Under the pieces are notes generated by a model. The model saw only the letters and a list, made by a program, of their open reading frames with translations. It searched no databases and had not been told where the DNA came from. This document shows positions 1 to 64,000 of a stretch of DNA of 64,000 bases, piece after piece (the first letter of the stretch is position 1; every line of letters begins with the position of its first letter). Source of the stretch: Carpediemonas membranifera BICM. Its lineage: Eukaryota; Protista; Fornicata. The stretch is taken from contig JAHDYR010000004.1 of assembly GCA_019828565.1 (NCBI GenBank), forward strand, positions 248,001 to 312,000. Reading direction: 5' to 3'. The translations under genes and the position numbers were made by a program.

Positions 1-537
1 CTTGATGATGTTGACCTTGTCCCTCAGCCTCGAGACCTCGCGAGTGAGGAGTGCGATCTGCGCCTTGTCCGCCACAGTTTCCTCGGTCTTCTCGGGCTCG
101 CTGCCGACGTCAGCGCCCACGGAAACGTCCATCGTCACGCGGGCCCGCATCTTGTTTCTTGCAAAGACGTGCGCGTTAGTCTGGGTGAAAATCACACGAT
201 ACATGCCATCATGCTGTGAAGTAAAGCCGAAGTGCCCGCCGTTCTCCTTGGCTGCTGCCCTGTAGACCACCGCGTCCGTGGGGTCTCGGACTTCGATGTG
301 AATGTTGTGGCTATCACTGGTCATGGGGATCACTTTGTTGCTGTTAAGCCCTTGTGTGACGGTGACAGTTCTATATGAGTATTCCACTAGCACAATCTCG
401 TCCTGGAAGGCATCAACGTAGAATTCTTTTGATGATGCACCCTCCATGTACCAATAGAGGCAGTTCGCCTGAATAGCCATCAGTAGCAGGCAGAGTAGAC
501 CTGTGCGTACGACAAATGCTGGCCTAATAGTCGCCAT
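1..537 (-). CDS. p24/emp24/gp25L (TMED) cargo receptor, 3' end outside window
   Basis: Not in the ORF track. Manual translation from ATG 537: MATIRPAFVVRTGLLCLLLLMAIQANCLYWYMEGASSKEFYVDAFQDEIVLVEYSY...IHIEVRDPTDAVVY...GHFGFTSQHDGMYRVIF...VTMDVSVG...LTREVSRLRDKVNIIK. This reads as signal peptide, GOLD domain, then coiled coil. Confidence 0.8.
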   Translation of the reverse strand, partial: MATIRPAFVVRTGLLCLLLMAIQANCLYWYMEGASSKEFYVDAFQDEIVLVEYSYRTVTVTQGLNSNKVIPMTSDSHNIHIEVRDPTDAVVYRAAAKENGGHFGFTSQHDGMYRVIFTQTNAHVFARNKMRARVTMDVSVGADVGSEPEKTEETVADKAQIALLTREVSRLRDKVNIIK

Positions 538-681
538 TACGCTGTTTGATCCCTTCCGACGTGTTTTGCCAGATTTGACACACGATGATGTCACCACAAA
601 GTACAGCTGCAACAAGCCCACCTATGGCCTCCAATGCACACAATTCACAAAGAAAAAGCTATTTATACAGCTGCGACTATA

Positions 682-3600
682 TTATAAACCAGAGTCTGAT
701 CCCGAGTCAGAGAAGTCTCTCGTGCCCGTGTCAGTGTACGAGTCATCGCTTGAGTCAGTCATTGAGTTGCTGAACTGAGCAAGCTCCTCGACCTGAGAGT
801 CTGTCTGGTCCGAGTTGGCGCTCAGCACCGTGGGTACGTCGAGCTCCTCGTCGGGCGAGTGGTCGACGTTGTACCCAGTGAGCTCCGAGGCAGACACCGT
901 CGTGGTTACATCGACTGTGCTGGAGAAGCGTACCATGGGAGGCTGGCCGGTGTTCTTGAGCTCCTCTCTGATGTGCTGGGGGACCATCTCTGTCCCCACA
1001 ATGCTCATGACCCCATCAAACATGAAGCCCGGGTCCTGGTCGACAGATGCGATGTTACTGACCATAGTAGAGGCCGACGAGGAGGTAAACTTGAGCGTGG
1101 GCACGGTGCTGTCCGACGTCCCCCGGGGTGTGTCTCCAGACCATGTAAACGGCTCCACCACCGACCCACGTCTGTCCACACCGCCGTAGGGGGGCCGGCC
1201 AGCGTCGTCACTGACGGGGACGGGCTCGGCGTGGGACGAGGTGATGTCCATGGGCCAGGGGTGCGCGGGGATGACGCCAGGTTGGGTCTGGGGCTTCGAT
1301 CCCCTGCGGTGGCGGTGGTGCTCGCCGTGGCTGTGGCTGTGGCGGCGCCCCTTCTCCTTCTCCTTGTCCTTCTCCTTCTTCTCGGACATCCGCCGGATGT
1401 TCTCCAGCTCGGTCTTCTCGAACTCGAGCATCTCATCAAAGTGACCGGCGTAGAAGAGATCAACCGCCTTCTTTGCCATCTCTTCCTTCGTAGCCCGCGC
1501 CTTGGCCTTGATGCGGTCGCGCCGCTCGATCTCATTCCTCTTGTCGGCGGCCTGGTGCCAACGCTTCTTGCTCCACTCGTCGTACTTGTCTTTCCATTCG
1601 TATAATTGGACCACTACCCAATCGCGCGCGTCCTCGAGGGTGATGATGATCTTTCGACCCCAAGCATAGTGTGTCATGCGCCGCTGAAGCATAGCCACCG
1701 CCCCCCTGATCAAGCTTGTTGGGAACAAGACAGTCAGGTCGACCAGCATGATCGGGAAGATGACAACGGCGAGGAATGCAAGGAGGGCAATAAACAGGGC
1801 GGTGAGGTGCGACGATGTGATCGTCTCGTTCGTGTGCGTGAACGCCAGCCAGAGGAGCACGCTGAACGCCATGTGGGACGTGGCCGAGCATAGGACGTGG
1901 TACCTCCGTCTGTACGCCCGTGTGGTGACGATCACGGCGAGATAGCCGACGGTAAAGACGGATATGAAGATCAGCTTCGTGATGACCGAATCTGACAGCA
2001 CGACCACGATGACGAGTGTCATGGTGCGTAGCTGAATGAGGCTGAACGTGAAGTACATTGACGTCTTGAACGGCAGGATTGCGGGCCATATCGCGTGTTT
2101 GAAGTAACCGCCGCTCTTGTCCGTGATAAACTTACTCATCCCCATCCTCGCGGTGATGGATGACGAGCCTGCCGAGGAAGCGGGGCCCGAGCTAAAGAAC
2201 GAGGCCATCGACATGTTGCTGTTAATGCTGCTGCGGCTCGACTGGTTCGTCATCATGGTGCTGCTGGCGGCATAGCTTGCAGTAAAGGACCCCCGCGCAC
2301 TGCTTCCGCGCCTGTTCATCCGAGACTCGCGGCGGGATGACCTTCGCTGAGCCCTGAGTGTCTTCCTCTGAAGCTTGGCCAGCCGTACATTACGTCTAAT
2401 AGATCGTATCCTGGTCGATGCGATGAGGAACAGCGCCAGGGGGATCATACCGAGTGTCAGAGTGACTATAGTGATCACTACCCGCCATAGGTTCCACTCT
2501 AGTCCGCTGCACATGATGTGGGGCGACCTACTGTTGTACGTGACTCCATTCTGGGTCGAACAGATAAAAGGTGACACTAGTTGCAGCAGGATGCCGGGAA
2601 ACATCATATTGAGGAAACGGACAAAGGATGCCATGAGGGTTGTGTAGAGATAGGACGGCGAGCTCACAATGGACCGGAAGAGGTCGTACGAGGACATCTC
2701 GTTGGCCGAGATGAGCCGGGATGGGCGGCCAATTAAGAACCCGAGGCATATGAAGAACACGAAGACGTGGACGCAGAGGATGGCGTAGGCAACAGGGACT
2801 GCGAGCCAGACAATGGCCCTGGCGTAAATGTCAGTGAACAGCGGCCTTAGGAAAGAGACGCACGAGGGAGCAACAGAGTCGATGTTGAGGTTGAACAGAC
2901 CTGCCAGGGAGAAGAGCGCGAGGAACTTGCCGGGCCAGGTGATGTCTACGAGTGATAGGATCGTGGTGAGCTTGAAGAAGTCGAGGAGGACGTCTAGGAG
3001 CGGCATCGTGACCTGGAGCAGGGTAGAGCAGACGCTGATGCAAAATGCGGCGATGAATATCACGATGAGCAGGCCGACGCCTCGAGAGAAGTCCATGACG
3101 AAGGACCCGCTGCACTGCTGGCACATGGAGTCGGCCCGGAAGAACTGAGTATCACACTCGCCGCACAGGAAGCCGCCGTAGCCGTCAGAACAGACGTTGG
3201 CAGCGTCCTCGTCGGCTGTGACGTCGTCGCCGTACTGGGCGACGGAGCCAAGGCAGGCGTCGGCCGGAATGCAGGCGAGGAAGGTGTCGCGGTCGTACTT
3301 GTAGTACCCGGGCTGGGGCAGGGGGTCAACCACACCGTACAGGCAGGAGGCGTCGGCACAGCACGTCGCCCCGTCAGGACAGGCGGTGCATGCCTCGATG
3401 GACGCGTTGCCGAAGTACCCGCCCAAGCACATGCAGTCGGCCAGTGTCGTGGCGCCACCAGAGACTGTGACCATAGAGCTGTCAGGGCACGCGACACACG
3501 AGGTCGCCCCACTCTCGCTGCTGTACGAGAACGAGTCACACGTGATACACTGACCGCTGCCTGACCGGTCCTGGTAAGAACCTGGGTCACAGAGGTCACA

Positions 3601-6138
3601 GACAGTGGATGCGAGGTCAGCGGCGAATGATCCGGCCGGGCAGGCGTCACACGAGGTGCCGCTGACGCTGTATGTGCCCGTGATGCAAGCCGAGCACTGT
3701 GTAGCAACGTAGACCGAGTCGACGTGCGTCGGCTCGTACCCAGCGGTGCACGTGGCGGGCAGCAGACCCTCAGCGATGGTACATGTGTCAAATGTAAACC
3801 AGTCCGCGCCATCAGGCCAAGATACAGTCTGGTAATCCTTGGGGAGGGAGTCGCCGCTCCGCATGCTGAGCATCTGCACCTGTCGCATGCCCTGGTTGCA
3901 CGAGGATGTGAAACTACCGACGACGAGTGAGTCAGCGAGAGTGAACGAGCCTGCCACAGCCTCGAGGAAGGCGGGGCCAGTAACATCTGACGCAGCAACC
4001 GCACCCATTCGTACGAGGATCTGGATGAGGAGACTGCCAACAAGGTAGCCCTCGACGGCGGCGAACTGTGAGGCGTCGGACGTCATGATGGAGTGGAGGG
4101 CAGTGTCCGAGAAGTCCACAGAGAAATCCAGGGGAGAAGGCACGACGCTTGACGCGTAGATGTTCTTATAGTTGCCGTCGTATACATGCTGCCCGATGAA
4201 TCCCGAGTACGTCTCGAGCCCGACAAAGGAGAGCGAGTAAAACGATCCTAAGTTCATCTGGGTCTGCGAGAGCTTGAAGTCTACAGCTTCCACGAAGGCG
4301 GCCAGAGCGTTTGCTGTCCCAATCATGATCACAGCGTATTCCCGGGTGATGTCGAGCTCCGAGTCGTCAAAGATTGCAGTAACAGCGTCAGAGACGTCTG
4401 TAGTGCCCCACTCGTATGTCCCCTGCGCCACGATGGTCTTGTTGATGAATTCAAGGCTGAGAGTCAACCCGTCGAGTCCTGCTTGGCCAAAGGAGTCGTT
4501 TTGCATGAATATTACGAACTGGGTGTCTCCTGCGTGTGCTACCATGGCAGCAACCTCAGCGTCGTAGCTCGCTCTGTAGTTGACGACCGCTGCTTCCTCT
4601 CTCAAGGCCCGCAGCCCAGTAAACGGGCCGACCAGCGGTACCGGGGTGCCTGTGGCGTTCAACAGGGGGAGGAGCGACTTTGTCGTGGGGGTCCCGACCG
4701 TTCCCGCGATAAGAGCGACGCCCTCGTCGATCAGGGTGGTGAAACAGCTCGGGGTCCGGCTCGCGTCATACCCGTCGTTGAACGTGCGGAGTATGAGTGG
4801 GAAGGAGAAGAGCACGGCGTCGTTAGCCTCCTTGAAGGCCGCGGCAATGCCGGCCCGCATGCCCTTGCCGATGCTCGCCGCACTTCCACTCATGTCAGCG
4901 ATTTGGCCGATCACGAGGGGCTTGACGGCCTCCTCGGCGACCATAGCACCGCAGTAGCTGAAGTAGTCCCTCTCTAACAGCGCGTACGTGCCGTTAGGCT
5001 CGATCGTGGAGAGGTAGACGAAGTGCTGGCCTTGGTTGCACGAGCAGCCTGAGTACGCTTGGTCGCCGCTGCACTCGTAGCCGTATGGCCCCAGTCGCAC
5101 GTCCTCGACGTAGAACAGGCCGGTGTTGTAAACGGTGTCCATAAACAGGTCGACTGTCAACCCGCCGCTAGTGTCCACTCTTTCGAGCGCCATGCAGACC
5201 ATCGTGCCAGCCAGCCAGCCCTCAAGGGTCCCGAAGCCGAGTGTTGCTGCCGGCTGGTGGGCAGCCATCTCAGCCTCGTATCGCGGTAGTATGGAGTAGC
5301 CCTGCCCATGGAAAAAGGGCATCACTTGGCTCACGATGATGTTGTCGAAGTTGATGCCCGAATACGTGTGAAGTAGCTCATCAGCAAACACAGTAGACCC
5401 CACGAACGACACGGTGTAGAACAGAGTGTCAGGGTAGAGCGGCTGTGCTATACTGACGAACTTGGCCAATGCATACGCCGTTCCGATCATGACGACCAGG
5501 TCGGGCGTAGTTCCGTTGAGTGAGGCCTCGAGGGCAGCTAGACCGGGCTCCACCTCGACTGTGTTCCTCTCATAGGTGCCGTTGCCGATGATGGGGAGGT
5601 TGTACTTGCCCAGGGCAAGGCCGAGAGCGTTAATACCGGCCGTACCAAAGGCGTCTGCCTGGATAAACGCGGCAACGTTGGTGCGGCCGAACCCGACGGC
5701 ATAGTCTACTATAGAGTTGACCTCGTCGTCATATGAGGCGCGTACGTTCATCGCCAGGGGCTCAAAGGGGTGGCGTAGGAAACGAGCGCCGGTAAAGGAC
5801 CCGATGAGCGGCATTTCCGCTGCGAGGACGGTGTCGATCACGGCAGAGACTGTCGGTGTGCCCGTATAGCCGATGAGGGCGAAGACGCCGTCGTCGCCGA
5901 TCAGTTTGTTGGTGTTGGTTTCCGTATTCGCGGGAGTGTAGCCGTCATCATACGAAATGAGGCTCATGTTATACACGCTCTGTGCAGCATTAAAGGAGGC
6001 AAAGGCAGCAAGGATGCCGTCGCGCATATCCGTGCCAAGTGCCGCCGATGGGCCGCTCAGCGCGCAGGACTGGCCAAATGTGACTGTTGTAACGCAGGAT
6101 GCCAAAACTATTAATAAGAGAAAGGACAACAGGCGCAT
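682..6138 (-). CDS. Large membrane receptor: signal peptide, two periplasmic-binding-protein (Venus flytrap) domains, Cys-rich GCC2/GCC3-like repeats, multi-pass TM domain, low-complexity tail
   Basis: 1818-aa ORF. Two copies of GQ..a.SG..a..G..mr.Gi.AAF...DGY...G..GTPT (branched-chain amino-acid binding protein type), each ending CNQG. CxxCxxG(T/S)(Y/F) repeats, then about 9-11 hydrophobic segments. Confidence 0.85.
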   Translation of the reverse strand: MRLLSFLLLIVLASCVTTVTFGQSCALSGPSAALGTDMRDGILAAFASFNAAQSVYNMSLISYDDGYTPANTETNTNKLIGDDGVFALIGYTGTPTVSAVIDTVLAAEMPLIGSFTGARFLRHPFEPLAMNVRASYDDEVNSIVDYAVGFGRTNVAAFIQADAFGTAGINALGLALGKYNLPIIGNGTYERNTVEVEPGLAALEASLNGTTPDLVVMIGTAYALAKFVSIAQPLYPDTLFYTVSFVGSTVFADELLHTYSGINFDNIIVSQVMPFFHGQGYSILPRYEAEMAAHQPAATLGFGTLEGWLAGTMVCMALERVDTSGGLTVDLFMDTVYNTGLFYVEDVRLGPYGYECSGDQAYSGCSCNQGQHFVYLSTIEPNGTYALLERDYFSYCGAMVAEEAVKPLVIGQIADMSGSAASIGKGMRAGIAAAFKEANDAVLFSFPLILRTFNDGYDASRTPSCFTTLIDEGVALIAGTVGTPTTKSLLPLLNATGTPVPLVGPFTGLRALREEAAVVNYRASYDAEVAAMVAHAGDTQFVIFMQNDSFGQAGLDGLTLSLEFINKTIVAQGTYEWGTTDVSDAVTAIFDDSELDITREYAVIMIGTANALAAFVEAVDFKLSQTQMNLGSFYSLSFVGLETYSGFIGQHVYDGNYKNIYASSVVPSPLDFSVDFSDTALHSIMTSDASQFAAVEGYLVGSLLIQILVRMGAVAASDVTGPAFLEAVAGSFTLADSLVVGSFTSSCNQGMRQVQMLSMRSGDSLPKDYQTVSWPDGADWFTFDTCTIAEGLLPATCTAGYEPTHVDSVYVATQCSACITGTYSVSGTSCDACPAGSFAADLASTVCDLCDPGSYQDRSGSGQCITCDSFSYSSESGATSCVACPDSSMVTVSGGATTLADCMCLGGYFGNASIEACTACPDGATCCADASCLYGVVDPLPQPGYYKYDRDTFLACIPADACLGSVAQYGDDVTADEDAANVCSDGYGGFLCGECDTQFFRADSMCQQCSGSFVMDFSRGVGLLIVIFIAAFCISVCSTLLQVTMPLLDVLLDFFKLTTILSLVDITWPGKFLALFSLAGLFNLNIDSVAPSCVSFLRPLFTDIYARAIVWLAVPVAYAILCVHVFVFFICLGFLIGRPSRLISANEMSSYDLFRSIVSSPSYLYTTLMASFVRFLNMMFPGILLQLVSPFICSTQNGVTYNSRSPHIMCSGLEWNLWRVVITIVTLTLGMIPLALFLIASTRIRSIRRNVRLAKLQRKTLRAQRRSSRRESRMNRRGSSARGSFTASYAASSTMMTNQSSRSSINSNMSMASFFSSGPASSAGSSSITARMGMSKFITDKSGGYFKHAIWPAILPFKTSMYFTFSLIQLRTMTLVIVVVLSDSVITKLIFISVFTVGYLAVIVTTRAYRRRYHVLCSATSHMAFSVLLWLAFTHTNETITSSHLTALFIALLAFLAVVIFPIMLVDLTVLFPTSLIRGAVAMLQRRMTHYAWGRKIIITLEDARDWVVVQLYEWKDKYDEWSKKRWHQAADKRNEIERRDRIKAKARATKEEMAKKAVDLFYAGHFDEMLEFEKTELENIRRMSEKKEKDKEKEKGRRHSHSHGEHHRHRRGSKPQTQPGVIPAHPWPMDITSSHAEPVPVSDDAGRPPYGGVDRRGSVVEPFTWSGDTPRGTSDSTVPTLKFTSSSASTMVSNIASVDQDPGFMFDGVMSIVGTEMVPQHIREELKNTGQPPMVRFSSTVDVTTTVSASELTGYNVDHSPDEELDVPTVLSANSDQTDSQVEELAQFSNSMTDSSDDSYTDTGTRDFSDSGSDSGL

Positions 6139-6457
6139 TTGGTTCTCAAAACAGCTAGAAGCTTGTGTATTCGCTGAAGTTTCGATTGTCGATACGATCT
6201 ATTTATGTGCCACGTAAATGTGCCAGATTCGGTAAAATTTTCATATGATCGTGGAGGCAGACCCTGTCTGCCCCGCCCTCAAAATTTTTGGAGACATTCT
6301 TCCAGTCAGTCGCTTGTTCTTGAAGACTAGAAGATTGTCTGATCTGAGCAATTTTCGCGCAATCTTCCATTGAAATTTGGCAGTCCGAAAAAATTTGGCG
6401 GGCATACAAGCACCTATAGTACATTTAGTAGTCGCGATATATCGCGGCTCATTGGTC

Positions 6458-7138
6458 TCAGTCGCGTTGGGGACCATTGGTCTCGGCAGATCCAGTAGGA
6501 CCCTGGGAGGTGGGTGCTATTGTTGCAGTCATTGCCTGGTTGTAGATAGAGGTGCCCTCGTCCATTCTAGGAGGCTTGAGAATGCTCAGGGCGGCAGGAA
6601 CAGTCAGCTTGCAGATCATGAAGAAGCAAACCGCGCCGACAACGACAGGAGCCTCGGGGGTGGTGGGAACGTCGCACAGGAGGGCAGTAAAGTGCTTGAT
6701 TGATGTGGGGATGGCGGCATTGAGCTTAGAGTCGGGGAATGTGAACACAGACCGGGAAGTAGCGGGCACGGTGGCCAGGACGTGTGAGAGGAAGAGGCCC
6801 TGGAGGAGGTTGGCCGCAATGAACGTGATGGCGTTGGTGAGCATGTTGGCCCTGGCTGCCTTCGCTGAAACCACGCTGAACTGATTCTCGAGGGCGGATA
6901 TGCGACGCTCGATCTCACCCTTCTCGGCAAACGAGTCTGAGGAGGTTGCGAAGCTGTCCTTTGTACGATTAAGGTTCTCTATCGTGTGTCTCGTCGCTAC
7001 AATCTTGCGTTTCCGCCTGTACACGATATACGTCATGCCGAGCCTCGCGAATTGGATCCAGATGAGTGGAAACAGGATGATGGCGGAGAGGGGAACAGAA
7101 TGGTCTAGGAGAAATGATATGAGAGAAGCTTCTGCCAT
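6458..7138 (-). CDS. Get1/WRB-like tail-anchored protein insertase (Oxa1 superfamily)
   Basis: TM helix, then a coiled coil containing SDSFAEKGEIERRISALENQF (compare Get1/WRB DEFAKxxKxxRkl), then two more hydrophobic segments. ATG at 7138 preferred over the TTG in the track. Confidence 0.6.
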   Translation of the reverse strand: MAEASLISFLLDHSVPLSAIILFPLIWIQFARLGMTYIVYRRKRKIVATRHTIENLNRTKDSFATSSDSFAEKGEIERRISALENQFSVVSAKAARANMLTNAITFIAANLLQGLFLSHVLATVPATSRSVFTFPDSKLNAAIPTSIKHFTALLCDVPTTPEAPVVVGAVCFFMICKLTVPAALSILKPPRMDEGTSIYNQAMTATIAPTSQGPTGSAETNGPQRD

Positions 7139-7336
7139 TCTGAGCCAAGATTGCTGAGATACTCGATTGGCAAGGATTGTGGCCAAAGCTGACAAATCGT
7201 CAGCGACCAGATGAGTGCCATCGATCGCCCCGACTGAGCTGACGCAAGCTATTACAGCCGCCGCTCGTTTTTGATGGTCATGTCATAAACTGCACATTTC
7301 AAAACAAAACTTGACCTCGTAATACTCCATCTAGCC

Positions 7337-7468
7337 ATGGGCAACACTGTTAATCCCGCTCTCCTTGCCGGTAAGAAGATTCCAAGCAGCAACACTACCA
7401 TCACTGGCCGCGGCGACGCTCCCGAGCAGCAGACCAGCGACATTGGTGGCTCCGGTGGGAACTTCTAA
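7337..7468 (+). CDS. Putative 43-aa microprotein with N-terminal Met-Gly
   Basis: ATG 7337 to TAA 7468: MGNTVNPALLAGKKIPSSNTTITGRGDAPEQQTSDIGGSGGNF. GCCATGG context, C/T-ending codons, AT-rich sequence on both sides. Confidence 0.45.
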   Translation: MGNTVNPALLAGKKIPSSNTTITGRGDAPEQQTSDIGGSGGNF

Positions 7469-7872
7469 GCTGAACGTTAGATAGAAAGATAAATGATGTA
7501 TCATACAAGACATGCATTGTACACACTGATATAAACGTCTGGAGTGCGAAGGAAATTGTGGTGATTTGAACGCTGCCACACGACAAGAGAGGAGAGCGCT
7601 TAACTCCCGCCGCTGCACAGCAAGCGCAGGAACTGGCCATTCCCATGAGCACTCATCATTCTCGGACATTCACCCGACTCAAACTCCAGGGATCTCATCT
7701 TCGTATCAATCACGTCGATGAATATCTCATGCTCCATGCTTGATCCAAGTCACGCCATGGTCCACCCTGCGGCTCTCTGCCAGGTACTACTCCGTGCCAT
7801 CCTCGTTCCCGATATCATCAATGACCGGTGCACTTTAACCTAACGTTGTGTGATATCGACGCGATTCCAGTC

Positions 7873-9252
7873 ATGAGCTTGTCGACGTCCTTGGAATCAT
7901 TCAGCCCTCAGCATTCAGATGGTGAGGACAAGACTCCAGAGGAAACTAACCTCGGGCCGCCCTTTGGAGATCATTTGGAACGTCCCCGTTCGTTATCACT
8001 CCGAAACCTTAAGAAGCCTCGCCAAGAGACCTCTCGCGAAATACAAGTACCTATATACGCAGTTTCATCAGCAGAGAACCTCCTCCGAGCCCTTGAGCAT
8101 GCCGAGAGCGGCTCTGACCATCATGGCCCCCAGACCGACCGATCCGACTCTGCCCAGCCCGGACAACAGTGGAGACTCATCCTGGGCGACTTTACTGTCA
8201 TTCCGGCCTTTATAGTGAGCTTCCTCCTTGCCGCCGCCCTGTTTGTCAGCTTGATCGTCGTCCTGCCCGCCCCGGCCTTCGCCGACTGGTTCGACACGTG
8301 CAGCGGCTACATCGCCCTCCTCGGTGTGTTCATGAGCATCTACTCCTCCGACACCCCCGACCTGTCAGTTGCGTACCGACCCAACGTCCTCTGGGGCTCA
8401 TTCCGACTCTTCGTCGCCATTGGGGGCGGGATCCTGTATACACTGTTCCTCAAGGCGCTGCACAGGTTCTTCTTCAACATCTCAGACAGTGATGCGATCT
8501 ACAGGGGTCTGCTCGGCATGATGCCCATGCACTTTATCATGGCGTCGTTCGATCTTGATTTATTCAACGGATTCTTTTTCAGACAGCTCCACGTGCCCTT
8601 CAACTTCATCCCCCCGCTCGCCCTGGCCATCGCTATAGAGGTGTTCATCCACGTCTACATTATATCGCCCGGCCTCGAAGACCCCAACGTGTTTCAACTG
8701 AGAGCATCAATTGCCAACACGTTTCACATTATATACCTCCTCGCCATGGTCTTGTGCGGCCCGTTCACCCACAACATAGTCGACTCAGCAATTCGGGGCC
8801 ACGGTGCAGTGAGGAAAGGGCTCGTCATCCTCGGGGGCATCACTGTCGTCGCTGTTGTGGTCCATCTCATCATGTACCTCATCCTGTGCGAGGTGCTGCC
8901 TGACTCGTACGGCTGGGCTGACACGGGCTACGTTCTTCGCATGATCATCACTGGTTTCTTCCCCGCGGTCGTGTTTATGAGCTACTCAGTGAGGGAGGAG
9001 ACGCGCCTGTCGTCGTCCCTCACCGTCTCGGTAACACTCGCCCTCACTGTCGGCATGGGCGTTCTCCAGCTGGCCCTCTACTATTCCACCGTCAACCCCC
9101 TCGTACGCTGGATCAGATCAGACACTGGACCGTGGTACATGAGCGACACCATCACATGGTCCTTCCTGCTGGGCACTGTGTTCCACTGCTGGGCGACGAT
9201 GTTCAACTATGCCGGGCTGGGCCGGCCTGTGGGGAAGGAGGAGGCGATATGA
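7873..9252 (+). CDS. Uncharacterised multi-pass membrane protein
   Basis: ORF 7828-9252, first ATG 7873. Hydrophilic N-terminus followed by about 10 TM segments. Confidence 0.7.
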   Translation: MSLSTSLESFSPQHSDGEDKTPEETNLGPPFGDHLERPRSLSLRNLKKPRQETSREIQVPIYAVSSAENLLRALEHAESGSDHHGPQTDRSDSAQPGQQWRLILGDFTVIPAFIVSFLLAAALFVSLIVVLPAPAFADWFDTCSGYIALLGVFMSIYSSDTPDLSVAYRPNVLWGSFRLFVAIGGGILYTLFLKALHRFFFNISDSDAIYRGLLGMMPMHFIMASFDLDLFNGFFFRQLHVPFNFIPPLALAIAIEVFIHVYIISPGLEDPNVFQLRASIANTFHIIYLLAMVLCGPFTHNIVDSAIRGHGAVRKGLVILGGITVVAVVVHLIMYLILCEVLPDSYGWADTGYVLRMIITGFFPAVVFMSYSVREETRLSSSLTVSVTLALTVGMGVLQLALYYSTVNPLVRWIRSDTGPWYMSDTITWSFLLGTVFHCWATMFNYAGLGRPVGKEEAI

Positions 9253-9454
9253 GAGTCAGTTGTTGCTGTTATAGCAGTAAACACGCGGTTACCGGTGTTG
9301 TTGTTGTTGTTGTATTGTCTTCCTTGGTTTGGTGGGTGGAAGTCCGTCTGCCAGGCTCTACGGCGTCACCAGCGACGCCCTTCTCGCCACCACTAACGGC
9401 CTCCCCTTGCTGCTCACTGAAACAGAGTTTTTAAAGTCAAACGGACCAAACGCC

Positions 9455-11647
9455 TCACAACTTGGCCACCGGCATCAGCCGCAGTCGCCCCACCGTTATC
9501 GCCTCCCACACCACTGTCAGTACGATAAGCGTCTGCGTCAACAGCAGTGATGGTGAGAACAGAATACTGACAATTCCAGTGGGTATATCGGGCACCCATA
9601 GTTGCCATGTAAGCATGTAACAGAGCCCCATCAGGACGAGAAGCACGCCGAGGAAGGCGAGGACGACGCCAACGAAGATAACATCTGTCACTAGATGCAG
9701 GGGGAAGCCAGGCGGGCACCGTGCGAGGAGCCCCTTATCCGCTTTCGCCATAGCGAGCAGTTTTAGGTGACGAATATGGGTATGATACGCCTTGTACGCC
9801 GAGATGACGGCCAGCATAGCAGTGGTTGGGATGAACATTACCAGGCCCATGACAAGAGGAATCATGTAAAGGAACGTGTCGAACACGACATGGCCCCTCT
9901 CGAATATGGCGAATGAGAAGACGAGAGCCCAATCTTGACCATTCATCTTCACGATAAAGTTGGGGAGGAAAGCAAAGGCGAGGGCCAGGGCGAATATGAC
10001 GGGGTGGCGCTTCCATTCGGCGTGGAGGTAGGCCGTGCCGTCGCCACTCTTGACTGTTGTGAGGCTGAGATGAATGGGCAGCATCGTCACGAGAATAACG
10101 GCTACGAGCGACGTGAACAGGATCAGGGCCCAGAAGAGGGGCCAGTGCATGAACATCAGTCCAGTGTTGTTGCCCTCAATGACGATGGAGTCCTTCACAG
10201 AGCCCAGGGGAGTCGCTTTGCCGTTCACTGAGAATGCATACGAGCAGGCAGTGTCTGTAGTGCCAGCGGTCACATTGAACTCGACCCAGTGCATCTCATC
10301 GTCGTCGTAGAGGCTAGGGTCCCACTCGGCAGTGAGTAGACTGATCGAACCAGTGCCGGGCAAGGCATACTCATACCCGCTGGGCATCAGCGTGCAGGAT
10401 AAGGCCTTGGGAGAGCCGTCAATGACCACAGTCGCGGTATCGGGGCACGCGCCGCTGTATATGGCCCTGATGTGCGAACTCTGGAGCACGCGATGCACAG
10501 GACTGGCGGTCGACAGCATGTGCCCCTGGGGTGGGTTACTGGGCAGCAGCAGGGGGCCAGTGCCGAGCTGGTCGTGGACAGAGGCAAGGCCATGGTCGAC
10601 GACGACTGCCTGGAACCTTGTGTGTGCAAATGACGTCGTCGAGATCTCTGGAGTGTGATTATCTCCGAATCTACTGTATCCCCGCCTGTGGATATGACCG
10701 CAAAGATGGAGGGCGGTGTTGTTCCGAGACACGATTGACTTGAACGAAGTCTTTGTCAGCGTCTGCACCTGGGTCCATCTAGCGCACTGATGGGCCGCAG
10801 TTATCACTATAGAATCCGTGGGGAAGGCGTCTTGGATCGCCTCGACCTGCGAGTCAATCAAATTTCCGTAAAAGTTGGCTGGGGCGGTCAGACCCGGGTC
10901 CGTCTGGGGCAGGTTCATGAGAAGGAGGGTCAGGTTGTCCAGGGGCATGGGGTAATCGAGCCTGAGGAGGTCACCGCGACGCTCGACCGTCATGGTTACT
11001 GTCTGGGCCCCGCGATCGTCAGAAATCTGCGTCACGTCGGAGAAATGGAGCTTTCCTGTGGGCGTACGGGCGAAGAAGAGGCTCATATCAGATCTGGGCG
11101 ATCCAGAGTTCATGGCGTCGTGGTTACCAATCATATCGATGTATCTGAGTGGATCGTCCCAACCTGTGGCCTCAAGGTCGGTCACGTACATGTCCCACTC
11201 GCCCTCGATCTGTCCGCGGACGAAGGGGAAGTCGATCACAGCGTCTGTGGTATCTCCAGTGTTGATGATGAAGGCGGGTCGCCATTCATCCCTTGCTTTG
11301 GTCAGAAAGGCGTGGTATTTCTCATGTCGGGAGGGCACGTCGACCTTGTAGTGGATGTCAGTGCTCTGGAGGAACCAGACGATGTTCTCGAAGGAATCAT
11401 CCATCACAACTCCGTCGCTGGCGTCCGATTTGAAGGTGAGTTCGTTGTTGTCGGTCCATGCATGGTGGATATCCAGATACCGAACAATCCACGGGAGAGG
11501 AAGGAGGACACAGATAACAATGACGATTGCAATGATCGATCTGATAGGAATAGCCCGAATGATTGACATCGTCCCGTCCTCGCGCTTAGCGTGCCTCTTC
11601 ATCCATAGAAAAAGAAGCGCAGCAGTTCCTAGTATAGAGTTATTCAT
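9455..11647 (-). CDS. TMEM62-like calcineurin-like metallophosphoesterase membrane protein
   Basis: Motifs TDIH, TGD, GNHD, AAH, CGHIH. N-terminal TM, Ig-like region (W.P..Y), C-terminal TM bundle. True start may be the internal ATG (MSIIRAIP). Confidence 0.8.
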   Translation of the reverse strand: MNNSILGTAALLFLWMKRHAKREDGTMSIIRAIPIRSIIAIVIVICVLLPLPWIVRYLDIHHAWTDNNELTFKSDASDGVVMDDSFENIVWFLQSTDIHYKVDVPSRHEKYHAFLTKARDEWRPAFIINTGDTTDAVIDFPFVRGQIEGEWDMYVTDLEATGWDDPLRYIDMIGNHDAMNSGSPRSDMSLFFARTPTGKLHFSDVTQISDDRGAQTVTMTVERRGDLLRLDYPMPLDNLTLLLMNLPQTDPGLTAPANFYGNLIDSQVEAIQDAFPTDSIVITAAHQCARWTQVQTLTKTSFKSIVSRNNTALHLCGHIHRRGYSRFGDNHTPEISTTSFAHTRFQAVVVDHGLASVHDQLGTGPLLLPSNPPQGHMLSTASPVHRVLQSSHIRAIYSGACPDTATVVIDGSPKALSCTLMPSGYEYALPGTGSISLLTAEWDPSLYDDDEMHWVEFNVTAGTTDTACSYAFSVNGKATPLGSVKDSIVIEGNNTGLMFMHWPLFWALILFTSLVAVILVTMLPIHLSLTTVKSGDGTAYLHAEWKRHPVIFALALAFAFLPNFIVKMNGQDWALVFSFAIFERGHVVFDTFLYMIPLVMGLVMFIPTTAMLAVISAYKAYHTHIRHLKLLAMAKADKGLLARCPPGFPLHLVTDVIFVGVVLAFLGVLLVLMGLCYMLTWQLWVPDIPTGIVSILFSPSLLLTQTLIVLTVVWEAITVGRLRLMPVAKL

Positions 11648-12053
11648 GTGTGTGCTGGTTTCTTGGCTCTTAGTAGCTGGACGGCCAATAATTACAGCGG
11701 CCGAGATATTGTGCGGATTAAGCGCCTGTTCTTAATCAAGCTTGGGGGCCATGCGAGCGGGTGAACGGGCCCGCGGTGACTGGTAAAGCCGTGCGGGCAT
11801 GGGGGGTCACTTTTTGATTTCCCGATGTCGTCTGTATCTAGGTTCTAAAAATACTGCTATGATTCCATCCATGTTGGGGCGACAATGACGGATATATAGG
11901 CCCACCGTGCATGCGGCTAATCGCATTGGATGTGTCGTAGGGCCTTCGCGCCTTCGTAGATGTGGGGGCCATGACAAAATGAAAGCATCAATCAACCACA
12001 CGCAGAGAACACGCACCCTTCCCGCCTCCGCCCATCGTTTACTCCATTCACCC

Positions 12054-13508
12054 TCACACCCTCGCAGTCTGTGCAATATTGACGAAGGCCTGCTTCCTTT
12101 CCGTCGACGCCCTATTGTCCGTCCCGGGCTCGACCACGGCGCCAGGGCCGACGATGCAGTTGACCAGACGGCACCCAGCCCCAACCCGCCCGTTCTCACA
12201 GACGATAACTCCGTCCAGAGTGCATCTCGGGCCGACAGACGCCCCGGGCATGATGACGCTAGACTGCACCACAGTGGCGACCGAGTCGTCGAGGTCCATG
12301 ATCGACGCGGCAGGGTCCTCGGGCGCCCACTCGACAGTAGCGGTACCGTCAACGTATGAACTGCGGACGCAGATGAGTTTCAGGTTCTTAGCGGCCTTGA
12401 GGGCCTTATCAATAGCCTTCTCGCGCTTCTTCTTCTCTCTCGGCTTCAAACCCTCAAGATCCTTCATGAGCGCCGCCTTCTCCGGCATCTCGAGCTCTGC
12501 CACCTCGAACAGGGGCAGGGCGTTGACGTGTGGGTTGGGGATCCATGATTTGACAGCTTCAACTCGGTCGGGGTACTCAGAGCCCTTGCGGTTGGGCGGC
12601 ACGTCGAACAAAGCATCTTTGGACGCTCCGTAGTGCTTGATGAGAGCGTTCACAGTCTCAATATAGCTCCATCTCGTCCCGACACGGCCGAGGAACGCAG
12701 CGCCGCAGTGGTCGACCAGATGGACCCGGGGCGACGATGCACCGGGCTTGGACTGCTGGTGGGCGAGATAGGGGAGGAGGTCGTGATCAAAGTTGCCTGA
12801 ACAGTCGTCGTTGGCGATGATATGTTGGAGGGCGGCGACGTTGAGGACAACGGCATGCGGGGGCCGGCGGTAGGCCGTATACGTCACTGTTCCGTGCTTA
12901 GAGGCCACGTACTGCGACACATTGATCTTCTCGGCCTGGTTGAACGACTCGTGCGCGCTGAGCCATACGAGAGGCCTTGTCTGAGAGACGACGTCGACCT
13001 CAGCAGTGCCAGTAACCCACACGTTGGCGTCTTGGTCCTTGTTGTCTGTCTGGGGCGCAGAGGGGTGTAGCGCGCTCATGCACACCATGATGTGTGCGTC
13101 GGCACCGTCCTCGCAGGGGCGGGTCGCAAGGTAGAAGCGACGCATCATCTCGGGAAATGAAAGATCGGTGACCAGGTTCGCGGGGATGATCAGTGTGTCT
13201 GTTGTGAGCAGACCGTCCTTGACGAGGCTCGCGATGGCCTCCACGGGCGATTCCTCCTGCTGAGGAGAGCGAACGGTGATCTCCATCTCGTTCTCATCCA
13301 TGCTTCCGACCTTGTCCTGGATAGTGTCGCTGTATATCTCGGGGCAAAGCACCACAATGCTCTTGAACTGAGATCTGATGAGGGAATCGAGGCCGTGCGC
13401 CAGCAACGTCTTCCCGAGAACTGTAACGAAAGGAAGATTGCGATCTTGCGTCAGTGGATCAATTGGGCTCTCATAACCAACAATCAGCACAGCATGGGCA
13501 TCAAGCAT
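12054..13508 (-). CDS. Translation initiation factor eIF2B gamma-like subunit
   Basis: N-terminal nucleotidyltransferase-like fold (HAVLIVG...PL......LP...V.GK.LL.H.L) plus C-terminal hexapeptide repeats (SVIMPGASVGPRCTLDGVIVCENGRVGAGCRLVNCIVG). No W2/HEAT tail, so gamma rather than epsilon. Confidence 0.75.
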   Translation of the reverse strand: MLDAHAVLIVGYESPIDPLTQDRNLPFVTVLGKTLLAHGLDSLIRSQFKSIVVLCPEIYSDTIQDKVGSMDENEMEITVRSPQQEESPVEAIASLVKDGLLTTDTLIIPANLVTDLSFPEMMRRFYLATRPCEDGADAHIMVCMSALHPSAPQTDNKDQDANVWVTGTAEVDVVSQTRPLVWLSAHESFNQAEKINVSQYVASKHGTVTYTAYRRPPHAVVLNVAALQHIIANDDCSGNFDHDLLPYLAHQQSKPGASSPRVHLVDHCGAAFLGRVGTRWSYIETVNALIKHYGASKDALFDVPPNRKGSEYPDRVEAVKSWIPNPHVNALPLFEVAELEMPEKAALMKDLEGLKPREKKKREKAIDKALKAAKNLKLICVRSSYVDGTATVEWAPEDPAASIMDLDDSVATVVQSSVIMPGASVGPRCTLDGVIVCENGRVGAGCRLVNCIVGPGAVVEPGTDNRASTERKQAFVNIAQTARV

Positions 13509-13779
13509 CCTCAGCGTACAGGTTTTGCCAGAAAAGCGCACTGCATAGAAATCGTCGTGATTTTGGCTCAAAAGGCTCCCCAATAGCCCATATCAGCTCA
13601 GTAGGCATCATAGCATCCCAGTTTGAGTCTGTCTTTCCTGTGCATTTTATGGCACAACCTTCGGCATTGGATGTTCAATGCAGCCAGCTCAGCAAATTCC
13701 ACAAGTTCAAACCTTCATTCCCACCTAATGTGCCAGGAAAGGGCGATTTCTATTCTCCTCGAACTCCGAGCAACGCGCA

Positions 13780-15795
13780 ATGAGCCCCGACTTGCCAACC
13801 GAACCTTCACAACAGCCGAGATCCAAAAGATTCTCTCTATTCTCCAGCAATTCATCGATAAGGAGTACAATATCTATGATTTCGAGGACCTGTACATCTG
13901 GTGGGAGCAGCATTGTATTGAAAACGTTCGTCGCCACCCCATTTCTCACACAGGGTCTACCTCCAGCAGATGCGGTCGACAACGACGCCATCACCGAGAT
14001 CAGCACCCACACTGCAGACGAGCTGTATGAATTCATCGACGTTCTCTCGTACACCCACGGGATTGACCTTTGCTCGGCCTTCCCGGACATCGTCGACCAG
14101 GAGGTCTGGCTCCAGTCAGCTAACAACCTCATACGACTGTTAGACTTCGACCAGGCGGGTAACCTATCCCACGACAAGCTTCTCTTCCTTGTCCTAGCCC
14201 TCCTCTCACCCCCGGAGCTACAGGCAGCAACCCCAGCAATCCTGGTCAAGGCCACGTGCGACCTCTGCTCACAGATGCCCTCCAAGGACGGCAGGGTGGC
14301 GCTGTCCGCGTTCAAGGAGTTCTTGGCAGGCCCGCGGTGTGACGTGCCCTTTGATGCGATCGATGCGGCGGTTGAGAGATTGAAGAAGATATTGGAGATC
14401 CTGAAAGTCGACCCGACCGTTGGCGAGACCATGAAAACTATAGAAAATGTGACAACTATTCCGGCACTCTGGCCATCAGCGGTCACGGAGTCTGTTGAGT
14501 CATATCAGGAAGATTTGAACGTAGCACCCGCCTTAATCCACTTCCTTTTGATTCACTCCATTGGAATCCGAATGAGTTCCAGATTCAAGCTCGACGGCTT
14601 CCACAAGGAGCTTGCTGGCGAGATTGTGGAGGCATATCATCTCATGTACCATCTCGAGGTCTCTGATGACCCTGATCGACTCAAGCTGGAGTCTCCATTT
14701 ATTGTGACCCAGCAGTCTCTTGTCCGCTACCAGGACATGATCAACAGGATCATCGGACTGCTGGCGGCGGGCACTGATGGCATGGGGGCCAGTCCGTCGG
14801 TGATACGGCCAGGCAGACCCGTGGGATCTGTCACTATCAACGGGGCAATATTCCACGGGTCGACTGACTCTGAACGTGCAGTTTTAGCCGCTCATTGGGA
14901 AGAGCTCGATCTCGAGGACTTCCTGGTGACCCACGGCCTGGAGCTCGACGTGACCTACCCGACTCCAGACGTGAGAAGTAGGTCCCATGAAAACGACTCA
15001 AGCAACGGCAGCGGGCAAGTGAACGCCACCCTGGTGAGTCGCCTGCAGCAGGCTTACCGGACTGATCCAGTCCCATCAATTGATTCGAGTTCATCGCCCG
15101 GCCGGGTGAAGGAGGATGAGCTGAAAGGCCTGCTCACCGCCATGGCAGCGGCGGGCCCGACCACCGCTAACCCGCAGCTTCGGCCCCCCTCTCGGCAGCG
15201 GTCCAGGGCTGCATCGGTTGCGTCCATCATCTCTGAGCGGCGGGAGCTCCCTGCCATCAAGCCTGTGGCCACTAGGCCGAAGGCTATGGTGCTCGACGAC
15301 GATGACGACGATATTGATTACTTTGAGTTGAATGAGATCAGCAGTCCCGTGCCGCTCGAGAGGGACTTCGTGCCGATGTCTGCGGTCATGCCGATGGGGC
15401 CGGTGCCTTTCGACGTCCGATCGGTTGCTTCGAGCGTGATCAGCGCCAAGCCTTCACCACAAGAGGTTGGGCGGCCGCAGAAGCTTGTGTTGGACGGGAA
15501 GCCGCCCCTCAGGCAGGGTAGGCCGACCCCCACACCGGTATCAAGGCGGACGTCTCAGGCAGACATCGGGGGTGGCCGGGCTCCTAATCGGCCGATGTCT
15601 GCCTCGTCGGTGAGAGACAAGAAGCCCGCGGGGAAAGCGCCACCGTGGGCCAGACCTACAGAGAGCAGCAGCAGACGCCGTGCGGTGACGTCCAAGGAGC
15701 GTCGGGAGAAGGCGCAGGAGAAGGCGGGGGACCATGTGGCCAGCGACTATTCCACGATCCTAAGCAAGACCAGGCTCAAACCGAACCCCTTCTAA
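13780..15795 (+). CDS. Hypothetical protein (possible degenerate EF-hands, Pro/Ser-rich C-terminus)
   Basis: 671-aa ORF with coding-like codon bias. LDFDQAGNLSHDKL is EF-hand-like. Ends in NPF. Confidence 0.6.
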   Translation: MSPDLPTEPSQQPRSKRFSLFSSNSSIRSTISMISRTCTSGGSSIVLKTFVATPFLTQGLPPADAVDNDAITEISTHTADELYEFIDVLSYTHGIDLCSAFPDIVDQEVWLQSANNLIRLLDFDQAGNLSHDKLLFLVLALLSPPELQAATPAILVKATCDLCSQMPSKDGRVALSAFKEFLAGPRCDVPFDAIDAAVERLKKILEILKVDPTVGETMKTIENVTTIPALWPSAVTESVESYQEDLNVAPALIHFLLIHSIGIRMSSRFKLDGFHKELAGEIVEAYHLMYHLEVSDDPDRLKLESPFIVTQQSLVRYQDMINRIIGLLAAGTDGMGASPSVIRPGRPVGSVTINGAIFHGSTDSERAVLAAHWEELDLEDFLVTHGLELDVTYPTPDVRSRSHENDSSNGSGQVNATLVSRLQQAYRTDPVPSIDSSSSPGRVKEDELKGLLTAMAAAGPTTANPQLRPPSRQRSRAASVASIISERRELPAIKPVATRPKAMVLDDDDDDIDYFELNEISSPVPLERDFVPMSAVMPMGPVPFDVRSVASSVISAKPSPQEVGRPQKLVLDGKPPLRQGRPTPTPVSRRTSQADIGGGRAPNRPMSASSVRDKKPAGKAPPWARPTESSSRRRAVTSKERREKAQEKAGDHVASDYSTILSKTRLKPNPF

Positions 15796-15853
15796 GGCAC
15801 GGCTGGGAGTTTTATAGCAGTGGCATTGCCCTTTACTACTAAATGATTCATGG

Positions 15854-16273
15854 TTACAGCTCATCCGTGGGATCGGTGTCCTCGTCGCTGTCAAAGTGCG
15901 TGGACGTGTTCTTCATTCCGAACTCGGTCAGGAGACCGTCCCGGAACTTAGCGCTTAGCTCGCGGTACTCCTCGTCCACCACACGATGCTCCTTGGTCTC
16001 CCGGGTCATGTTGAAGTCGGCGTTCTTGAGAAGCTCTTGAACTTCGAGAGGCAGGTCCTCGCCTCCGCCGTTGTCGATCTCTTCCTTCATGTCCATAACA
16101 ACGTCCATGAGGTCCTTGATCATGCGAAGACTCTTCAGTATGTCGTTTTCCTCGCCCAAGGGCTTGTCTTCGTCAGGAACGTCCTCTTCCGTGGTATTTT
16201 CCTCACAGTGAACGTAGGAGAAGCATGAAAAGAGAATGACTGTCAAAAGAAGTAACGCCAGGAGCTTTCTCAT
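15854..16273 (-). CDS. Small acidic secretory-pathway protein, probable ER lumen resident
   Basis: Signal peptide MRKLLALLLLTVILFSCFSYVHC; C-terminus TDEL is KDEL/HDEL-like. Confidence 0.65.
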   Translation of the reverse strand: MRKLLALLLLTVILFSCFSYVHCEENTTEEDVPDEDKPLGEENDILKSLRMIKDLMDVVMDMKEEIDNGGGEDLPLEVQELLKNADFNMTRETKEHRVVDEEYRELSAKFRDGLLTEFGMKNTSTHFDSDEDTDPTDEL

Positions 16274-16402
16274 GCTTGATGGCTTGTGGTGAATGTGAGA
16301 AACAGATTTGCTCAATCTTCTCGATATCCTCGATCAATCCACCGCCACACCTCATATACCCCCGCTGCCATCGTTTACATGACCATAAATGCCAGCCCCT
16401 GT

Positions 16403-17069
16403 TCAGCAGAGCAGCTTGTTGCACAACTCCACCATACTCATTGCCCGACCAAACGTCGCCCCCGCCTCATTCCCCGTCTGCCCCCCTGTCCCAGCCGAGC
16501 TCTCCCCCGGCGGCCCTCTCGTGGCTGTCCCGAGATTCCTCGCGCATCTTCGCCTGGCCCCACCACGGCGACCGCGTCGTCCTGTCTGCGGTGGTGGGGG
16601 TGTGGAGTCGGGTTGGGGCATGTCAGACGGATGTGTGATCAGTGGCATCAGGCCAGGTCGCTCAGACACAGTCTCGGGCTCGGGCTCGCTGGGCTCGTTT
16701 GTGGATGAGGGTGGAAGTGTGATTGGAACGCTTCCCTCGGCATTTTGCACCTTCGCATACTTTCCTTTCTCGTCCCGTGGCCTTCCTGCGAACTGCAGCC
16801 GCGCCTGCGTTAGTGTTGGACAAGGCACGAACTGGACCTCGACGTAGGATGATGCCGGACGTCCTACGCCTCATGATCGCTTGAAACTGCTTTGGGTTGA
16901 CGTATACCATCACGCTTCCATCTGGATGGACGACCTCGAACACCATCCTGTTTCTCCCGTTGATTGTGCTCCCACCATCGACTTCACGACTCGACCTTTG
17001 CTGCGAGGTGAGTGGTATGAGATGGTCCAGGCCGCCATGGGATGCGGGATCATCCTCTGTCGACCCCAA
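16403..17069 (-). CDS. Divergent NF-YA/HAP2 CCAAT-binding subunit, spliced
   Basis: VYVNPKQFQAIMRRR (NF-YA A1 helix) joins GRPRDEKGKY (RxRxxxGRF motif) after removing a 28-nt intron at 16805-16832 (GTTCGT...ACTAACGCAG). Start uncertain (ATG 16946 or an upstream exon). Confidence 0.7.
16805..16832 (-). other. 28-nt spliceosomal intron
   Basis: GTTCGTGCCTTGTCCAACACTAACGCAG. Removal restores the NF-YA frame. Confidence 0.75.
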
Positions 17070-17402
17070 TGCCCAGTGGGGGAATTGACCAAGACCTGTT
17101 CGACCCGATTCTTCAGTTTTCCTTCTGATGGAGAGTGCCTTCCCTTACGGTCCTGGTCCTGAGTCAGTCTGACGCTCGCCACGTTGCACGAGTGGGCCTT
17201 CAGGATGGCGGTAACGTCCTTCGGTCGCCCCAACGACAATGTCGTTCACTCAGATGGTGGCGTTCTTGCACGGCTTCGTCGGCTCCATCTCCTGGCCATA
17301 TTCGAGGGAACCTGGTTGTCCCGGACGCAGCCCTTGCCCTCAGTGGCCACAAGCTCGATATTTACGTATTACATTTTAGGAAGAGGTCAGCCGCCCCTCG
17401 GT

Positions 17403-20400
17403 GCGTTGGTGCTCAGCATTCGGGGCATATTAGGGCTGAGTGCCACTCTTTCATCTTGACAAGCACGAACTTTTGAGACGTCACGATGTCGGACTGCTCA
17501 AAGTCGCTGACACGAAGACCATCCAAAACTCAGCGAGATGAATCAGTGACGATGCAGAAAGTTCGTTCCACGCCACCCATTTACGCAGCTGGTACGTTCC
17601 CCGCCACTTTGGCGCAGAGATGCAGCCCGCGGCGAGTTCAAGAGCACTAACACAGTGGATCTCAACAATGGTGCGTCCTCCCCGAGAATCTCACGCAGCA
17701 GCGAGTGCAGAGCAGTAGATCACATGATCAGAGACGCCACTACGCGCGTCTTCGCCCCAGAGGACAAGCTCCACCTCAATCCCATCGGATCCTCGCCCCT
17801 CACCGCTACAGACCTCAGCCGCGTCCTCAACCACCTCTCGACGCGGCCCAGAGAGTTCAGCATGAGGCTGACTGAGCCCGACCTCACTGTCACGATGAGG
17901 TATGGCAAGCTGGCCGCCGACAAGCCCGACAGCGCCATCGACGATCTGCTCGCTGCCTGGAATGCGAGGATGGCTGAGTGCATCCAGACGATGAAGGGTC
18001 ACACCGATGAGGTGTTCAGCGTCGCCTTCCTCCCTGACGGCACCATGGTCACTGGAGCACGCGATGGGACGACCAAGCTGTGGGACAAGCGCGGCGCCTG
18101 CAAGACGATGGAGCATGGTGGGACTGTTTGGTGCATCGCCGTCTCCCCGGACGGGTCGACCATCGCCTCGGGCGGTGATGACCACAAGATCAAGCTGTGG
18201 GACCAGACCGGCAGACTCGTCAAGACGCTCGAGGGGCACACCAATAATGTGTGGAGCCTCGCCTTCTCCCGAGACGGCAAGACGCTGGTGTCCGGATCAT
18301 ATGACAACACAGTCAGGACGTGGGACGTCGCCACCGGCGAGTGCAGGACGATGGAAGGGCACTCATTTGGGGTGCTCTCCGTCGCCATCTCCCCCGACGG
18401 CAAGACCATCGTCTCTGGATCATGGGATTATACCATCAAGGTGTGGATCGCTGAGTCGGGCAGACTCGAGCAGACTCTGGCGCGCTACAAGAATTCTGTC
18501 ACCACCGTCGCCATCTCCCCGGACGGCGCCCTGCTGGCCTCTGGGTCTTGCAACCACACCATCAGACTCTGGGACACCAGGACCTGGGAGTGCGTCACCG
18601 TCCTCAGGGGGCATGCGAGTTCTGTCCGCAGTGTCGCCTTCTCGCCCGACGGCAGGACCCTCGCCTCTGGTTCTGATGACAACACCATCAAGTTCTGGAG
18701 CATCGACAGCGGCGAGTGCTTCAAAACGCTCAGAGGTCACACAGATTGGGCGAACAGTGTCGTCTTCTCCCCGGACGGGTCGACCCTGCTCTCTGGGTCA
18801 AAGGACAAGACCGCCAAGCAGTGGTCCCTCGGTCGCTCTCCCGAGCTCACCGCCCTCGACCAGACCCTCGCCCAGCCTGTCCCGGCCGCGGCCATCGTCC
18901 GCCTCGAGGGCACCGTCGCCGACCTCACCCGCGTCCTCGACCACCTCTCGACGCGGCCCAGAGAGTTCAGCATGAGGCTGACTGAGCCCGACCTCACTGT
19001 CACGATGAGGTATGGCAAGCTGGCCGCCGACAAGCCCGACAGCGCCGTCGACGATCTGCTCGCTGCCTGGCATGCGAGAATGGCTGAGTGCATCCAGACG
19101 ATGAAGGGTCACACCGCTGACGTGAACAGCGTCGCCTTCCTCCCTGACGGCACCATGGTCACTGGGTCATGGGATGGGACGACCAAGCTGTGGGACAAGC
19201 GCGGCGCCTGCAAAATGTCGATGAAGCATGGTGAGAACGTTTGGTGCATCGCCGTCTCCCCGAACGGGTCGACTATCGCCTCGGGCGGGAGTGACCGCAA
19301 GATCAAGCTGTGGGACCAGACCGGCAGACTCGTCAAGACGCTCGAGGGGCACACCAATGATGTGAGAAGCCTCGCCTTCTCCCGAGACGGCAAGACGCTG
19401 GTGTCCGGATCCGATGACAAGACAGTCAGGACGTGGGACGTCGCCACCGGCGAGTGCAGGACGATGGAAGGGCACTCAAATTGGGTGCTCTCCGTCGCCG
19501 TCTCCCCCGACGGCAAGACCATCGTCTCTGGATCATGGGATTATACCATCAAGGTGTGGATCGCTGAGTCGGGCAGACTCGAGCAGACTCTGGAGGGCCA
19601 CACGAATTATCTCACCACCGTCGCCATTTCCCCGGACGGTGCTCTGCTGGCCTCTGGGTCTGGCGACCACACCATCAGACTCTGGGACACCAGAACCTGG
19701 GAGTGCGTCGCCATCCTCAGGGGGCACACGCACTTTGTCATCAGCGTCGCCTTCTCGCCCGACGGCAGGACCCTCGTCTCTGGGTCTGGTGACAACACCA
19801 TCAAGCTCTGGAGCATCGGCAGCGGCGAGTGCTTCGCGACGCTCAGGGGTCATGACAATATTGTGCGCTGTGTCGCCTTCTCCCCAGACGGGTCGACCCT
19901 GCTCTCTGGCTCTGACGACAAGACCGCTAAGCAGTGGCATATCAAGCACTCGCCAGAGATCGAGGAGGTCTGCGCCCAACCCACGCTCGGCGCCGACATC
20001 CGCCTGCCGTCCGACGACTCGCCCCTCAACATCCGCGACCTGGCGCGGGTCGTCATCCACATCCTCGCCACGGGCCTGCCCCGCTCCTTCGAGATGAGGC
20101 TGGCCCACCCCGAATACACCGTCTCTCTTGGTCCTACCGGTTTCACGACGAGCCAAGCCGCCGATGTTGAAGCCCTTCTCGAACTACTCAACCGCCACCT
20201 CGTGATGCAGAAACTGTTGGCTGAAACACGTGCTCTCAACGCTGTTGACGAAGCGCTTTACGTGGCCGCGGATCTGAGCGACGCCAAGCGCCTGCTGGCC
20301 GCCGCCGGCCCGCACGCGACGCAGCACGAGGCGCGAGTGCTCGCGCTGAGGACCGACCTCGCCCGCCTCCAGCCCGTGCAGGCGCTCGCCAAGGACCCGA

Positions 20401-22324
20401 TGCCCGCGCTCAGGGGCCGCGTCAAGGAGGCGCTGGAGAGGAGCGACGAGCTCCACGCGCACATCATCAGCGGCGACGTCGCCAAGATGCGCTCGAAGAC
20501 GCTGCTCAGAGACAAGCTGTTCGGCCCCGTCGTCCTCAACTGCCTCGACCGCGAGCGCCGGTCGCCGCTGCACAGCGCGTTCGTGCACGACCAGCCGCAG
20601 GCCTTCGCGGCGCTGCTCAAGGCCGGCTGCCTGCTCGACGACGCCTTCCCGGACGGCCACCCGCTGCTGGCCGCCGTCGCCAAGCCGCCGATGCTGGCCG
20701 CGATGCTGGCCGCGAGGGTTGACATCGACACCGTCAGCCGGAACACGACTGCGCTCGTGGTCGCCATCCAGGGCGGCCACTGGGACTCCGCGACGAAGCT
20801 GCTCGCCCGCGGCGCCGACCCCCTCCTCCCGCCGGTCGGCGTCAACGCGCTGCAGGCCGTCAAGGGCGTGGCCGACCCGCTCATGGCCGGCGTGATCCGG
20901 GCCGCCATCAACGACGCCCTGACGAAGAAGCTCAGCGACGCCATCACGCAGGGCGACACCGCTGCCGTGAAGCGGCTGCTCGCGGCGGGCGTGTCCGCGA
21001 ACGGCGTGGACGGCAAGATGCCGCCGCTCTTCGCTGCCGTCAAGGCGGGCAACTTCGACATCGTCAGCCTGCTGCTGAAGCACGGCGCCGACCGGGCCGC
21101 GACGTACAAGGGCAAGACAGCTGCCCAACGCGTGAAGAAGGGCAGCAACCTGCAGTTCTTGCTGCAGAGCCAAGCAGAACCCGCTCGTGTGAACTATGAC
21201 CTCAACGCGGACATCACGAAACCGGCGGGCAGCATCGCGTTCAGCCAGGCCGACCGCATCGGCGAGGGCGGCATGGCGGCCGTCTTCCGCGGCACGTACG
21301 GCGGCAGCGAGTGCGCCGTCAAGGTCGTCGCGCGGGCTGACCTGAACGCGATGCAGGCCGACCGACTCCAGAGCGAGATCTTCATCCACAAGCAGCTGCG
21401 CCACAGCAACGTCATCGCGCTCTACGCGCTCGAGCAGGACGACCGGGAGATCCGGCTCGCGCTCGAGCTCGCGTCGGGGTCGCTCTCGGCGCTGCTGCTC
21501 TCGAAGGCCGACCTGCCCTGGGACGCGCAGCTGAAGTTCGCGCGCGACATCGCGGCGGCCATGGCGTTCATCGTGGGCGAGGGCTACGAGCACAGGGACC
21601 TCAAGTCGCTCAACGTCCTCATCACTGGCTCCACAGCAAACCTTAGCGACTTCGGGCTGACCGCGGGGCTCGACGATCATGTGAATTTCGTCGAGGGCTC
21701 GTGGCCGTGGATGGCGCCCGAGCGCTTCGACGGCGTGGGCGGCGAGAAGGCCGACGTCTACGCCTTCGGCATCACGCTCTGGGAGATCGCCGCGCGCGAC
21801 ATCCCGTACCGCCAGGAGCGCCTCGGGCTCGACGCCATCCGCGCGCACGTGCGGGCTGGCTACCGGCCGATGATTCCCGCGGGCACGCCGGCGGCCGTGG
21901 GCGAGCTGATCCGCCGCTGCGTGGCGCCCGACCCGCGCGACCGCCCCACCTTCGCGGAGGTCGTCGCCGCGCTGCCCGACAGCGCCTCGACCGAGATGTA
22001 CACGGAGAGCTCCGTGCGCAACCACGAGGTCGGCACCTTCGCGAACGCCAGCGCCCCCGGCATGATGACGCTCGGCGAGGGCCAGCCCGCGATCATCGGA
22101 ACCGTCGGGCAGACGTTTGGTAACGCCAGCGCGCCCTGGATGACACTGTCCGAAGACGAGAGAGCAGCCGCGCTCGCCGCGATGGGCACGGTCACCGCGA
22201 CATACCGCACGAACGCGCCCAGCGCCCCGGGCCTGCGCACGCTGAACGACATGTACAGGTAAAGAGATTGGTTAGCTCAGCATTTACACCCGCCCCGCCC
22301 CATCGCCAGTCCTCCTCCGTCACA
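17403..22324 (+). repeat. Segmental duplication unit A (WD40-kinase gene with flanks)
   Basis: Begins gcgttggtgctcagcattcgggg, also found at 28047. Ends cctcctccgtcaca, also found at 31735 and inverted near 55010. Confidence 0.9.
17655..22262 (+). CDS. WD40-ankyrin-TKL kinase, paralogue A (two 7-bladed propellers, intact kinase)
   Basis: 14 GH...WD repeats in two cassettes. Ankyrin repeats (SPLHSA, TALVVA, PPLFAA). Kinase motifs IGEGGMA, CAVK, HRDLKSLN, DFG, GSWPWMAPE, DVYAFG. 5' end probably spliced. Confidence 0.9.
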   Translation: MDLNNGASSPRISRSSECRAVDHMIRDATTRVFAPEDKLHLNPIGSSPLTATDLSRVLNHLSTRPREFSMRLTEPDLTVTMRYGKLAADKPDSAIDDLLAAWNARMAECIQTMKGHTDEVFSVAFLPDGTMVTGARDGTTKLWDKRGACKTMEHGGTVWCIAVSPDGSTIASGGDDHKIKLWDQTGRLVKTLEGHTNNVWSLAFSRDGKTLVSGSYDNTVRTWDVATGECRTMEGHSFGVLSVAISPDGKTIVSGSWDYTIKVWIAESGRLEQTLARYKNSVTTVAISPDGALLASGSCNHTIRLWDTRTWECVTVLRGHASSVRSVAFSPDGRTLASGSDDNTIKFWSIDSGECFKTLRGHTDWANSVVFSPDGSTLLSGSKDKTAKQWSLGRSPELTALDQTLAQPVPAAAIVRLEGTVADLTRVLDHLSTRPREFSMRLTEPDLTVTMRYGKLAADKPDSAVDDLLAAWHARMAECIQTMKGHTADVNSVAFLPDGTMVTGSWDGTTKLWDKRGACKMSMKHGENVWCIAVSPNGSTIASGGSDRKIKLWDQTGRLVKTLEGHTNDVRSLAFSRDGKTLVSGSDDKTVRTWDVATGECRTMEGHSNWVLSVAVSPDGKTIVSGSWDYTIKVWIAESGRLEQTLEGHTNYLTTVAISPDGALLASGSGDHTIRLWDTRTWECVAILRGHTHFVISVAFSPDGRTLVSGSGDNTIKLWSIGSGECFATLRGHDNIVRCVAFSPDGSTLLSGSDDKTAKQWHIKHSPEIEEVCAQPTLGADIRLPSDDSPLNIRDLARVVIHILATGLPRSFEMRLAHPEYTVSLGPTGFTTSQAADVEALLELLNRHLVMQKLLAETRALNAVDEALYVAADLSDAKRLLAAAGPHATQHEARVLALRTDLARLQPVQALAKDPMPALRGRVKEALERSDELHAHIISGDVAKMRSKTLLRDKLFGPVVLNCLDRERRSPLHSAFVHDQPQAFAALLKAGCLLDDAFPDGHPLLAAVAKPPMLAAMLAARVDIDTVSRNTTALVVAIQGGHWDSATKLLARGADPLLPPVGVNALQAVKGVADPLMAGVIRAAINDALTKKLSDAITQGDTAAVKRLLAAGVSANGVDGKMPPLFAAVKAGNFDIVSLLLKHGADRAATYKGKTAAQRVKKGSNLQFLLQSQAEPARVNYDLNADITKPAGSIAFSQADRIGEGGMAAVFRGTYGGSECAVKVVARADLNAMQADRLQSEIFIHKQLRHSNVIALYALEQDDREIRLALELASGSLSALLLSKADLPWDAQLKFARDIAAAMAFIVGEGYEHRDLKSLNVLITGSTANLSDFGLTAGLDDHVNFVEGSWPWMAPERFDGVGGEKADVYAFGITLWEIAARDIPYRQERLGLDAIRAHVRAGYRPMIPAGTPAAVGELIRRCVAPDPRDRPTFAEVVAALPDSASTEMYTESSVRNHEVGTFANASAPGMMTLGEGQPAIIGTVGQTFGNASAPWMTLSEDERAAALAAMGTVTATYRTNAPSAPGLRTLNDMYR

Positions 22325-22860
22325 TGTCGGGCTCCTTGCATGTGTCCACTTGGCAGCAGGCAGGGTCCTATTTTCACCGGACGACGATCCGAGAGGAAGC
22401 GAACCAGGCGGAAGGGATTGAAATCGAACAAGCTCCATAGGCGCGTGTTGACCATTCATGACCTCCTCTGCGTATTCACGTTCTATTTAGCGGGCTTAGA
22501 TTAGTGAAGCATGCCCTTGCCCTGCTGACGAGGGGCCCGGTCGACTGTCGTGGGGCTGCTTGATCCTAGTCTGGCAGGAAGAGCAATCAATATCGCTCAT
22601 GTAGGTTGCGGCAAATACCACACAAGCACTCTTCTGATCACACTGGTTTCATATGTCGGTCCAGCAAGGGCATTTGACTCGATCGAGTCAAATTGATCCT
22701 GGTCCCCGTGATGCGAATGGCGCAGATCTTTTTCGTTGCTACAGCCCAGTGGACGTTGATTATGCCTCGTATAGCTTAAAAGACGTAAATACTGAATGTT
22801 ACATAATACCAGGCAGAGGATATGTACACGCATAACATCTGATCGCTTGCATATGAGCGA

Positions 22861-25800
22861 GTGCAGATAAGAATGGGATTCTCCCTAAATCTCGCCTCTT
22901 TGCGCCATGGGAGAGCGGAGAGCGAGATACCCCGTCTTCGCGAGGAGTATGGGACGAATTCAATGGACACTCATCCTCCGAGCCTAATTCGCCTGCTAGT
23001 CACGCAGGTAATCCACCCCTTCTACTTATTCCAGGTAGTTTCCTTCATTTTCTGGGCAATCGATGACTACCTCGTCTATGCGTGCTGCATTTTGCTCATC
23101 TCCACATTTAGTGCCATTGTCGAAACCTTTCAGACCCGGCGCTCCCAGCTCCGCCTGTACAAGATGGCCAGACAGGACGGAACATGCACTGTTATTCGCC
23201 GCCAGACCGGTGGCATCTCTTCTGTGACGATTCCCGTCGACGACATCGTCCCCGGCGACCTTGTCCGCCTCTACCACGGCGACAATGTCCCCTGCGACAT
23301 CGTACTCACCTCAGGCGACGTGGTGGTCAACGAGGCCACGCTTACCGGCGAGTCGACCCCTACGCTGAAGACACCGCTCATTCCAGACGACGAGGACGAA
23401 GTGCTCGACCCCGATGACGTCTCCAGCCGACACGTGCTGTATTCTGGTACTACGGTAGTCCAAACCCGCACAGCTTCCGGCCACGCGTACGGTATTTCCA
23501 TCCGCACCGGCTTCTCGACTGCGAAGGGCAAGATGATCATGTCGATCATGAACCCGCCCGAGAAGGGCGCCTTCACCTTCTACCGCGACTCCATCCGCTT
23601 CCTGTTCGTCATGTGTGGTCTATCAGTCATCGGATTCCTCGTCTCGCTGTACTTCTTCATCAAACTCCATGTTAGCTGGAAGGTGATTGCCCTTCAAGCT
23701 GGAGACATCATCACCATTGTTGTGCCCCCAGCCCTGCCCGCCTGCATGTCCGTCGGCACGTCCTTCGCCATGGGCTTCCTCCGCAAGAAACACATCCAGT
23801 GCGTCGCCCCCCAGCACATCAACGTCGCGGGCAAGGTCAAGACAGTCGTCTTCGACAAGACGGGCACCCTCACCGAGGACCACCTGGCCCTGCACGGCGT
23901 CATCCACTCGGGGGACAGTGCGGCGGACCAACCGACCCCTCTGATGAGAACGGCCCTCGCATGCTGTCACACGCTGGCCACACATGACGGCGGACTCATC
24001 GGCGACGTTCTCGAGCAGATCATGCTCCATGAGTCCGAGGCTGTCATGAGGGACGGCCACCAGGTCGAACAGGACCGGTCCGTGCGAGAGGAGAGCAGCA
24101 CATCAACTGATGAAACATCCCAGGACGGCTTCGTCCCCATCCGCAGCTCCTACTCGCCAGGGTCACCCCCAGAATCTCTCCAGAACCACATACCATGCGG
24201 TCTGAAGTCCGCCTTCGCCACCCCGTACCTCTCTGAGGCAGCCTCACCCCTGGGGTCGACCCGGAAGTTCCCGGACCTGGATATGGTCATGGAGCCCATC
24301 GACTTCATCGCCGAGTCGTCTGTAGCCGCTGTACTCTCGTTCCCGGGCCGCACGATCCCCGACATTCACGTGGTCCGCCGCTTCCCCTTCGAGTCGAGTC
24401 TGCAGCGCATGTCTGTCGTCGTCTGTCGGCCCGTGCTGACCATATTTACCAAAGGGTCGCCCGAGCGGATCATATCCCACTGCGATCCCGCCACCATCCC
24501 CTCTAATCTCGCCCGGGTGCTGGAGGACGAGGCGTCTGCTGGCAGGCGAGTCATTGCAGTGGCATACAAGGACCTCGACACCTCCCTCGCACCCGAGCTC
24601 GACCAGGTTTCCAGGGCCGAGCTCGAGGCAGACCTGACCTTCGTGGGCCTAGTATCCTTCGTCAACCCCCTCCGGGAGGACACGCTCGAGTGTCTCGGGG
24701 TCCTACGCCGCGCCAACATCAGGACCATCATGTGCACGGGCGACAACCCACACACTGCAGTCGCAGTCGCCCGTCACGCCGGCATGATCACCGACGAGGT
24801 CCTGTACGTCATCCCAGACGACCAGACGGACGGCGTCCTCGTGGTCGACTCCCCCGACCCAGCCGAGGCCACGTGCGCCATCGACCCCAGCACTCTCGAG
24901 TTTACTGCCCACTCGCCCACCGGCCTGTGCTATCGTCACGACTCGTGTTCCAGCAAGGACAGCCTGCTCGGTGCGTCCCTCCCCTCGGTCCCGTACCCCT
25001 ACGCTCTGGTCGTCACGGGCTCATCATTCGATCGGCTCTTGACAATGGCCAGGAAGAACGACCCACCCCGCTCCGTGGACTTCGTCGACCTCGTGTGCGC
25101 CAGAGTTGCTGTGTTTGCTCGAATGACTCCTGAGAACAAAGCTGACGCCGTCCGGATGCTACAAAAGCGGACTGGCGTGCTCACGGCCATGATTGGGGAC
25201 GGAGCCAACGACTGCAACAGTCTGAAGGCCGCCGACGTCGGCATCTCCCTCTCCTCCTCGGAGGCCTCCATCGCTGCCCCCTTTACGTCCACGGCAGGCT
25301 CTATCAGGGCGGTGATCGACGTCCTCCGCCACGGTCGGTGCGCTCTGGTGACGTCGTTCCAGGCGTTCAAGTACATGGCGCTCTACTCGATGATTCAGTT
25401 CATCAGCGTCATCTCGTTGTACAGGATTAACACTGATTTATCGAACGGTGAGTTCATTTACATTGATCTCTTCCTAATCCTGCCCCTCGCATTCAGTATG
25501 AGTCGCGCCAAGCCCGTCGACATGCTGGTCAAGCGAACTCCCCCCGCCAAGCTTGTCGGCGGGACCATCCTCTCCTCCCTGCTCGGCCAGATCCTCATCG
25601 TCCTCGTGCTCCAGGTGGTTCTCCAGGTGTACGTCGTCCACCGTCCATGGTACGTCGAGATCAGCGCCAACCCCGATACATCGAACACTTATTCGATGCT
25701 CGTCACAACGGTGTTCTGTCTCAGCGCCACGATGTACCTGAGCACAGCTGTCTCCTTCAGTCTCGGCCGGCCATGGCGCCAAGGCCTCCACCGCAACTTC

Positions 25801-26109
25801 ATCCTCGTCGCCTCTGTGGTCGTTCTTATCGTTACCACAGCCATCCTCGTCCTCGGACAGCTCCCGTTCGTGCTCCATTGGATGGAAATGACCCCTACTC
25901 CTCTGGAGTTCAGGGTCGTCGTCTTTATATTCGCTGTGTTGTTCGTCGTGCTGTCTGTATCGTGGGAAGCGGTGACCATGCAGTATAGGCTGTATAGCAG
26001 GGTGAAGAGACTTGTCATGCCCCGCAAACACCTCAGGGCAACGAAGCAGCGCAGTAAGAGGATTCGGCTCATTGAGCGGCATCTGGAAAAGGTCTGGGAC
26101 GTTGATTGA
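22861..26109 (+). CDS. P5B-type ATPase (ATP13A/Ypk9 family)
   Basis: PFYLFQ, TGES, PPALP (P5B), DKTGTLT, KGSPE, TGDN, GDGANDC, FKYMALYS. 5' exons upstream of 22861 not resolved. Confidence 0.92.
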   Translation: MQIRMGFSLNLASLRHGRAESEIPRLREEYGTNSMDTHPPSLIRLLVTQVIHPFYLFQVVSFIFWAIDDYLVYACCILLISTFSAIVETFQTRRSQLRLYKMARQDGTCTVIRRQTGGISSVTIPVDDIVPGDLVRLYHGDNVPCDIVLTSGDVVVNEATLTGESTPTLKTPLIPDDEDEVLDPDDVSSRHVLYSGTTVVQTRTASGHAYGISIRTGFSTAKGKMIMSIMNPPEKGAFTFYRDSIRFLFVMCGLSVIGFLVSLYFFIKLHVSWKVIALQAGDIITIVVPPALPACMSVGTSFAMGFLRKKHIQCVAPQHINVAGKVKTVVFDKTGTLTEDHLALHGVIHSGDSAADQPTPLMRTALACCHTLATHDGGLIGDVLEQIMLHESEAVMRDGHQVEQDRSVREESSTSTDETSQDGFVPIRSSYSPGSPPESLQNHIPCGLKSAFATPYLSEAASPLGSTRKFPDLDMVMEPIDFIAESSVAAVLSFPGRTIPDIHVVRRFPFESSLQRMSVVVCRPVLTIFTKGSPERIISHCDPATIPSNLARVLEDEASAGRRVIAVAYKDLDTSLAPELDQVSRAELEADLTFVGLVSFVNPLREDTLECLGVLRRANIRTIMCTGDNPHTAVAVARHAGMITDEVLYVIPDDQTDGVLVVDSPDPAEATCAIDPSTLEFTAHSPTGLCYRHDSCSSKDSLLGASLPSVPYPYALVVTGSSFDRLLTMARKNDPPRSVDFVDLVCARVAVFARMTPENKADAVRMLQKRTGVLTAMIGDGANDCNSLKAADVGISLSSSEASIAAPFTSTAGSIRAVIDVLRHGRCALVTSFQAFKYMALYSMIQFISVISLYRINTDLSNGEFIYIDLFLILPLAFSMSRAKPVDMLVKRTPPAKLVGGTILSSLLGQILIVLVLQVVLQVYVVHRPWYVEISANPDTSNTYSMLVTTVFCLSATMYLSTAVSFSLGRPWRQGLHRNFILVASVVVLIVTTAILVLGQLPFVLHWMEMTPTPLEFRVVVFIFAVLFVVLSVSWEAVTMQYRLYSRVKRLVMPRKHLRATKQRSKRIRLIERHLEKVWDVD

Positions 26110-26685
26110 CACGACGTTAAATACTGCAGAAATGAATTTAAGGGAAGAGGTGTGTCAACGTGGTTGGGAGGTTGGTCAAGGTGAATCTCAGGATCGAGAA
26201 TTCGAGGATCTCAATGTCACTTTCGGTCAAGCCACAAACTGAGGCGACACGGCTTGTTCCCAGGACCTCTACTAGAAAAGGAGGGGTCGCGTCACAGCAC
26301 GGAGACTAAGGGAACTGACGAACCGACGCCTGGCGGCAGACGGTCAAGCATCCTAGATGGCGAGATAGCTTGCGCGTATCCACAGATTCTCTTAGATGGC
26401 AATGATATGCGGGTAAAATGGACGCCGGTGTAGGCGTTGGAAATGGACATATGATATAGCAGCAAGCAAGATTCATCGCACAATCCTTTATATGATTAGA
26501 ACTTGCCCACCGAGAACCTGTAATTGGTCTTTTCACAGCAATCAGTGCGCTATCATGATGTGGAATTCCTCCGCCAACTGGAATGTTTCCCATGTCGATA
26601 TGTTTGTGGTGTGTTTCTCCACTAATTGCATGAGATCTCGCTAAATACCTTAAACTATCCAGAAAACCTCATATTTACAGCCACC

Positions 26686-27563
26686 TTAATCCACATCCAC
26701 ATCAACATCAAGACCTGCGCTGGTCGTTTGCCGCGCGTTGTACTCCTTCTGGATCTCCTTAGCTCCGGCCTTGATCCCAACCTTCGCACCCTTCGCGCCG
26801 AGGATCATGAGCTTCTTAGACATCTTTCCCATGGTCTTCATGCCCTTCCTGGTGCTGCTGTCGGGGTCCTGCAGCTGAGACACGGTCTTGCGGCTCATCG
26901 TCGCCGCTGCCTTGCGGGTGGTGCTGTTCTCATCGGCCAGCTGGCGGGCGGCCATGCGAGTGCCCTTAGCAGCTGCTTTGCGGGTGGCGCTGTCCTCGGT
27001 CGTGAGCTGGCTGTATGTGGTTCTGCCGAACTTGGCGGCTGCCTTCCTAGTGGTGCTGTCCTCGGTCGTCAGCTGCTGCTGGATCGTCATGGCAGCGAAG
27101 ATGCCGCCCTTCTTCATCGTGCGGCGGAGAGCGGAGTTCTCATCCGCGAGCTGGCGGCGGAACTCCGAGTCCTCGTCCGTCAACTGATTGGCGGCAATGC
27201 GGCCAACGCGGTTCATTCCTTGGCGCATGACAGAGTTCTCGTCTGCCATTTGCTTTTGGAGGATGCGGCCGGTAGCTCTAGCGACCTCCTTTTTCTGGTC
27301 TGGGGTCAAGGAGTCGTTGAGGGAGGACATGATCGTCTCCAGGCGCTCGCCGTTGGTCGCTTTGGGGTTAAGAGCAATGCCCTTCACGAAAGCAGTGGTA
27401 GCTGCGGAACTTACCGCAGCCGCAGTCGTGCTATCGAGTTCCTTGATCATATCTGAGGCAAGTTGGGTTCCAACTTGAAGATTGACCACGTCTTTCATCG
27501 TCTCCTTCACCTCAGATGTGAGAATCTCATCTGCAGGCTCCATCTGCTGGTTTGCATAGGACA
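26686..27563 (-). CDS. Hypothetical protein with 22-aa tandem helical repeats
   Basis: About 7 copies of Q(L/M)xxExSxxRxxxxxxxxxxxx. First ATG at 27563 (MSYANQQ). Confidence 0.7.
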
Positions 27564-28046
27564 TTGCTGTGTGTACGCTTGATAACCTGACAACAGGGTT
27601 GTTTTGCCCCTGCGAAATTACGTAACTCCATTTATGGTGTACATTCACTCCCCCAGCACTGCCGCGGCATGAAACGTACCAACTTCTTGTTGCCTTTATC
27701 TCCCCTCACGGGCCGTTCACCCCGAGCAAATCACACCCCGCAGTTTAAGGAAATTCGACAGATTTGATTGCATCGTATTCCATCCCTTGCTGGTGGTCAA
27801 CAGCATGCCAGTGCCGCTGTCGCATGTTCTTGAACAACGTCAACACTCGAGTTCTGCCCGGTATTCCACTGAATTTCAGTGATGAGGATCGTGCCTTGTT
27901 CCCTTTTCTATTTTCCAGAACAGCGATCTGGCCAAACCTGATGAGGCCAAGTACGGAGGCTCGAGACAACAGCCGAGTATCCTGCGAGTCACGCTTGACT
28001 GTGGCGTTTGGGCGGACAGAAGACGAGGTAACCAGTCCGATTTGAG

Positions 28047-31000
28047 GCGTTGGTGCTCAGCATTCGGGGCATATTAGGGCTGAGTGCCACTCTTTCATCT
28101 TGACAAGCACGAACTTTTGAGACGTCACGATGTCGGACTGCTCAAAGTCGCTGACACGAAGACCATCCAAAACTCAGCGAGATGAATCAGTGACGATGCA
28201 GAAAGTTCGTTCCACGCCACCCATTTACGCAGCTGGTACGTTCCCCGCCACTTTGGCGCAGAGATGCAGCCCGCGGCGAGTTCAAGAGCGCTAACACAGT
28301 GGATCTTAACAATGGTGCGTCCTCCCCGAGAATCTCACGCAGCAGCGAGTGCAGAGCAGTCGATCACATGATCAGAGACGCCACGACGCGCATCTTCGCC
28401 CCAGAGGACAAGCTCCACATCAATCCCATCGGATCCTCGCCCCTCACCGCTACAGACCTCAGCCGCGTCCTCGACCACCTCTCGACATTGGACGTGCTGC
28501 CCAGAGAGTTCAGCATGAGGCTGACTGAGCCCGACATCACTGTCACGATGAGGTATGGCAAGCTGGCCGCCGACAAGCCCGACAGCGCCGTCGACGACCT
28601 GCTCGCTGCCTGGCATGCGAGGATGGCCGAGTGCATCCAGACGATGAAGGGTCACACCGATGCGGTGTTCAGCGTCGCCTTCCTCCCTGACGGCACCATG
28701 GTCACTGGGTCATGGGATGCGACGACCAAGCTGTGGGGCAAGCGCGGCGTGTGCACGACGACGATGGAGCATGGCGGGTCTGTTCGGTGCATCGCCGTCT
28801 CCCCGGACGGGTCGACCATCGCCTCGGGCGGGAGTGACTGCAAGATCAAGCTGTGGAGGCGCGGCAGACTCGTCAAGACGCTCGAGGGGCACACCAATAA
28901 TGTGAACAGCCTCGCCTTCTCCCGAGACGGCAAGACGCTGGTGTCCGGATCATTTGACAAGACAGTCAGGTCGTGGGACGTCGCCACCGGCGAGTGCAGG
29001 ACGATGGAAGAGCACTCAGATTGGGTGCGCTCCGTCGCCATCTCCCCCGATGGCAAGACCATCGTCTCTGGATCAAGAGATGACACGATCAAGGTGTGGG
29101 TCGCTGAGTCGGGCAGACTCGAGCAGACTCTGGAGGGCCACACTGATTCTGTCAACGCCGTCGCCATTTCCCCGGACGGCGCTCTGCTGGCCTCTGGGTC
29201 TTGCGACCACACCATCAGACTCTGGGACACCAGGACCTGGGAGTGCGTCACCGTCCTCAGGGGGCACGCGAGCTTTGTCAACAGCGTCGCCTTCTCGCCC
29301 GACGGCAGGACCCTCGCCTCTGGTTCTGATGACAACACCGTCAAGCTCTGGAGCATCGGCAGCGGCGAGTGCTTCGAGACGCTCAGGGGTCATGATGATT
29401 GGGTGAACAGCGTCGTCTTCTCCCCAGACGGGTCGACCCTGCTCTCTGGCTCTGACGACAAGACCGCCAAGCAGTGGCATATCAAGCACTCGCCAGAAAT
29501 CAAGGAGGTCTGCGCCCAACCCACGCTCGGCGCCGACATCCGCCTGCTGTCCGACGACTCGCCCCTCTACCTCGCCGACCTGGCGTGGGTCGTCATCCAC
29601 ATCCTCGCCACGGGCCTGCCCCGCTCCTTCGAGATGAGGCTGGCCCACCCCGAATGCACCGTCTCTCTTGGTCCTACCGGTTTCACGACGAGCCAAGCCG
29701 CCGATGTTGAAGCCCTTCTCGAACTACTCAACCGCCACCTCGTGATGCAGAAACTGTTGGCTGAAACACGTGCTCTCAACGCTGTTGACGAAGCGCTTTA
29801 CGTGGCCGCGGATCTGAGCGACGCCAAGCGCCTGCTGGCCGCCGCCGGCCCGCACGCGACGCAGCACGAGGCGCGAGTGCTCGCGCTGAGGACCGACCTC
29901 GCCCGCCTCCAGCCCGTGCAGGCGCTCGCCAAGGACCCGATGCCCGCGCTCAAGGGCCGCGTCAAGGAGGCGCTGGAGAGGAGCGACGAGCTCCACGCGC
30001 ACATCATCAGCGGCGACGTCGGCAAGATGCGCTCGAAGACGCTGCTCAGAGACAAGCTGTTCGGCCCCGTCGTCCTCAACTGCCTCGACCGCGAGCGCCG
30101 GTCGCCGCTGCACAGCGCGTTCGTGCACGACCAGCCGCAGGCCTTCGCGGCGCTGCTCAAGGCCGGCTGCCTGCTCGACGACGCCTTCCCGGACGGCCAC
30201 CCGCTGCTGGCCGCCGTCGCCAAGCCGCCGATGCTGGCCGCGATGCTGGCCGCGAGGGTTGACATCGACACCGTCAGCCGGAACACGACTGCGCTCGTGG
30301 TCGCCATCCAGGGCGGCCACTGGGACTCCGCGACGAAGCTGCTCGCCCGCGGCGCCGACCCCCTCCTCCCGCCGGTCGGCGTCAACGCGCTGCAGGCCGT
30401 CAAGGGCGTGGCCGACCCGCTCATGGCCGGCGTGATCCGGGCCGCCATCAACGACGCCCTGACGAAGCAGCTCAGCGACGCCATCATGCAGGGCGACACT
30501 GCTGCCGTGAAGCGGCTGCTCGCGGCGGGCGTGTCCGCGAACGGCGTGGAGGGCAAGATGCCGCCGCTCTTCGCTGCCGTCAAGGCGGGCAACTTCGACA
30601 TCGTCAGCCTGCTGCTGAAGCACGGCGCCGACCGGGCCGCGACGTACAAGGGCAAGACAGCTGCCCAACGCGTGAAGAAGGGCAGCAACCTGCAGTTCTT
30701 GCTGCAGAGCCAAGCAGAACCCGCTCGTGTGAACTATGACCTCAACGCGGACATCACGAAACCGGCGGGCAGCATCGCGTTCAGCCAGGCCGACCTCATC
30801 GGCGAGGGCGGCATGGCGGCCGTCTTCCGCGGCACGTACGGCGGCAGCGAGTGCGCCGTCAAGGTCGTCGCGCGGGCTGACCTGAACGCGATGCAGGCCG
30901 ACCGACTCCAGAGCGAGATCTTCATCCACAAGCAGCTGCGCCACAGCAACGTCATTGCGCTCTACGCGCTCGAGCAGGACAACCGAGAGATCCGGCTCGC

Positions 31001-31764
31001 GCTCGAGCTCGCGTCGGGGTCGCTCTCGGCGCTGCTGCTCTCGAAGGCCGACCTGCCCTGGGACGCGCGGCTGAAGTTCGCGCGCGACATCGCGGCGGCC
31101 ATGGCGTTCATCGTGGGCGAGGGCTACGAGCACAGGGACCTCAAGTCGCTCAACGTCCTCATCACTGGCTCCACAGCAAACCTTAGCGACTTCGGGCTGA
31201 CCGCGCGCGACATCCCGTACCGCCAGGAGCGCCTCGGGCTCGACGCCATCCGCGCGCACGTGCGGGCTGGCTACCGGCCGATGATCCCCGCGGGCACGCC
31301 GGCGGCCGTGGGCGAGCTGATCCGCCGCTGCGTGGCGCCCGACCCGCGCGACCGCCCCACCTTCGCGGAGGTCGTCGCCGCGCTGCCCGACAGCGCCTCG
31401 ACCGAGATGTACACGGAGAGCTCCGTGCGCAACCACGAGGTCGGCACCTTCGCGAACGCCAGCGCCCCCGGCATGATGACGCTCGGCGAGGGCCAGCCCG
31501 CGATCATCGGGACCGTCGGGCAGACGTTTGGTAACGCCAGCGCGCCCTGGATGACGCTGTCCGAAGACGAGAGAGCAGCCGCGCTCGCCGCGATGGGCAC
31601 GGTCACCGCGACATACCGCACGAACGCGCCCAGCGCCCCGGGCCTGCGCACGCTGAACGACATGTATAGGTAAAGAGATTGGTTAGCTCAGCATTTACAC
31701 CCGCCCCGACCCATCGCCAGTCCTCCTCCGTCACAGGCCCGGGCCGGACCTCCGTCGCCCGCCT
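28047..31764 (+). repeat. Segmental duplication unit B
   Basis: Direct copy of unit A. The 3' flank shares about 30 extra bp (ggcccgggccggacctccgtcgcccgcct) with unit C. Confidence 0.9.
28299..31673 (+). CDS. WD40-ankyrin-TKL kinase, paralogue B (one propeller; in-frame 43-aa kinase deletion)
   Basis: Near-identical to paralogue A outside the propeller. DFGLTA is fused to RDIPY, losing the activation loop, APE and DVYAFG. Confidence 0.88.
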   Translation: MDLNNGASSPRISRSSECRAVDHMIRDATTRIFAPEDKLHINPIGSSPLTATDLSRVLDHLSTLDVLPREFSMRLTEPDITVTMRYGKLAADKPDSAVDDLLAAWHARMAECIQTMKGHTDAVFSVAFLPDGTMVTGSWDATTKLWGKRGVCTTTMEHGGSVRCIAVSPDGSTIASGGSDCKIKLWRRGRLVKTLEGHTNNVNSLAFSRDGKTLVSGSFDKTVRSWDVATGECRTMEEHSDWVRSVAISPDGKTIVSGSRDDTIKVWVAESGRLEQTLEGHTDSVNAVAISPDGALLASGSCDHTIRLWDTRTWECVTVLRGHASFVNSVAFSPDGRTLASGSDDNTVKLWSIGSGECFETLRGHDDWVNSVVFSPDGSTLLSGSDDKTAKQWHIKHSPEIKEVCAQPTLGADIRLLSDDSPLYLADLAWVVIHILATGLPRSFEMRLAHPECTVSLGPTGFTTSQAADVEALLELLNRHLVMQKLLAETRALNAVDEALYVAADLSDAKRLLAAAGPHATQHEARVLALRTDLARLQPVQALAKDPMPALKGRVKEALERSDELHAHIISGDVGKMRSKTLLRDKLFGPVVLNCLDRERRSPLHSAFVHDQPQAFAALLKAGCLLDDAFPDGHPLLAAVAKPPMLAAMLAARVDIDTVSRNTTALVVAIQGGHWDSATKLLARGADPLLPPVGVNALQAVKGVADPLMAGVIRAAINDALTKQLSDAIMQGDTAAVKRLLAAGVSANGVEGKMPPLFAAVKAGNFDIVSLLLKHGADRAATYKGKTAAQRVKKGSNLQFLLQSQAEPARVNYDLNADITKPAGSIAFSQADLIGEGGMAAVFRGTYGGSECAVKVVARADLNAMQADRLQSEIFIHKQLRHSNVIALYALEQDNREIRLALELASGSLSALLLSKADLPWDARLKFARDIAAAMAFIVGEGYEHRDLKSLNVLITGSTANLSDFGLTARDIPYRQERLGLDAIRAHVRAGYRPMIPAGTPAAVGELIRRCVAPDPRDRPTFAEVVAALPDSASTEMYTESSVRNHEVGTFANASAPGMMTLGEGQPAIIGTVGQTFGNASAPWMTLSEDERAAALAAMGTVTATYRTNAPSAPGLRTLNDMYR

Positions 31765-31897
31765 AAAATGCTGTAAAATGTAGCTCTGAATGTTCAGAAG
31801 CGCTATCGTCCTGTAAGTAAGTGTGCTGAGTGGCATGCTTCAATTATGATCGATATTTACCGAAGCTGGGAACTGTTTCGCTTCCGATATACTTCAC

Positions 31898-32848
31898 TTA
31901 GGCGAGGGGCATGTAGGTGCGGGCGGCGCACATGCCGGTCAGGCCGACCCAGAGGGAGCGCTCGATGTCGTTGATGAGGGAGGACGCGCCGATGCGGAAG
32001 TAGTTGCTGTTGAGCCACTCTACACCGAGCTCCTCGCGGATGAGCGACAGCCAGACGAGGGCGGTCGCGGCGTCGTTAATGCCGCCGGCGGCCTTGAAGC
32101 CGACCATGTGGCCGGTGAGCTCGTAGTACTCGCGGATCTGGCGCACCATGGTCATGCCGATGGGGAAGGTGGCGTTGACCTCCTCCATGCCGGTCGACGT
32201 CTTGATGAAGTCGGCGCCGGCCATCATAGCGATCATGGAGGCCTTGGCGAGGTGGGTGAGGGTGGGCAGCTCGCCCGCGGCCATGATGACCTTGAGGGAA
32301 GCAGCGCCGCAGGCCTCACGGAAGGCGCGAATCTCGTCGTAGAGCTCGGTCCACTGGGCGAGGGCGACCTTGTCGCGGGAGATGACGACGTCGATCTCCT
32401 CGGCGCCATCGACGACAGCCTGACGGATCTCCTCGAGCTTGACCTTGAGGGAGGTCTGGCCGGAGGGGAAGCCCGTGGCGACGGACGCGACGGGGATGCC
32501 GGTGCCCTTGAGCGCGCGGACGGCGTCCTTGACGCGGGCGGGGTAGACGCAGACGGCGGCGGCTGTGAGGTCGGACTTGCCGAGCTTCTTGATCATGTCC
32601 TGGCGCACAGGCATCTTGGCCTTCTCGCAGAGGCGGAACACGCGCATCGGGGTGTCGTTGCCCTTGAGCGTGGTGAGATCCATGCAGCTGATGGCACGCA
32701 TAAGCCAGGCAAGTTGATGGTCACCAGTAACAATGCGACGAGTGCCGAGCTCGCCGCATCTGCGAACAGTAGCGGACTTGTTGACAACGATGGCGTTGAT
32801 GAGGCCCATATCGAGGGGCATGCCGGGATTGCGCTCTTGCTGAACCAT
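31898..32848 (-). CDS. DERA: Deoxyribose-phosphate aldolase
   Basis: DLTTLKGNDT, AAVCVYP, VATGFPSGQ, GAEEIDVVI, FIKTSTG, GFKAAGG, RIGASSL. ATG 32848 (MVQQERNPG) matches the eukaryotic DERA N-terminus. Confidence 0.95.
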   Translation of the reverse strand: MVQQERNPGMPLDMGLINAIVVNKSATVRRCGELGTRRIVTGDHQLAWLMRAISCMDLTTLKGNDTPMRVFRLCEKAKMPVRQDMIKKLGKSDLTAAAVCVYPARVKDAVRALKGTGIPVASVATGFPSGQTSLKVKLEEIRQAVVDGAEEIDVVISRDKVALAQWTELYDEIRAFREACGAASLKVIMAAGELPTLTHLAKASMIAMMAGADFIKTSTGMEEVNATFPIGMTMVRQIREYYELTGHMVGFKAAGGINDAATALVWLSLIREELGVEWLNSNYFRIGASSLINDIERSLWVGLTGMCAARTYMPLA

Positions 32849-33145
32849 TTCTATCCTTATGAAGGGAACTGCTAGCTCTGCTTGCGATTCGCCATTGCTT
32901 CGGTTGGAAACGCTTGCGATCGCATCACCGCGATCAGACCAAATCCAGAGTAACTGCGGAAGATTGAGACAAATCAGGCTCGTTATCCGTGCCATGTTGG
33001 GTCGATAAAGGCTGGCTGCGAGCGTCAAGTCGATCATCGAATCCGATCAAGATTTGATCTCGTCAATTCGAAGAACTGAACAAATCCGCCAAAGAGATTC
33101 TCCCGATCAAATGTACACCCGTGCATTGACTATAATTTAGCAACA

Positions 33146-34501
33146 TCAGGCTGCATTGGCCTCCTCATCGCTCGACCGTTCGGCCACGAGATCGTCGGCG
33201 GCATCATCACCAACACCCTCACCAACACCGTCGTACCTCGATTCATCACTGCTGCTGCTGTCCTCCTCGGCTTCCCTGGCCTGGTTGTCGACGATACTGG
33301 CAGCGTTGGCCACAAACGACCAGCCCGGGAACAAGCTCATGAATAATGACCCGAGAATACTGGTCTGGCTAACCCTGAAGGGCACCATGTCCCAGGCCAG
33401 GGAGGCCAGGGTATACGAACCCTCCCTGTCGACTACATGAACGGAAAACAGTGCCATGTAAACGATAAATCCGATAAACATGCCAAGAACAGCCAGGGGA
33501 TGGGTCAGTAGGAACGATGAGAACACGATGAGGAGGAACACCAGTCTCATTGGCAGCCGCATCATGAGCGTGTGCCGCATCCATCGGCTGGCCAGCGCGG
33601 TCTCAACAGCGAGAGGCCGCTGGGTGAGACGGATCCTGATCTGTGTCGTAGGCCGGCCGCGGCTGCGAGTGTGAGTCTGCTCGACGTGCCTTGTGTGCTG
33701 CGTGTGGCGGTCTGCGTGCGGTCTGCGGGGCGGTCTAGCTACTACGTCTGCTCCGCCCCGTTCCAGCGGCACCTGGTGAGGGGGCAGGTGCGCGCTGTTG
33801 GCTATGGCTGCCTCTGTGCGGCGGGCCCTGTCCTCTGGGTTCTGGTGCCGGCTCTCAGCGGTGAACAGCGACATTGGGCGGTACTGCATGCCATTAGCCT
33901 GCAAACCACCAGGTCTACGCGTCGCACGTACCGATCTCATGTAATCAAACGCGGCTTGGTTGAACAGAGCTCTCTGGTGGCCGAGCCACTCGATATACTC
34001 CTCGGCATGTGCTGGGTCGATCGGGGTAATGGGGTGGGCATTGGGGCCATAAGCCATGGGCCGCCTGATGCTGCTTGCGGGCACGAGGCGACGGATGGGC
34101 GCGGCACCTTCCATGCGAGCGGTGGAAGCGGGCGCATGTTCCGGCGACTGGGGATCAGCGCGGAGGGGGGCCGGAGTGCGTTGGACTGGGGCCATGGAGG
34201 GGGGTGCTTCGGCCCGAGCAGGGGTGCGGGGCGGTGGTGAAGTGGGATAGAAGCGGGGAGATGTGGTAATGCGGTCACCGTCGGAGAAACCAAAGGATTT
34301 GAGGGTTTTGTTACCGAAGAGGATACATCCACCATACATCATGTGGAAATCAGTGATGTTGGCGGCCTCAAGGACATCGTTTTCACGGAATCTCTGGGTA
34401 ACAAGCTCACGAAGGGTTTCGATGTTGATGTTGTCCTCCACGTCATCAAGCTCGAATACCTCAGCCTTATTTTGGTCAGGATGGGCGACAACGATCTTCA
34501 T
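33146..34501 (-). CDS. Ubiquitin-like domain membrane protein (HERP/TMUB-like architecture)
   Basis: N-terminal UBL (IETLRELV...MMYGGCILFGNKTLKSFGFSDGDRI), Pro-rich linker, C-terminal hydrophobic hairpin with F.SL.P. Confidence 0.6.
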   Translation of the reverse strand: MKIVVAHPDQNKAEVFELDDVEDNINIETLRELVTQRFRENDVLEAANITDFHMMYGGCILFGNKTLKSFGFSDGDRITTSPRFYPTSPPPRTPARAEAPPSMAPVQRTPAPLRADPQSPEHAPASTARMEGAAPIRRLVPASSIRRPMAYGPNAHPITPIDPAHAEEYIEWLGHQRALFNQAAFDYMRSVRATRRPGGLQANGMQYRPMSLFTAESRHQNPEDRARRTEAAIANSAHLPPHQVPLERGGADVVARPPRRPHADRHTQHTRHVEQTHTRSRGRPTTQIRIRLTQRPLAVETALASRWMRHTLMMRLPMRLVFLLIVFSSFLLTHPLAVLGMFIGFIVYMALFSVHVVDREGSYTLASLAWDMVPFRVSQTSILGSLFMSLFPGWSFVANAASIVDNQAREAEEDSSSSDESRYDGVGEGVGDDAADDLVAERSSDEEANAA

Positions 34502-34729
34502 TTGGCTGGATCGGTCCGATGTGCTCGGGTGAAAACGCAGGCTTACCGAGTGCCTCAATACCAGGTGATGCTGGTGTTTGTATGTCCTTCACAGCAGCGC
34601 ACAGTCACATCCGCAGGCTATATGCAGGGTTTTCCCCGAAATTCGGGCGTCCTTCCCTTCTAGTTGGGTTGGGTGCCCGCCGCCATCATTCACTTGAAGA
34701 GCACAACTGCTCCATTTATAATACACCCT

Positions 34730-35881
34730 TCAGTTCCAGCCCCCCTCTCTGGCATCTACCAGCTCCCCCAGCGCCTTGGCCAAGTCCTCATCAAGCCCAC
34801 TCGCCCCAGTCTCGCTGGCCCCCTGGATGAACGCGAGGGTCAGCCACGACTGCTCCCATCGCCTGGCGTTCTCAGTGTTCTGTCGCACCACACCGCGGTA
34901 CTTCTCCTGCTTCTCTATGGCCTGCTTCCGTGTGATATGCGGTTGTCCGTGGAAGAACTTCTTGGACAGGTGCATTGCTGCTGCACTCAACTCCAATCGG
35001 GTAGTAGCCAGCTCTGTGTTGCTATGCGCCTCGAGAGCGTCGACCATGTTCTTCTGCGCCCTCTCAAACGTTGCCACGGCTCGGTCCAGGGCTTGGCTCA
35101 CATTGGCACTGAGGGCATCCTGGGCCTGGAAGCGGTCAATAAATGGTCCAACGATCTTCAGTAGATCGACCAGGATCCATAAATAACTGGATTTCGACTC
35201 AAACTCCCAGGGTGAGGCGGCTGTTTCGATCGATTGGACAAGACGCCCGACAAGACTGGAGATGACATGCCGCGAGATGATGCTAAACCGAGACATCGTG
35301 GCTAGGTGACCGATGAAACAGGCGTTGTTGCGCGCCTTCCCGAGAGGGGGCGGGTCGGCTTCAAACACCCTCATAAAAGCAGCTTGGACGCGGGACACGA
35401 CCACACGTTTCGTCCACCGCCTCACAGCCTGTGGGTCAGGGTCAGCGCCGTGTTTCCCCCTCACTGCATGGGCGAACACGCTTTCATCCAACAGTTGAAC
35501 GACTATCTCGGCACACAGACGGGCACTGGAGGCTCGAGACATGGCCAGGATATGGATATGGTCCACAATGGCTTCAAAGCATCTTGCCATGGCTTCCGCG
35601 GACTCGGTATGGTCCCGTCGTAGCAGGCCGACGAGTGATTGGACGAGCGCGGGATCGTCTCGTCTTGCTCGGACTATGCAAGTGAGAATGGCCTTGCAGT
35701 CATCTACAAAGGGCTTCATTGCGATGTTGATGTCATTAGTGTTTGTTTCCGGTTGTGTTAGAGCTGCCGGCTTCCAGGTAATACCCGAATCGAAGATACT
35801 CACCTGGTTCTTCGCACTTGGCATCTCTTGATCGCGCAGTACATCCTCATTTGAGAGGTACTGCTGATCATCCACCTCCAT
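34730..35881 (-). CDS. MIF4G domain-containing protein
   Basis: HEAT-like pattern VDHIHILAM...RLCAEIV...VVSRVQAAF...RNNACFIGHL...IISRHVISSLVGRLV. Confidence 0.55.
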   Translation of the reverse strand: MEVDDQQYLSNEDVLRDQEMPSAKNQVSIFDSGITWKPAALTQPETNTNDINIAMKPFVDDCKAILTCIVRARRDDPALVQSLVGLLRRDHTESAEAMARCFEAIVDHIHILAMSRASSARLCAEIVVQLLDESVFAHAVRGKHGADPDPQAVRRWTKRVVVSRVQAAFMRVFEADPPPLGKARNNACFIGHLATMSRFSIISRHVISSLVGRLVQSIETAASPWEFESKSSYLWILVDLLKIVGPFIDRFQAQDALSANVSQALDRAVATFERAQKNMVDALEAHSNTELATTRLELSAAAMHLSKKFFHGQPHITRKQAIEKQEKYRGVVRQNTENARRWEQSWLTLAFIQGASETGASGLDEDLAKALGELVDAREGGWN

Positions 35882-36150
35882 GTGCCCAATGATCACTGTA
35901 ATTTAGATCACGGCGTGTCATCCTTGTCGAGTCGACGCAAGGTCGCACCATCAGGGAAGAAATCGTTGGGAGAATGCCAGGAGTGTGTCTAGAGTGTCGC
36001 TGAACCGATAGCATGGGTCACCGCAGCTTCCATCGCGGAACACAGTCAAGTGTGTAAAACTGCGCGACACGATCATTTGCAACGACATGCTCACTCACGC
36101 GGATGCACACATCATTGCGGCAATTGCATCCCACCGCTTCTATCCATCAC

Positions 36151-37395
36151 TCAGCCTGCGAGCGGGTGCCGCGCCCTGATCGCCTCCAGACTGATCCTAG
36201 CCGTCCCCACAGCACTGACGATGTCCTGGGCCATGCGGACCTTGTCGGGGTCAACCTGCTCGGGACTTCTCACAGCACCGCGGTCAGCACTCGCCCAGCC
36301 AGCCACGCGGCCGGTCGACTCAGCGCTAGCCACACCGCGGTCCTCATAAATTGTCCCTCGGTAGTCTGGCACCCCGCCCGGCCCCCAGTCAGGGCTGGGC
36401 ACGGGCACGGGGTCCTCGTCCTCGGCTTCATCCCCACTCAACCCGACCGCCGCCTCCTGCTCGTCCGAACCATCGGATACCACAGCCTCCTGGGCCACAG
36501 TCCCTCGGCTGGGGCGGGTACTAGGCCCCTTGCTGCGGACACCGGCCCATCGCCTGACCCCAAGCCTGGTCTCGGGTCGGCCTTCCGCAGGGAGCGGGGC
36601 AGGACTCCCGTCTGACAGCCGGCCGTTGTCATCGAACTCGGACCCCTCGGGGTCACCCTCCTCCTCATCGTCCTGGTCATCGCTAGGGTACATAGGGTAG
36701 CCCTCACCCTGCCCACCGAGCTCCTCTGTCGTCAGGGGCGTCTCTCCTTCATCCTCGCTCCTGCTCCTGTTGAGGGAACTCGTGGCGATCTCCTCCCAGA
36801 CTCCCCAGGTCCTCTGGCCCGATACTGTCAATGGAATGGACTGGGGCGAGTTGTTGTCCTCAGGGTAGACGTAGCCGTCGCCGACCTGCTCTTCATAGCC
36901 CTCCTCTTCCTCCTCCTCGTCATATCCTGGTTCATGTGCCCTTTCGGTCAGACGACGATAGGTGGCATTACGCCAGCCGTGCATGATTGAGCTGAGCGTG
37001 TTTCTCTCCCTGTATAGCGCTAGGGCGTCTGCTTCGATGCGAAGCTGCGAATTTTCGAACAAAGCGATGAAGGAAATCTTCAGCAAAAGCTTTCGTACGA
37101 GCTCCTCTATAAGCTTGATCTTGAACTCAGTACCATCCCAACCAGATACATACTTGAGTTTCTGGGGAGATCCGAATGTGAAGCGGTATTGGCTGTGCTG
37201 AGGCAGCGGCGATACCGTACGACGGCCTTTGACATGCTCGCGAATATGAAAGAGCCGATACTGCCGTTGGAGCTCATTTGTATGAGTATGAAGCCGTTCA
37301 ATGAGTTCCTCGATCTCACGTGTCATTGATCGAGTACTGTTCTTTTGAAGTACCATAGAGTGCACAGTAGCAAGCACTGCGTCTCTCCACTTCAA
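36151..37395 (-). CDS. Hypothetical protein (basic helical N-half, acidic C-half)
   Basis: 414-codon open frame. Start uncertain; it abuts the 3' end of the Fanzor-like ORF. Confidence 0.55.
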   Translation of the reverse strand: MKWRDAVLATVHSMVLQKNSTRSMTREIEELIERLHTHTNELQRQYRLFHIREHVKGRRTVSPLPQHSQYRFTFGSPQKLKYVSGWDGTEFKIKLIEELVRKLLLKISFIALFENSQLRIEADALALYRERNTLSSIMHGWRNATYRRLTERAHEPGYDEEEEEEGYEEQVGDGYVYPEDNNSPQSIPLTVSGQRTWGVWEEIATSSLNRSRSEDEGETPLTTEELGGQGEGYPMYPSDDQDDEEEGDPEGSEFDDNGRLSDGSPAPLPAEGRPETRLGVRRWAGVRSKGPSTRPSRGTVAQEAVVSDGSDEQEAAVGLSGDEAEDEDPVPVPSPDWGPGGVPDYRGTIYEDRGVASAESTGRVAGWASADRGAVRSPEQVDPDKVRMAQDIVSAVGTARISLEAIRARHPLAG

Positions 37396-37417
37396 TTAGC
37401 TTGCCCGGAGGCGAAGA

Positions 37418-38161
37418 CTAGCGGCTGGTTAGCCGTAATTGGTGTATTGGGGTTATAGTTGGGAAGACGGGCTGGATTTCTGAAAGCACTGGCTTGTTAT
37501 ATGCATCCGTCATGAGGCCGCAATCCAAGATGTTCTGTGCAGCAGTCTTGTCTCTGTGGGAGAGATTGAGCCAAGTGGATGTAGTAGGATCGGAATTGAG
37601 GCGTTGCTGTCTGTACCATGGAGCACCTTGACAATTCGGGTTGTGGCATCGCATCGTGCGCCTCGTGTAGCGAGTTCTACGGAACCTCGCGCGGCAGAAG
37701 GGGCAGACGAGTGAGGTTCGGAACTCGTTAGTCATCCGCACTTCAGCAGTGATGTTGAAAGCTCTCATGATGTGTGGTAGTAAGGTAGCAAAGCGACCAT
37801 ACGGCGCGCATGGATGCACCCGATGGGGCGTCTTGAATCTAGCGCTTCCGTAGAAGACAACCAGCCTGGTGGGGGCTGCCCGGGGAGGGGCAATACTGCG
37901 AGGGAGTCGCCGAGGAGTCCATCCTAGGGTGCGAGCAAGCTGCTCCCCAGCTCTGTGGAAGTGCTTTTGACGCAAGATGTGGTTCGTCAGGCGCACTCTG
38001 CGGAAGCTCTTGACCATCCCAGCGTCGAATATTTCCTGCTCGTGGAGGAGCACAAACCTAATCGAGTTTTGTAGACTATCTAGATTTGTACTTTTGAATG
38101 AAGCAGGAGTCATATCGAACGCGAAGCTGGGGGTCTTGGTGTACCCACACTTCGGGACCAA
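37418..38161 (-). mobile_element. Fanzor (eukaryotic TnpB-derived) nuclease fragment 1, N-terminally truncated
   Basis: S.KS..L...IRF....FRRVRLTNHILRQK (bridge-helix region), VVFYG, TNEFRTS (Fanzor1-type RuvC-II Glu), CPFC...CHNPNC zinc finger, HRDKTAAQNIL (RuvC-III). RuvC-I not found. Confidence 0.8.
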
Positions 38162-38264
38162 TAATATATATGGCCGACAGACGCATCTTTTCGTGCAGAC
38201 CGACGACTGAAAGCACGAAAGCCAGATGGTACAGACGAGGGCTGAAGTGGGTGAGTGGAGGTAG

Positions 38265-38290
38265 TGTGCCGCGCAGGATTAGAATTGTTG
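38265..38290 (+). repeat. 26-bp perfect inverted repeat, left arm
   Basis: TGTGCCGCGCAGGATTAGAATTGTTG is the reverse complement of 44580-44605. Confidence 0.9.
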
Positions 38291-38498
38291 TCTGACCACT
38301 GTTCTCTTGCCGTATCCTGCGAAACCGTCAGATCATGCCCTGCGCACAGCTGGCCAGCAGGGGCGTGTGTGAGGAGGAATCATAATGGACGCATTCCTCG
38401 CCTTGACGCAGACCAACCCGTGTCCGAGCATTGCATGCTTTCATGCCGTTCTTACTGCGCACCCAGCCGAAGCGAATCCTTTATATATATCGGATAGA

Positions 38499-41400
38499 TT
38501 ATTCTATATTCCATTGGTTTCCTCTCAGATCGGTAAAATCTAGAGTGGAGTGGTTCAAAAGCTGTGGGAGGACCACCTCGAAGAAGTACTCCCGCCTAAA
38601 CAGCGTGTTCGAAGTCCGTCCAATGTTCACAAAGTCAAGCGGAACTGCCCCAGGACGATACCCGAGACCTTCGTCCATCTTGTGAACAGCGGCGAGCACA
38701 TCAAATGGGTTGGCCTTGGAGCAGTCGGCCAGGATACCAATGTATCGATAGGCAGCACTATTTTCCGGCAGGATGAGTCGGCTGAGGAGCCAGTTGGTCG
38801 CCCTGTTGGCGGCCGAATACCCCACTACATGCAGTCCCCAGCTTCTCTTGAGGATCTCCCGGTCGACACTCTGCCCGACAACGGCATAGTCGTAGTGGTC
38901 AAAGCCAAGGAGCTCGGTAAACTTCTCCATGGTGTCTGCCTTGGCGCATGACCCGCCCATGACCATCATCGCGGGGATGTCGGTGATCTGGGGAGTGCGG
39001 GGGCCGAGGAAGTAGTCGATGTCGCCGTCCTTCATGATGCGGCGAATGTTGCCGGCCTCGCGGTGGTGGAAGGGCACCTGTTGGGGCAGGGCGCTGAAGG
39101 GGACGACGGCTGCTTGGTTGGGCCGGCCGGTGAGCTTGCCGCGGGCGGGGTCGTTGACGAAGTCGGGGTGGAAGTAGGTCATCTCGGGGACGCCAGCGAG
39201 GGCGGCGTCTGCGGCCTCGACGCCCTGCATGAAGAGATGGTCGATGTTGGCGACCTCATTCTTCCAGCCGCCGAGCCTGCCGCGCGAGAGGATGTCATGC
39301 TCCATAAGCCAAGCCTGTGCGTCCGCGAGGACCTCAGGTGTATCAGTTTCATTCGCTGGGAGGCATGCTTCCCGGAACTCCCGAGAAATAATCTTTGCCC
39401 CATCAGCTATGAATCCACAGCTCCTCAAGAACACCACCGTGCCCTCCACGACCTCGACCTGCTCTCCAGGGTGTCCCTCATGGTCTACGAGCAGGCTGTA
39501 GTGCCCCATGGGCGCCATGCTCTTGCCGTAGTTGCTCAACACGGTCACTCTGCGGATGTTCGGATGATCTGGGACAATAAACCAGTGGGCCTTGAGCAGC
39601 TGAGTCGGGAGAACGCCGCTGACGCCGATGCCGACTGTCTGGACGGTGTTGCACACCATGCGCTGGGCGTAGGCGTTGAAGCGGCGGACGATGGGCTCGG
39701 GCGTGTGCGGGCAGGCGGCGACGAGGCGAAGGAGGCTGGGCAGCAGCATCGTGCTGACGAGCTTGCTGTATGGACGGACGACTGTCTCGTGCGCGTGGCG
39801 GATGGTGACCTTGCGGTTGATCGGGTCGACCGCGACGATCTCGTTGGAATACGAGATGCCGGACTGCTGGTCGGCCGCGAGCCGCGTGAAGAGCTCACCG
39901 CTGCCGCCAATGTGCGGGTAGACGAAGGTCCGGCTGACGTTGGTCTGCTGCGTGACCCACTCGAGCGACGCCGGGACGGCCGCGGCCTCAAAGTCGACCG
40001 CGGTGTCGATGCCGCCGTCCACGAGCCAGGCGACGCGTGTGTGGCGGTCCTGGTCGTGCTCGAGCACAGACGCGAGCAGCCCGTCGAAGTACGCGTAGTG
40101 CGACGTCAGCTCGCGCGGCCCGAAGTCCCACTCGAAGCCGTGCACGTCCTTGTGCGTCGCAGCGATGCCGCCCACGCGATCGGTCGCCTCGTACACCTGG
40201 TAGTTGTCGAACCCGAGCTCCTGCAGCCGGTGCGCCGCCCCGAGACCCGTCGGGCCGGCGCCCACGATGAGGACCGGAGCGTATGTGTAGTAACCGTACC
40301 TGCCAGTCTCCCACGCCCGCCGCGTCTTCTCGATGTTCCCGGGGACGCCGCGGTACTCTGCGAACGTGCCCACGGTGCCGACGATCCCACCGAACTTGTC
40401 AGCTATACCCGAGAGGATGTCTGGGTTGTACGGCGCGGCGGGGACGGCTGAGCCGAGGTAGTCGTACTGCTCGAGCATTACACGGCGGAAGAACTCCTTC
40501 TTCTTGGCCTTGGTGGCCTCGTCGACGACCTTGACGCTCTGGGACCCGCCGTCGAGGTGGGCGACCGGGGTCGAGTCGATAACGCCATACCGGCCCATGC
40601 CGTCCCGGTAGCCGTCCCTGGCGAACATGAAGTCGTAAAGGTAGCCGGTCGACTTGTCGAAGTGGAAGTGCTTGTGGGTGACCCGGCTGTAAAAGGTGCG
40701 GGTGAACGCGGGGATCATGTCCTCGACGAACGTCACGAAGCGGCCCTCGTCGTTGTGGTCGGTCTGTCGCCCCGTGGCCTTGCTACCCCACCAGCCGGGG
40801 GAGTGCGTCATGCCCGGCTGGAACATCTGGAGGTTGTGCTTCTCAGCAATCCGGAGATACTCCATAGGGTCGAACAGCTCGCCACCATGCTTGCCCGGCT
40901 CGGGGTTGAGGTCGATGTCGTCGTCCCACAGGAAGACGTAGTCGTACGCCTCGGCCACGGTGGGGGTGAGGAAGCGGGGGAAGTACCACCACTCGCCCTG
41001 CCGCTTGATGTCGACCCACGTGACCTCGCTGGCCCACGGGAGCTCGGACCAGTCGGAGTTGTCGTAGCGCATGAAGATGAAGTCGAACTGCTCGAGGCCG
41101 AATCGTGTGACGATCTTGTTGATGAGGCGCTTACTATGGCCACCGACCGGAATGGACATGACACAGCGCTTGGGCCCGGGGTGGCTGCTGGCGTCGAGGG
41201 GGATGCCGGGCCACTCCCCGGCAGAGTCAGCGACGGGTCGGATGCGGGTTGGGGGCGGGTTGCGGATGTTGGGCCGGCCGGTGAGCTTGCCGCGGGCGGG
41301 GTCGTTGACGAAGTCGGGGTGGAAGTAGGTCATCTCGGGGACGCCAGCGAGGGCGGCGTCTGCGGCCTCGACGCCCTGCATGAAGAGGTGGTCGATGTTG

Positions 41401-42656
41401 GCGACCTCATTCTTCCAGCCGCCGAGCCTGCCGCGCGAGAGGATGTCATGCTCCATAAGCCAAGCCTGTGCATCCGCGAGGATCTCAGCCACCGTACTGC
41501 CGTTCCCCGGGACACAAGTCTCCTGGAACTGGGTGGAGACAACCTCTGAGTCCAGGCCGATGAATCCACTCAACCGGAGATAATCAGAGACGGCGTCTGC
41601 AATATCACTCCTGGAGATGTTGTGGGAGGCGCGGAGGTCTACGAGCAGGCTGTAGTGGCCCTTTGGTGCAAGGGCGGCCCCGTAGTTGCTGAGGACGGAG
41701 ACGCGATCGACCAGATCATCGTCGGGGACGCCGTACCAGTGAGACTCCCACAACTCGGAAGGAAGAGTGCCCTTGACGCCGATGCCGACTGTCTGGACGG
41801 TGTTGCACACCATGCGCTGGGCGTAGGCGTTGAAGCGGCGGACGATGGGCTCGGGCGTGTGCGGGCAGGCGGCGACGAGGCGAAGGAGGCTGGGCAGCGG
41901 CATCGTGCTGACGAGCTTGCTGTATGGACGGACGACTGTCTCGTGCGCGTGGCGGATGGTGACCTTGCGGTTGATCGGGTCGACCGCGACGATCTCGTTG
42001 GAATACGAGATGCCGGACTGCTGGTCGGCCGCGAGCCGCGTGAAGAGCTCACCGCTGCCGCCAATGTGCGGGTAGACGAAGGTCCGGCTGACGTTGGTCT
42101 GCTGCGTGACCCACTCGAGCGACGCCGGGACGGCCGCGGCCTCAAAGTCGACCGCGGTGTCGATGCCGCCGTCCACGAGCCAGGCGACGCGTGTGTGGCG
42201 GTCCTGGTCGTGCTCGAGCACAGACGCGAGCAGCCCGTCGAAGTACGCGTAGTGCGACGTCAGCTCGCGCGGCCCGAAGTCCCACTCGAAGCCGTGCACG
42301 TCCTTGTGCGTCGCAGCGATGCCGCCCACGCGATCGGTCGCCTCGTACACCTGGTAGTTGTCGAACCCGAGCTCCTGCAGCCGGTGCGCCGCCCCGAGAC
42401 CCGTCGGGCCGGCGCCAATGACCAATATCGGTGACGTAAAGCTTTGGTAGTCAAGATCTGGGCCTTGTGAGTTAAACTTAGTATAATGGTCTCCTTTCCC
42501 GCCAGAATATGCGTATCCAATGAGCAGCGCGCAGAAAACGAACAACACAACGGCGCAACAAGCCGCCGAAGCATGGAGAAAGTCCTTGCGCGTTCTCGTG
42601 GCAAGAAAGACGATAGATCTTTGTCTTATTGTCCAAAGAGCTCGACTTTGTGGCAT
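38499..42656 (-). CDS. Membrane-anchored tandem fusion: [UDP-galactopyranose-mutase-like + DUF707 glycosyltransferase-like] x2
   Basis: N-terminal TM. Twice IGAGPTGLGAAHRL...GF.WDFG...SHY.YFD...SRGR.G.W..EV.N.DH.FMQGVEA.D...PDFVN (eukaryotic UGM signature). Middle domain PVG...FDF..MRYD..DW....W.......RQ..WW...RFL.P.V..AYDYVFLWDDDI (DUF707). A decayed second DUF707-like segment lies at the C-terminus. Confidence 0.78.
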   Translation of the reverse strand: MPQSRALWTIRQRSIVFLATRTRKDFLHASAACCAVVLFVFCALLIGYAYSGGKGDHYTKFNSQGPDLDYQSFTSPILVIGAGPTGLGAAHRLQELGFDNYQVYEATDRVGGIAATHKDVHGFEWDFGPRELTSHYAYFDGLLASVLEHDQDRHTRVAWLVDGGIDTAVDFEAAAVPASLEWVTQQTNVSRTFVYPHIGGSGELFTRLAADQQSGISYSNEIVAVDPINRKVTIRHAHETVVRPYSKLVSTMPLPSLLRLVAACPHTPEPIVRRFNAYAQRMVCNTVQTVGIGVKGTLPSELWESHWYGVPDDDLVDRVSVLSNYGAALAPKGHYSLLVDLRASHNISRSDIADAVSDYLRLSGFIGLDSEVVSTQFQETCVPGNGSTVAEILADAQAWLMEHDILSRGRLGGWKNEVANIDHLFMQGVEAADAALAGVPEMTYFHPDFVNDPARGKLTGRPNIRNPPPTRIRPVADSAGEWPGIPLDASSHPGPKRCVMSIPVGGHSKRLINKIVTRFGLEQFDFIFMRYDNSDWSELPWASEVTWVDIKRQGEWWYFPRFLTPTVAEAYDYVFLWDDDIDLNPEPGKHGGELFDPMEYLRIAEKHNLQMFQPGMTHSPGWWGSKATGRQTDHNDEGRFVTFVEDMIPAFTRTFYSRVTHKHFHFDKSTGYLYDFMFARDGYRDGMGRYGVIDSTPVAHLDGGSQSVKVVDEATKAKKKEFFRRVMLEQYDYLGSAVPAAPYNPDILSGIADKFGGIVGTVGTFAEYRGVPGNIEKTRRAWETGRYGYYTYAPVLIVGAGPTGLGAAHRLQELGFDNYQVYEATDRVGGIAATHKDVHGFEWDFGPRELTSHYAYFDGLLASVLEHDQDRHTRVAWLVDGGIDTAVDFEAAAVPASLEWVTQQTNVSRTFVYPHIGGSGELFTRLAADQQSGISYSNEIVAVDPINRKVTIRHAHETVVRPYSKLVSTMLLPSLLRLVAACPHTPEPIVRRFNAYAQRMVCNTVQTVGIGVSGVLPTQLLKAHWFIVPDHPNIRRVTVLSNYGKSMAPMGHYSLLVDHEGHPGEQVEVVEGTVVFLRSCGFIADGAKIISREFREACLPANETDTPEVLADAQAWLMEHDILSRGRLGGWKNEVANIDHLFMQGVEAADAALAGVPEMTYFHPDFVNDPARGKLTGRPNQAAVVPFSALPQQVPFHHREAGNIRRIMKDGDIDYFLGPRTPQITDIPAMMVMGGSCAKADTMEKFTELLGFDHYDYAVVGQSVDREILKRSWGLHVVGYSAANRATNWLLSRLILPENSAAYRYIGILADCSKANPFDVLAAVHKMDEGLGYRPGAVPLDFVNIGRTSNTLFRREYFFEVVLPQLLNHSTLDFTDLRGNQWNIE

Positions 42657-42911
42657 GGTGCGCTGTGCTTGACAGGCTCCTGAAAGTGCAGATTAAGGCA
42701 GGACCGAATTGTGAGGCTGGCAGAGTCCTTGTTGGTCATGCTAGGGCTCTTTGTGTCTGCTGGACTCAACCTGGTTTCAGCTGTGGTGACGCCTTGTCAG
42801 GTGATCATATTTTGCAGCTTACCGGGCCACCCGCAGGGAATGGACGGCCGACTGGCTCAATAACCACTTCGCGCCAGATTCCACGATAGATGCTTTATAC
42901 CACTTCACTGT

Positions 42912-43253
42912 TCAAACTGACGATGTCGCCCTCACGTTTACAGCGACGACCTTGACGAAGTTCCGCGTGTCAGCCTCCCCGGGCCCTTCCCTGATCGTCA
43001 GACGATCATCACCGTCCACCTCGAATGTGGAGAACAAGCCGGCCGAGTCACGGAAACATAGGGTGTCGCCCCCGTCATCGGACTCTTCCTCTGATTCATC
43101 TTCGTCAGTGTCTACCTCAAGCTCTGTGAGGCGGCCGAACTCGGTGATCTCATACGGCACCACTATGCCGTTGATCCAAGTGTTCCCGTCCGTGACGACG
43201 AGACACATCGAAGCATCACAGTACATGCCCTTGATAGCATGCGGAATGTGCAT
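42912..43253 (-). CDS. Hypothetical acidic protein, or 3' part of the upstream gene
   Basis: 113-aa ORF with coding-like bias; overlaps 43216-43737 by 38 bp. Confidence 0.45.
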   Translation of the reverse strand: MHIPHAIKGMYCDASMCLVVTDGNTWINGIVVPYEITEFGRLTELEVDTDEDESEEESDDGGDTLCFRDSAGLFSTFEVDGDDRLTIREGPGEADTRNFVKVVAVNVRATSSV

Positions 43254-43737
43254 AGGCCTGGCGCTTTTGAAGCTCGTCCTCGAGGTCGGGATTGGCCCCA
43301 GCTTCCATGAGGATGGCCCACAGCGTTCCCTGGAGCAGGGTGTGCAGGGCGTCGGGAAGCTCCATGTTCTCGTCGAGCTCGACGTTCATCGACAGCGGGG
43401 GGCCGTCGGTGAGGATGGAGCGGGCGCGGTCGAGGAGGGTCTGGGCCTCGGGCTTGAGCGCAGTGATTCTGGACAGCTTCGACTGGAGCTCCTCGAGATC
43501 AACGCTTGTTGCCTTCTTCTCGGCATTCTCAAGTCTGATCGATGGCATGTTTGCCCGAAAGTGCCGTGAGAAGGCATGGGAAAGCAAGGAGGGGATGTTT
43601 CCTGGGATCTCGGAGGCTGCTGCGAGCGAGAGACGATAAGCTGCGATCAGCTCCTCGCGTACATCCGAGAATGTGCGTTCATCGCCATCGAGCTTCGTTT
43701 CCATGCGGACGTCAGCCTCAAATTCTGCAGGGTCCAA
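43216..43737 (-). CDS. Hypothetical helical protein
   Basis: 173-aa ORF with high GC3; start uncertain. Confidence 0.5.
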   Translation of the reverse strand: MDPAEFEADVRMETKLDGDERTFSDVREELIAAYRLSLAAASEIPGNIPSLLSHAFSRHFRANMPSIRLENAEKKATSVDLEELQSKLSRITALKPEAQTLLDRARSILTDGPPLSMNVELDENMELPDALHTLLQGTLWAILMEAGANPDLEDELQKRQAYAHSACYQGHVL

Positions 43738-43935
43738 AAAGTCTTCTCAACCGTGTCACACCATCGTCTTCGTCATCTTAGTCTGTTGTGAGAGACACTA
43801 GTGGTGGAAAGCGGATGTAGCTGGTAGTAAAGACGCTTTGTGTTGTATGATGCTGGTTTCTTGTGTTTTGAGGGATGCTGCCAGCTGATGAACCCTGAAA
43901 AGAAATGATCGATGCAGGCAGCTCAATAGACTCCA

Positions 43936-44460
43936 ATGCCTTCCAAGATATACACGGTGAAGGCTTCCGTTAACAAGGCTATTGGCGAGATTAACGGTGG
44001 AGGCGATAACAACGCGCCGCGGCGAGGAAACCTTGAACCCGGCATGCGTTCTTTCACGCAGGCTAAGTACACATTCACTTGCCTGCTTGCGTGCGTCTCT
44101 GCATCTGCGCACGCGTTGACTGGCATCATGTTCCGGCACAACGTCGTCGTGAGTGTCACGATGGTCTCGGAATTCCGCACTTCCATCGTGTGCCCATACT
44201 GCAAAGCACACTTCAGACGTGTGGTGCACACACACCGCACCATGCTCTGCCAGAATCCCGCGTGCGAGGGAGCTCCATGGCGCGTTGAACGGCTACGTCG
44301 GCATCCCGAGCAGAGAGACATACTTCTCAATCTCTCTCACCGAGATAAGAGCGCCAGCGAGAACATCCTTTGGTGCTCCTTCGATGCAACTTCAGATCAG
44401 ATAGAGCAATCTCCTTTCCACTACGACTCCCAGAGAGGTGCTCTTCCTCGCTATCATTAA
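43936..44460 (+). mobile_element. Fanzor/TnpB-like nuclease fragment 2 (C-terminal RuvC-II / zinc finger / RuvC-III only)
   Basis: VSEFRTSIVCPYC...RTMLCQNPACEGAPW...LNLSHRDKSASENIL, clearly homologous to fragment 1. Confidence 0.78.
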
Positions 44461-44605
44461 CTTGCTAAGTTGAGCAAACACGCGCTGCAGCGGCGCGTGA
44501 TATGCTGCGCACGATTGATAGAGTATGATGAACCACACTGCGATCCTGATACTGCTTGGATCACTGTGTGTTTTGGACTCAACAATTCTAATCCTGCGCG
44601 GCACA
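44461..44605 (+). ncRNA. Candidate Fanzor omega-RNA-like structured region (tentative)
   Basis: Three hairpins directly after the Fanzor stop: 44462-44477, 44479-44499, 44534-44570. The region may instead partly be the 5' exon/intron of the downstream GT21 gene. Confidence 0.25.
44580..44605 (-). repeat. 26-bp perfect inverted repeat, right arm
   Basis: CAACAATTCTAATCCTGCGCGGCACA is the reverse complement of 38265-38290. Confidence 0.9.
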
Positions 44606-44609
44606 TGCA

Positions 44610-46325
44610 GTGTGCATGTTCAGTCTAGTTTTCCTGCTGCTGATTGTTTTTAATGCAGAGGCTTTCGTGACTATCGTGGCCTTTACGTCCTTCTGGGCGA
44701 TCCTTGCCATCTCTCGGTACAAGCTGCGCGGAGTAACTAACAATTACCCTGAAGCCGTGAACGCGGAGCGTACGATGCCCCTTGTATCCGTAGTAATGCC
44801 TATCAAGGGCTTTAACCCAGAGAAGCTCAACTTCTGGCGCGCACAGACGTCCACGTCCTACCAAAACGTCGAGTTCGTCTTCGTGACGGAGAGTAAGAAC
44901 GACCCCGCCACTGAGCACATCGAGGACTTCCTCAGGGAGTTCTACGCCAACCGTAGCCCGTCTGACAGCCGCCACATCGAGTGCAAGCAGGTCATCTCTG
45001 GCCTCTCCTGGCATAACGCCCAGAAGATTCACAACATGATCGCCGGCACCCAGGCGTCCAACCTCGACTCCCGCTACACCCTCTTCCTCGACGACGACCT
45101 CGGGACGAACCCCAACACCATTGAGATCCTCGTCAGGGCGATTGAGGAAGGCATGGCCAACCCCGACGACGAGGACGAGAAGCCTAAGAACTGGATCAGC
45201 ACGGGCTACATCGTGGAGGTGCCCCCGCCCGAGACGAAGTCGACTCTGATGTCTCACTTCCTGTCGCTCTACCGCATCATCAACCTCTCGTCGTTCGCCA
45301 ACAAGTACTGCCCCTTCGCCTGGGGCGGCTGCTTCATGATCCGCACGGCCGACCTGAGGGCCAACCGGCACGGCATCCTGGACATCTGGCGCGACGGCGG
45401 CTACTCGGACGACATGGCCGTCAGCAACATCGCCCACCAGACGGGCAAGAGGATCGTGGCCGACCCGCGCGTACTCTTCAGAGGCGACCTCCGCGTGGTC
45501 GAGCCCGTCAAGAAGACGTTCAACTTCGTCCAGCGCCAGTTCGTCACGCTCGACACGTACTTCACCAGGGCAGACTGGCTCCAGAACAGACTGCAGGTCA
45601 CCCTCGCAGCCCTGGCCCTGCCCGTGATCCTCATCCCCACCCTCTCCGTGATCACCCAGCTCGCGTCCATCGGCCCCTGGGCGGTGTGGTCGCTGTACCA
45701 GTACGTCTCGGACAGGACCCCGCCCTCGCCCTACCTCGCCCTCGACGCACTCATGCTCACTCTCATCCTCATCGCCGCGTACCTCGCCATTGTTGTCAAC
45801 AAGTGGACGCTTACGGTGCTCGTAGACGTGGTGGCCGGCCAGCAGGGCAAGGAGCGGGGCGAGCCCTTCATGTTCAAGAAGTGGGGCTTCGTCGCGGGTG
45901 CCATCATCTACATGGTCGCCGCCCCCACCTTCGCCGTGTCAACCGTGGCCAAACGCACCGTCGACTGGTACGGCGTGCTCTACTCGAAGCAGGGCGGCCG
46001 CATCGTCCGCTGTGCCCGCCACCCGGACGACATGAGACGGCTGGGTGAGCTGGCCGACGACGAGGAGCTCCACCCCTTCGCACAGCACGCTGAGGACGCC
46101 AGGACGGAGCCCCGGGCAGAGATGGCGGGGAGGACGTACGTCGTGGAGCCCGAGACCCGCAAGAACAGGGGCTGGCTGTCCAGAGACCGCGAGGCGTCAC
46201 TCGCAGCAGCGGTGAAGGACAACAGCGAGCTTGGGGGGCAGAAGACGTGTGTCCTGATGCTGAACCCGACGACGGACGGCGTCAGGGCGCGGGTCACGGA
46301 GGTAAGGTCGCTTAATGGAGTGTAA
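44610..46325 (+). CDS. Ceramide glucosyltransferase-like (GT2/GT21, plant-type)
   Basis: VSVVMPIKG, FVTESKNDPA, QKIHN, LFLDDD, FAWGGC, GGYSDD, RQ motif. N- and C-terminal TMs. Confidence 0.82.
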   Translation: MCMFSLVFLLLIVFNAEAFVTIVAFTSFWAILAISRYKLRGVTNNYPEAVNAERTMPLVSVVMPIKGFNPEKLNFWRAQTSTSYQNVEFVFVTESKNDPATEHIEDFLREFYANRSPSDSRHIECKQVISGLSWHNAQKIHNMIAGTQASNLDSRYTLFLDDDLGTNPNTIEILVRAIEEGMANPDDEDEKPKNWISTGYIVEVPPPETKSTLMSHFLSLYRIINLSSFANKYCPFAWGGCFMIRTADLRANRHGILDIWRDGGYSDDMAVSNIAHQTGKRIVADPRVLFRGDLRVVEPVKKTFNFVQRQFVTLDTYFTRADWLQNRLQVTLAALALPVILIPTLSVITQLASIGPWAVWSLYQYVSDRTPPSPYLALDALMLTLILIAAYLAIVVNKWTLTVLVDVVAGQQGKERGEPFMFKKWGFVAGAIIYMVAAPTFAVSTVAKRTVDWYGVLYSKQGGRIVRCARHPDDMRRLGELADDEELHPFAQHAEDARTEPRAEMAGRTYVVEPETRKNRGWLSRDREASLAAAVKDNSELGGQKTCVLMLNPTTDGVRARVTEVRSLNGV

Positions 46326-46442
46326 ACCGCGTTTTCTTAGTTTAGGGAGAGTGTTGGAGGCTAGGCTGTGTGTTGAACCGCGATATTTGACTGTCAGGGT
46401 GGGTTCGATCAGATTTTGAGTTTGATCGAAAAGGACGAACGG

Positions 46443-49400
46443 ATGTCTGCTCGAGGGACACGTGCTACACAGCGACAGCGATCGCTCTTAAGGCATTCTT
46501 TTGTCTCCGAGAACCGGCCTACGTTCACGTCCCGCTCTACGCTCATCACCAACATGCAGCAGGAGGAGGACAAGAACTTTAAGGCTTTTGGCAACATTAG
46601 TTTCACTATTAACCCCACTGCGTTTAACGAAACCATCGAAGGCTTCACTCTAGGGCGTACCAAGCTCGCTAACCAGATCGAGCGCCTGATATTTTCCGTT
46701 TCTGGCCTTGGGGAGATGCATGTTCTCGCAGCCGAACAGATCCACCTCGAATCCCTTGGAAACCAGCCCGTATCAGACTCAGACCCAGCGGAGAAGGCTT
46801 CAGACGCTTGGTTCGTCACACCCAAGGAGACTACCTTCGCCCTCAACGAGGACATGGCCCTCTGCGTCGCCAGAGACTGGGCCGGTGCATACGCCGTCTT
46901 CTTCGTGGACCACCGTACAAAACAGCGCGGCAACGCCATCCTCGCGGGCCTTCCCATCTCCGACCGGGTCACACTGGTCCGGGACGACGTAGTGGACCCG
47001 AGCAAGGACGTACGCCGCCTCACACTCGCGGTTGACGACACAGAGCTCACGTTCACAACCAACGCGGCCAGCAGGAATAGTCTGTGCAAGGCGCTGTCCG
47101 TAGCCGTCCGGGCAATGTACCCCGCCTCTGATACTGTCGGGGCCAAGCTTCTTATGCGTATGTTGTCGGTTGACTTCGCACTCAGTAGGATCGATGACGA
47201 CGATGAGCTCGTGCAGCTACCCGTGGAGGCCCTGCCCTCTTCAAAGCTGCAAGGGCTCGTGGAGAAGATGAAGAGCCTTCCATCCGCAACCATGGAGGCT
47301 AAGGCAAGGCGTAGAGCACTGCTGGAGATCAGGAAGATGGTGAGGAACAACGAGACCCGCAACTTGCTCATCACGGCCCTCGCAGGCGAGCTCGAGGCCA
47401 TTTGCTCAGCCCCGAATATTGCCCAGCAGTTCACGACCCTCAACAACCTCCTACCCGCGATAGAGCAGATGATAGTCTACCCCTGGAAGCACGGGGCGGC
47501 GTTCAACGGGACTCTGGCCCGTGTGCTGGTCGGGGACGACGAGCCCGACCTAGTCTCACTCAAGACACGACTGGAGACGAGGCTGGAGAAGCAGAACCTG
47601 CAGCAGGGCAACCGCACCGCCTGCGAGGGTCTGCTTGCCCGCACCGTCCAGCTCCAGCGGGAGATGACCGCTCTCGACGCTCTCTCGGCGAACTACCCCA
47701 AGGAGGGCCGCACATCTCTCGCCCCCGTCTCTTTCCCCGCTGACTTCCACGTTGACGAGCTTATTGAGAGCATGCGCGGTGTGGTGAAGACGGCGTGGCA
47801 GCCGGGTCTTTACGTGGCGGCCCTGGTCATCGACGAGGCCGACCAGACCGTCCTCATTGAATCCTCAGGCAACCTGCCCAGCGTGCTGGTGTCAGATCCT
47901 ATCTCATCCCCCATGAAGATGGAGGAGTTCAGTCCTGAGGACGCCATGTGGCTGCGGTCGTCTGCCGCGAGGGATGCAAAGATCATCGCCACGGACAAGC
48001 GGACCGTGAGCAACTCCACCGACCTGCGCGGCAAGGTGCTCAGCGGCCTCGTGGAGCTCAGCAAGACCCTCAACCTGCAAGAACTCGGTCTACCCTACGA
48101 CAGGCTCGTCGTCCTCAGCAACCCAAGGCGGGGCAAGAGTGACGCGTCGACTCCACCCCCTGATGGCGAGGCAGACTCGTCGTACCAGAACGACAAGGCC
48201 GACCCGGACAGGTCGATCAGGGTCGTGCTCCACGTGAGACTTGTTAACAGTGGAGTCAAGCCCGATGATAAGAAGAACAAGAGACGGCAGGCGAAGGAGG
48301 CCACTGGGTACAAGATCAGAGGCGCCTCCTGGGTCTCCTGCAATGACGCCGAGCTCGCCCTCTACCACTCCTACGCGGGCGTATCTAAGAACGTGAATAT
48401 GGAGTCACTCCCCAAGGGTTTCGACGGCATCAGATTCATCAGGGCCGCGGAGGACTACTACCGCCTGAGGCAGCCCCAGGCAGACGTGCCCGCCGGGGTC
48501 CACCTGACCCGAGTCCATCTCCTGCCAGACATCACAGGAGACTACGTCCTCGTCGACACGGTCTCGCGGCAGCTGCCCGTCTACTCTCTCGACGGCTGTG
48601 TGGGCACCAGCTACGTCCCCATGGATGCTGACCTATGGGGTTGGGTGCAGTCCATCGCTGTGCACAGGGCCAGAGAGGGGCCGACGAGCAGTTTAAGGGT
48701 CGACCCTGAGGTGGACAAGGAGAAGGTGTTCATCGTGGAGAGGCTCAGAGAGGCGTACATGTCCGCGTTGGAGGACATGATAGCCGACTGGGGCGACGAG
48801 GGCGTGCTTTACGATAGCACGCCCATCCTGCTCGACGAAGACCAGCGGATCCAGCTCATCCCGTACATCACCGTATGGGAGAGCGCCGAGCTCCCTCCAG
48901 CCATCAGGCCCGACTACGTGTGGCGTCCTATCGAGTCGATCGAGACCGACTACGCCACGCGGCACCAGGGACTGCGGCTCAGCCAGTACCGGGCGGACGT
49001 CGTCAGAGCAGAGGAGTCTCTGAGAGAGGCTAGGGCCCTCGCAAGAACCACTGGCAACGGCAACGCTGTACGTCTCGCCCAGGGAGCCCTCGAGGCCAAG
49101 CAGACCGTGTGGCAACCCATGCGGTGGCTCACCCCTGTCCAGGCTTGGGCTGCCCTTGGCATGAAGTCGGTGCTCGAGCCGTTCTCCAAGCAGCTGGCGG
49201 ACCCAGCCTTCCCTATATCAGAGTTGCTTGCTCAGGCAAACCAGCGGTATCTGATGGACGTCGGGGGGATCACAAACGACTTTGTGTTTAGAGTGGTCAC
49301 GTCTCGCGTGTCATCAGATGATCTTCAAATGGCCTTGAAGAAGCACTACTCTGACGTGGTCGAGCCCGTTCTCCGGCTGCTGAACACCTCTGATGGTGAG

Positions 49401-50474
49401 GACGGCGGTGATGGCATCGGCCTTACCATCCCCGCCAAGGGCGTCGCACACAACGCTGAGTCGTGGCAGCTGGTGGACTCCATCGTCAGGAACTTACTGG
49501 GCATCTCGGGAGACGACGTGGACGCCCCAAATCCCGTCATGCGGCCGGCCGAGCAGGTTGAGATGGGCACCCCGCCTCTGGAGATGCTGGATGTCGAGTT
49601 CTCCCTCAAGGACTTGCTGACCAAGGTCGACTTCAAGCTCACAACGTACGACATCTGCCGCTGCCTCGTGGAGGAGCTTGTCGAGACCTCGCTGGTGCAG
49701 ACGGTCGACACGCCCATCTTCCTCGAGGTGGAGAACACCCTTGACGACATCGTCGAGGTGGTTGTGACCACTACTGAACTGGTCGAGGACGCAGTTTGGG
49801 ACGCGATACACAGCATGACCCGCCGTACCCTCGAGCAGGAGAAGGGGCTCCTCAACGACAAGATCTCCTCGCTCTTCACCCAACCCCTCTCCGACGTAGA
49901 CATACCCGATGACCCAAGCGTGCCCGTCGCCGTTGATGTTGACGTCAGGCTCCCTGCCAAGCCCATGCCGCTGCAGTACGCGGACCTTGTCACCCCGTTC
50001 ACCCCGGCAATTCGGCAGATGGCGGACAGACACGCCCAGCTCGTTCGTATGGCCCGGGACGTACTAGCCGTAGCTGACAGTGGCCGAGAGCTGGCCCCGA
50101 TAGTGGATACCGTGACTGAGATGACCGAGGCGGCTGAAACGAGGTACGCCACAGCCTTGGAGAAAGCTGAGCGGGCCAAGAGAGCTCACCTTGTCCAGCA
50201 GAGGAAGCTGCTCAGACACGAGACACCGACTGCGGTCAAGCCATCGCCCAAGCCACGTACCTCTCTCATCCCGCCCCCGACGGCGTCAGTGTCCATCGCC
50301 GAGCTCATCAGCAACTCTCCTGTGTCTAAGCCTGCAACCCCGACCCGCAGCACGACTGCCAGCCCGAGTCACCGGGAGAGGCCCACACGGCTTCGTGGGT
50401 CAGCCAAGACGGAGCACTTCATAAGAGGATTGAAGAATCTGAATAGCGTGTACCACCAGTCCATGGGAATTTGA
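46443..50474 (+). CDS. Large hypothetical protein
   Basis: About 1340-aa uninterrupted ORF with strong codon bias; no family recognised. Confidence 0.75.
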   Translation: MSARGTRATQRQRSLLRHSFVSENRPTFTSRSTLITNMQQEEDKNFKAFGNISFTINPTAFNETIEGFTLGRTKLANQIERLIFSVSGLGEMHVLAAEQIHLESLGNQPVSDSDPAEKASDAWFVTPKETTFALNEDMALCVARDWAGAYAVFFVDHRTKQRGNAILAGLPISDRVTLVRDDVVDPSKDVRRLTLAVDDTELTFTTNAASRNSLCKALSVAVRAMYPASDTVGAKLLMRMLSVDFALSRIDDDDELVQLPVEALPSSKLQGLVEKMKSLPSATMEAKARRRALLEIRKMVRNNETRNLLITALAGELEAICSAPNIAQQFTTLNNLLPAIEQMIVYPWKHGAAFNGTLARVLVGDDEPDLVSLKTRLETRLEKQNLQQGNRTACEGLLARTVQLQREMTALDALSANYPKEGRTSLAPVSFPADFHVDELIESMRGVVKTAWQPGLYVAALVIDEADQTVLIESSGNLPSVLVSDPISSPMKMEEFSPEDAMWLRSSAARDAKIIATDKRTVSNSTDLRGKVLSGLVELSKTLNLQELGLPYDRLVVLSNPRRGKSDASTPPPDGEADSSYQNDKADPDRSIRVVLHVRLVNSGVKPDDKKNKRRQAKEATGYKIRGASWVSCNDAELALYHSYAGVSKNVNMESLPKGFDGIRFIRAAEDYYRLRQPQADVPAGVHLTRVHLLPDITGDYVLVDTVSRQLPVYSLDGCVGTSYVPMDADLWGWVQSIAVHRAREGPTSSLRVDPEVDKEKVFIVERLREAYMSALEDMIADWGDEGVLYDSTPILLDEDQRIQLIPYITVWESAELPPAIRPDYVWRPIESIETDYATRHQGLRLSQYRADVVRAEESLREARALARTTGNGNAVRLAQGALEAKQTVWQPMRWLTPVQAWAALGMKSVLEPFSKQLADPAFPISELLAQANQRYLMDVGGITNDFVFRVVTSRVSSDDLQMALKKHYSDVVEPVLRLLNTSDGEDGGDGIGLTIPAKGVAHNAESWQLVDSIVRNLLGISGDDVDAPNPVMRPAEQVEMGTPPLEMLDVEFSLKDLLTKVDFKLTTYDICRCLVEELVETSLVQTVDTPIFLEVENTLDDIVEVVVTTTELVEDAVWDAIHSMTRRTLEQEKGLLNDKISSLFTQPLSDVDIPDDPSVPVAVDVDVRLPAKPMPLQYADLVTPFTPAIRQMADRHAQLVRMARDVLAVADSGRELAPIVDTVTEMTEAAETRYATALEKAERAKRAHLVQQRKLLRHETPTAVKPSPKPRTSLIPPPTASVSIAELISNSPVSKPATPTRSTTASPSHRERPTRLRGSAKTEHFIRGLKNLNSVYHQSMGI

Positions 50475-50721
50475 TTGGCGTTTGATTGTACCATGTGTGA
50501 AATAAACAGCAGAGCTGCGATGGGGGGCGGGTGCTTGGACCAGTGTGATCGGCATGCCTCGGGCTCCTACCATCATGGAGTTGCCGAGCGCAGGGCACTG
50601 GGATTGGAAGATTATATGAGCTGAATGGACATAAAACAGACACGCACTGGTCATGTTGCAGCGTGTCATCGATCATGCGCAGAACTGACAATTGAGGATG
50701 ACATGATCGAACCAGCATAGA

Positions 50722-51819
50722 ATGAAGCGCTTTGGTGCTAAGCTTGGCTTCATATCCATTGCGATACTGTGTATTTTCCAGATAGCCTCCATCTACTGCG
50801 CAGCTGATCCTTCCATCGTCAAGGAAGAAACATGGCCATATCCATACGTCCAAGAGATCCTATGCGTCTCATTTATCGGCAATAGAACTCTAGCACAGCC
50901 CAAATCCCTCGGTTTGTGTGGAGAAGTTGGCTGCGATCGAGGATACCGCGGAGCTTATGACCCGGATGTCGCCGACACCTTTGGCAAGGAAGAGAGTGTC
51001 TGCATGCAGGTAATGCATGCCTGGAGGGATCCTCTTGGTGCTGGCGGCCTTCGATGCGTTCCTCTCGACTTCAACCCGGATGAAAGCCTGCTCACGGAGC
51101 CCGACCTCAACTTCCCCGAGGAGGAAGAGGAGGAGGAAGAGGAGCCCCGCCCCGAGAGATACATCTCCATCCTCTCCCCAGAGTCTGGTGTGACGTACAA
51201 TGGCGATGTCCCTCTCTCTGTGGATGTTTACGACGTGCCCGTCGATGTTATGGTCATGGTCCGTCGCCCCCTAGACGCAAACAGCTCGATCCTCGTCGCC
51301 AAGGAGGTGTTACATATCACCAACAGCACATCAAACCCAGTGAGCGTCTCGTCGGCCCAGACCCAGACCGTGACGACCGTGACGCCGAGCTTACTGACCC
51401 GCATCTTCTCCTTCAACACCGCAGAGGACGAGATTGAGGATGTCGCGGCTCTCCAAGACGTACCGCTGACTCTCACTGTTACCCGGCTCGACTATTCGTC
51501 TGCCTCAGCGTCGGTCTCATTCATTCATGTACCCCAAGTTTTCACAGTCACGGATGAAGTCGTCCAAACGCCAGGTGCAGCAGATGTCGTCGTGTCTGGT
51601 GTGCAGATCGTGTTTATCGTGTTCGTAGCATGCATACTACTCGCCGCCATTCTGATTTCGTGCATATTCGTCGCTGGCCTCATTCTCGGGGTCAAAATGA
51701 TCAACCAGATTCGAGACAAGAAGGCGACAGCAAGGAAGCTGGCTCCCAAGGGCGTCGTGGCCGGGGTGGAGGAACAGAGGAGTGTTGAGGCAGAGGCGCC
51801 GAAGATGGCGTCCCCGTGA
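50722..51819 (+). CDS. Type I membrane protein
   Basis: Signal peptide, Cys-containing N-domain, poly-Glu, Ig-like segment, single C-terminal TM, basic tail. Confidence 0.7.
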   Translation: MKRFGAKLGFISIAILCIFQIASIYCAADPSIVKEETWPYPYVQEILCVSFIGNRTLAQPKSLGLCGEVGCDRGYRGAYDPDVADTFGKEESVCMQVMHAWRDPLGAGGLRCVPLDFNPDESLLTEPDLNFPEEEEEEEEEPRPERYISILSPESGVTYNGDVPLSVDVYDVPVDVMVMVRRPLDANSSILVAKEVLHITNSTSNPVSVSSAQTQTVTTVTPSLLTRIFSFNTAEDEIEDVAALQDVPLTLTVTRLDYSSASASVSFIHVPQVFTVTDEVVQTPGAADVVVSGVQIVFIVFVACILLAAILISCIFVAGLILGVKMINQIRDKKATARKLAPKGVVAGVEEQRSVEAEAPKMASP

Positions 51820-52046
51820 GACCCGTAAATGTAAATTGAGTGATGTCTGATCGGCTCGCGTTACAGCAGCCACCAATCCATCGTTAAGCCATGCCCCAGC
51901 CTCATTGAGTCGACTGGTTGATTTGATCGTGTCTGATTGAGAGAGAGTCAACGCAGGTCAAGCGACTTTTGATGGAGTCTCGAGATATGCAACGAAAGAC
52001 GGGAGCAGAACCGAGAATGGAGATTTTAAACACGTGCAATCGCCCC

Positions 52047-52843
52047 GGCGCATGTTGCATGAATCTCCGCTGCCGACGATCCTGGATCCTGCGATATCCT
52101 CCCAAGATTTGACTTTCAACGACTGTCAACGAATGGAACAACCATGAAGGCCGCCATTCTTTTCCTCCTCGTCTGCGCCTGCCTCGCTACGAAGGGCCTC
52201 GACTTCTCTGTGTTCCAAGGAACTCCCTCAGTTACCGATTTGAGGTGTCTGAAGAGCAACGGCTTCGAGTTCGCCATCATTCAGGCCCAGCGCTCCAACG
52301 GCGGCTTTAACGACCACATCGGTCCTGCAGTTCGCAACGCGCAGGCCGCGGGCTTCAAGTACATCGATTTCTACTTCTTCCCCTCGAAGGCTCACTCAGC
52401 CTCCTCCCAGGTCCGCAACACCGTCGCCAAGCTCAAGGCCGCCGGGCTGTACCACTCGCAGCACCAGATGTGGATCGACATCGAGAACCACGCCCTATTC
52501 TTCTCCAGCTGCTCCGAGAACGTCAAGTTCATCAAGGAGATCGTCAAGGAGCTCGAGACCTACTGGCCCGGCAAGGTGGGCATGTACACCTCGGAGGCCC
52601 AGTGGAGCCCCATCGCGTGCAACAGCAAGGATTTCTCTCACATGCAGCTGTGGTGGCCCCGTTACGACGGCGTCGGGAGCCTCACCCACAACTGGCGCAG
52701 CTTCGGCGGCTGGTCCAGGCCCGCTATCAAGCAGTACCGCGGCACCACGTCGATCTGCGGCACCCAGATCGACGAGGACGTCTACTAAGTCCAGTAAATG
52801 CTGACTGCAGTTGAGTCGGGTGATTATACGGAATGACAGCGCA
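52047..52843 (+). repeat. ~797-bp inverted duplication, left arm
   Basis: Reverse complement of 54003-54799; encoded proteins are identical. Confidence 0.92.
52144..52788 (+). CDS. Secreted GH25 lysozyme (muramidase), copy 1
   Basis: Signal peptide; GLDFSVFQG, WIDIE (DxE), GMYTS..QW, LWWPRYD, FGGW..P.IKQY, IDED. Confidence 0.92.
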   Translation: MKAAILFLLVCACLATKGLDFSVFQGTPSVTDLRCLKSNGFEFAIIQAQRSNGGFNDHIGPAVRNAQAAGFKYIDFYFFPSKAHSASSQVRNTVAKLKAAGLYHSQHQMWIDIENHALFFSSCSENVKFIKEIVKELETYWPGKVGMYTSEAQWSPIACNSKDFSHMQLWWPRYDGVGSLTHNWRSFGGWSRPAIKQYRGTTSICGTQIDEDVY

Positions 52844-53110
52844 GGTGCAGCACTATACCACCAGGCTACATGCCCACATTCCCCTGCAAACATGTGGCAC
52901 TGCCCTGACTCTCTTCAATCGTCAGGGTGCATGGGGCCGGGGCAGGTGGGCTATCTTACCTCAAACAAATGCTGGTCCCCGTGGCATGGAGCCGATGAGA
53001 TCCTTATCGGCAGCCGCGACTGGAGACTGCCGCTATGAATCTGATAATTTGTGCTGAGATATGATGAAGATCTCTGCAGGCAACTGACGAAGACAGCCAA
53101 CCAACTCCAA

Positions 53111-53896
53111 ATGACGATTGTTGTGGAATATAGAATCCCTATGCCCTTTACTATGGAGGAATACGCCGTTGGCCAGTTGTACATGATCGCTCAAGCTTCC
53201 ATGGCGGAATCTAAGCCAGGAGAAGGTGTTTCGTTCGTCAAGAACGAACCTATTGATCCTAATGACAGTCAAAAGGGCTGGTATACGCGCAAGATCTTTC
53301 ATGTGGGGAACTCGCCGCAAATCCCGAAGTTTATTCGTGCCATCATCAAGAATGCCGTGAACGTCGTCGAGAACTCGTGGAACAGCTGGCCCCACTATCG
53401 CACAGAGTACCACAGCCCCCTGTTCGGCAGCAACTTCAAGTACACCATCGAATCCTACCATGTGGCGGATAAGGCTGAGTCCGACGCCAACGACCTGCCG
53501 ATCCAGATTAAGGACAAGTACAAGAAGAAGAAGAAAGTAGTGGTTCTGGACATAGCCACTAGTGATCCCGCTGCAATGGCGGACTGCAACCCGCTCACAC
53601 ACTCTTGCGAGAAGAGTGGCATGCCTCCGCTGACCGAGGACTGGCTTGAGACCCAGCCGGCCGATCGGGTGATGACTGCTTACAAGGTGGTCACAGTGCA
53701 CTGTAACATATTCGGAGTCGGTCACAGAATCGAGCAATTTGTTCAAAGGCTGACAGCCGAACTTTTCGTCCAGTACCATCGTAAGATTTTCGTCTGGCAC
53801 GACTCGTGGTTCGATAAGACGATGGAGGATATCCATGAGCTGGAGAGCCTGGCGCAACAGAAGCTGGCAGTCAGCCAGTCCATGGAGGTTGTTTGA
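53111..53896 (+). CDS. Phosphatidylinositol transfer protein (START-like PITP)
   Basis: VEYRIPMPFTMEEYAVGQLYMIA, GEGV..VKNEP, G.YTRKIFH, E.SWN.WP..RTEY, MTAYKVV, HR.IF.W.D.W...TMEDI. Confidence 0.93.
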   Translation: MTIVVEYRIPMPFTMEEYAVGQLYMIAQASMAESKPGEGVSFVKNEPIDPNDSQKGWYTRKIFHVGNSPQIPKFIRAIIKNAVNVVENSWNSWPHYRTEYHSPLFGSNFKYTIESYHVADKAESDANDLPIQIKDKYKKKKKVVVLDIATSDPAAMADCNPLTHSCEKSGMPPLTEDWLETQPADRVMTAYKVVTVHCNIFGVGHRIEQFVQRLTAELFVQYHRKIFVWHDSWFDKTMEDIHELESLAQQKLAVSQSMEVV

Positions 53897-54002
53897 TTTC
53901 CCAATTTAAAAAATGATCAATGACGGCAGATGAATGAGCGTGGTTGCGCTGGGGCTGGGGCCTTACTCAGCTTTCATTGGGCCATGTAGCCGAGGCTGGC
54001 AT

Positions 54003-54799
54003 TGCGCTGTCATTCCGTATAATCACCCGACTCAACTGCAGTCAGCATTTACTGGACTTAGTAGACGTCCTCGTCGATCTGGGTGCCGCAGATCGACGTG
54101 GTGCCGCGGTACTGCTTGATAGCGGGCCTGGACCAGCCGCCGAAGCTGCGCCAGTTGTGGGTGAGGCTCCCGACGCCGTCGTAACGGGGCCACCACAGCT
54201 GCATGTGAGAGAAATCCTTGCTGTTGCACGCGATGGGGCTCCACTGGGCCTCCGAGGTGTACATGCCCACCTTGCCGGGCCAGTAGGTCTCGAGCTCCTT
54301 GACGATCTCCTTGATGAACTTGACGTTCTCGGAGCAGCTGGAGAAGAATAGGGCGTGGTTCTCGATGTCGATCCACATCTGGTGCTGCGAGTGGTACAGC
54401 CCGGCGGCCTTGAGCTTGGCGACGGTGTTGCGGACCTGGGAGGAGGCTGAGTGAGCCTTCGAGGGGAAGAAGTAGAAATCGATGTACTTGAAGCCCGCGG
54501 CCTGCGCGTTGCGAACTGCAGGACCGATGTGGTCGTTAAAGCCGCCGTTGGAGCGCTGGGCCTGAATGATGGCGAACTCGAAGCCGTTGCTCTTCAGACA
54601 CCTCAAATCGGTAACTGAGGGAGTTCCTTGGAACACAGAGAAGTCGAGGCCCTTCGTAGCGAGGCAGGCGCAGACGAGGAGGAAAAGAATGGCGGCCTTC
54701 ATGGTTGTTCCATTCGTTGACAGTCGTTGAAAGTCAAATCTTGGGAGGATATCGCAGGATCCAGGATCGTCGGCAGCGGAGATTCACGCAGCATGCGCC
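54003..54799 (-). repeat. ~797-bp inverted duplication, right arm
   Basis: Reverse complement of 52047-52843. Confidence 0.92.
54058..54702 (-). CDS. Secreted GH25 lysozyme, copy 2
   Basis: Protein identical to 52144-52788. Confidence 0.92.
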   Translation of the reverse strand: MKAAILFLLVCACLATKGLDFSVFQGTPSVTDLRCLKSNGFEFAIIQAQRSNGGFNDHIGPAVRNAQAAGFKYIDFYFFPSKAHSASSQVRNTVAKLKAAGLYHSQHQMWIDIENHALFFSSCSENVKFIKEIVKELETYWPGKVGMYTSEAQWSPIACNSKDFSHMQLWWPRYDGVGSLTHNWRSFGGWSRPAIKQYRGTTSICGTQIDEDVY

Positions 54800-55071
54800 A
54801 GGTCCTCGTTATGAAGGGTGTTCATGTCACGCCGTCATTCTATTGTTCCAAGTCAGGACAACGATGATTAGTTTCTCGGCCCGTGGTGTCACATCTGGAT
54901 GTTCGTAGCATGCTCACCACAGTCGAAAAACGCACTGATCAGGGAAATGATGGGAATTTTGAACGGGTTGGGCCGCGTTCAGGCGGGCGACGGAGGTCCG
55001 GCCCGGGCCTGTGACGGAGGAGGACTGGCGATGGGGCGGGGCGGGTGTAAATGCTGAGCTAACCAATCTCT

Positions 55072-58000
55072 TTACCTATACATGTCGTTCAGCGTGCGCA
55101 GGCCCGGGGCGCTGGGCGCGTTCGTGCGGTATGTCGCGGTGACCGTGCCCATCGCGGCGAGCGCGGCTGCTCTCTCGTCTTCGGACAGCGTCATCCAGGG
55201 CGCGCTGGCGTTACCAAACGTCTGCCCGACGGTCCCGATGATCGCGGGCTGGCCCTCGCCGAGCGTCATCATGCCGGGGGCGCTGGCGTTCGCGAAGGTG
55301 CCGACCTCGTGGTTGCGCACGGAGCTCTCCGTGTACATCTCGGTCGAGACGCTGTCGGGCAGCGCGGCGACGACTTCCGCGAAGGTGGGGCGGTCGCGCG
55401 GGTCGGGCGCCACGCAGCGGCGGATCAGCTCGCCCACGGCCGCCGGCGTGCCCACGGGAATCATCGGCCGGTAGCCAGCCCGCACGTGCGCGCGGATGGC
55501 GTCGAGCCCGAGGCGCTCCTGGCGGTACGGGATGTCGCGCGCGGCGATCTCCCAGAGCGTGATGCCGAAGGCGTAGACGTCGGCCTTCTCGCCGCCCACG
55601 CCGTCGAAGCGCTCGGGCGCCATCCACGGCCACGAGCCCTCGACGAAATTCACATGATCGTCGAGCCCCGCGGTCAGCCCGAAGTCGCTAAGGTTTGCTG
55701 TGGAGCCAGTGATGAGGACGTTGAGCGACTTGAGGTCCCTGTGCTCGTAGCCCTCGCCCACGATGAACGCCATGGCCGCCGCGATGTCGCGCGCGAACTT
55801 CAGCCGCGCGTCCCAGGGCAGGTCGGCCTTCGAGAGCAGCAGCGCAGAGAGCGACCCCGACGCGAGCTCGAGCGCGAGCCGGATCTCCCGGTCGTCCTGC
55901 TCGAGCGCGTAGAGCGCGATGACGTTGTTGTGGCGCAGCTGCTTGTGGATGAAGATCTCACTCTGGAGTCGGTCGGCCTGCATCGCGTTCAGGTCAGCCC
56001 GCGCGACGACCTTGACGGCGCACTCGCTGCCGCCGTACGTGCCGCGGAAGACGGCCGCCATGCCGCCCTCGCCGATGAGGTCGGCCTGGCTGAACGCGAT
56101 GCTGCCCGCCGGTTTCGTGATGTCCGCGTTGAGGTCATAGTTCACACGAGCGGGTTCTGCTTGGCTCTGCAGCAAGAACTGCAGGTTGCTGCCCTTCTTC
56201 ACGCGTTGGGCAGCTGTCTTGCCCTTGTACGTCGCGGCCCGGTCGGCGCCGTGCTTCAGCAGCAGGCTGACGATGTCGAAGTTGCCCGCCTTGACGGCAG
56301 CGAAGAGCGGCGGCATCTTGCCCTCCACGCCGTTCGCGGACACGCCCGCCACGAGCAGCCGCTTCACGGCAGCGGTGTCGCCCTGCGTGATGGCGTCGCT
56401 GAGCTTCTTCGTCAGGGCGTCGTTGATGGCGGCCAGGATCACGCCGGCCATATGCGGGTCGGCCACGCCCTTGACGGCCTGCAGCGCGTTGACGCCGACC
56501 GGCGGGAGGAGGGGTCGGCGCCGCGGGCGAGCAGCTTCGTCGCGGAGTCCCAGTGGCCGCCCTGGATGGCGACCACGAGCGCAGTCGTGTTCCGGCTGAC
56601 GGTGTCGATGTCAACCCTCGCGGCCAGCATCGCGGCCAGCATCGGCGGCTTGGCGACGGCGGCCAGCAGCGGGTGGCCGTCCGGGAAGGCGTCGTCGAGC
56701 AGGCAGCCGGCCTTGAGCAGCGCCGCGAAGGCCTGCGGCTGGTCGTGCACGAACGCGCTGTGCAGCGGCGACCGGCGCTCGCGGTCGAGGCAGTTGAGGA
56801 CGACGGGGCTGAACAGCTTGTCTCTGAGCAGCTTCCTCGAGCGCATCTTGCCGACGTCGCCGCTGATGATGTGCGCGTGGAGCTCGTCGCTCCTCTCCAG
56901 CGCCTCCTTGACGCGGCCCCTGAGCGCGGGCATCGGGTCCTTGGCGAGCGCCTGCACGGGCTGGAGGCGGGCGAGGCCGGTCCTCAGCGCGAGCACTCGC
57001 GCCTCGTGCTGCGTCGCGTGCGGGCCGGCGGCGGCCAGCAGGACATTTGCCTTGTCCAACAGGGCCTTGGCACTCTCGAGGTTCGCAAGGGAGAATATCG
57101 CATCGTCTGCATCGGACAGCATGCGCTCCGCATCGTGCACTTTGACAAGTCTCGCGACCACGGGCAGGGCGTTAACCTGCTTGAGGACGGCGTTGACCAC
57201 AGAGTTGGCGTGCGTTGATGTGAACCCCCGCGGCCCGAGAGAAACCGTTGTTTCAGGGCGGTTGACCTTCATTTGGAAAACGCGAGGCAATTTGTCTCCG
57301 GCAGTCGCGTGGTCGAGCACGCGACGCAGGTCACGAGCGTCAGTCGGGACGTAACTGGGGAACATGTAGCGGAGCTCCGTCTTGCTATTCACCGGCCGGC
57401 TCAGGCGCCCGTCCAATATCGCGTCCAGACAGATTCGGTTGAGCGGGTCAATGATATCATGAACCGCCGATTTGGGCACTGACGGGCAGAAAAACCCGTC
57501 ATTGTTGAGCTGAATCGTGCACTGTGGCGACCTCAGCTGCATCGTGAAGGAGCGAGGCAGGACGTGGCATGACAAGATGTGGTCGACGACGCGGGAGAGG
57601 TCACCGAGGGTGATTTTCAAGATCAGCGCACTTGCCTTGTCGAAGCCGAAATCAACGTCGCTTTCAGCCGTGACGGGCTGGGCGCAGAACTCGTTGATCT
57701 TGTGACGGAAGATAGCCTGGTTAAACTTATACATGATGGCGGTCACCGGACCACCGGTGGCTTCCCCGCGGGCGATGAGGAACTTTTCTGCGTTCAGTTT
57801 GACGACCATCTTGGGCTTGGACAGCTTCATCTCGAACGAACGAGGGGCAATCCTCCGGCCGGCCAGACGGGACAGAGCGGCACGGAAATCCTCGGCCGTG
57901 AGCGGCGCGTGTTCGCCCAGGCTGATCTCATCGTCGGTCGAGATGGCGTCGAGGTGGGCGGTCAGGAAGCTGAAGCCGCTGAGCACCTCGGCCACGGCCT

Positions 58001-60938
58001 GGTTCGGTGGGGCGACCTCGAAGCCGGTCGGGCCGAGGGTGACGGTGGCGGCTGGGTCGTCGAGCTGGACCTCGAATGAGCGGGGCGCGATACCTGCCAG
58101 TTCAATGTGGCTCAGCACCTGCTGGAGCGAGGGCAGGTCGGCGTGGACGAGGCGAACGGCTGCGTCGGGCGTAACCGGCTGGGCACAAGCAGCGCTGACA
58201 GAAGCGGCGAGACGGATACGGTTGAGCGGCTCAACGGCTTGGACAACGTCAGCAGAGAAGCCCGCAGGCGACGACAGGAGGAAGCCGTCCTGGTCGGTGT
58301 GGACCACGCCGGCGGGGTCAGCCAGCCGCATCTCGAAGGAACGGGGGGCGACCTTCCGTTCAGTCAGTATGGCGAGGGCCACGTTGAGGTCGCCAATCGT
58401 GAGCGGCGCGTGCTCGCCCAGGCTGATCTCATCGGCGGTCGAGATGGCGTCGAGGTAGGCGGTCAGGAAGCTGAAGCCGCTGACAACAAAATCGACAACA
58501 TCGCTGGGTGGGGCGACCTCGAAGCCGGTCGGGCCGAGGGTGACGGTGGCGGCTGGGTCGTCGAGCTGGACCTCGAATGAGCGGGGCGCGATACCTGCCA
58601 GTTCAATGTGGCTCAGCACCTGCTGGAGCGAGGGCAGGTCGGCGTGGACGAGGCGAACGGCTGCGTCGGGCGTAACCGGCTGGGCACAAGCAGCGCTGAC
58701 AGAAGCGGCGAGACGGATACGGTTGAGCGGCTCAACGGCTTGGACAACGTCAGCAGAGAAGCCCGCAGGCGACGACAGGAGGAAGCCGTCCTGGTCGGTG
58801 TGGACCACGCCGGCGGGGTCAGCCAGCCGCATCTCGAAGGAACGGGGGGCGACCTTCCGTTCAGTCAGTATGGCGAGGGCCACGTTGAGGTCGCCAATCG
58901 TGAGCGGCGCGTGCTCGCCCAGGCTGATCTCATCGGCGGTCGAGATGGCGTCGAGGTAGGCGGTCAGGAAGCTGAAGCCGCTGACAACAAAATCGACAAC
59001 ATCGCTGGGTGGGGCGACCTCGAAGCCGGTCGGGCCGAGGGTGACGGTGGCGGCTGGGTCGTCGAGCTGGACCTCGAATGAGCGGGGCGCGATACCAGTG
59101 GCTTTGACGTGCGCGAGGAGCTTCTTCAGCGTGAATAGATCGGCGTGGGTGACTCTGATCGCGGTCTTGGCCGTGACGGCTTGGGCGCAGACTCTAGCAA
59201 CTGCTGCGGTGAGACAAGAACGGTTGAGCGGCAGTAGGGCGGCGGCGATCTTGTCATCTGCGGGCGAGACTGAGATGAAGCCGTTAGGGTCCATGACAGC
59301 GGTGGACGCGGCAGGCAGGGCGATCCCGGCGTCGGCGCAGGCCTGGGCGACCAGTTTGTTGAGGCGACTCTGGTTGAGCGGGGCGAGTAGGCCGCGAACC
59401 TCGGAGTTTGTGGGGGTCTCAAAGAAGAGGCCATCATACATGCTGACAGCGACAGGTGGGTGGGCCATCCTCATCTCGAAGGAGCGGGGCAGGCCCGTGG
59501 CGAGGATGTGGATGACGACCCACGCCAGGTCGGCGAGGTAGAGGGGCGAGTCGTCGGACGGCAGGCGGATGTCGGCGCCGAGCGTGGGTTGGGCGCAGAC
59601 CTCCTCGATCTCTGGCGAGTGCTTGATATGCCACTGCTTAGCGGTCTTGTCGTCAGAGCCAGAGAGCAGGGTCGACCCGTCTGGGGAGAAGACGACGCTG
59701 TTCACCCAATCATCATGACCCCTGAGCGTCTCGAAGCACTCGCCGCTGCCGATGCTCCAGAGCTTGACGGTGTTGTCATCAGAACCAGAGGCGAGGGTCC
59801 TGCCGTCGGGCGAGAAGGCGACGCTGCTGACAAAGCTCGCGTGCCCCCTGAGGACGGCGACGCACTCCCAGGTCCTGGTGTCCCAGAGTCTGATGGTCTT
59901 GTCCCACGACCCAGAGGCCAGCAGAGCGCCGTCCGGGGAGATGGCGACGGCGTTGACAGAATCAGTGTGGCCCTCCAGAGTCTGCTCGAGTCTGCCCGAC
60001 TCAGCGTCCCACACCTTGATCGTCATGTCCCTTGATCCAGAGACGATGGTCTTGCCGTCGGGGGAGACGGCGACGGAGAGCACCCAATTTGAGTGCCCTT
60101 CCATCGTCCTGTACTCGCCGGTGGCGACGTCCCACGACCTGACTGTCTTGTCAAATGATCCGGACACCAGCGTCTTGCCGTCTCGGGAGAAGGCGAGGCT
60201 GTTCACATTATTGGTGTGCCCCTCGAGCGTCTTGACGAGTCTGCCGCGCTTGCTCCACAGCTTGATCTTGTGGTTATCACCGCTCGATGCGATGGTTGAC
60301 CCGTCCGGGGAGACGGCGATGCACCGAACCTTCCCACCATGTTCCATCGACTCCTTGCACACGCCGCGCTTGTCCCACAGCTTGGTCGTCCCATCCCATG
60401 ACCCAGTGACCATGGTGCCGTCAGGGAGGAAGGCGACGCTGATCACGCCACTGGTGTGACCCTTCATCGTCTGGATGCACTCAGCCATCCTCGCATTCCA
60501 GGCAGCGAGCAGGTCGTCGACGGCGCTGTCGGGCTTGTCGGCGGCCAGCTTGCCATACCTCATCGTGACAGTGAGGTCGGGCTCAGTCAGCCTCATGCTG
60601 AATGCTGCGGGCACCACCGAGAAGAGATTGAGGACGCGGGCGAGGTCTGCGACGGTGAGGGGCGAGGATCCGATGGGATTGATGTGGAGCTTGTCCTCTG
60701 GGGCGAAGACGCGCGTAGTGGCGTCTCTGATCATGTGATCTACTGCTCTGCACTCGCTGCTGCGTGAGATTCTCGGGGAGGACGCACCATTGTTGAGATC
60801 CACTGTGTTAGTGCTCTTGAACTCGCCGCGGGCTGCATCTCTGCGCCAAAATGGCGGGGAACGTACCAGCTGTGTAAATTTGCCGTCAAAAGCGTACTTT
60901 GTGCACCGTCTCTGCACTGATCGCGCTGTTTCGGACAT
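55072..60938 (-). pseudogene. WD40-ankyrin-TKL kinase, paralogue C (one propeller, expanded PRSF array, 1-nt frameshift; pseudogene or sequencing error)
   Basis: ORFs 56439-61037 and 55072-56466 join if one C is restored in the C4 run (G4 at 56511-56514); paralogues A and B have C5. Kinase motifs intact. Confidence 0.75.
58007..59096. repeat. 501-bp (167-codon) near-perfect intragenic tandem repeat, ~2.2 units
   Basis: ggtggggcgacctcgaagccggtcgggccg recurs with 501-bp spacing; the protein block IAPRSFEVQL...VAPRSFEMRL is repeated. Confidence 0.88.
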
Positions 60939-61241
60939 TCTGTGGTGACTTCTTGGAAGTCGAAGCGGTTTCGGGAGATCGACATCCAACGCCACAGATG
61001 TGTGTGTTTTATGTCCACAGATCGTCTGCGCTGTCAAATGCAGGTTGGCAGGCTGGCCGTGGCAGGTTCCAGTGCTGGCCGGCCCGGCTTCATGGGCCTC
61101 GCGGCGCTCGCAGCTGTTTGTGAAGCGATGGCATGGTGAAGCGATGGAGACTAGCGTGTCTCATGAGGTATGGCCGGCATTGAATCAATTTATGACAAAT
61201 ATATGAATACCTAAAAACAAATCCACCGCTTCAACAAAATC

Positions 61242-63158
61242 TCACACGGCCAGCAGCCGACCGGTCTTGCGTCTAAAGCCCCACACTTCAATGGACGCCA
61301 CTGCGAACTCGCCATGGGTTCTGTCAGTGTCGATCACGGTGTGGCTGAGGCATGGCGAGCCGAATGTCGGGCATTGATTTGACTCCCCCTTCACCAAATC
61401 AGACGTTAAATGAATTGCCGCCCCTAATCCTGGCCCGCCCCCGCCGATTGCGAGGATGTCGTTACAGCAGAGTTGGAACGAGTTGTTGGCGCCCGACCAT
61501 GGGAAGAGCGTGCACTGCTTTCCCTTGGCCCTGAACACGAAGCTCTCGCCGGTCCCGTAGTACGTGCGGTGCTGGTGCGGTCTCCACTCGCTCGTGACGA
61601 AGGCGCCGATGACCCCGCCGAGCTCGGTCTCAATGCACAGGACAGTGGCGTCGAACCCCTCACAGTTGCGGTAAAGCGTGGCGAGTGACCGCCCGTGCGT
61701 CTGGTCTGAATAGAGCAGGTTAGCCGGTGCCGCCGTAAACACCCTGGGAGCGGCGTTCAGCACCGTCTGGAAGGCTGTAGACGTCATGATGGCCGGCCGG
61801 TTCGGCGTCATCGGCACCGATGGGGCTGGGCCGAGCGAGGGTATGGTCTGCTCCACGTTGTGCTCGAGCACCACAGTGGTTGCGTCGTTGTCGACCGGGG
61901 CAAACACGGGTGTCAGCTTCTCCTTCCCACGACGGTCGCGGATCTCGGCCGGGTGCCGTCCGATCGCTAGCACCGCGCCAGCCCTGCCCCGCGGACTCAA
62001 ACCACCCTCCCGAAGCGTCGCAGCAGACGCCCGCATCCGAATTCCAGCCTCCTCATCAGATGATGCGAACGAGTCGACCGTCACGTCCGAGGGATAGTCG
62101 TATCGCGTGCCCTCCTTCTTTCTCGGTGCGACGGGCGGTAGCTGGTAGTGTGACCGCACCTGCTGCAGCCCGTCCCTGCTCCGCGCCAGCTCCCCCGCCA
62201 GCGCCGTCCGGTCGTCATCGGCGACGGGTATCGGTTGGTGCAGGTTAGCGCGGTCGAAGAGGGAGATGACGGTCTCGTCGGCCGAGGGCGGACTGACCCC
62301 GTCAGCTGGCGGGATTAGGGCCCTGCCTGCCCGGCGACGCTGCTCTATCAGCTGGCGGTCGTACCGCTTGGAGGCGACGACGGTGGCTATGAGGGCGCTA
62401 TACAGCCCCAGAAGCAGCGCCGCGTCCGCCATGAAGTAAGCGTGACCCCGAATGACTTTCTTCTTCTTCGCTGCCATGTCTCTGGTCCTAAAGCTCAGCA
62501 GCAGATAGTGTCGGGGCAGCAGCGGCTGGTGCTCTACGACGCCGGCCCCAGACCAGGCTCTGTCGCGGACGTAGTCGAGAGAGTGGCGGGAGGCCGTGCG
62601 GTGGATGGGAAAGGCCTGCTGCTTCTCGAGGGATCGTCGGCGGTGGTACCGAGCAGCGATGGACTTGCTCACACTCTCGAGCTCCTCCATCTTGCTTGCC
62701 CTGCTGTTGAAGGGGAGGTGCGTCGTCAAGGCGCTGTGCCGTATGCGAGAGGGCTTGATGCTCACAGTGTACTTGAAGTGACCTTGACCGGAGCATGACG
62801 CTAGATCCTCTGCAATCACGTAGCTGTCATCGTCTGCGGGCTCGAACTGGAGCACGTAGTGGAGCAAACTGAGCGTTCCCCTGATTTTCTTCATGCCGAG
62901 ACAGTAGAAGCAGGGAATTTGAACAATGGCCGTTGTTTGAGTTTCTACTATAGTTTCCAGCGTGCTTCCCGATGTTTGGGCGCCATGCATTTCTTGGTAA
63001 GTCTGGCACGCTGTGTTTGTCGGTCGTTGATGGTCAAAGTTCGCATCGGATCTTTTGAGTGAATCGGGCCGGGTCCGTCTGGCTCCCCTCTCTGCCCAGC
63101 CCGACCCCTTTCTACAAAGAGCAAGAGTCAAGGCGGGTCTTGGTGTGATTCTCTCCAT
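61242..63158 (-). CDS. TLDc-domain protein (OXR1/NCOA7-like)
   Basis: LLYS...HGRSLATLY, GGVIGAF...W, YYGTGESFVF, WSGANN.F, LAIGGG, G.S..CPTFGSPCL, IEVWGF. Start uncertain. Confidence 0.88.
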   Translation of the reverse strand: MERITPRPALTLALCRKGSGWAERGARRTRPDSLKRSDANFDHQRPTNTACQTYQEMHGAQTSGSTLETIVETQTTAIVQIPCFYCLGMKKIRGTLSLLHYVLQFEPADDDSYVIAEDLASCSGQGHFKYTVSIKPSRIRHSALTTHLPFNSRASKMEELESVSKSIAARYHRRRSLEKQQAFPIHRTASRHSLDYVRDRAWSGAGVVEHQPLLPRHYLLLSFRTRDMAAKKKKVIRGHAYFMADAALLLGLYSALIATVVASKRYDRQLIEQRRRAGRALIPPADGVSPPSADETVISLFDRANLHQPIPVADDDRTALAGELARSRDGLQQVRSHYQLPPVAPRKKEGTRYDYPSDVTVDSFASSDEEAGIRMRASAATLREGGLSPRGRAGAVLAIGRHPAEIRDRRGKEKLTPVFAPVDNDATTVVLEHNVEQTIPSLGPAPSVPMTPNRPAIMTSTAFQTVLNAAPRVFTAAPANLLYSDQTHGRSLATLYRNCEGFDATVLCIETELGGVIGAFVTSEWRPHQHRTYYGTGESFVFRAKGKQCTLFPWSGANNSFQLCCNDILAIGGGGPGLGAAIHLTSDLVKGESNQCPTFGSPCLSHTVIDTDRTHGEFAVASIEVWGFRRKTGRLLAV

Positions 63159-63234
63159 GCACCCTTAACCCACAAAGTGACGCGCCCAACAACAGCACCC
63201 ACCGTATCGAACCACTAAGCCCCACACCATTTAC

Positions 63235-64000
63235 TCAGATATGCCTCGGCTTGCCCACCCAGACATCCTCCTCCTTCGGCTTCTCGGGGCGCCTGGCCTC
63301 CTCCGTCTTCGGAGCCGCACTTCTACCACCCACAACGCCGCCGTTGATAGTCCTTGCCTTGCCCGAGAACCAGGCGTCCTCGTCGTCCTTGCGCTGGGCC
63401 GTGCCACCGTTGATGAGGTGCACTCCCCTGATTTTGCTGCTACTGCTACCATTGCCGTTACCGTTACCAATCTTGGCGGCAGGCTTCTTCCCGAACGATA
63501 TGGTATGCGTCGCGGTGCCGCTGCTTGCTCCCGAGGCGGCTGGGGTGATGACGGGCTCGGGCGTCGGCTCAACATACCCTACTGGGGCGGCAAAGTCCAC
63601 AGAGAGGTCGGTGTCGATGATGCAGCCTGCGTTGATGTCGTCGACGCCGGCCTTGAGCTCCAGGATGCGGAGGTCGTAGCTCTTGTTGTTGTAGTGGATG
63701 CGGATGATCTCGTTCTTAGTGAGACACGAGAACTTCACCAAGTGGTACTCTAGCACCGCTCTATGGTCTGTGATGTCCAGGAACGACGTGTCTTGGGCCT
63801 GAAGCTTGGCGAACGTCGCCTTGCGGAGGCTCACATACCGCAACTTCACCAGATCCATCGACCGGAGCCCGAGGTTGTCCATGAGCCAATATGGCATGAT
63901 ACAGGCCCCTTCCTGCGCACTGAACTCGAGGACTCCGACATGTGTGGTGGCATGGGTGAGGACGTTGGACACTTCGAAGATGAAGGGGAAGTCGTAGTTC
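63235..64000 (-). CDS. UFD1: Ubiquitin fusion degradation protein Ufd1, 5' end outside window
   Basis: FPFIFEV...THVGVLEFSAQEG.C.MPYWLM..L.L, KLQ.Q...FLDITD.RAVLE..L..FSCLT, IIDTDL.VDFA.P.GY, F.GK.RTING. Confidence 0.92.
   Translation of the reverse strand, partial: NYDFPFIFEVSNVLTHATTHVGVLEFSAQEGACIMPYWLMDNLGLRSMDLVKLRYVSLRKATFAKLQAQDTSFLDITDHRAVLEYHLVKFSCLTKNEIIRIHYNNKSYDLRILELKAGVDDINAGCIIDTDLSVDFAAPVGYVEPTPEPVITPAASGASSGTATHTISFGKKPAAKIGNGNGNGSSSSKIRGVHLINGGTAQRKDDEDAWFSGKARTINGGVVGGRSAAPKTEEARRPEKPKEEDVWVGKPRHI

Follow-up and report, generated by a model that had tools for sequence, protein, structure and literature searches.

A diversifying family of WD40-propeller, ankyrin and kinase proteins in Carpediemonas membranifera: candidate recognition receptors outside the NLR architecture

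In RNase L, RIPK4 and the ILK/Raf-like ANK kinases, ankyrin repeats adjoin a TKL-group kinase. A variable WD40 sensor is found in the HNWD/NWD NLRs HET-D and HET-E of Podospora anserina, in which positive selection acts at WD40 repeat positions 7, 9, 25 and 27 (PMC1805685, PMC4986451). Repetitive WD40 proteins of bacteria can carry STAND, caspase or Ser/Thr kinase domains; examples are PkwA of Thermomonospora curvata and cyanobacterial kinase-WD40 proteins (PMC5587647). Here we analyze a 64,000-nt window from the free-living protist Carpediemonas membranifera BICM (GCA_019828565.1, JAHDYR010000004.1, positions 248,001-312,000, forward strand), in which three genes, A, B and C, combine four 7-bladed WD40 propellers (A1, A2, B, C) with ankyrin repeats and a TKL kinase (Table 1).

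Table 1. Coordinates of genes A, B and C and their parts, numbered within the window
Feature	Position	Strand	Composition or remark
Gene A, 5' introns and micro-exons	17561-17698	+	Introns of 28, 64 and 28 nt; micro-exons of 3 nt (17589-17591) and 15 nt (17656-17670)
Gene A, main exon	17699-22262	+	L - A1 - L - A2 - L - helical linker - ankyrin - TKL kinase - tail
L ('PRSF') domain preceding A1	17790-17993	+	Further copies in A: 18903-19103, 20016-20225
Propeller A1	17979-18824	+	WD40, 7 blades
Propeller A2	19089-19937	+	WD40, 7 blades
Gene A, ankyrin-repeat region	20505-21182	+	
Gene A, TKL-type kinase	21198-21989	+	VAVK-like Lys, HRDLKSLN, DFG and WMAPE all intact
Gene B, 5' introns and micro-exons	28205-28342	+	Micro-exons 28233-28235, 28300-28314
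Gene B, main exon	28343-31673	+	L - propeller B (28632-29477) - L - linker - ankyrin - kinase
Gene C	55072-60938	-	L, propeller C (59631-60479), L array, linker, ankyrin, TKL kinase (55345-56136)
Gene C, tandem L array	57138-59552	-	Nine full and one partial L domains
Gene C, 1-nt deletion	56511-56516	-	In a C-run (~56513); splits the kinase from the rest

Pfam assigned 14 WD40 repeats to A and 7 each to B and C, together with ankyrin repeats and a PK_Tyr_Ser-Thr domain, in agreement with the architecture proposed in an earlier note, all 23 of whose quoted blade motifs were found in the genes named. The domain order from N to C terminus is leader - (L-propeller)n - Ln - ankyrin - kinase, where L is a domain described below. 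At the DNA level, the ankyrin-kinase-tail halves share 98.9-99.2% identity and the propeller scaffolds 93-97%, in line with the near identity noted previously. The gene starts had to be revised: positions 17655 and 28299, which had been taken as starts, are each the last base of an intron, and the 5' ends consist of three short introns and micro-exons. In most paralogues the spliced leader encodes a CxxC-x4-CxxC (Cys4) segment. Spliced RNA contigs, including the spliced Cys4 leader, match the family and indicate its transcription, although they cross-map between paralogues and expression levels are not derivable from them. A signal peptide or transmembrane segment was not detected in A and C (maximal 19-residue hydropathy 1.5-1.6 on a simple scale), consistent with the cytosolic location suggested before.

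All three genes carry lesions. The main exon of A is open from the Met at 17724 and is the only one in the window to encode an intact in-frame kinase; in its leader, an in-frame TGA lies immediately ahead of the CxxC-x4-CxxC segment. The leader of B contains two in-frame stops, and its splice joint is present in RNA contigs. Owing to a 129-nt (43-codon) in-frame microhomology deletion at ~31205, the B kinase lacks its activation loop, APE and subdomain IX, and the product is predicted to be kinase-dead. Gene C has an intact Cys4 leader from ATG 60938 and an L array that includes a 501-bp two-domain unit repeated ~3 times; its 1-nt deletion is either real or a Nanopore/assembly error. As assembled, two of the three genes (B and C) cannot encode an intact kinase. 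An alternative code with TAG read-through is not suggested, as TAG terminates 19 of 88 long ORFs.

The genome contains at least 20 related copies of the kinase family, and nearly identical WD40 propeller modules number in the dozens. Duplication involves a ~1.11-kb cassette of one L domain and one complete 7-bladed propeller, which is stacked one to five times before the output module. The same cassette is also fused to at least three other outputs: a triple CbxX-type AAA+ protein, a second kinase (with or without IBR) and a RhoGEF fusion. Thus, the direct coupling of variable propellers to an ankyrin-kinase proposed in the earlier note exists as a fusion but is not specific to this output, and two of the three kinases concerned are broken as assembled. 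Many family copies are broken as assembled, and four near-identical segmental copies are present. Kinase motifs are intact in A and most paralogues, with purifying selection on the kinase. The kinase parts of A and C show the TKL profile features (PK_Tyr_Ser-Thr, HRDLKxxN, GT/SxxWMAPE), while B lacks the WMAPE segment; the TKL assignment is by profile and motifs, and kinase activity is predicted from sequence. We found no sequence-level orthology to known ankyrin-kinases. The closest ankyrin-kinases, both without propellers, are P0272 of the C. membranifera genome, which has a small GTPase, and P0273 of GCA_002919055.1 (43% in the kinase). No description of the family was found in the literature, within incomplete coverage. 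These findings speak for a family of many copies that is specific to the lineage, and against a housekeeping kinase.

The L domain (~80 aa) was found only in Carpediemonas, in more than 150 copies, has no known fold and brackets every propeller. It gave no significant match in Pfam, Atlas features, Foldseek, VIA or Atlas structure. The few profile matches outside Carpediemonas (28-48 positions, in repetitive proteins) were set aside, and comparison with the dsRBD or HPF (ribosome hibernation factor) fold gave no significant structural match (Foldseek E>=0.5, TM ~0.2-0.3, best Z 4.5). The L domain shares its element order with this fold, and HPF chains are among the top-ranked structures. Like the L domain, the use of the cassette on other effectors, the spliced Cys4 leader and the lesions in A, B and C had not been recorded in the earlier note.

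The propellers have seven four-stranded blades with GH...WD motifs, and structure prediction gave pLDDT >90 across A1. Among natural structures, 5yzv, the WD40 domain of T. curvata, matches best (rmsd 1.1); named relatives are for the most part STAND-WD40 proteins of cyanobacteria and NACHT-WD40/HET-E proteins of fungi (~40-55% identity). The earlier claim that changes cluster at top-face residues held in part: these positions make up 35 of 282 codons and contain about half of the amino acid differences among the four propellers (13-25 of 25-47), the remaining half lying outside the top face.

We analyzed codon evolution in 23 non-redundant propellers (leaving out C5:200-248 kb, C5 beyond 312 kb and other contigs), each of which has a unique top-face signature (23/23). 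Site models (own implementation, naive empirical Bayes) gave LRTs of 327 (M1a/M2a) and 321 (M7/M8), with omega 5.7-5.9 (~5.8) for 11% of codons. Twenty-one of the 23 selected sites are in top-face loops, at blade positions 6, 7, 9, 25 and 27; in the model, 6/7 belong to the d-a loop and 25/27 to the b-c loop, and 9 lies where strand a begins. Selection was detected at 16 of 28 HET-E positions defined a priori from PMC1805685, versus 7 of 254 others (Fisher p 1e-13). Tree-free counting gave pN 0.36 at the a-priori codons versus pS 0.08 elsewhere, a relation true of 253/253 pairs, and a tree-free composite likelihood against the local synonymous rate gave omega 7.4 (3.6-18) at top-face codons and 0.1-0.3 elsewhere. 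No positive selection was found in the ankyrin repeats or kinase (LRT 0 and 1.3). Multi-nucleotide codon changes and recombination inflate omega; neutral simulations, which model recombination only, reached LRTs of 12-75. These results support diversifying selection on the propeller top face, as the earlier note had proposed, with the selected sites neither scattered nor buried.

Within 60-120 nt, incompatibility between sites climbed from 0.31 to 0.62 (p<0.001 whether the hot codons were included or left out), and the nearest neighbour of each blade differs, indicating exchange between propellers. Identity is 88-97% from propeller to propeller and 52-75% in DNA from blade to blade within one propeller. 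Thus, short conversion tracts carry top-face variants from one propeller to another and shuffle them. Synonymous divergence is higher near hot codons (0.145 vs 0.054), which fits both old balanced variants and a locally higher mutation rate. The data represent one haploid strain, in which between-strain polymorphism is not visible.

NACHT (PF05729) and NB-ARC (PF00931) domains, whose absence had been noted before, were found neither in the three window proteins nor genome-wide at E<=0.001, a search that matched its controls but could miss a very divergent STAND. Genes A, B and C do not show the effector - NTPase - repeats order of NLR/STAND proteins. The family appears to work like the HNWD sensor yet is not an NLR, and an immune role may be envisaged.

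We favour, at a probability of about 0.6, a lineage-specific repertoire of cytosolic sensor-kinases whose variable propellers bind foreign or altered proteins and trigger a TKL response. The propeller proteins are probably sensors of foreign proteins, because strong diversifying selection acts on their binding face at positions shared with fungal non-self receptors. The L-propeller cassette duplicates as a whole and stacks ahead of an output module; short conversion tracts hold the scaffold uniform while reshuffling top-face residues, with selection favouring new combinations. By its selected positions and analogy with HET-D/E, the top face of each propeller may bind either a foreign protein or one of the host's own that an invader has altered. 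Binding would cluster the receptors or lift ankyrin-mediated inhibition, upon which the TKL kinase may trans-autophosphorylate and initiate a defence or cell-death response. The L domains could act as spacers or assembly surfaces, replacing the NTPase switch, and broken, kinase-dead copies may reflect birth-and-death turnover and remain available as donors for conversion. More tentatively, an NTPase-free innate immune receptor system might have arisen within Carpediemonas from HET-E-like propellers, the new ~80-aa domain and interchangeable outputs (ankyrin-TKL, a second kinase with or without IBR or RhoGEF, triple AAA+), the new domain doing the assembly job of NACHT/NB-ARC.

The variation could have arisen neutrally, in a duplication-prone cluster of a genome with unusual recombination-based replication, where surface loops drift under relaxed constraint while gene conversion mimics selection. 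The broken and segmental copies, a kinase GC3 of 0.95-0.97 versus 0.75 in neighbours, as expected under biased conversion, and the significant LRTs that recombination alone produced in simulations are in line with such an origin. It is nevertheless very improbable, given that top-face omega is well above 1 in the tree-free estimates, that the equally exposed bottom-face loops are conserved (pN 0.027), that nearly every hot-site residue has a single codon although the residues differ by 2-3 nt, and that the observed LRT is more than 4-fold the highest simulated. Sensing of prey, nutrients or partner bacteria instead of enemies would suit a bacterivore that lives with a bacterial consortium, but is scarcely probable: rapid diversification is more typical of conflict, and proteins lacking a signal peptide or transmembrane segment require ligands that reach the cytosol.

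In another reading, the propellers would be variable substrate adaptors instead of signalling receptors and would recruit foreign proteins or proteins of selfish elements for direct modification or dismantling by the attached kinase, AAA+ ATPase or IBR-type ligase. The fusions to triple AAA+ and kinase-IBR proteins argue for this role, as does the WD40 top face being the usual substrate-binding surface of E3 adaptors; we consider it unlikely, however, as the ankyrin-TKL kinase and the RhoGEF fusion resemble signalling outputs and the features reported for the scanned parts include no F-box, BTB or SOCS motif. Alternatively, the propellers could recognize a polymorphic self protein, in the way that HET-D/E recognize HET-C, and cause incompatibility after cell fusion or mediate mate or kin discrimination. 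The shared selected positions would be explained, and C. membranifera is predicted to be haploid and has the gamete-fusion proteins Hap2 and Gex1 (PMC8516963). Yet no co-varying partner was identified, and diversity spread over dozens of paralogues of a single haploid genome, with several unrelated outputs, fits broad surveillance better than a few het loci, making allorecognition less probable still.

Little is known of how free-living protists detect invaders, and the family offers named genes and named residues. Its 23 or more different binding faces, all on one scaffold, form a natural panel with which ligands can be fished directly. In a distant lineage of eukaryotes, the HET-D/E selection pattern recurs here in the absence of the NTPase considered central to receptors of this type, and with the addition of a domain without known relative.

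In comparison with known systems, the Carpediemonas family resembles HNWD in its WD40 sensor selected at positions 7, 9, 25 and 27, its multigene organization, the exchange between members and its pseudogenes. In contrast to HNWD, it has no NACHT or HET domain, and its propellers are N-terminal to the effector. HNWD repeats are >85% conserved within a gene and evolve in concert as repeat units, whereas Carpediemonas blades diverge to the extent given above and exchange sequence with the corresponding blade in other propellers. What is duplicated is a whole propeller with its L domain instead of a single 42-aa repeat. Bacterial WD40 proteins likewise include kinase-WD40 fusions without NTPase and vary at hotspot sites, but the Carpediemonas kinase is a eukaryotic TKL enzyme, C-terminal behind ankyrin repeats and L domains, with an intron-containing leader and a paralogue-level repertoire. 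Features in common with the LRR-ROCO candidate receptors of brown algae (PMC11378527) and the Roco kinases of Dictyostelium are a repeat-domain architecture outside the NLRs in a non-animal, non-plant eukaryote, diversifying selection on the binding face and a candidate immune role. The window genes differ in having WD40 instead of LRR, gene conversion instead of exon shuffling, and no ROC-COR; the C-terminal half of A, without a match to Roc or COR, is occupied by L domains and ankyrin repeats. The pairing of ankyrin repeats with a TKL-group kinase is shared with RNase L, RIPK4 and the ILK/Raf-like ANK kinases.

Genes A, B and C, the three WD40-propeller/ankyrin/TKL-kinase paralogues, carry four propellers (A1 and A2 in gene A, then B and C). 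All 23 blade motifs quoted in the earlier note were located in them, and the near-identity it described was borne out (98.9-99.2% for the ankyrin-kinase-tail, 93-97% for the propeller scaffolds). The clustering of propeller differences holds as well: 12% of codons account for about half of the amino-acid changes among the four propellers, the other half or so lying elsewhere. Spliced 5' ends, lesions in genes B and C and a further domain had been overlooked. AlphaFold (single sequence) predicted a confident 7-bladed fold for A1, and the model matched designed WRAP propellers and the WD40 domain of Thermomonospora PkwA (rmsd ~1.1). No transmembrane segment was found in these proteins. GC3 of the kinase (window 21198-21989) is 0.95-0.97 versus 0.74-0.77 in adjoining genes, a difference that GC-biased gene conversion would be expected to produce in a family of many copies.

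Features in the window and on C5, the contig carrying it (L001-L020 are C5 loci)
Feature	Position	Strand	Content
Gene A	window 17699-22262	+	14 WD40 repeats, ankyrin repeats, PK_Tyr_Ser-Thr kinase
Gene B	window 28343-31673	+	7 WD40 repeats, ankyrin repeats, PK_Tyr_Ser-Thr kinase
Gene C	window 60938-55072	-	7 WD40 repeats, ankyrin repeats, PK_Tyr_Ser-Thr kinase
Membrane protein	window 682-6138		1818 aa; by eye, repeated periplasmic-binding-protein-like domains, Cys-rich stretch, several TM helices
ORF	window 38499-42656		1385 aa; two FAD-binding/oxidoreductase halves and DUF707; internal duplication 92-99%
Inverted arms	window 52044-54802		two identical 800-bp arms, one GH25 lysozyme gene each; adjoins gene C
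Gene between GH25 arms	window 53051-53896		resembles PITP by eye
L003	C5 ~19.5-29 kb		AAA+ gene
L008	C5 ~68-74 kb		AAA+ gene
L010	C5 ~86-96 kb		AAA+ gene
L013	C5 ~121-131 kb		AAA+ gene
L016	C5 ~151-160 kb		AAA+ gene
Propellers with blade-7 TAG	C5:7626, 24520, 90015, 112822, 125143, 142118, 154389, 171246		among L001-L020

In HET-D/HET-E, the fungal NACHT-WD40 allorecognition NLRs, selected repeat codons 7, 9, 25 and 27 lie on the top face, flanking a conserved Val and Asp (PMC1805685). We adopted these positions before site-model testing, giving 28 hot codons per propeller. The diversifying selection suspected earlier was upheld by site models, pairwise counts, tree-free likelihood and neutral simulations alike. 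For 23 propellers, site models gave LRT values of 327 (M1a/M2a) and 321 (M7/M8), with an omega of 5.7-5.9 on 11% of codons. Sites with posterior >0.95 numbered 23, of which 16 were at positions 7/9/25/27 and 5 at position 6. In the predicted A1 model, the selected positions sit in two loops (d-a and b-c) and where strand a begins. In WD40 geometry these elements make up the top face, and as modelled they form the predicted top face of A1. Conservation prevails in the loops of the bottom face (pN 0.027), and tests of the ankyrin and kinase regions revealed no positive selection. Diversifying selection acts on the putative binding face, and the kinase is conserved.

The propellers also exchange short tracts. 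Incompatibility was 0.31 for sites up to 30 nt apart and levelled off at 0.62 once they were more than 60 nt apart, a rise that persisted with hot codons removed. The nearest relative differs from blade to blade, and exchange pairs equivalent blades of different propellers. Since strong recombination inflates tree-based tests, three further checks were made. Pairwise pN was 0.36 at the hot codons versus a pS of 0.08 elsewhere, in all 253 pairs. A tree-free codon likelihood, which accounts for codon bias and raised synonymous divergence near hot codons, gave an omega of 7.4 (bootstrap 3.6-18) there versus 0.1-0.3 for the remainder. Neutral simulations (n=10, new genealogy per 30-60 nt), covering recombination only, yielded LRT values of 12-75, far under 327. 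Note that all omega tests treat changes as single-nucleotide throughout.

Every propeller is preceded and followed by an L domain of ~80 aa (motif PRSFxMRL), one such domain plus one propeller making up a cassette; gene C has nine full L domains in tandem. At least 150 copies occur on at least 14 contigs, and the full-length matches looked up from a search of 1.84 billion representatives were all from C. membranifera. The predicted fold is beta-alpha-beta-beta-beta-alpha (pLDDT 85), and structural comparison of this model gave no significant match. Proteins P0239 (KAG9393451.1; 11 L domains), P0243 and P0248 contain multiple L domains and no other recognised domain.

Propeller cassettes duplicate. 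The assembly searched (24,237,836 bases, 69 contigs) contains >20 close kinase copies and >50 propeller matches, the majority on C5. C5:1-200,000 and the window together hold 44 propellers in ~1.11-kb cassettes (1-5 per gene), collapsing to 23 non-redundant sequences that are 88-97% identical. The cassettes are also found ahead of other outputs: a triple CbxX-type AAA+ ATPase, a kinase-RhoGEF and a second type of kinase, which in some proteins is accompanied by IBR. The ATPase follows 2-5 cassettes in five C5 genes, four of them at 99-100% identity. KAG9396649.1, an L-propeller protein named HET-E in GenBank, has a kinase and no NTPase match. In eight propellers from two sequence clusters, blade 7 ends with an identical in-frame TAG instead of Gln, pointing to a single stop that conversion and duplication have propagated; this stop would yield propeller-only proteins or separate sensor from effector. 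Propeller-less ankyrin-TKL kinases occur in the C. membranifera genome and in the fragmentary assembly GCA_002919055.1, which we take to be possibly C. frisia. One of them, P0272 (KAG9394232.1) of C. membranifera, has the same module, 45% identical, behind a small GTPase in place of propellers. Within the limits of that fragmentary assembly, such kinases suggest that the cassette joined an older, pre-existing kinase.

The family is transcribed and spliced: RNA contigs from two runs (nearly equal in depth and possibly one data set) join 28204 to 28342 through the letters of a 3-nt and a 15-nt micro-exon, and coverage drops to roughly zero beyond gene B. The spliced leader reads CxxC-x4-CxxC in most paralogues and contains one stop in gene A, two in gene B and none in gene C. 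In the gene B kinase, 43 codons spanning activation loop to subdomain IX are missing, and the junction shows a short microhomology; in gene C, a C-run ahead of the kinase has lost 1 nt. The published genome (24.2 Mb, 69 contigs) is haploid and was assembled from Nanopore and Illumina reads (PMC8516963). Thus, the variants discussed are paralogues, and where a single base is gained or lost within a repeat, the assembly may be at fault. In L012-L014 (C5 112-131 kb), copies that otherwise almost match intact ones are dense in single-base indels, which probably reflect poorly polished Nanopore sequence.

We propose, with a probability of about 0.6, a sensor of foreign or altered proteins that triggers defence through its kinase. 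Each propeller would bind a foreign or altered cytosolic protein, leading to receptor clustering or release of ankyrin inhibition; the TKL kinase would then be activated in trans and elicit a defence response, the L domains serving as spacers or assembly surfaces. That the attached enzyme instead attacks the bound protein directly appears unlikely, and allorecognition, the role of HET-D/HET-E, improbable. Neutral expansion, the explanation addressed by the simulations, is very improbable, and a use in sensing prey hardly probable at all.

As the earlier note had stated for the window genes, their proteins contain no NACHT or NB-ARC domain, and none was found in the genome. Named relatives of the propellers are largely cyanobacterial and fungal STAND-WD40 proteins at ~40-55% identity, where many such proteins score alike. 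A literature search found no description of the propeller family, of the NTPase-free propeller-ankyrin-TKL order or of the L domain. Already known are non-self receptors whose WD40 top faces vary (PMC1805685), bacterial kinase-WD40 fusions (PMC5587647) and diversifying non-NLR repeat receptors of brown algae (PMC11378527). Blades within a propeller here are only 52-75% identical, whereas the repeats of a fungal NLR are highly conserved among themselves (PMC4986451).
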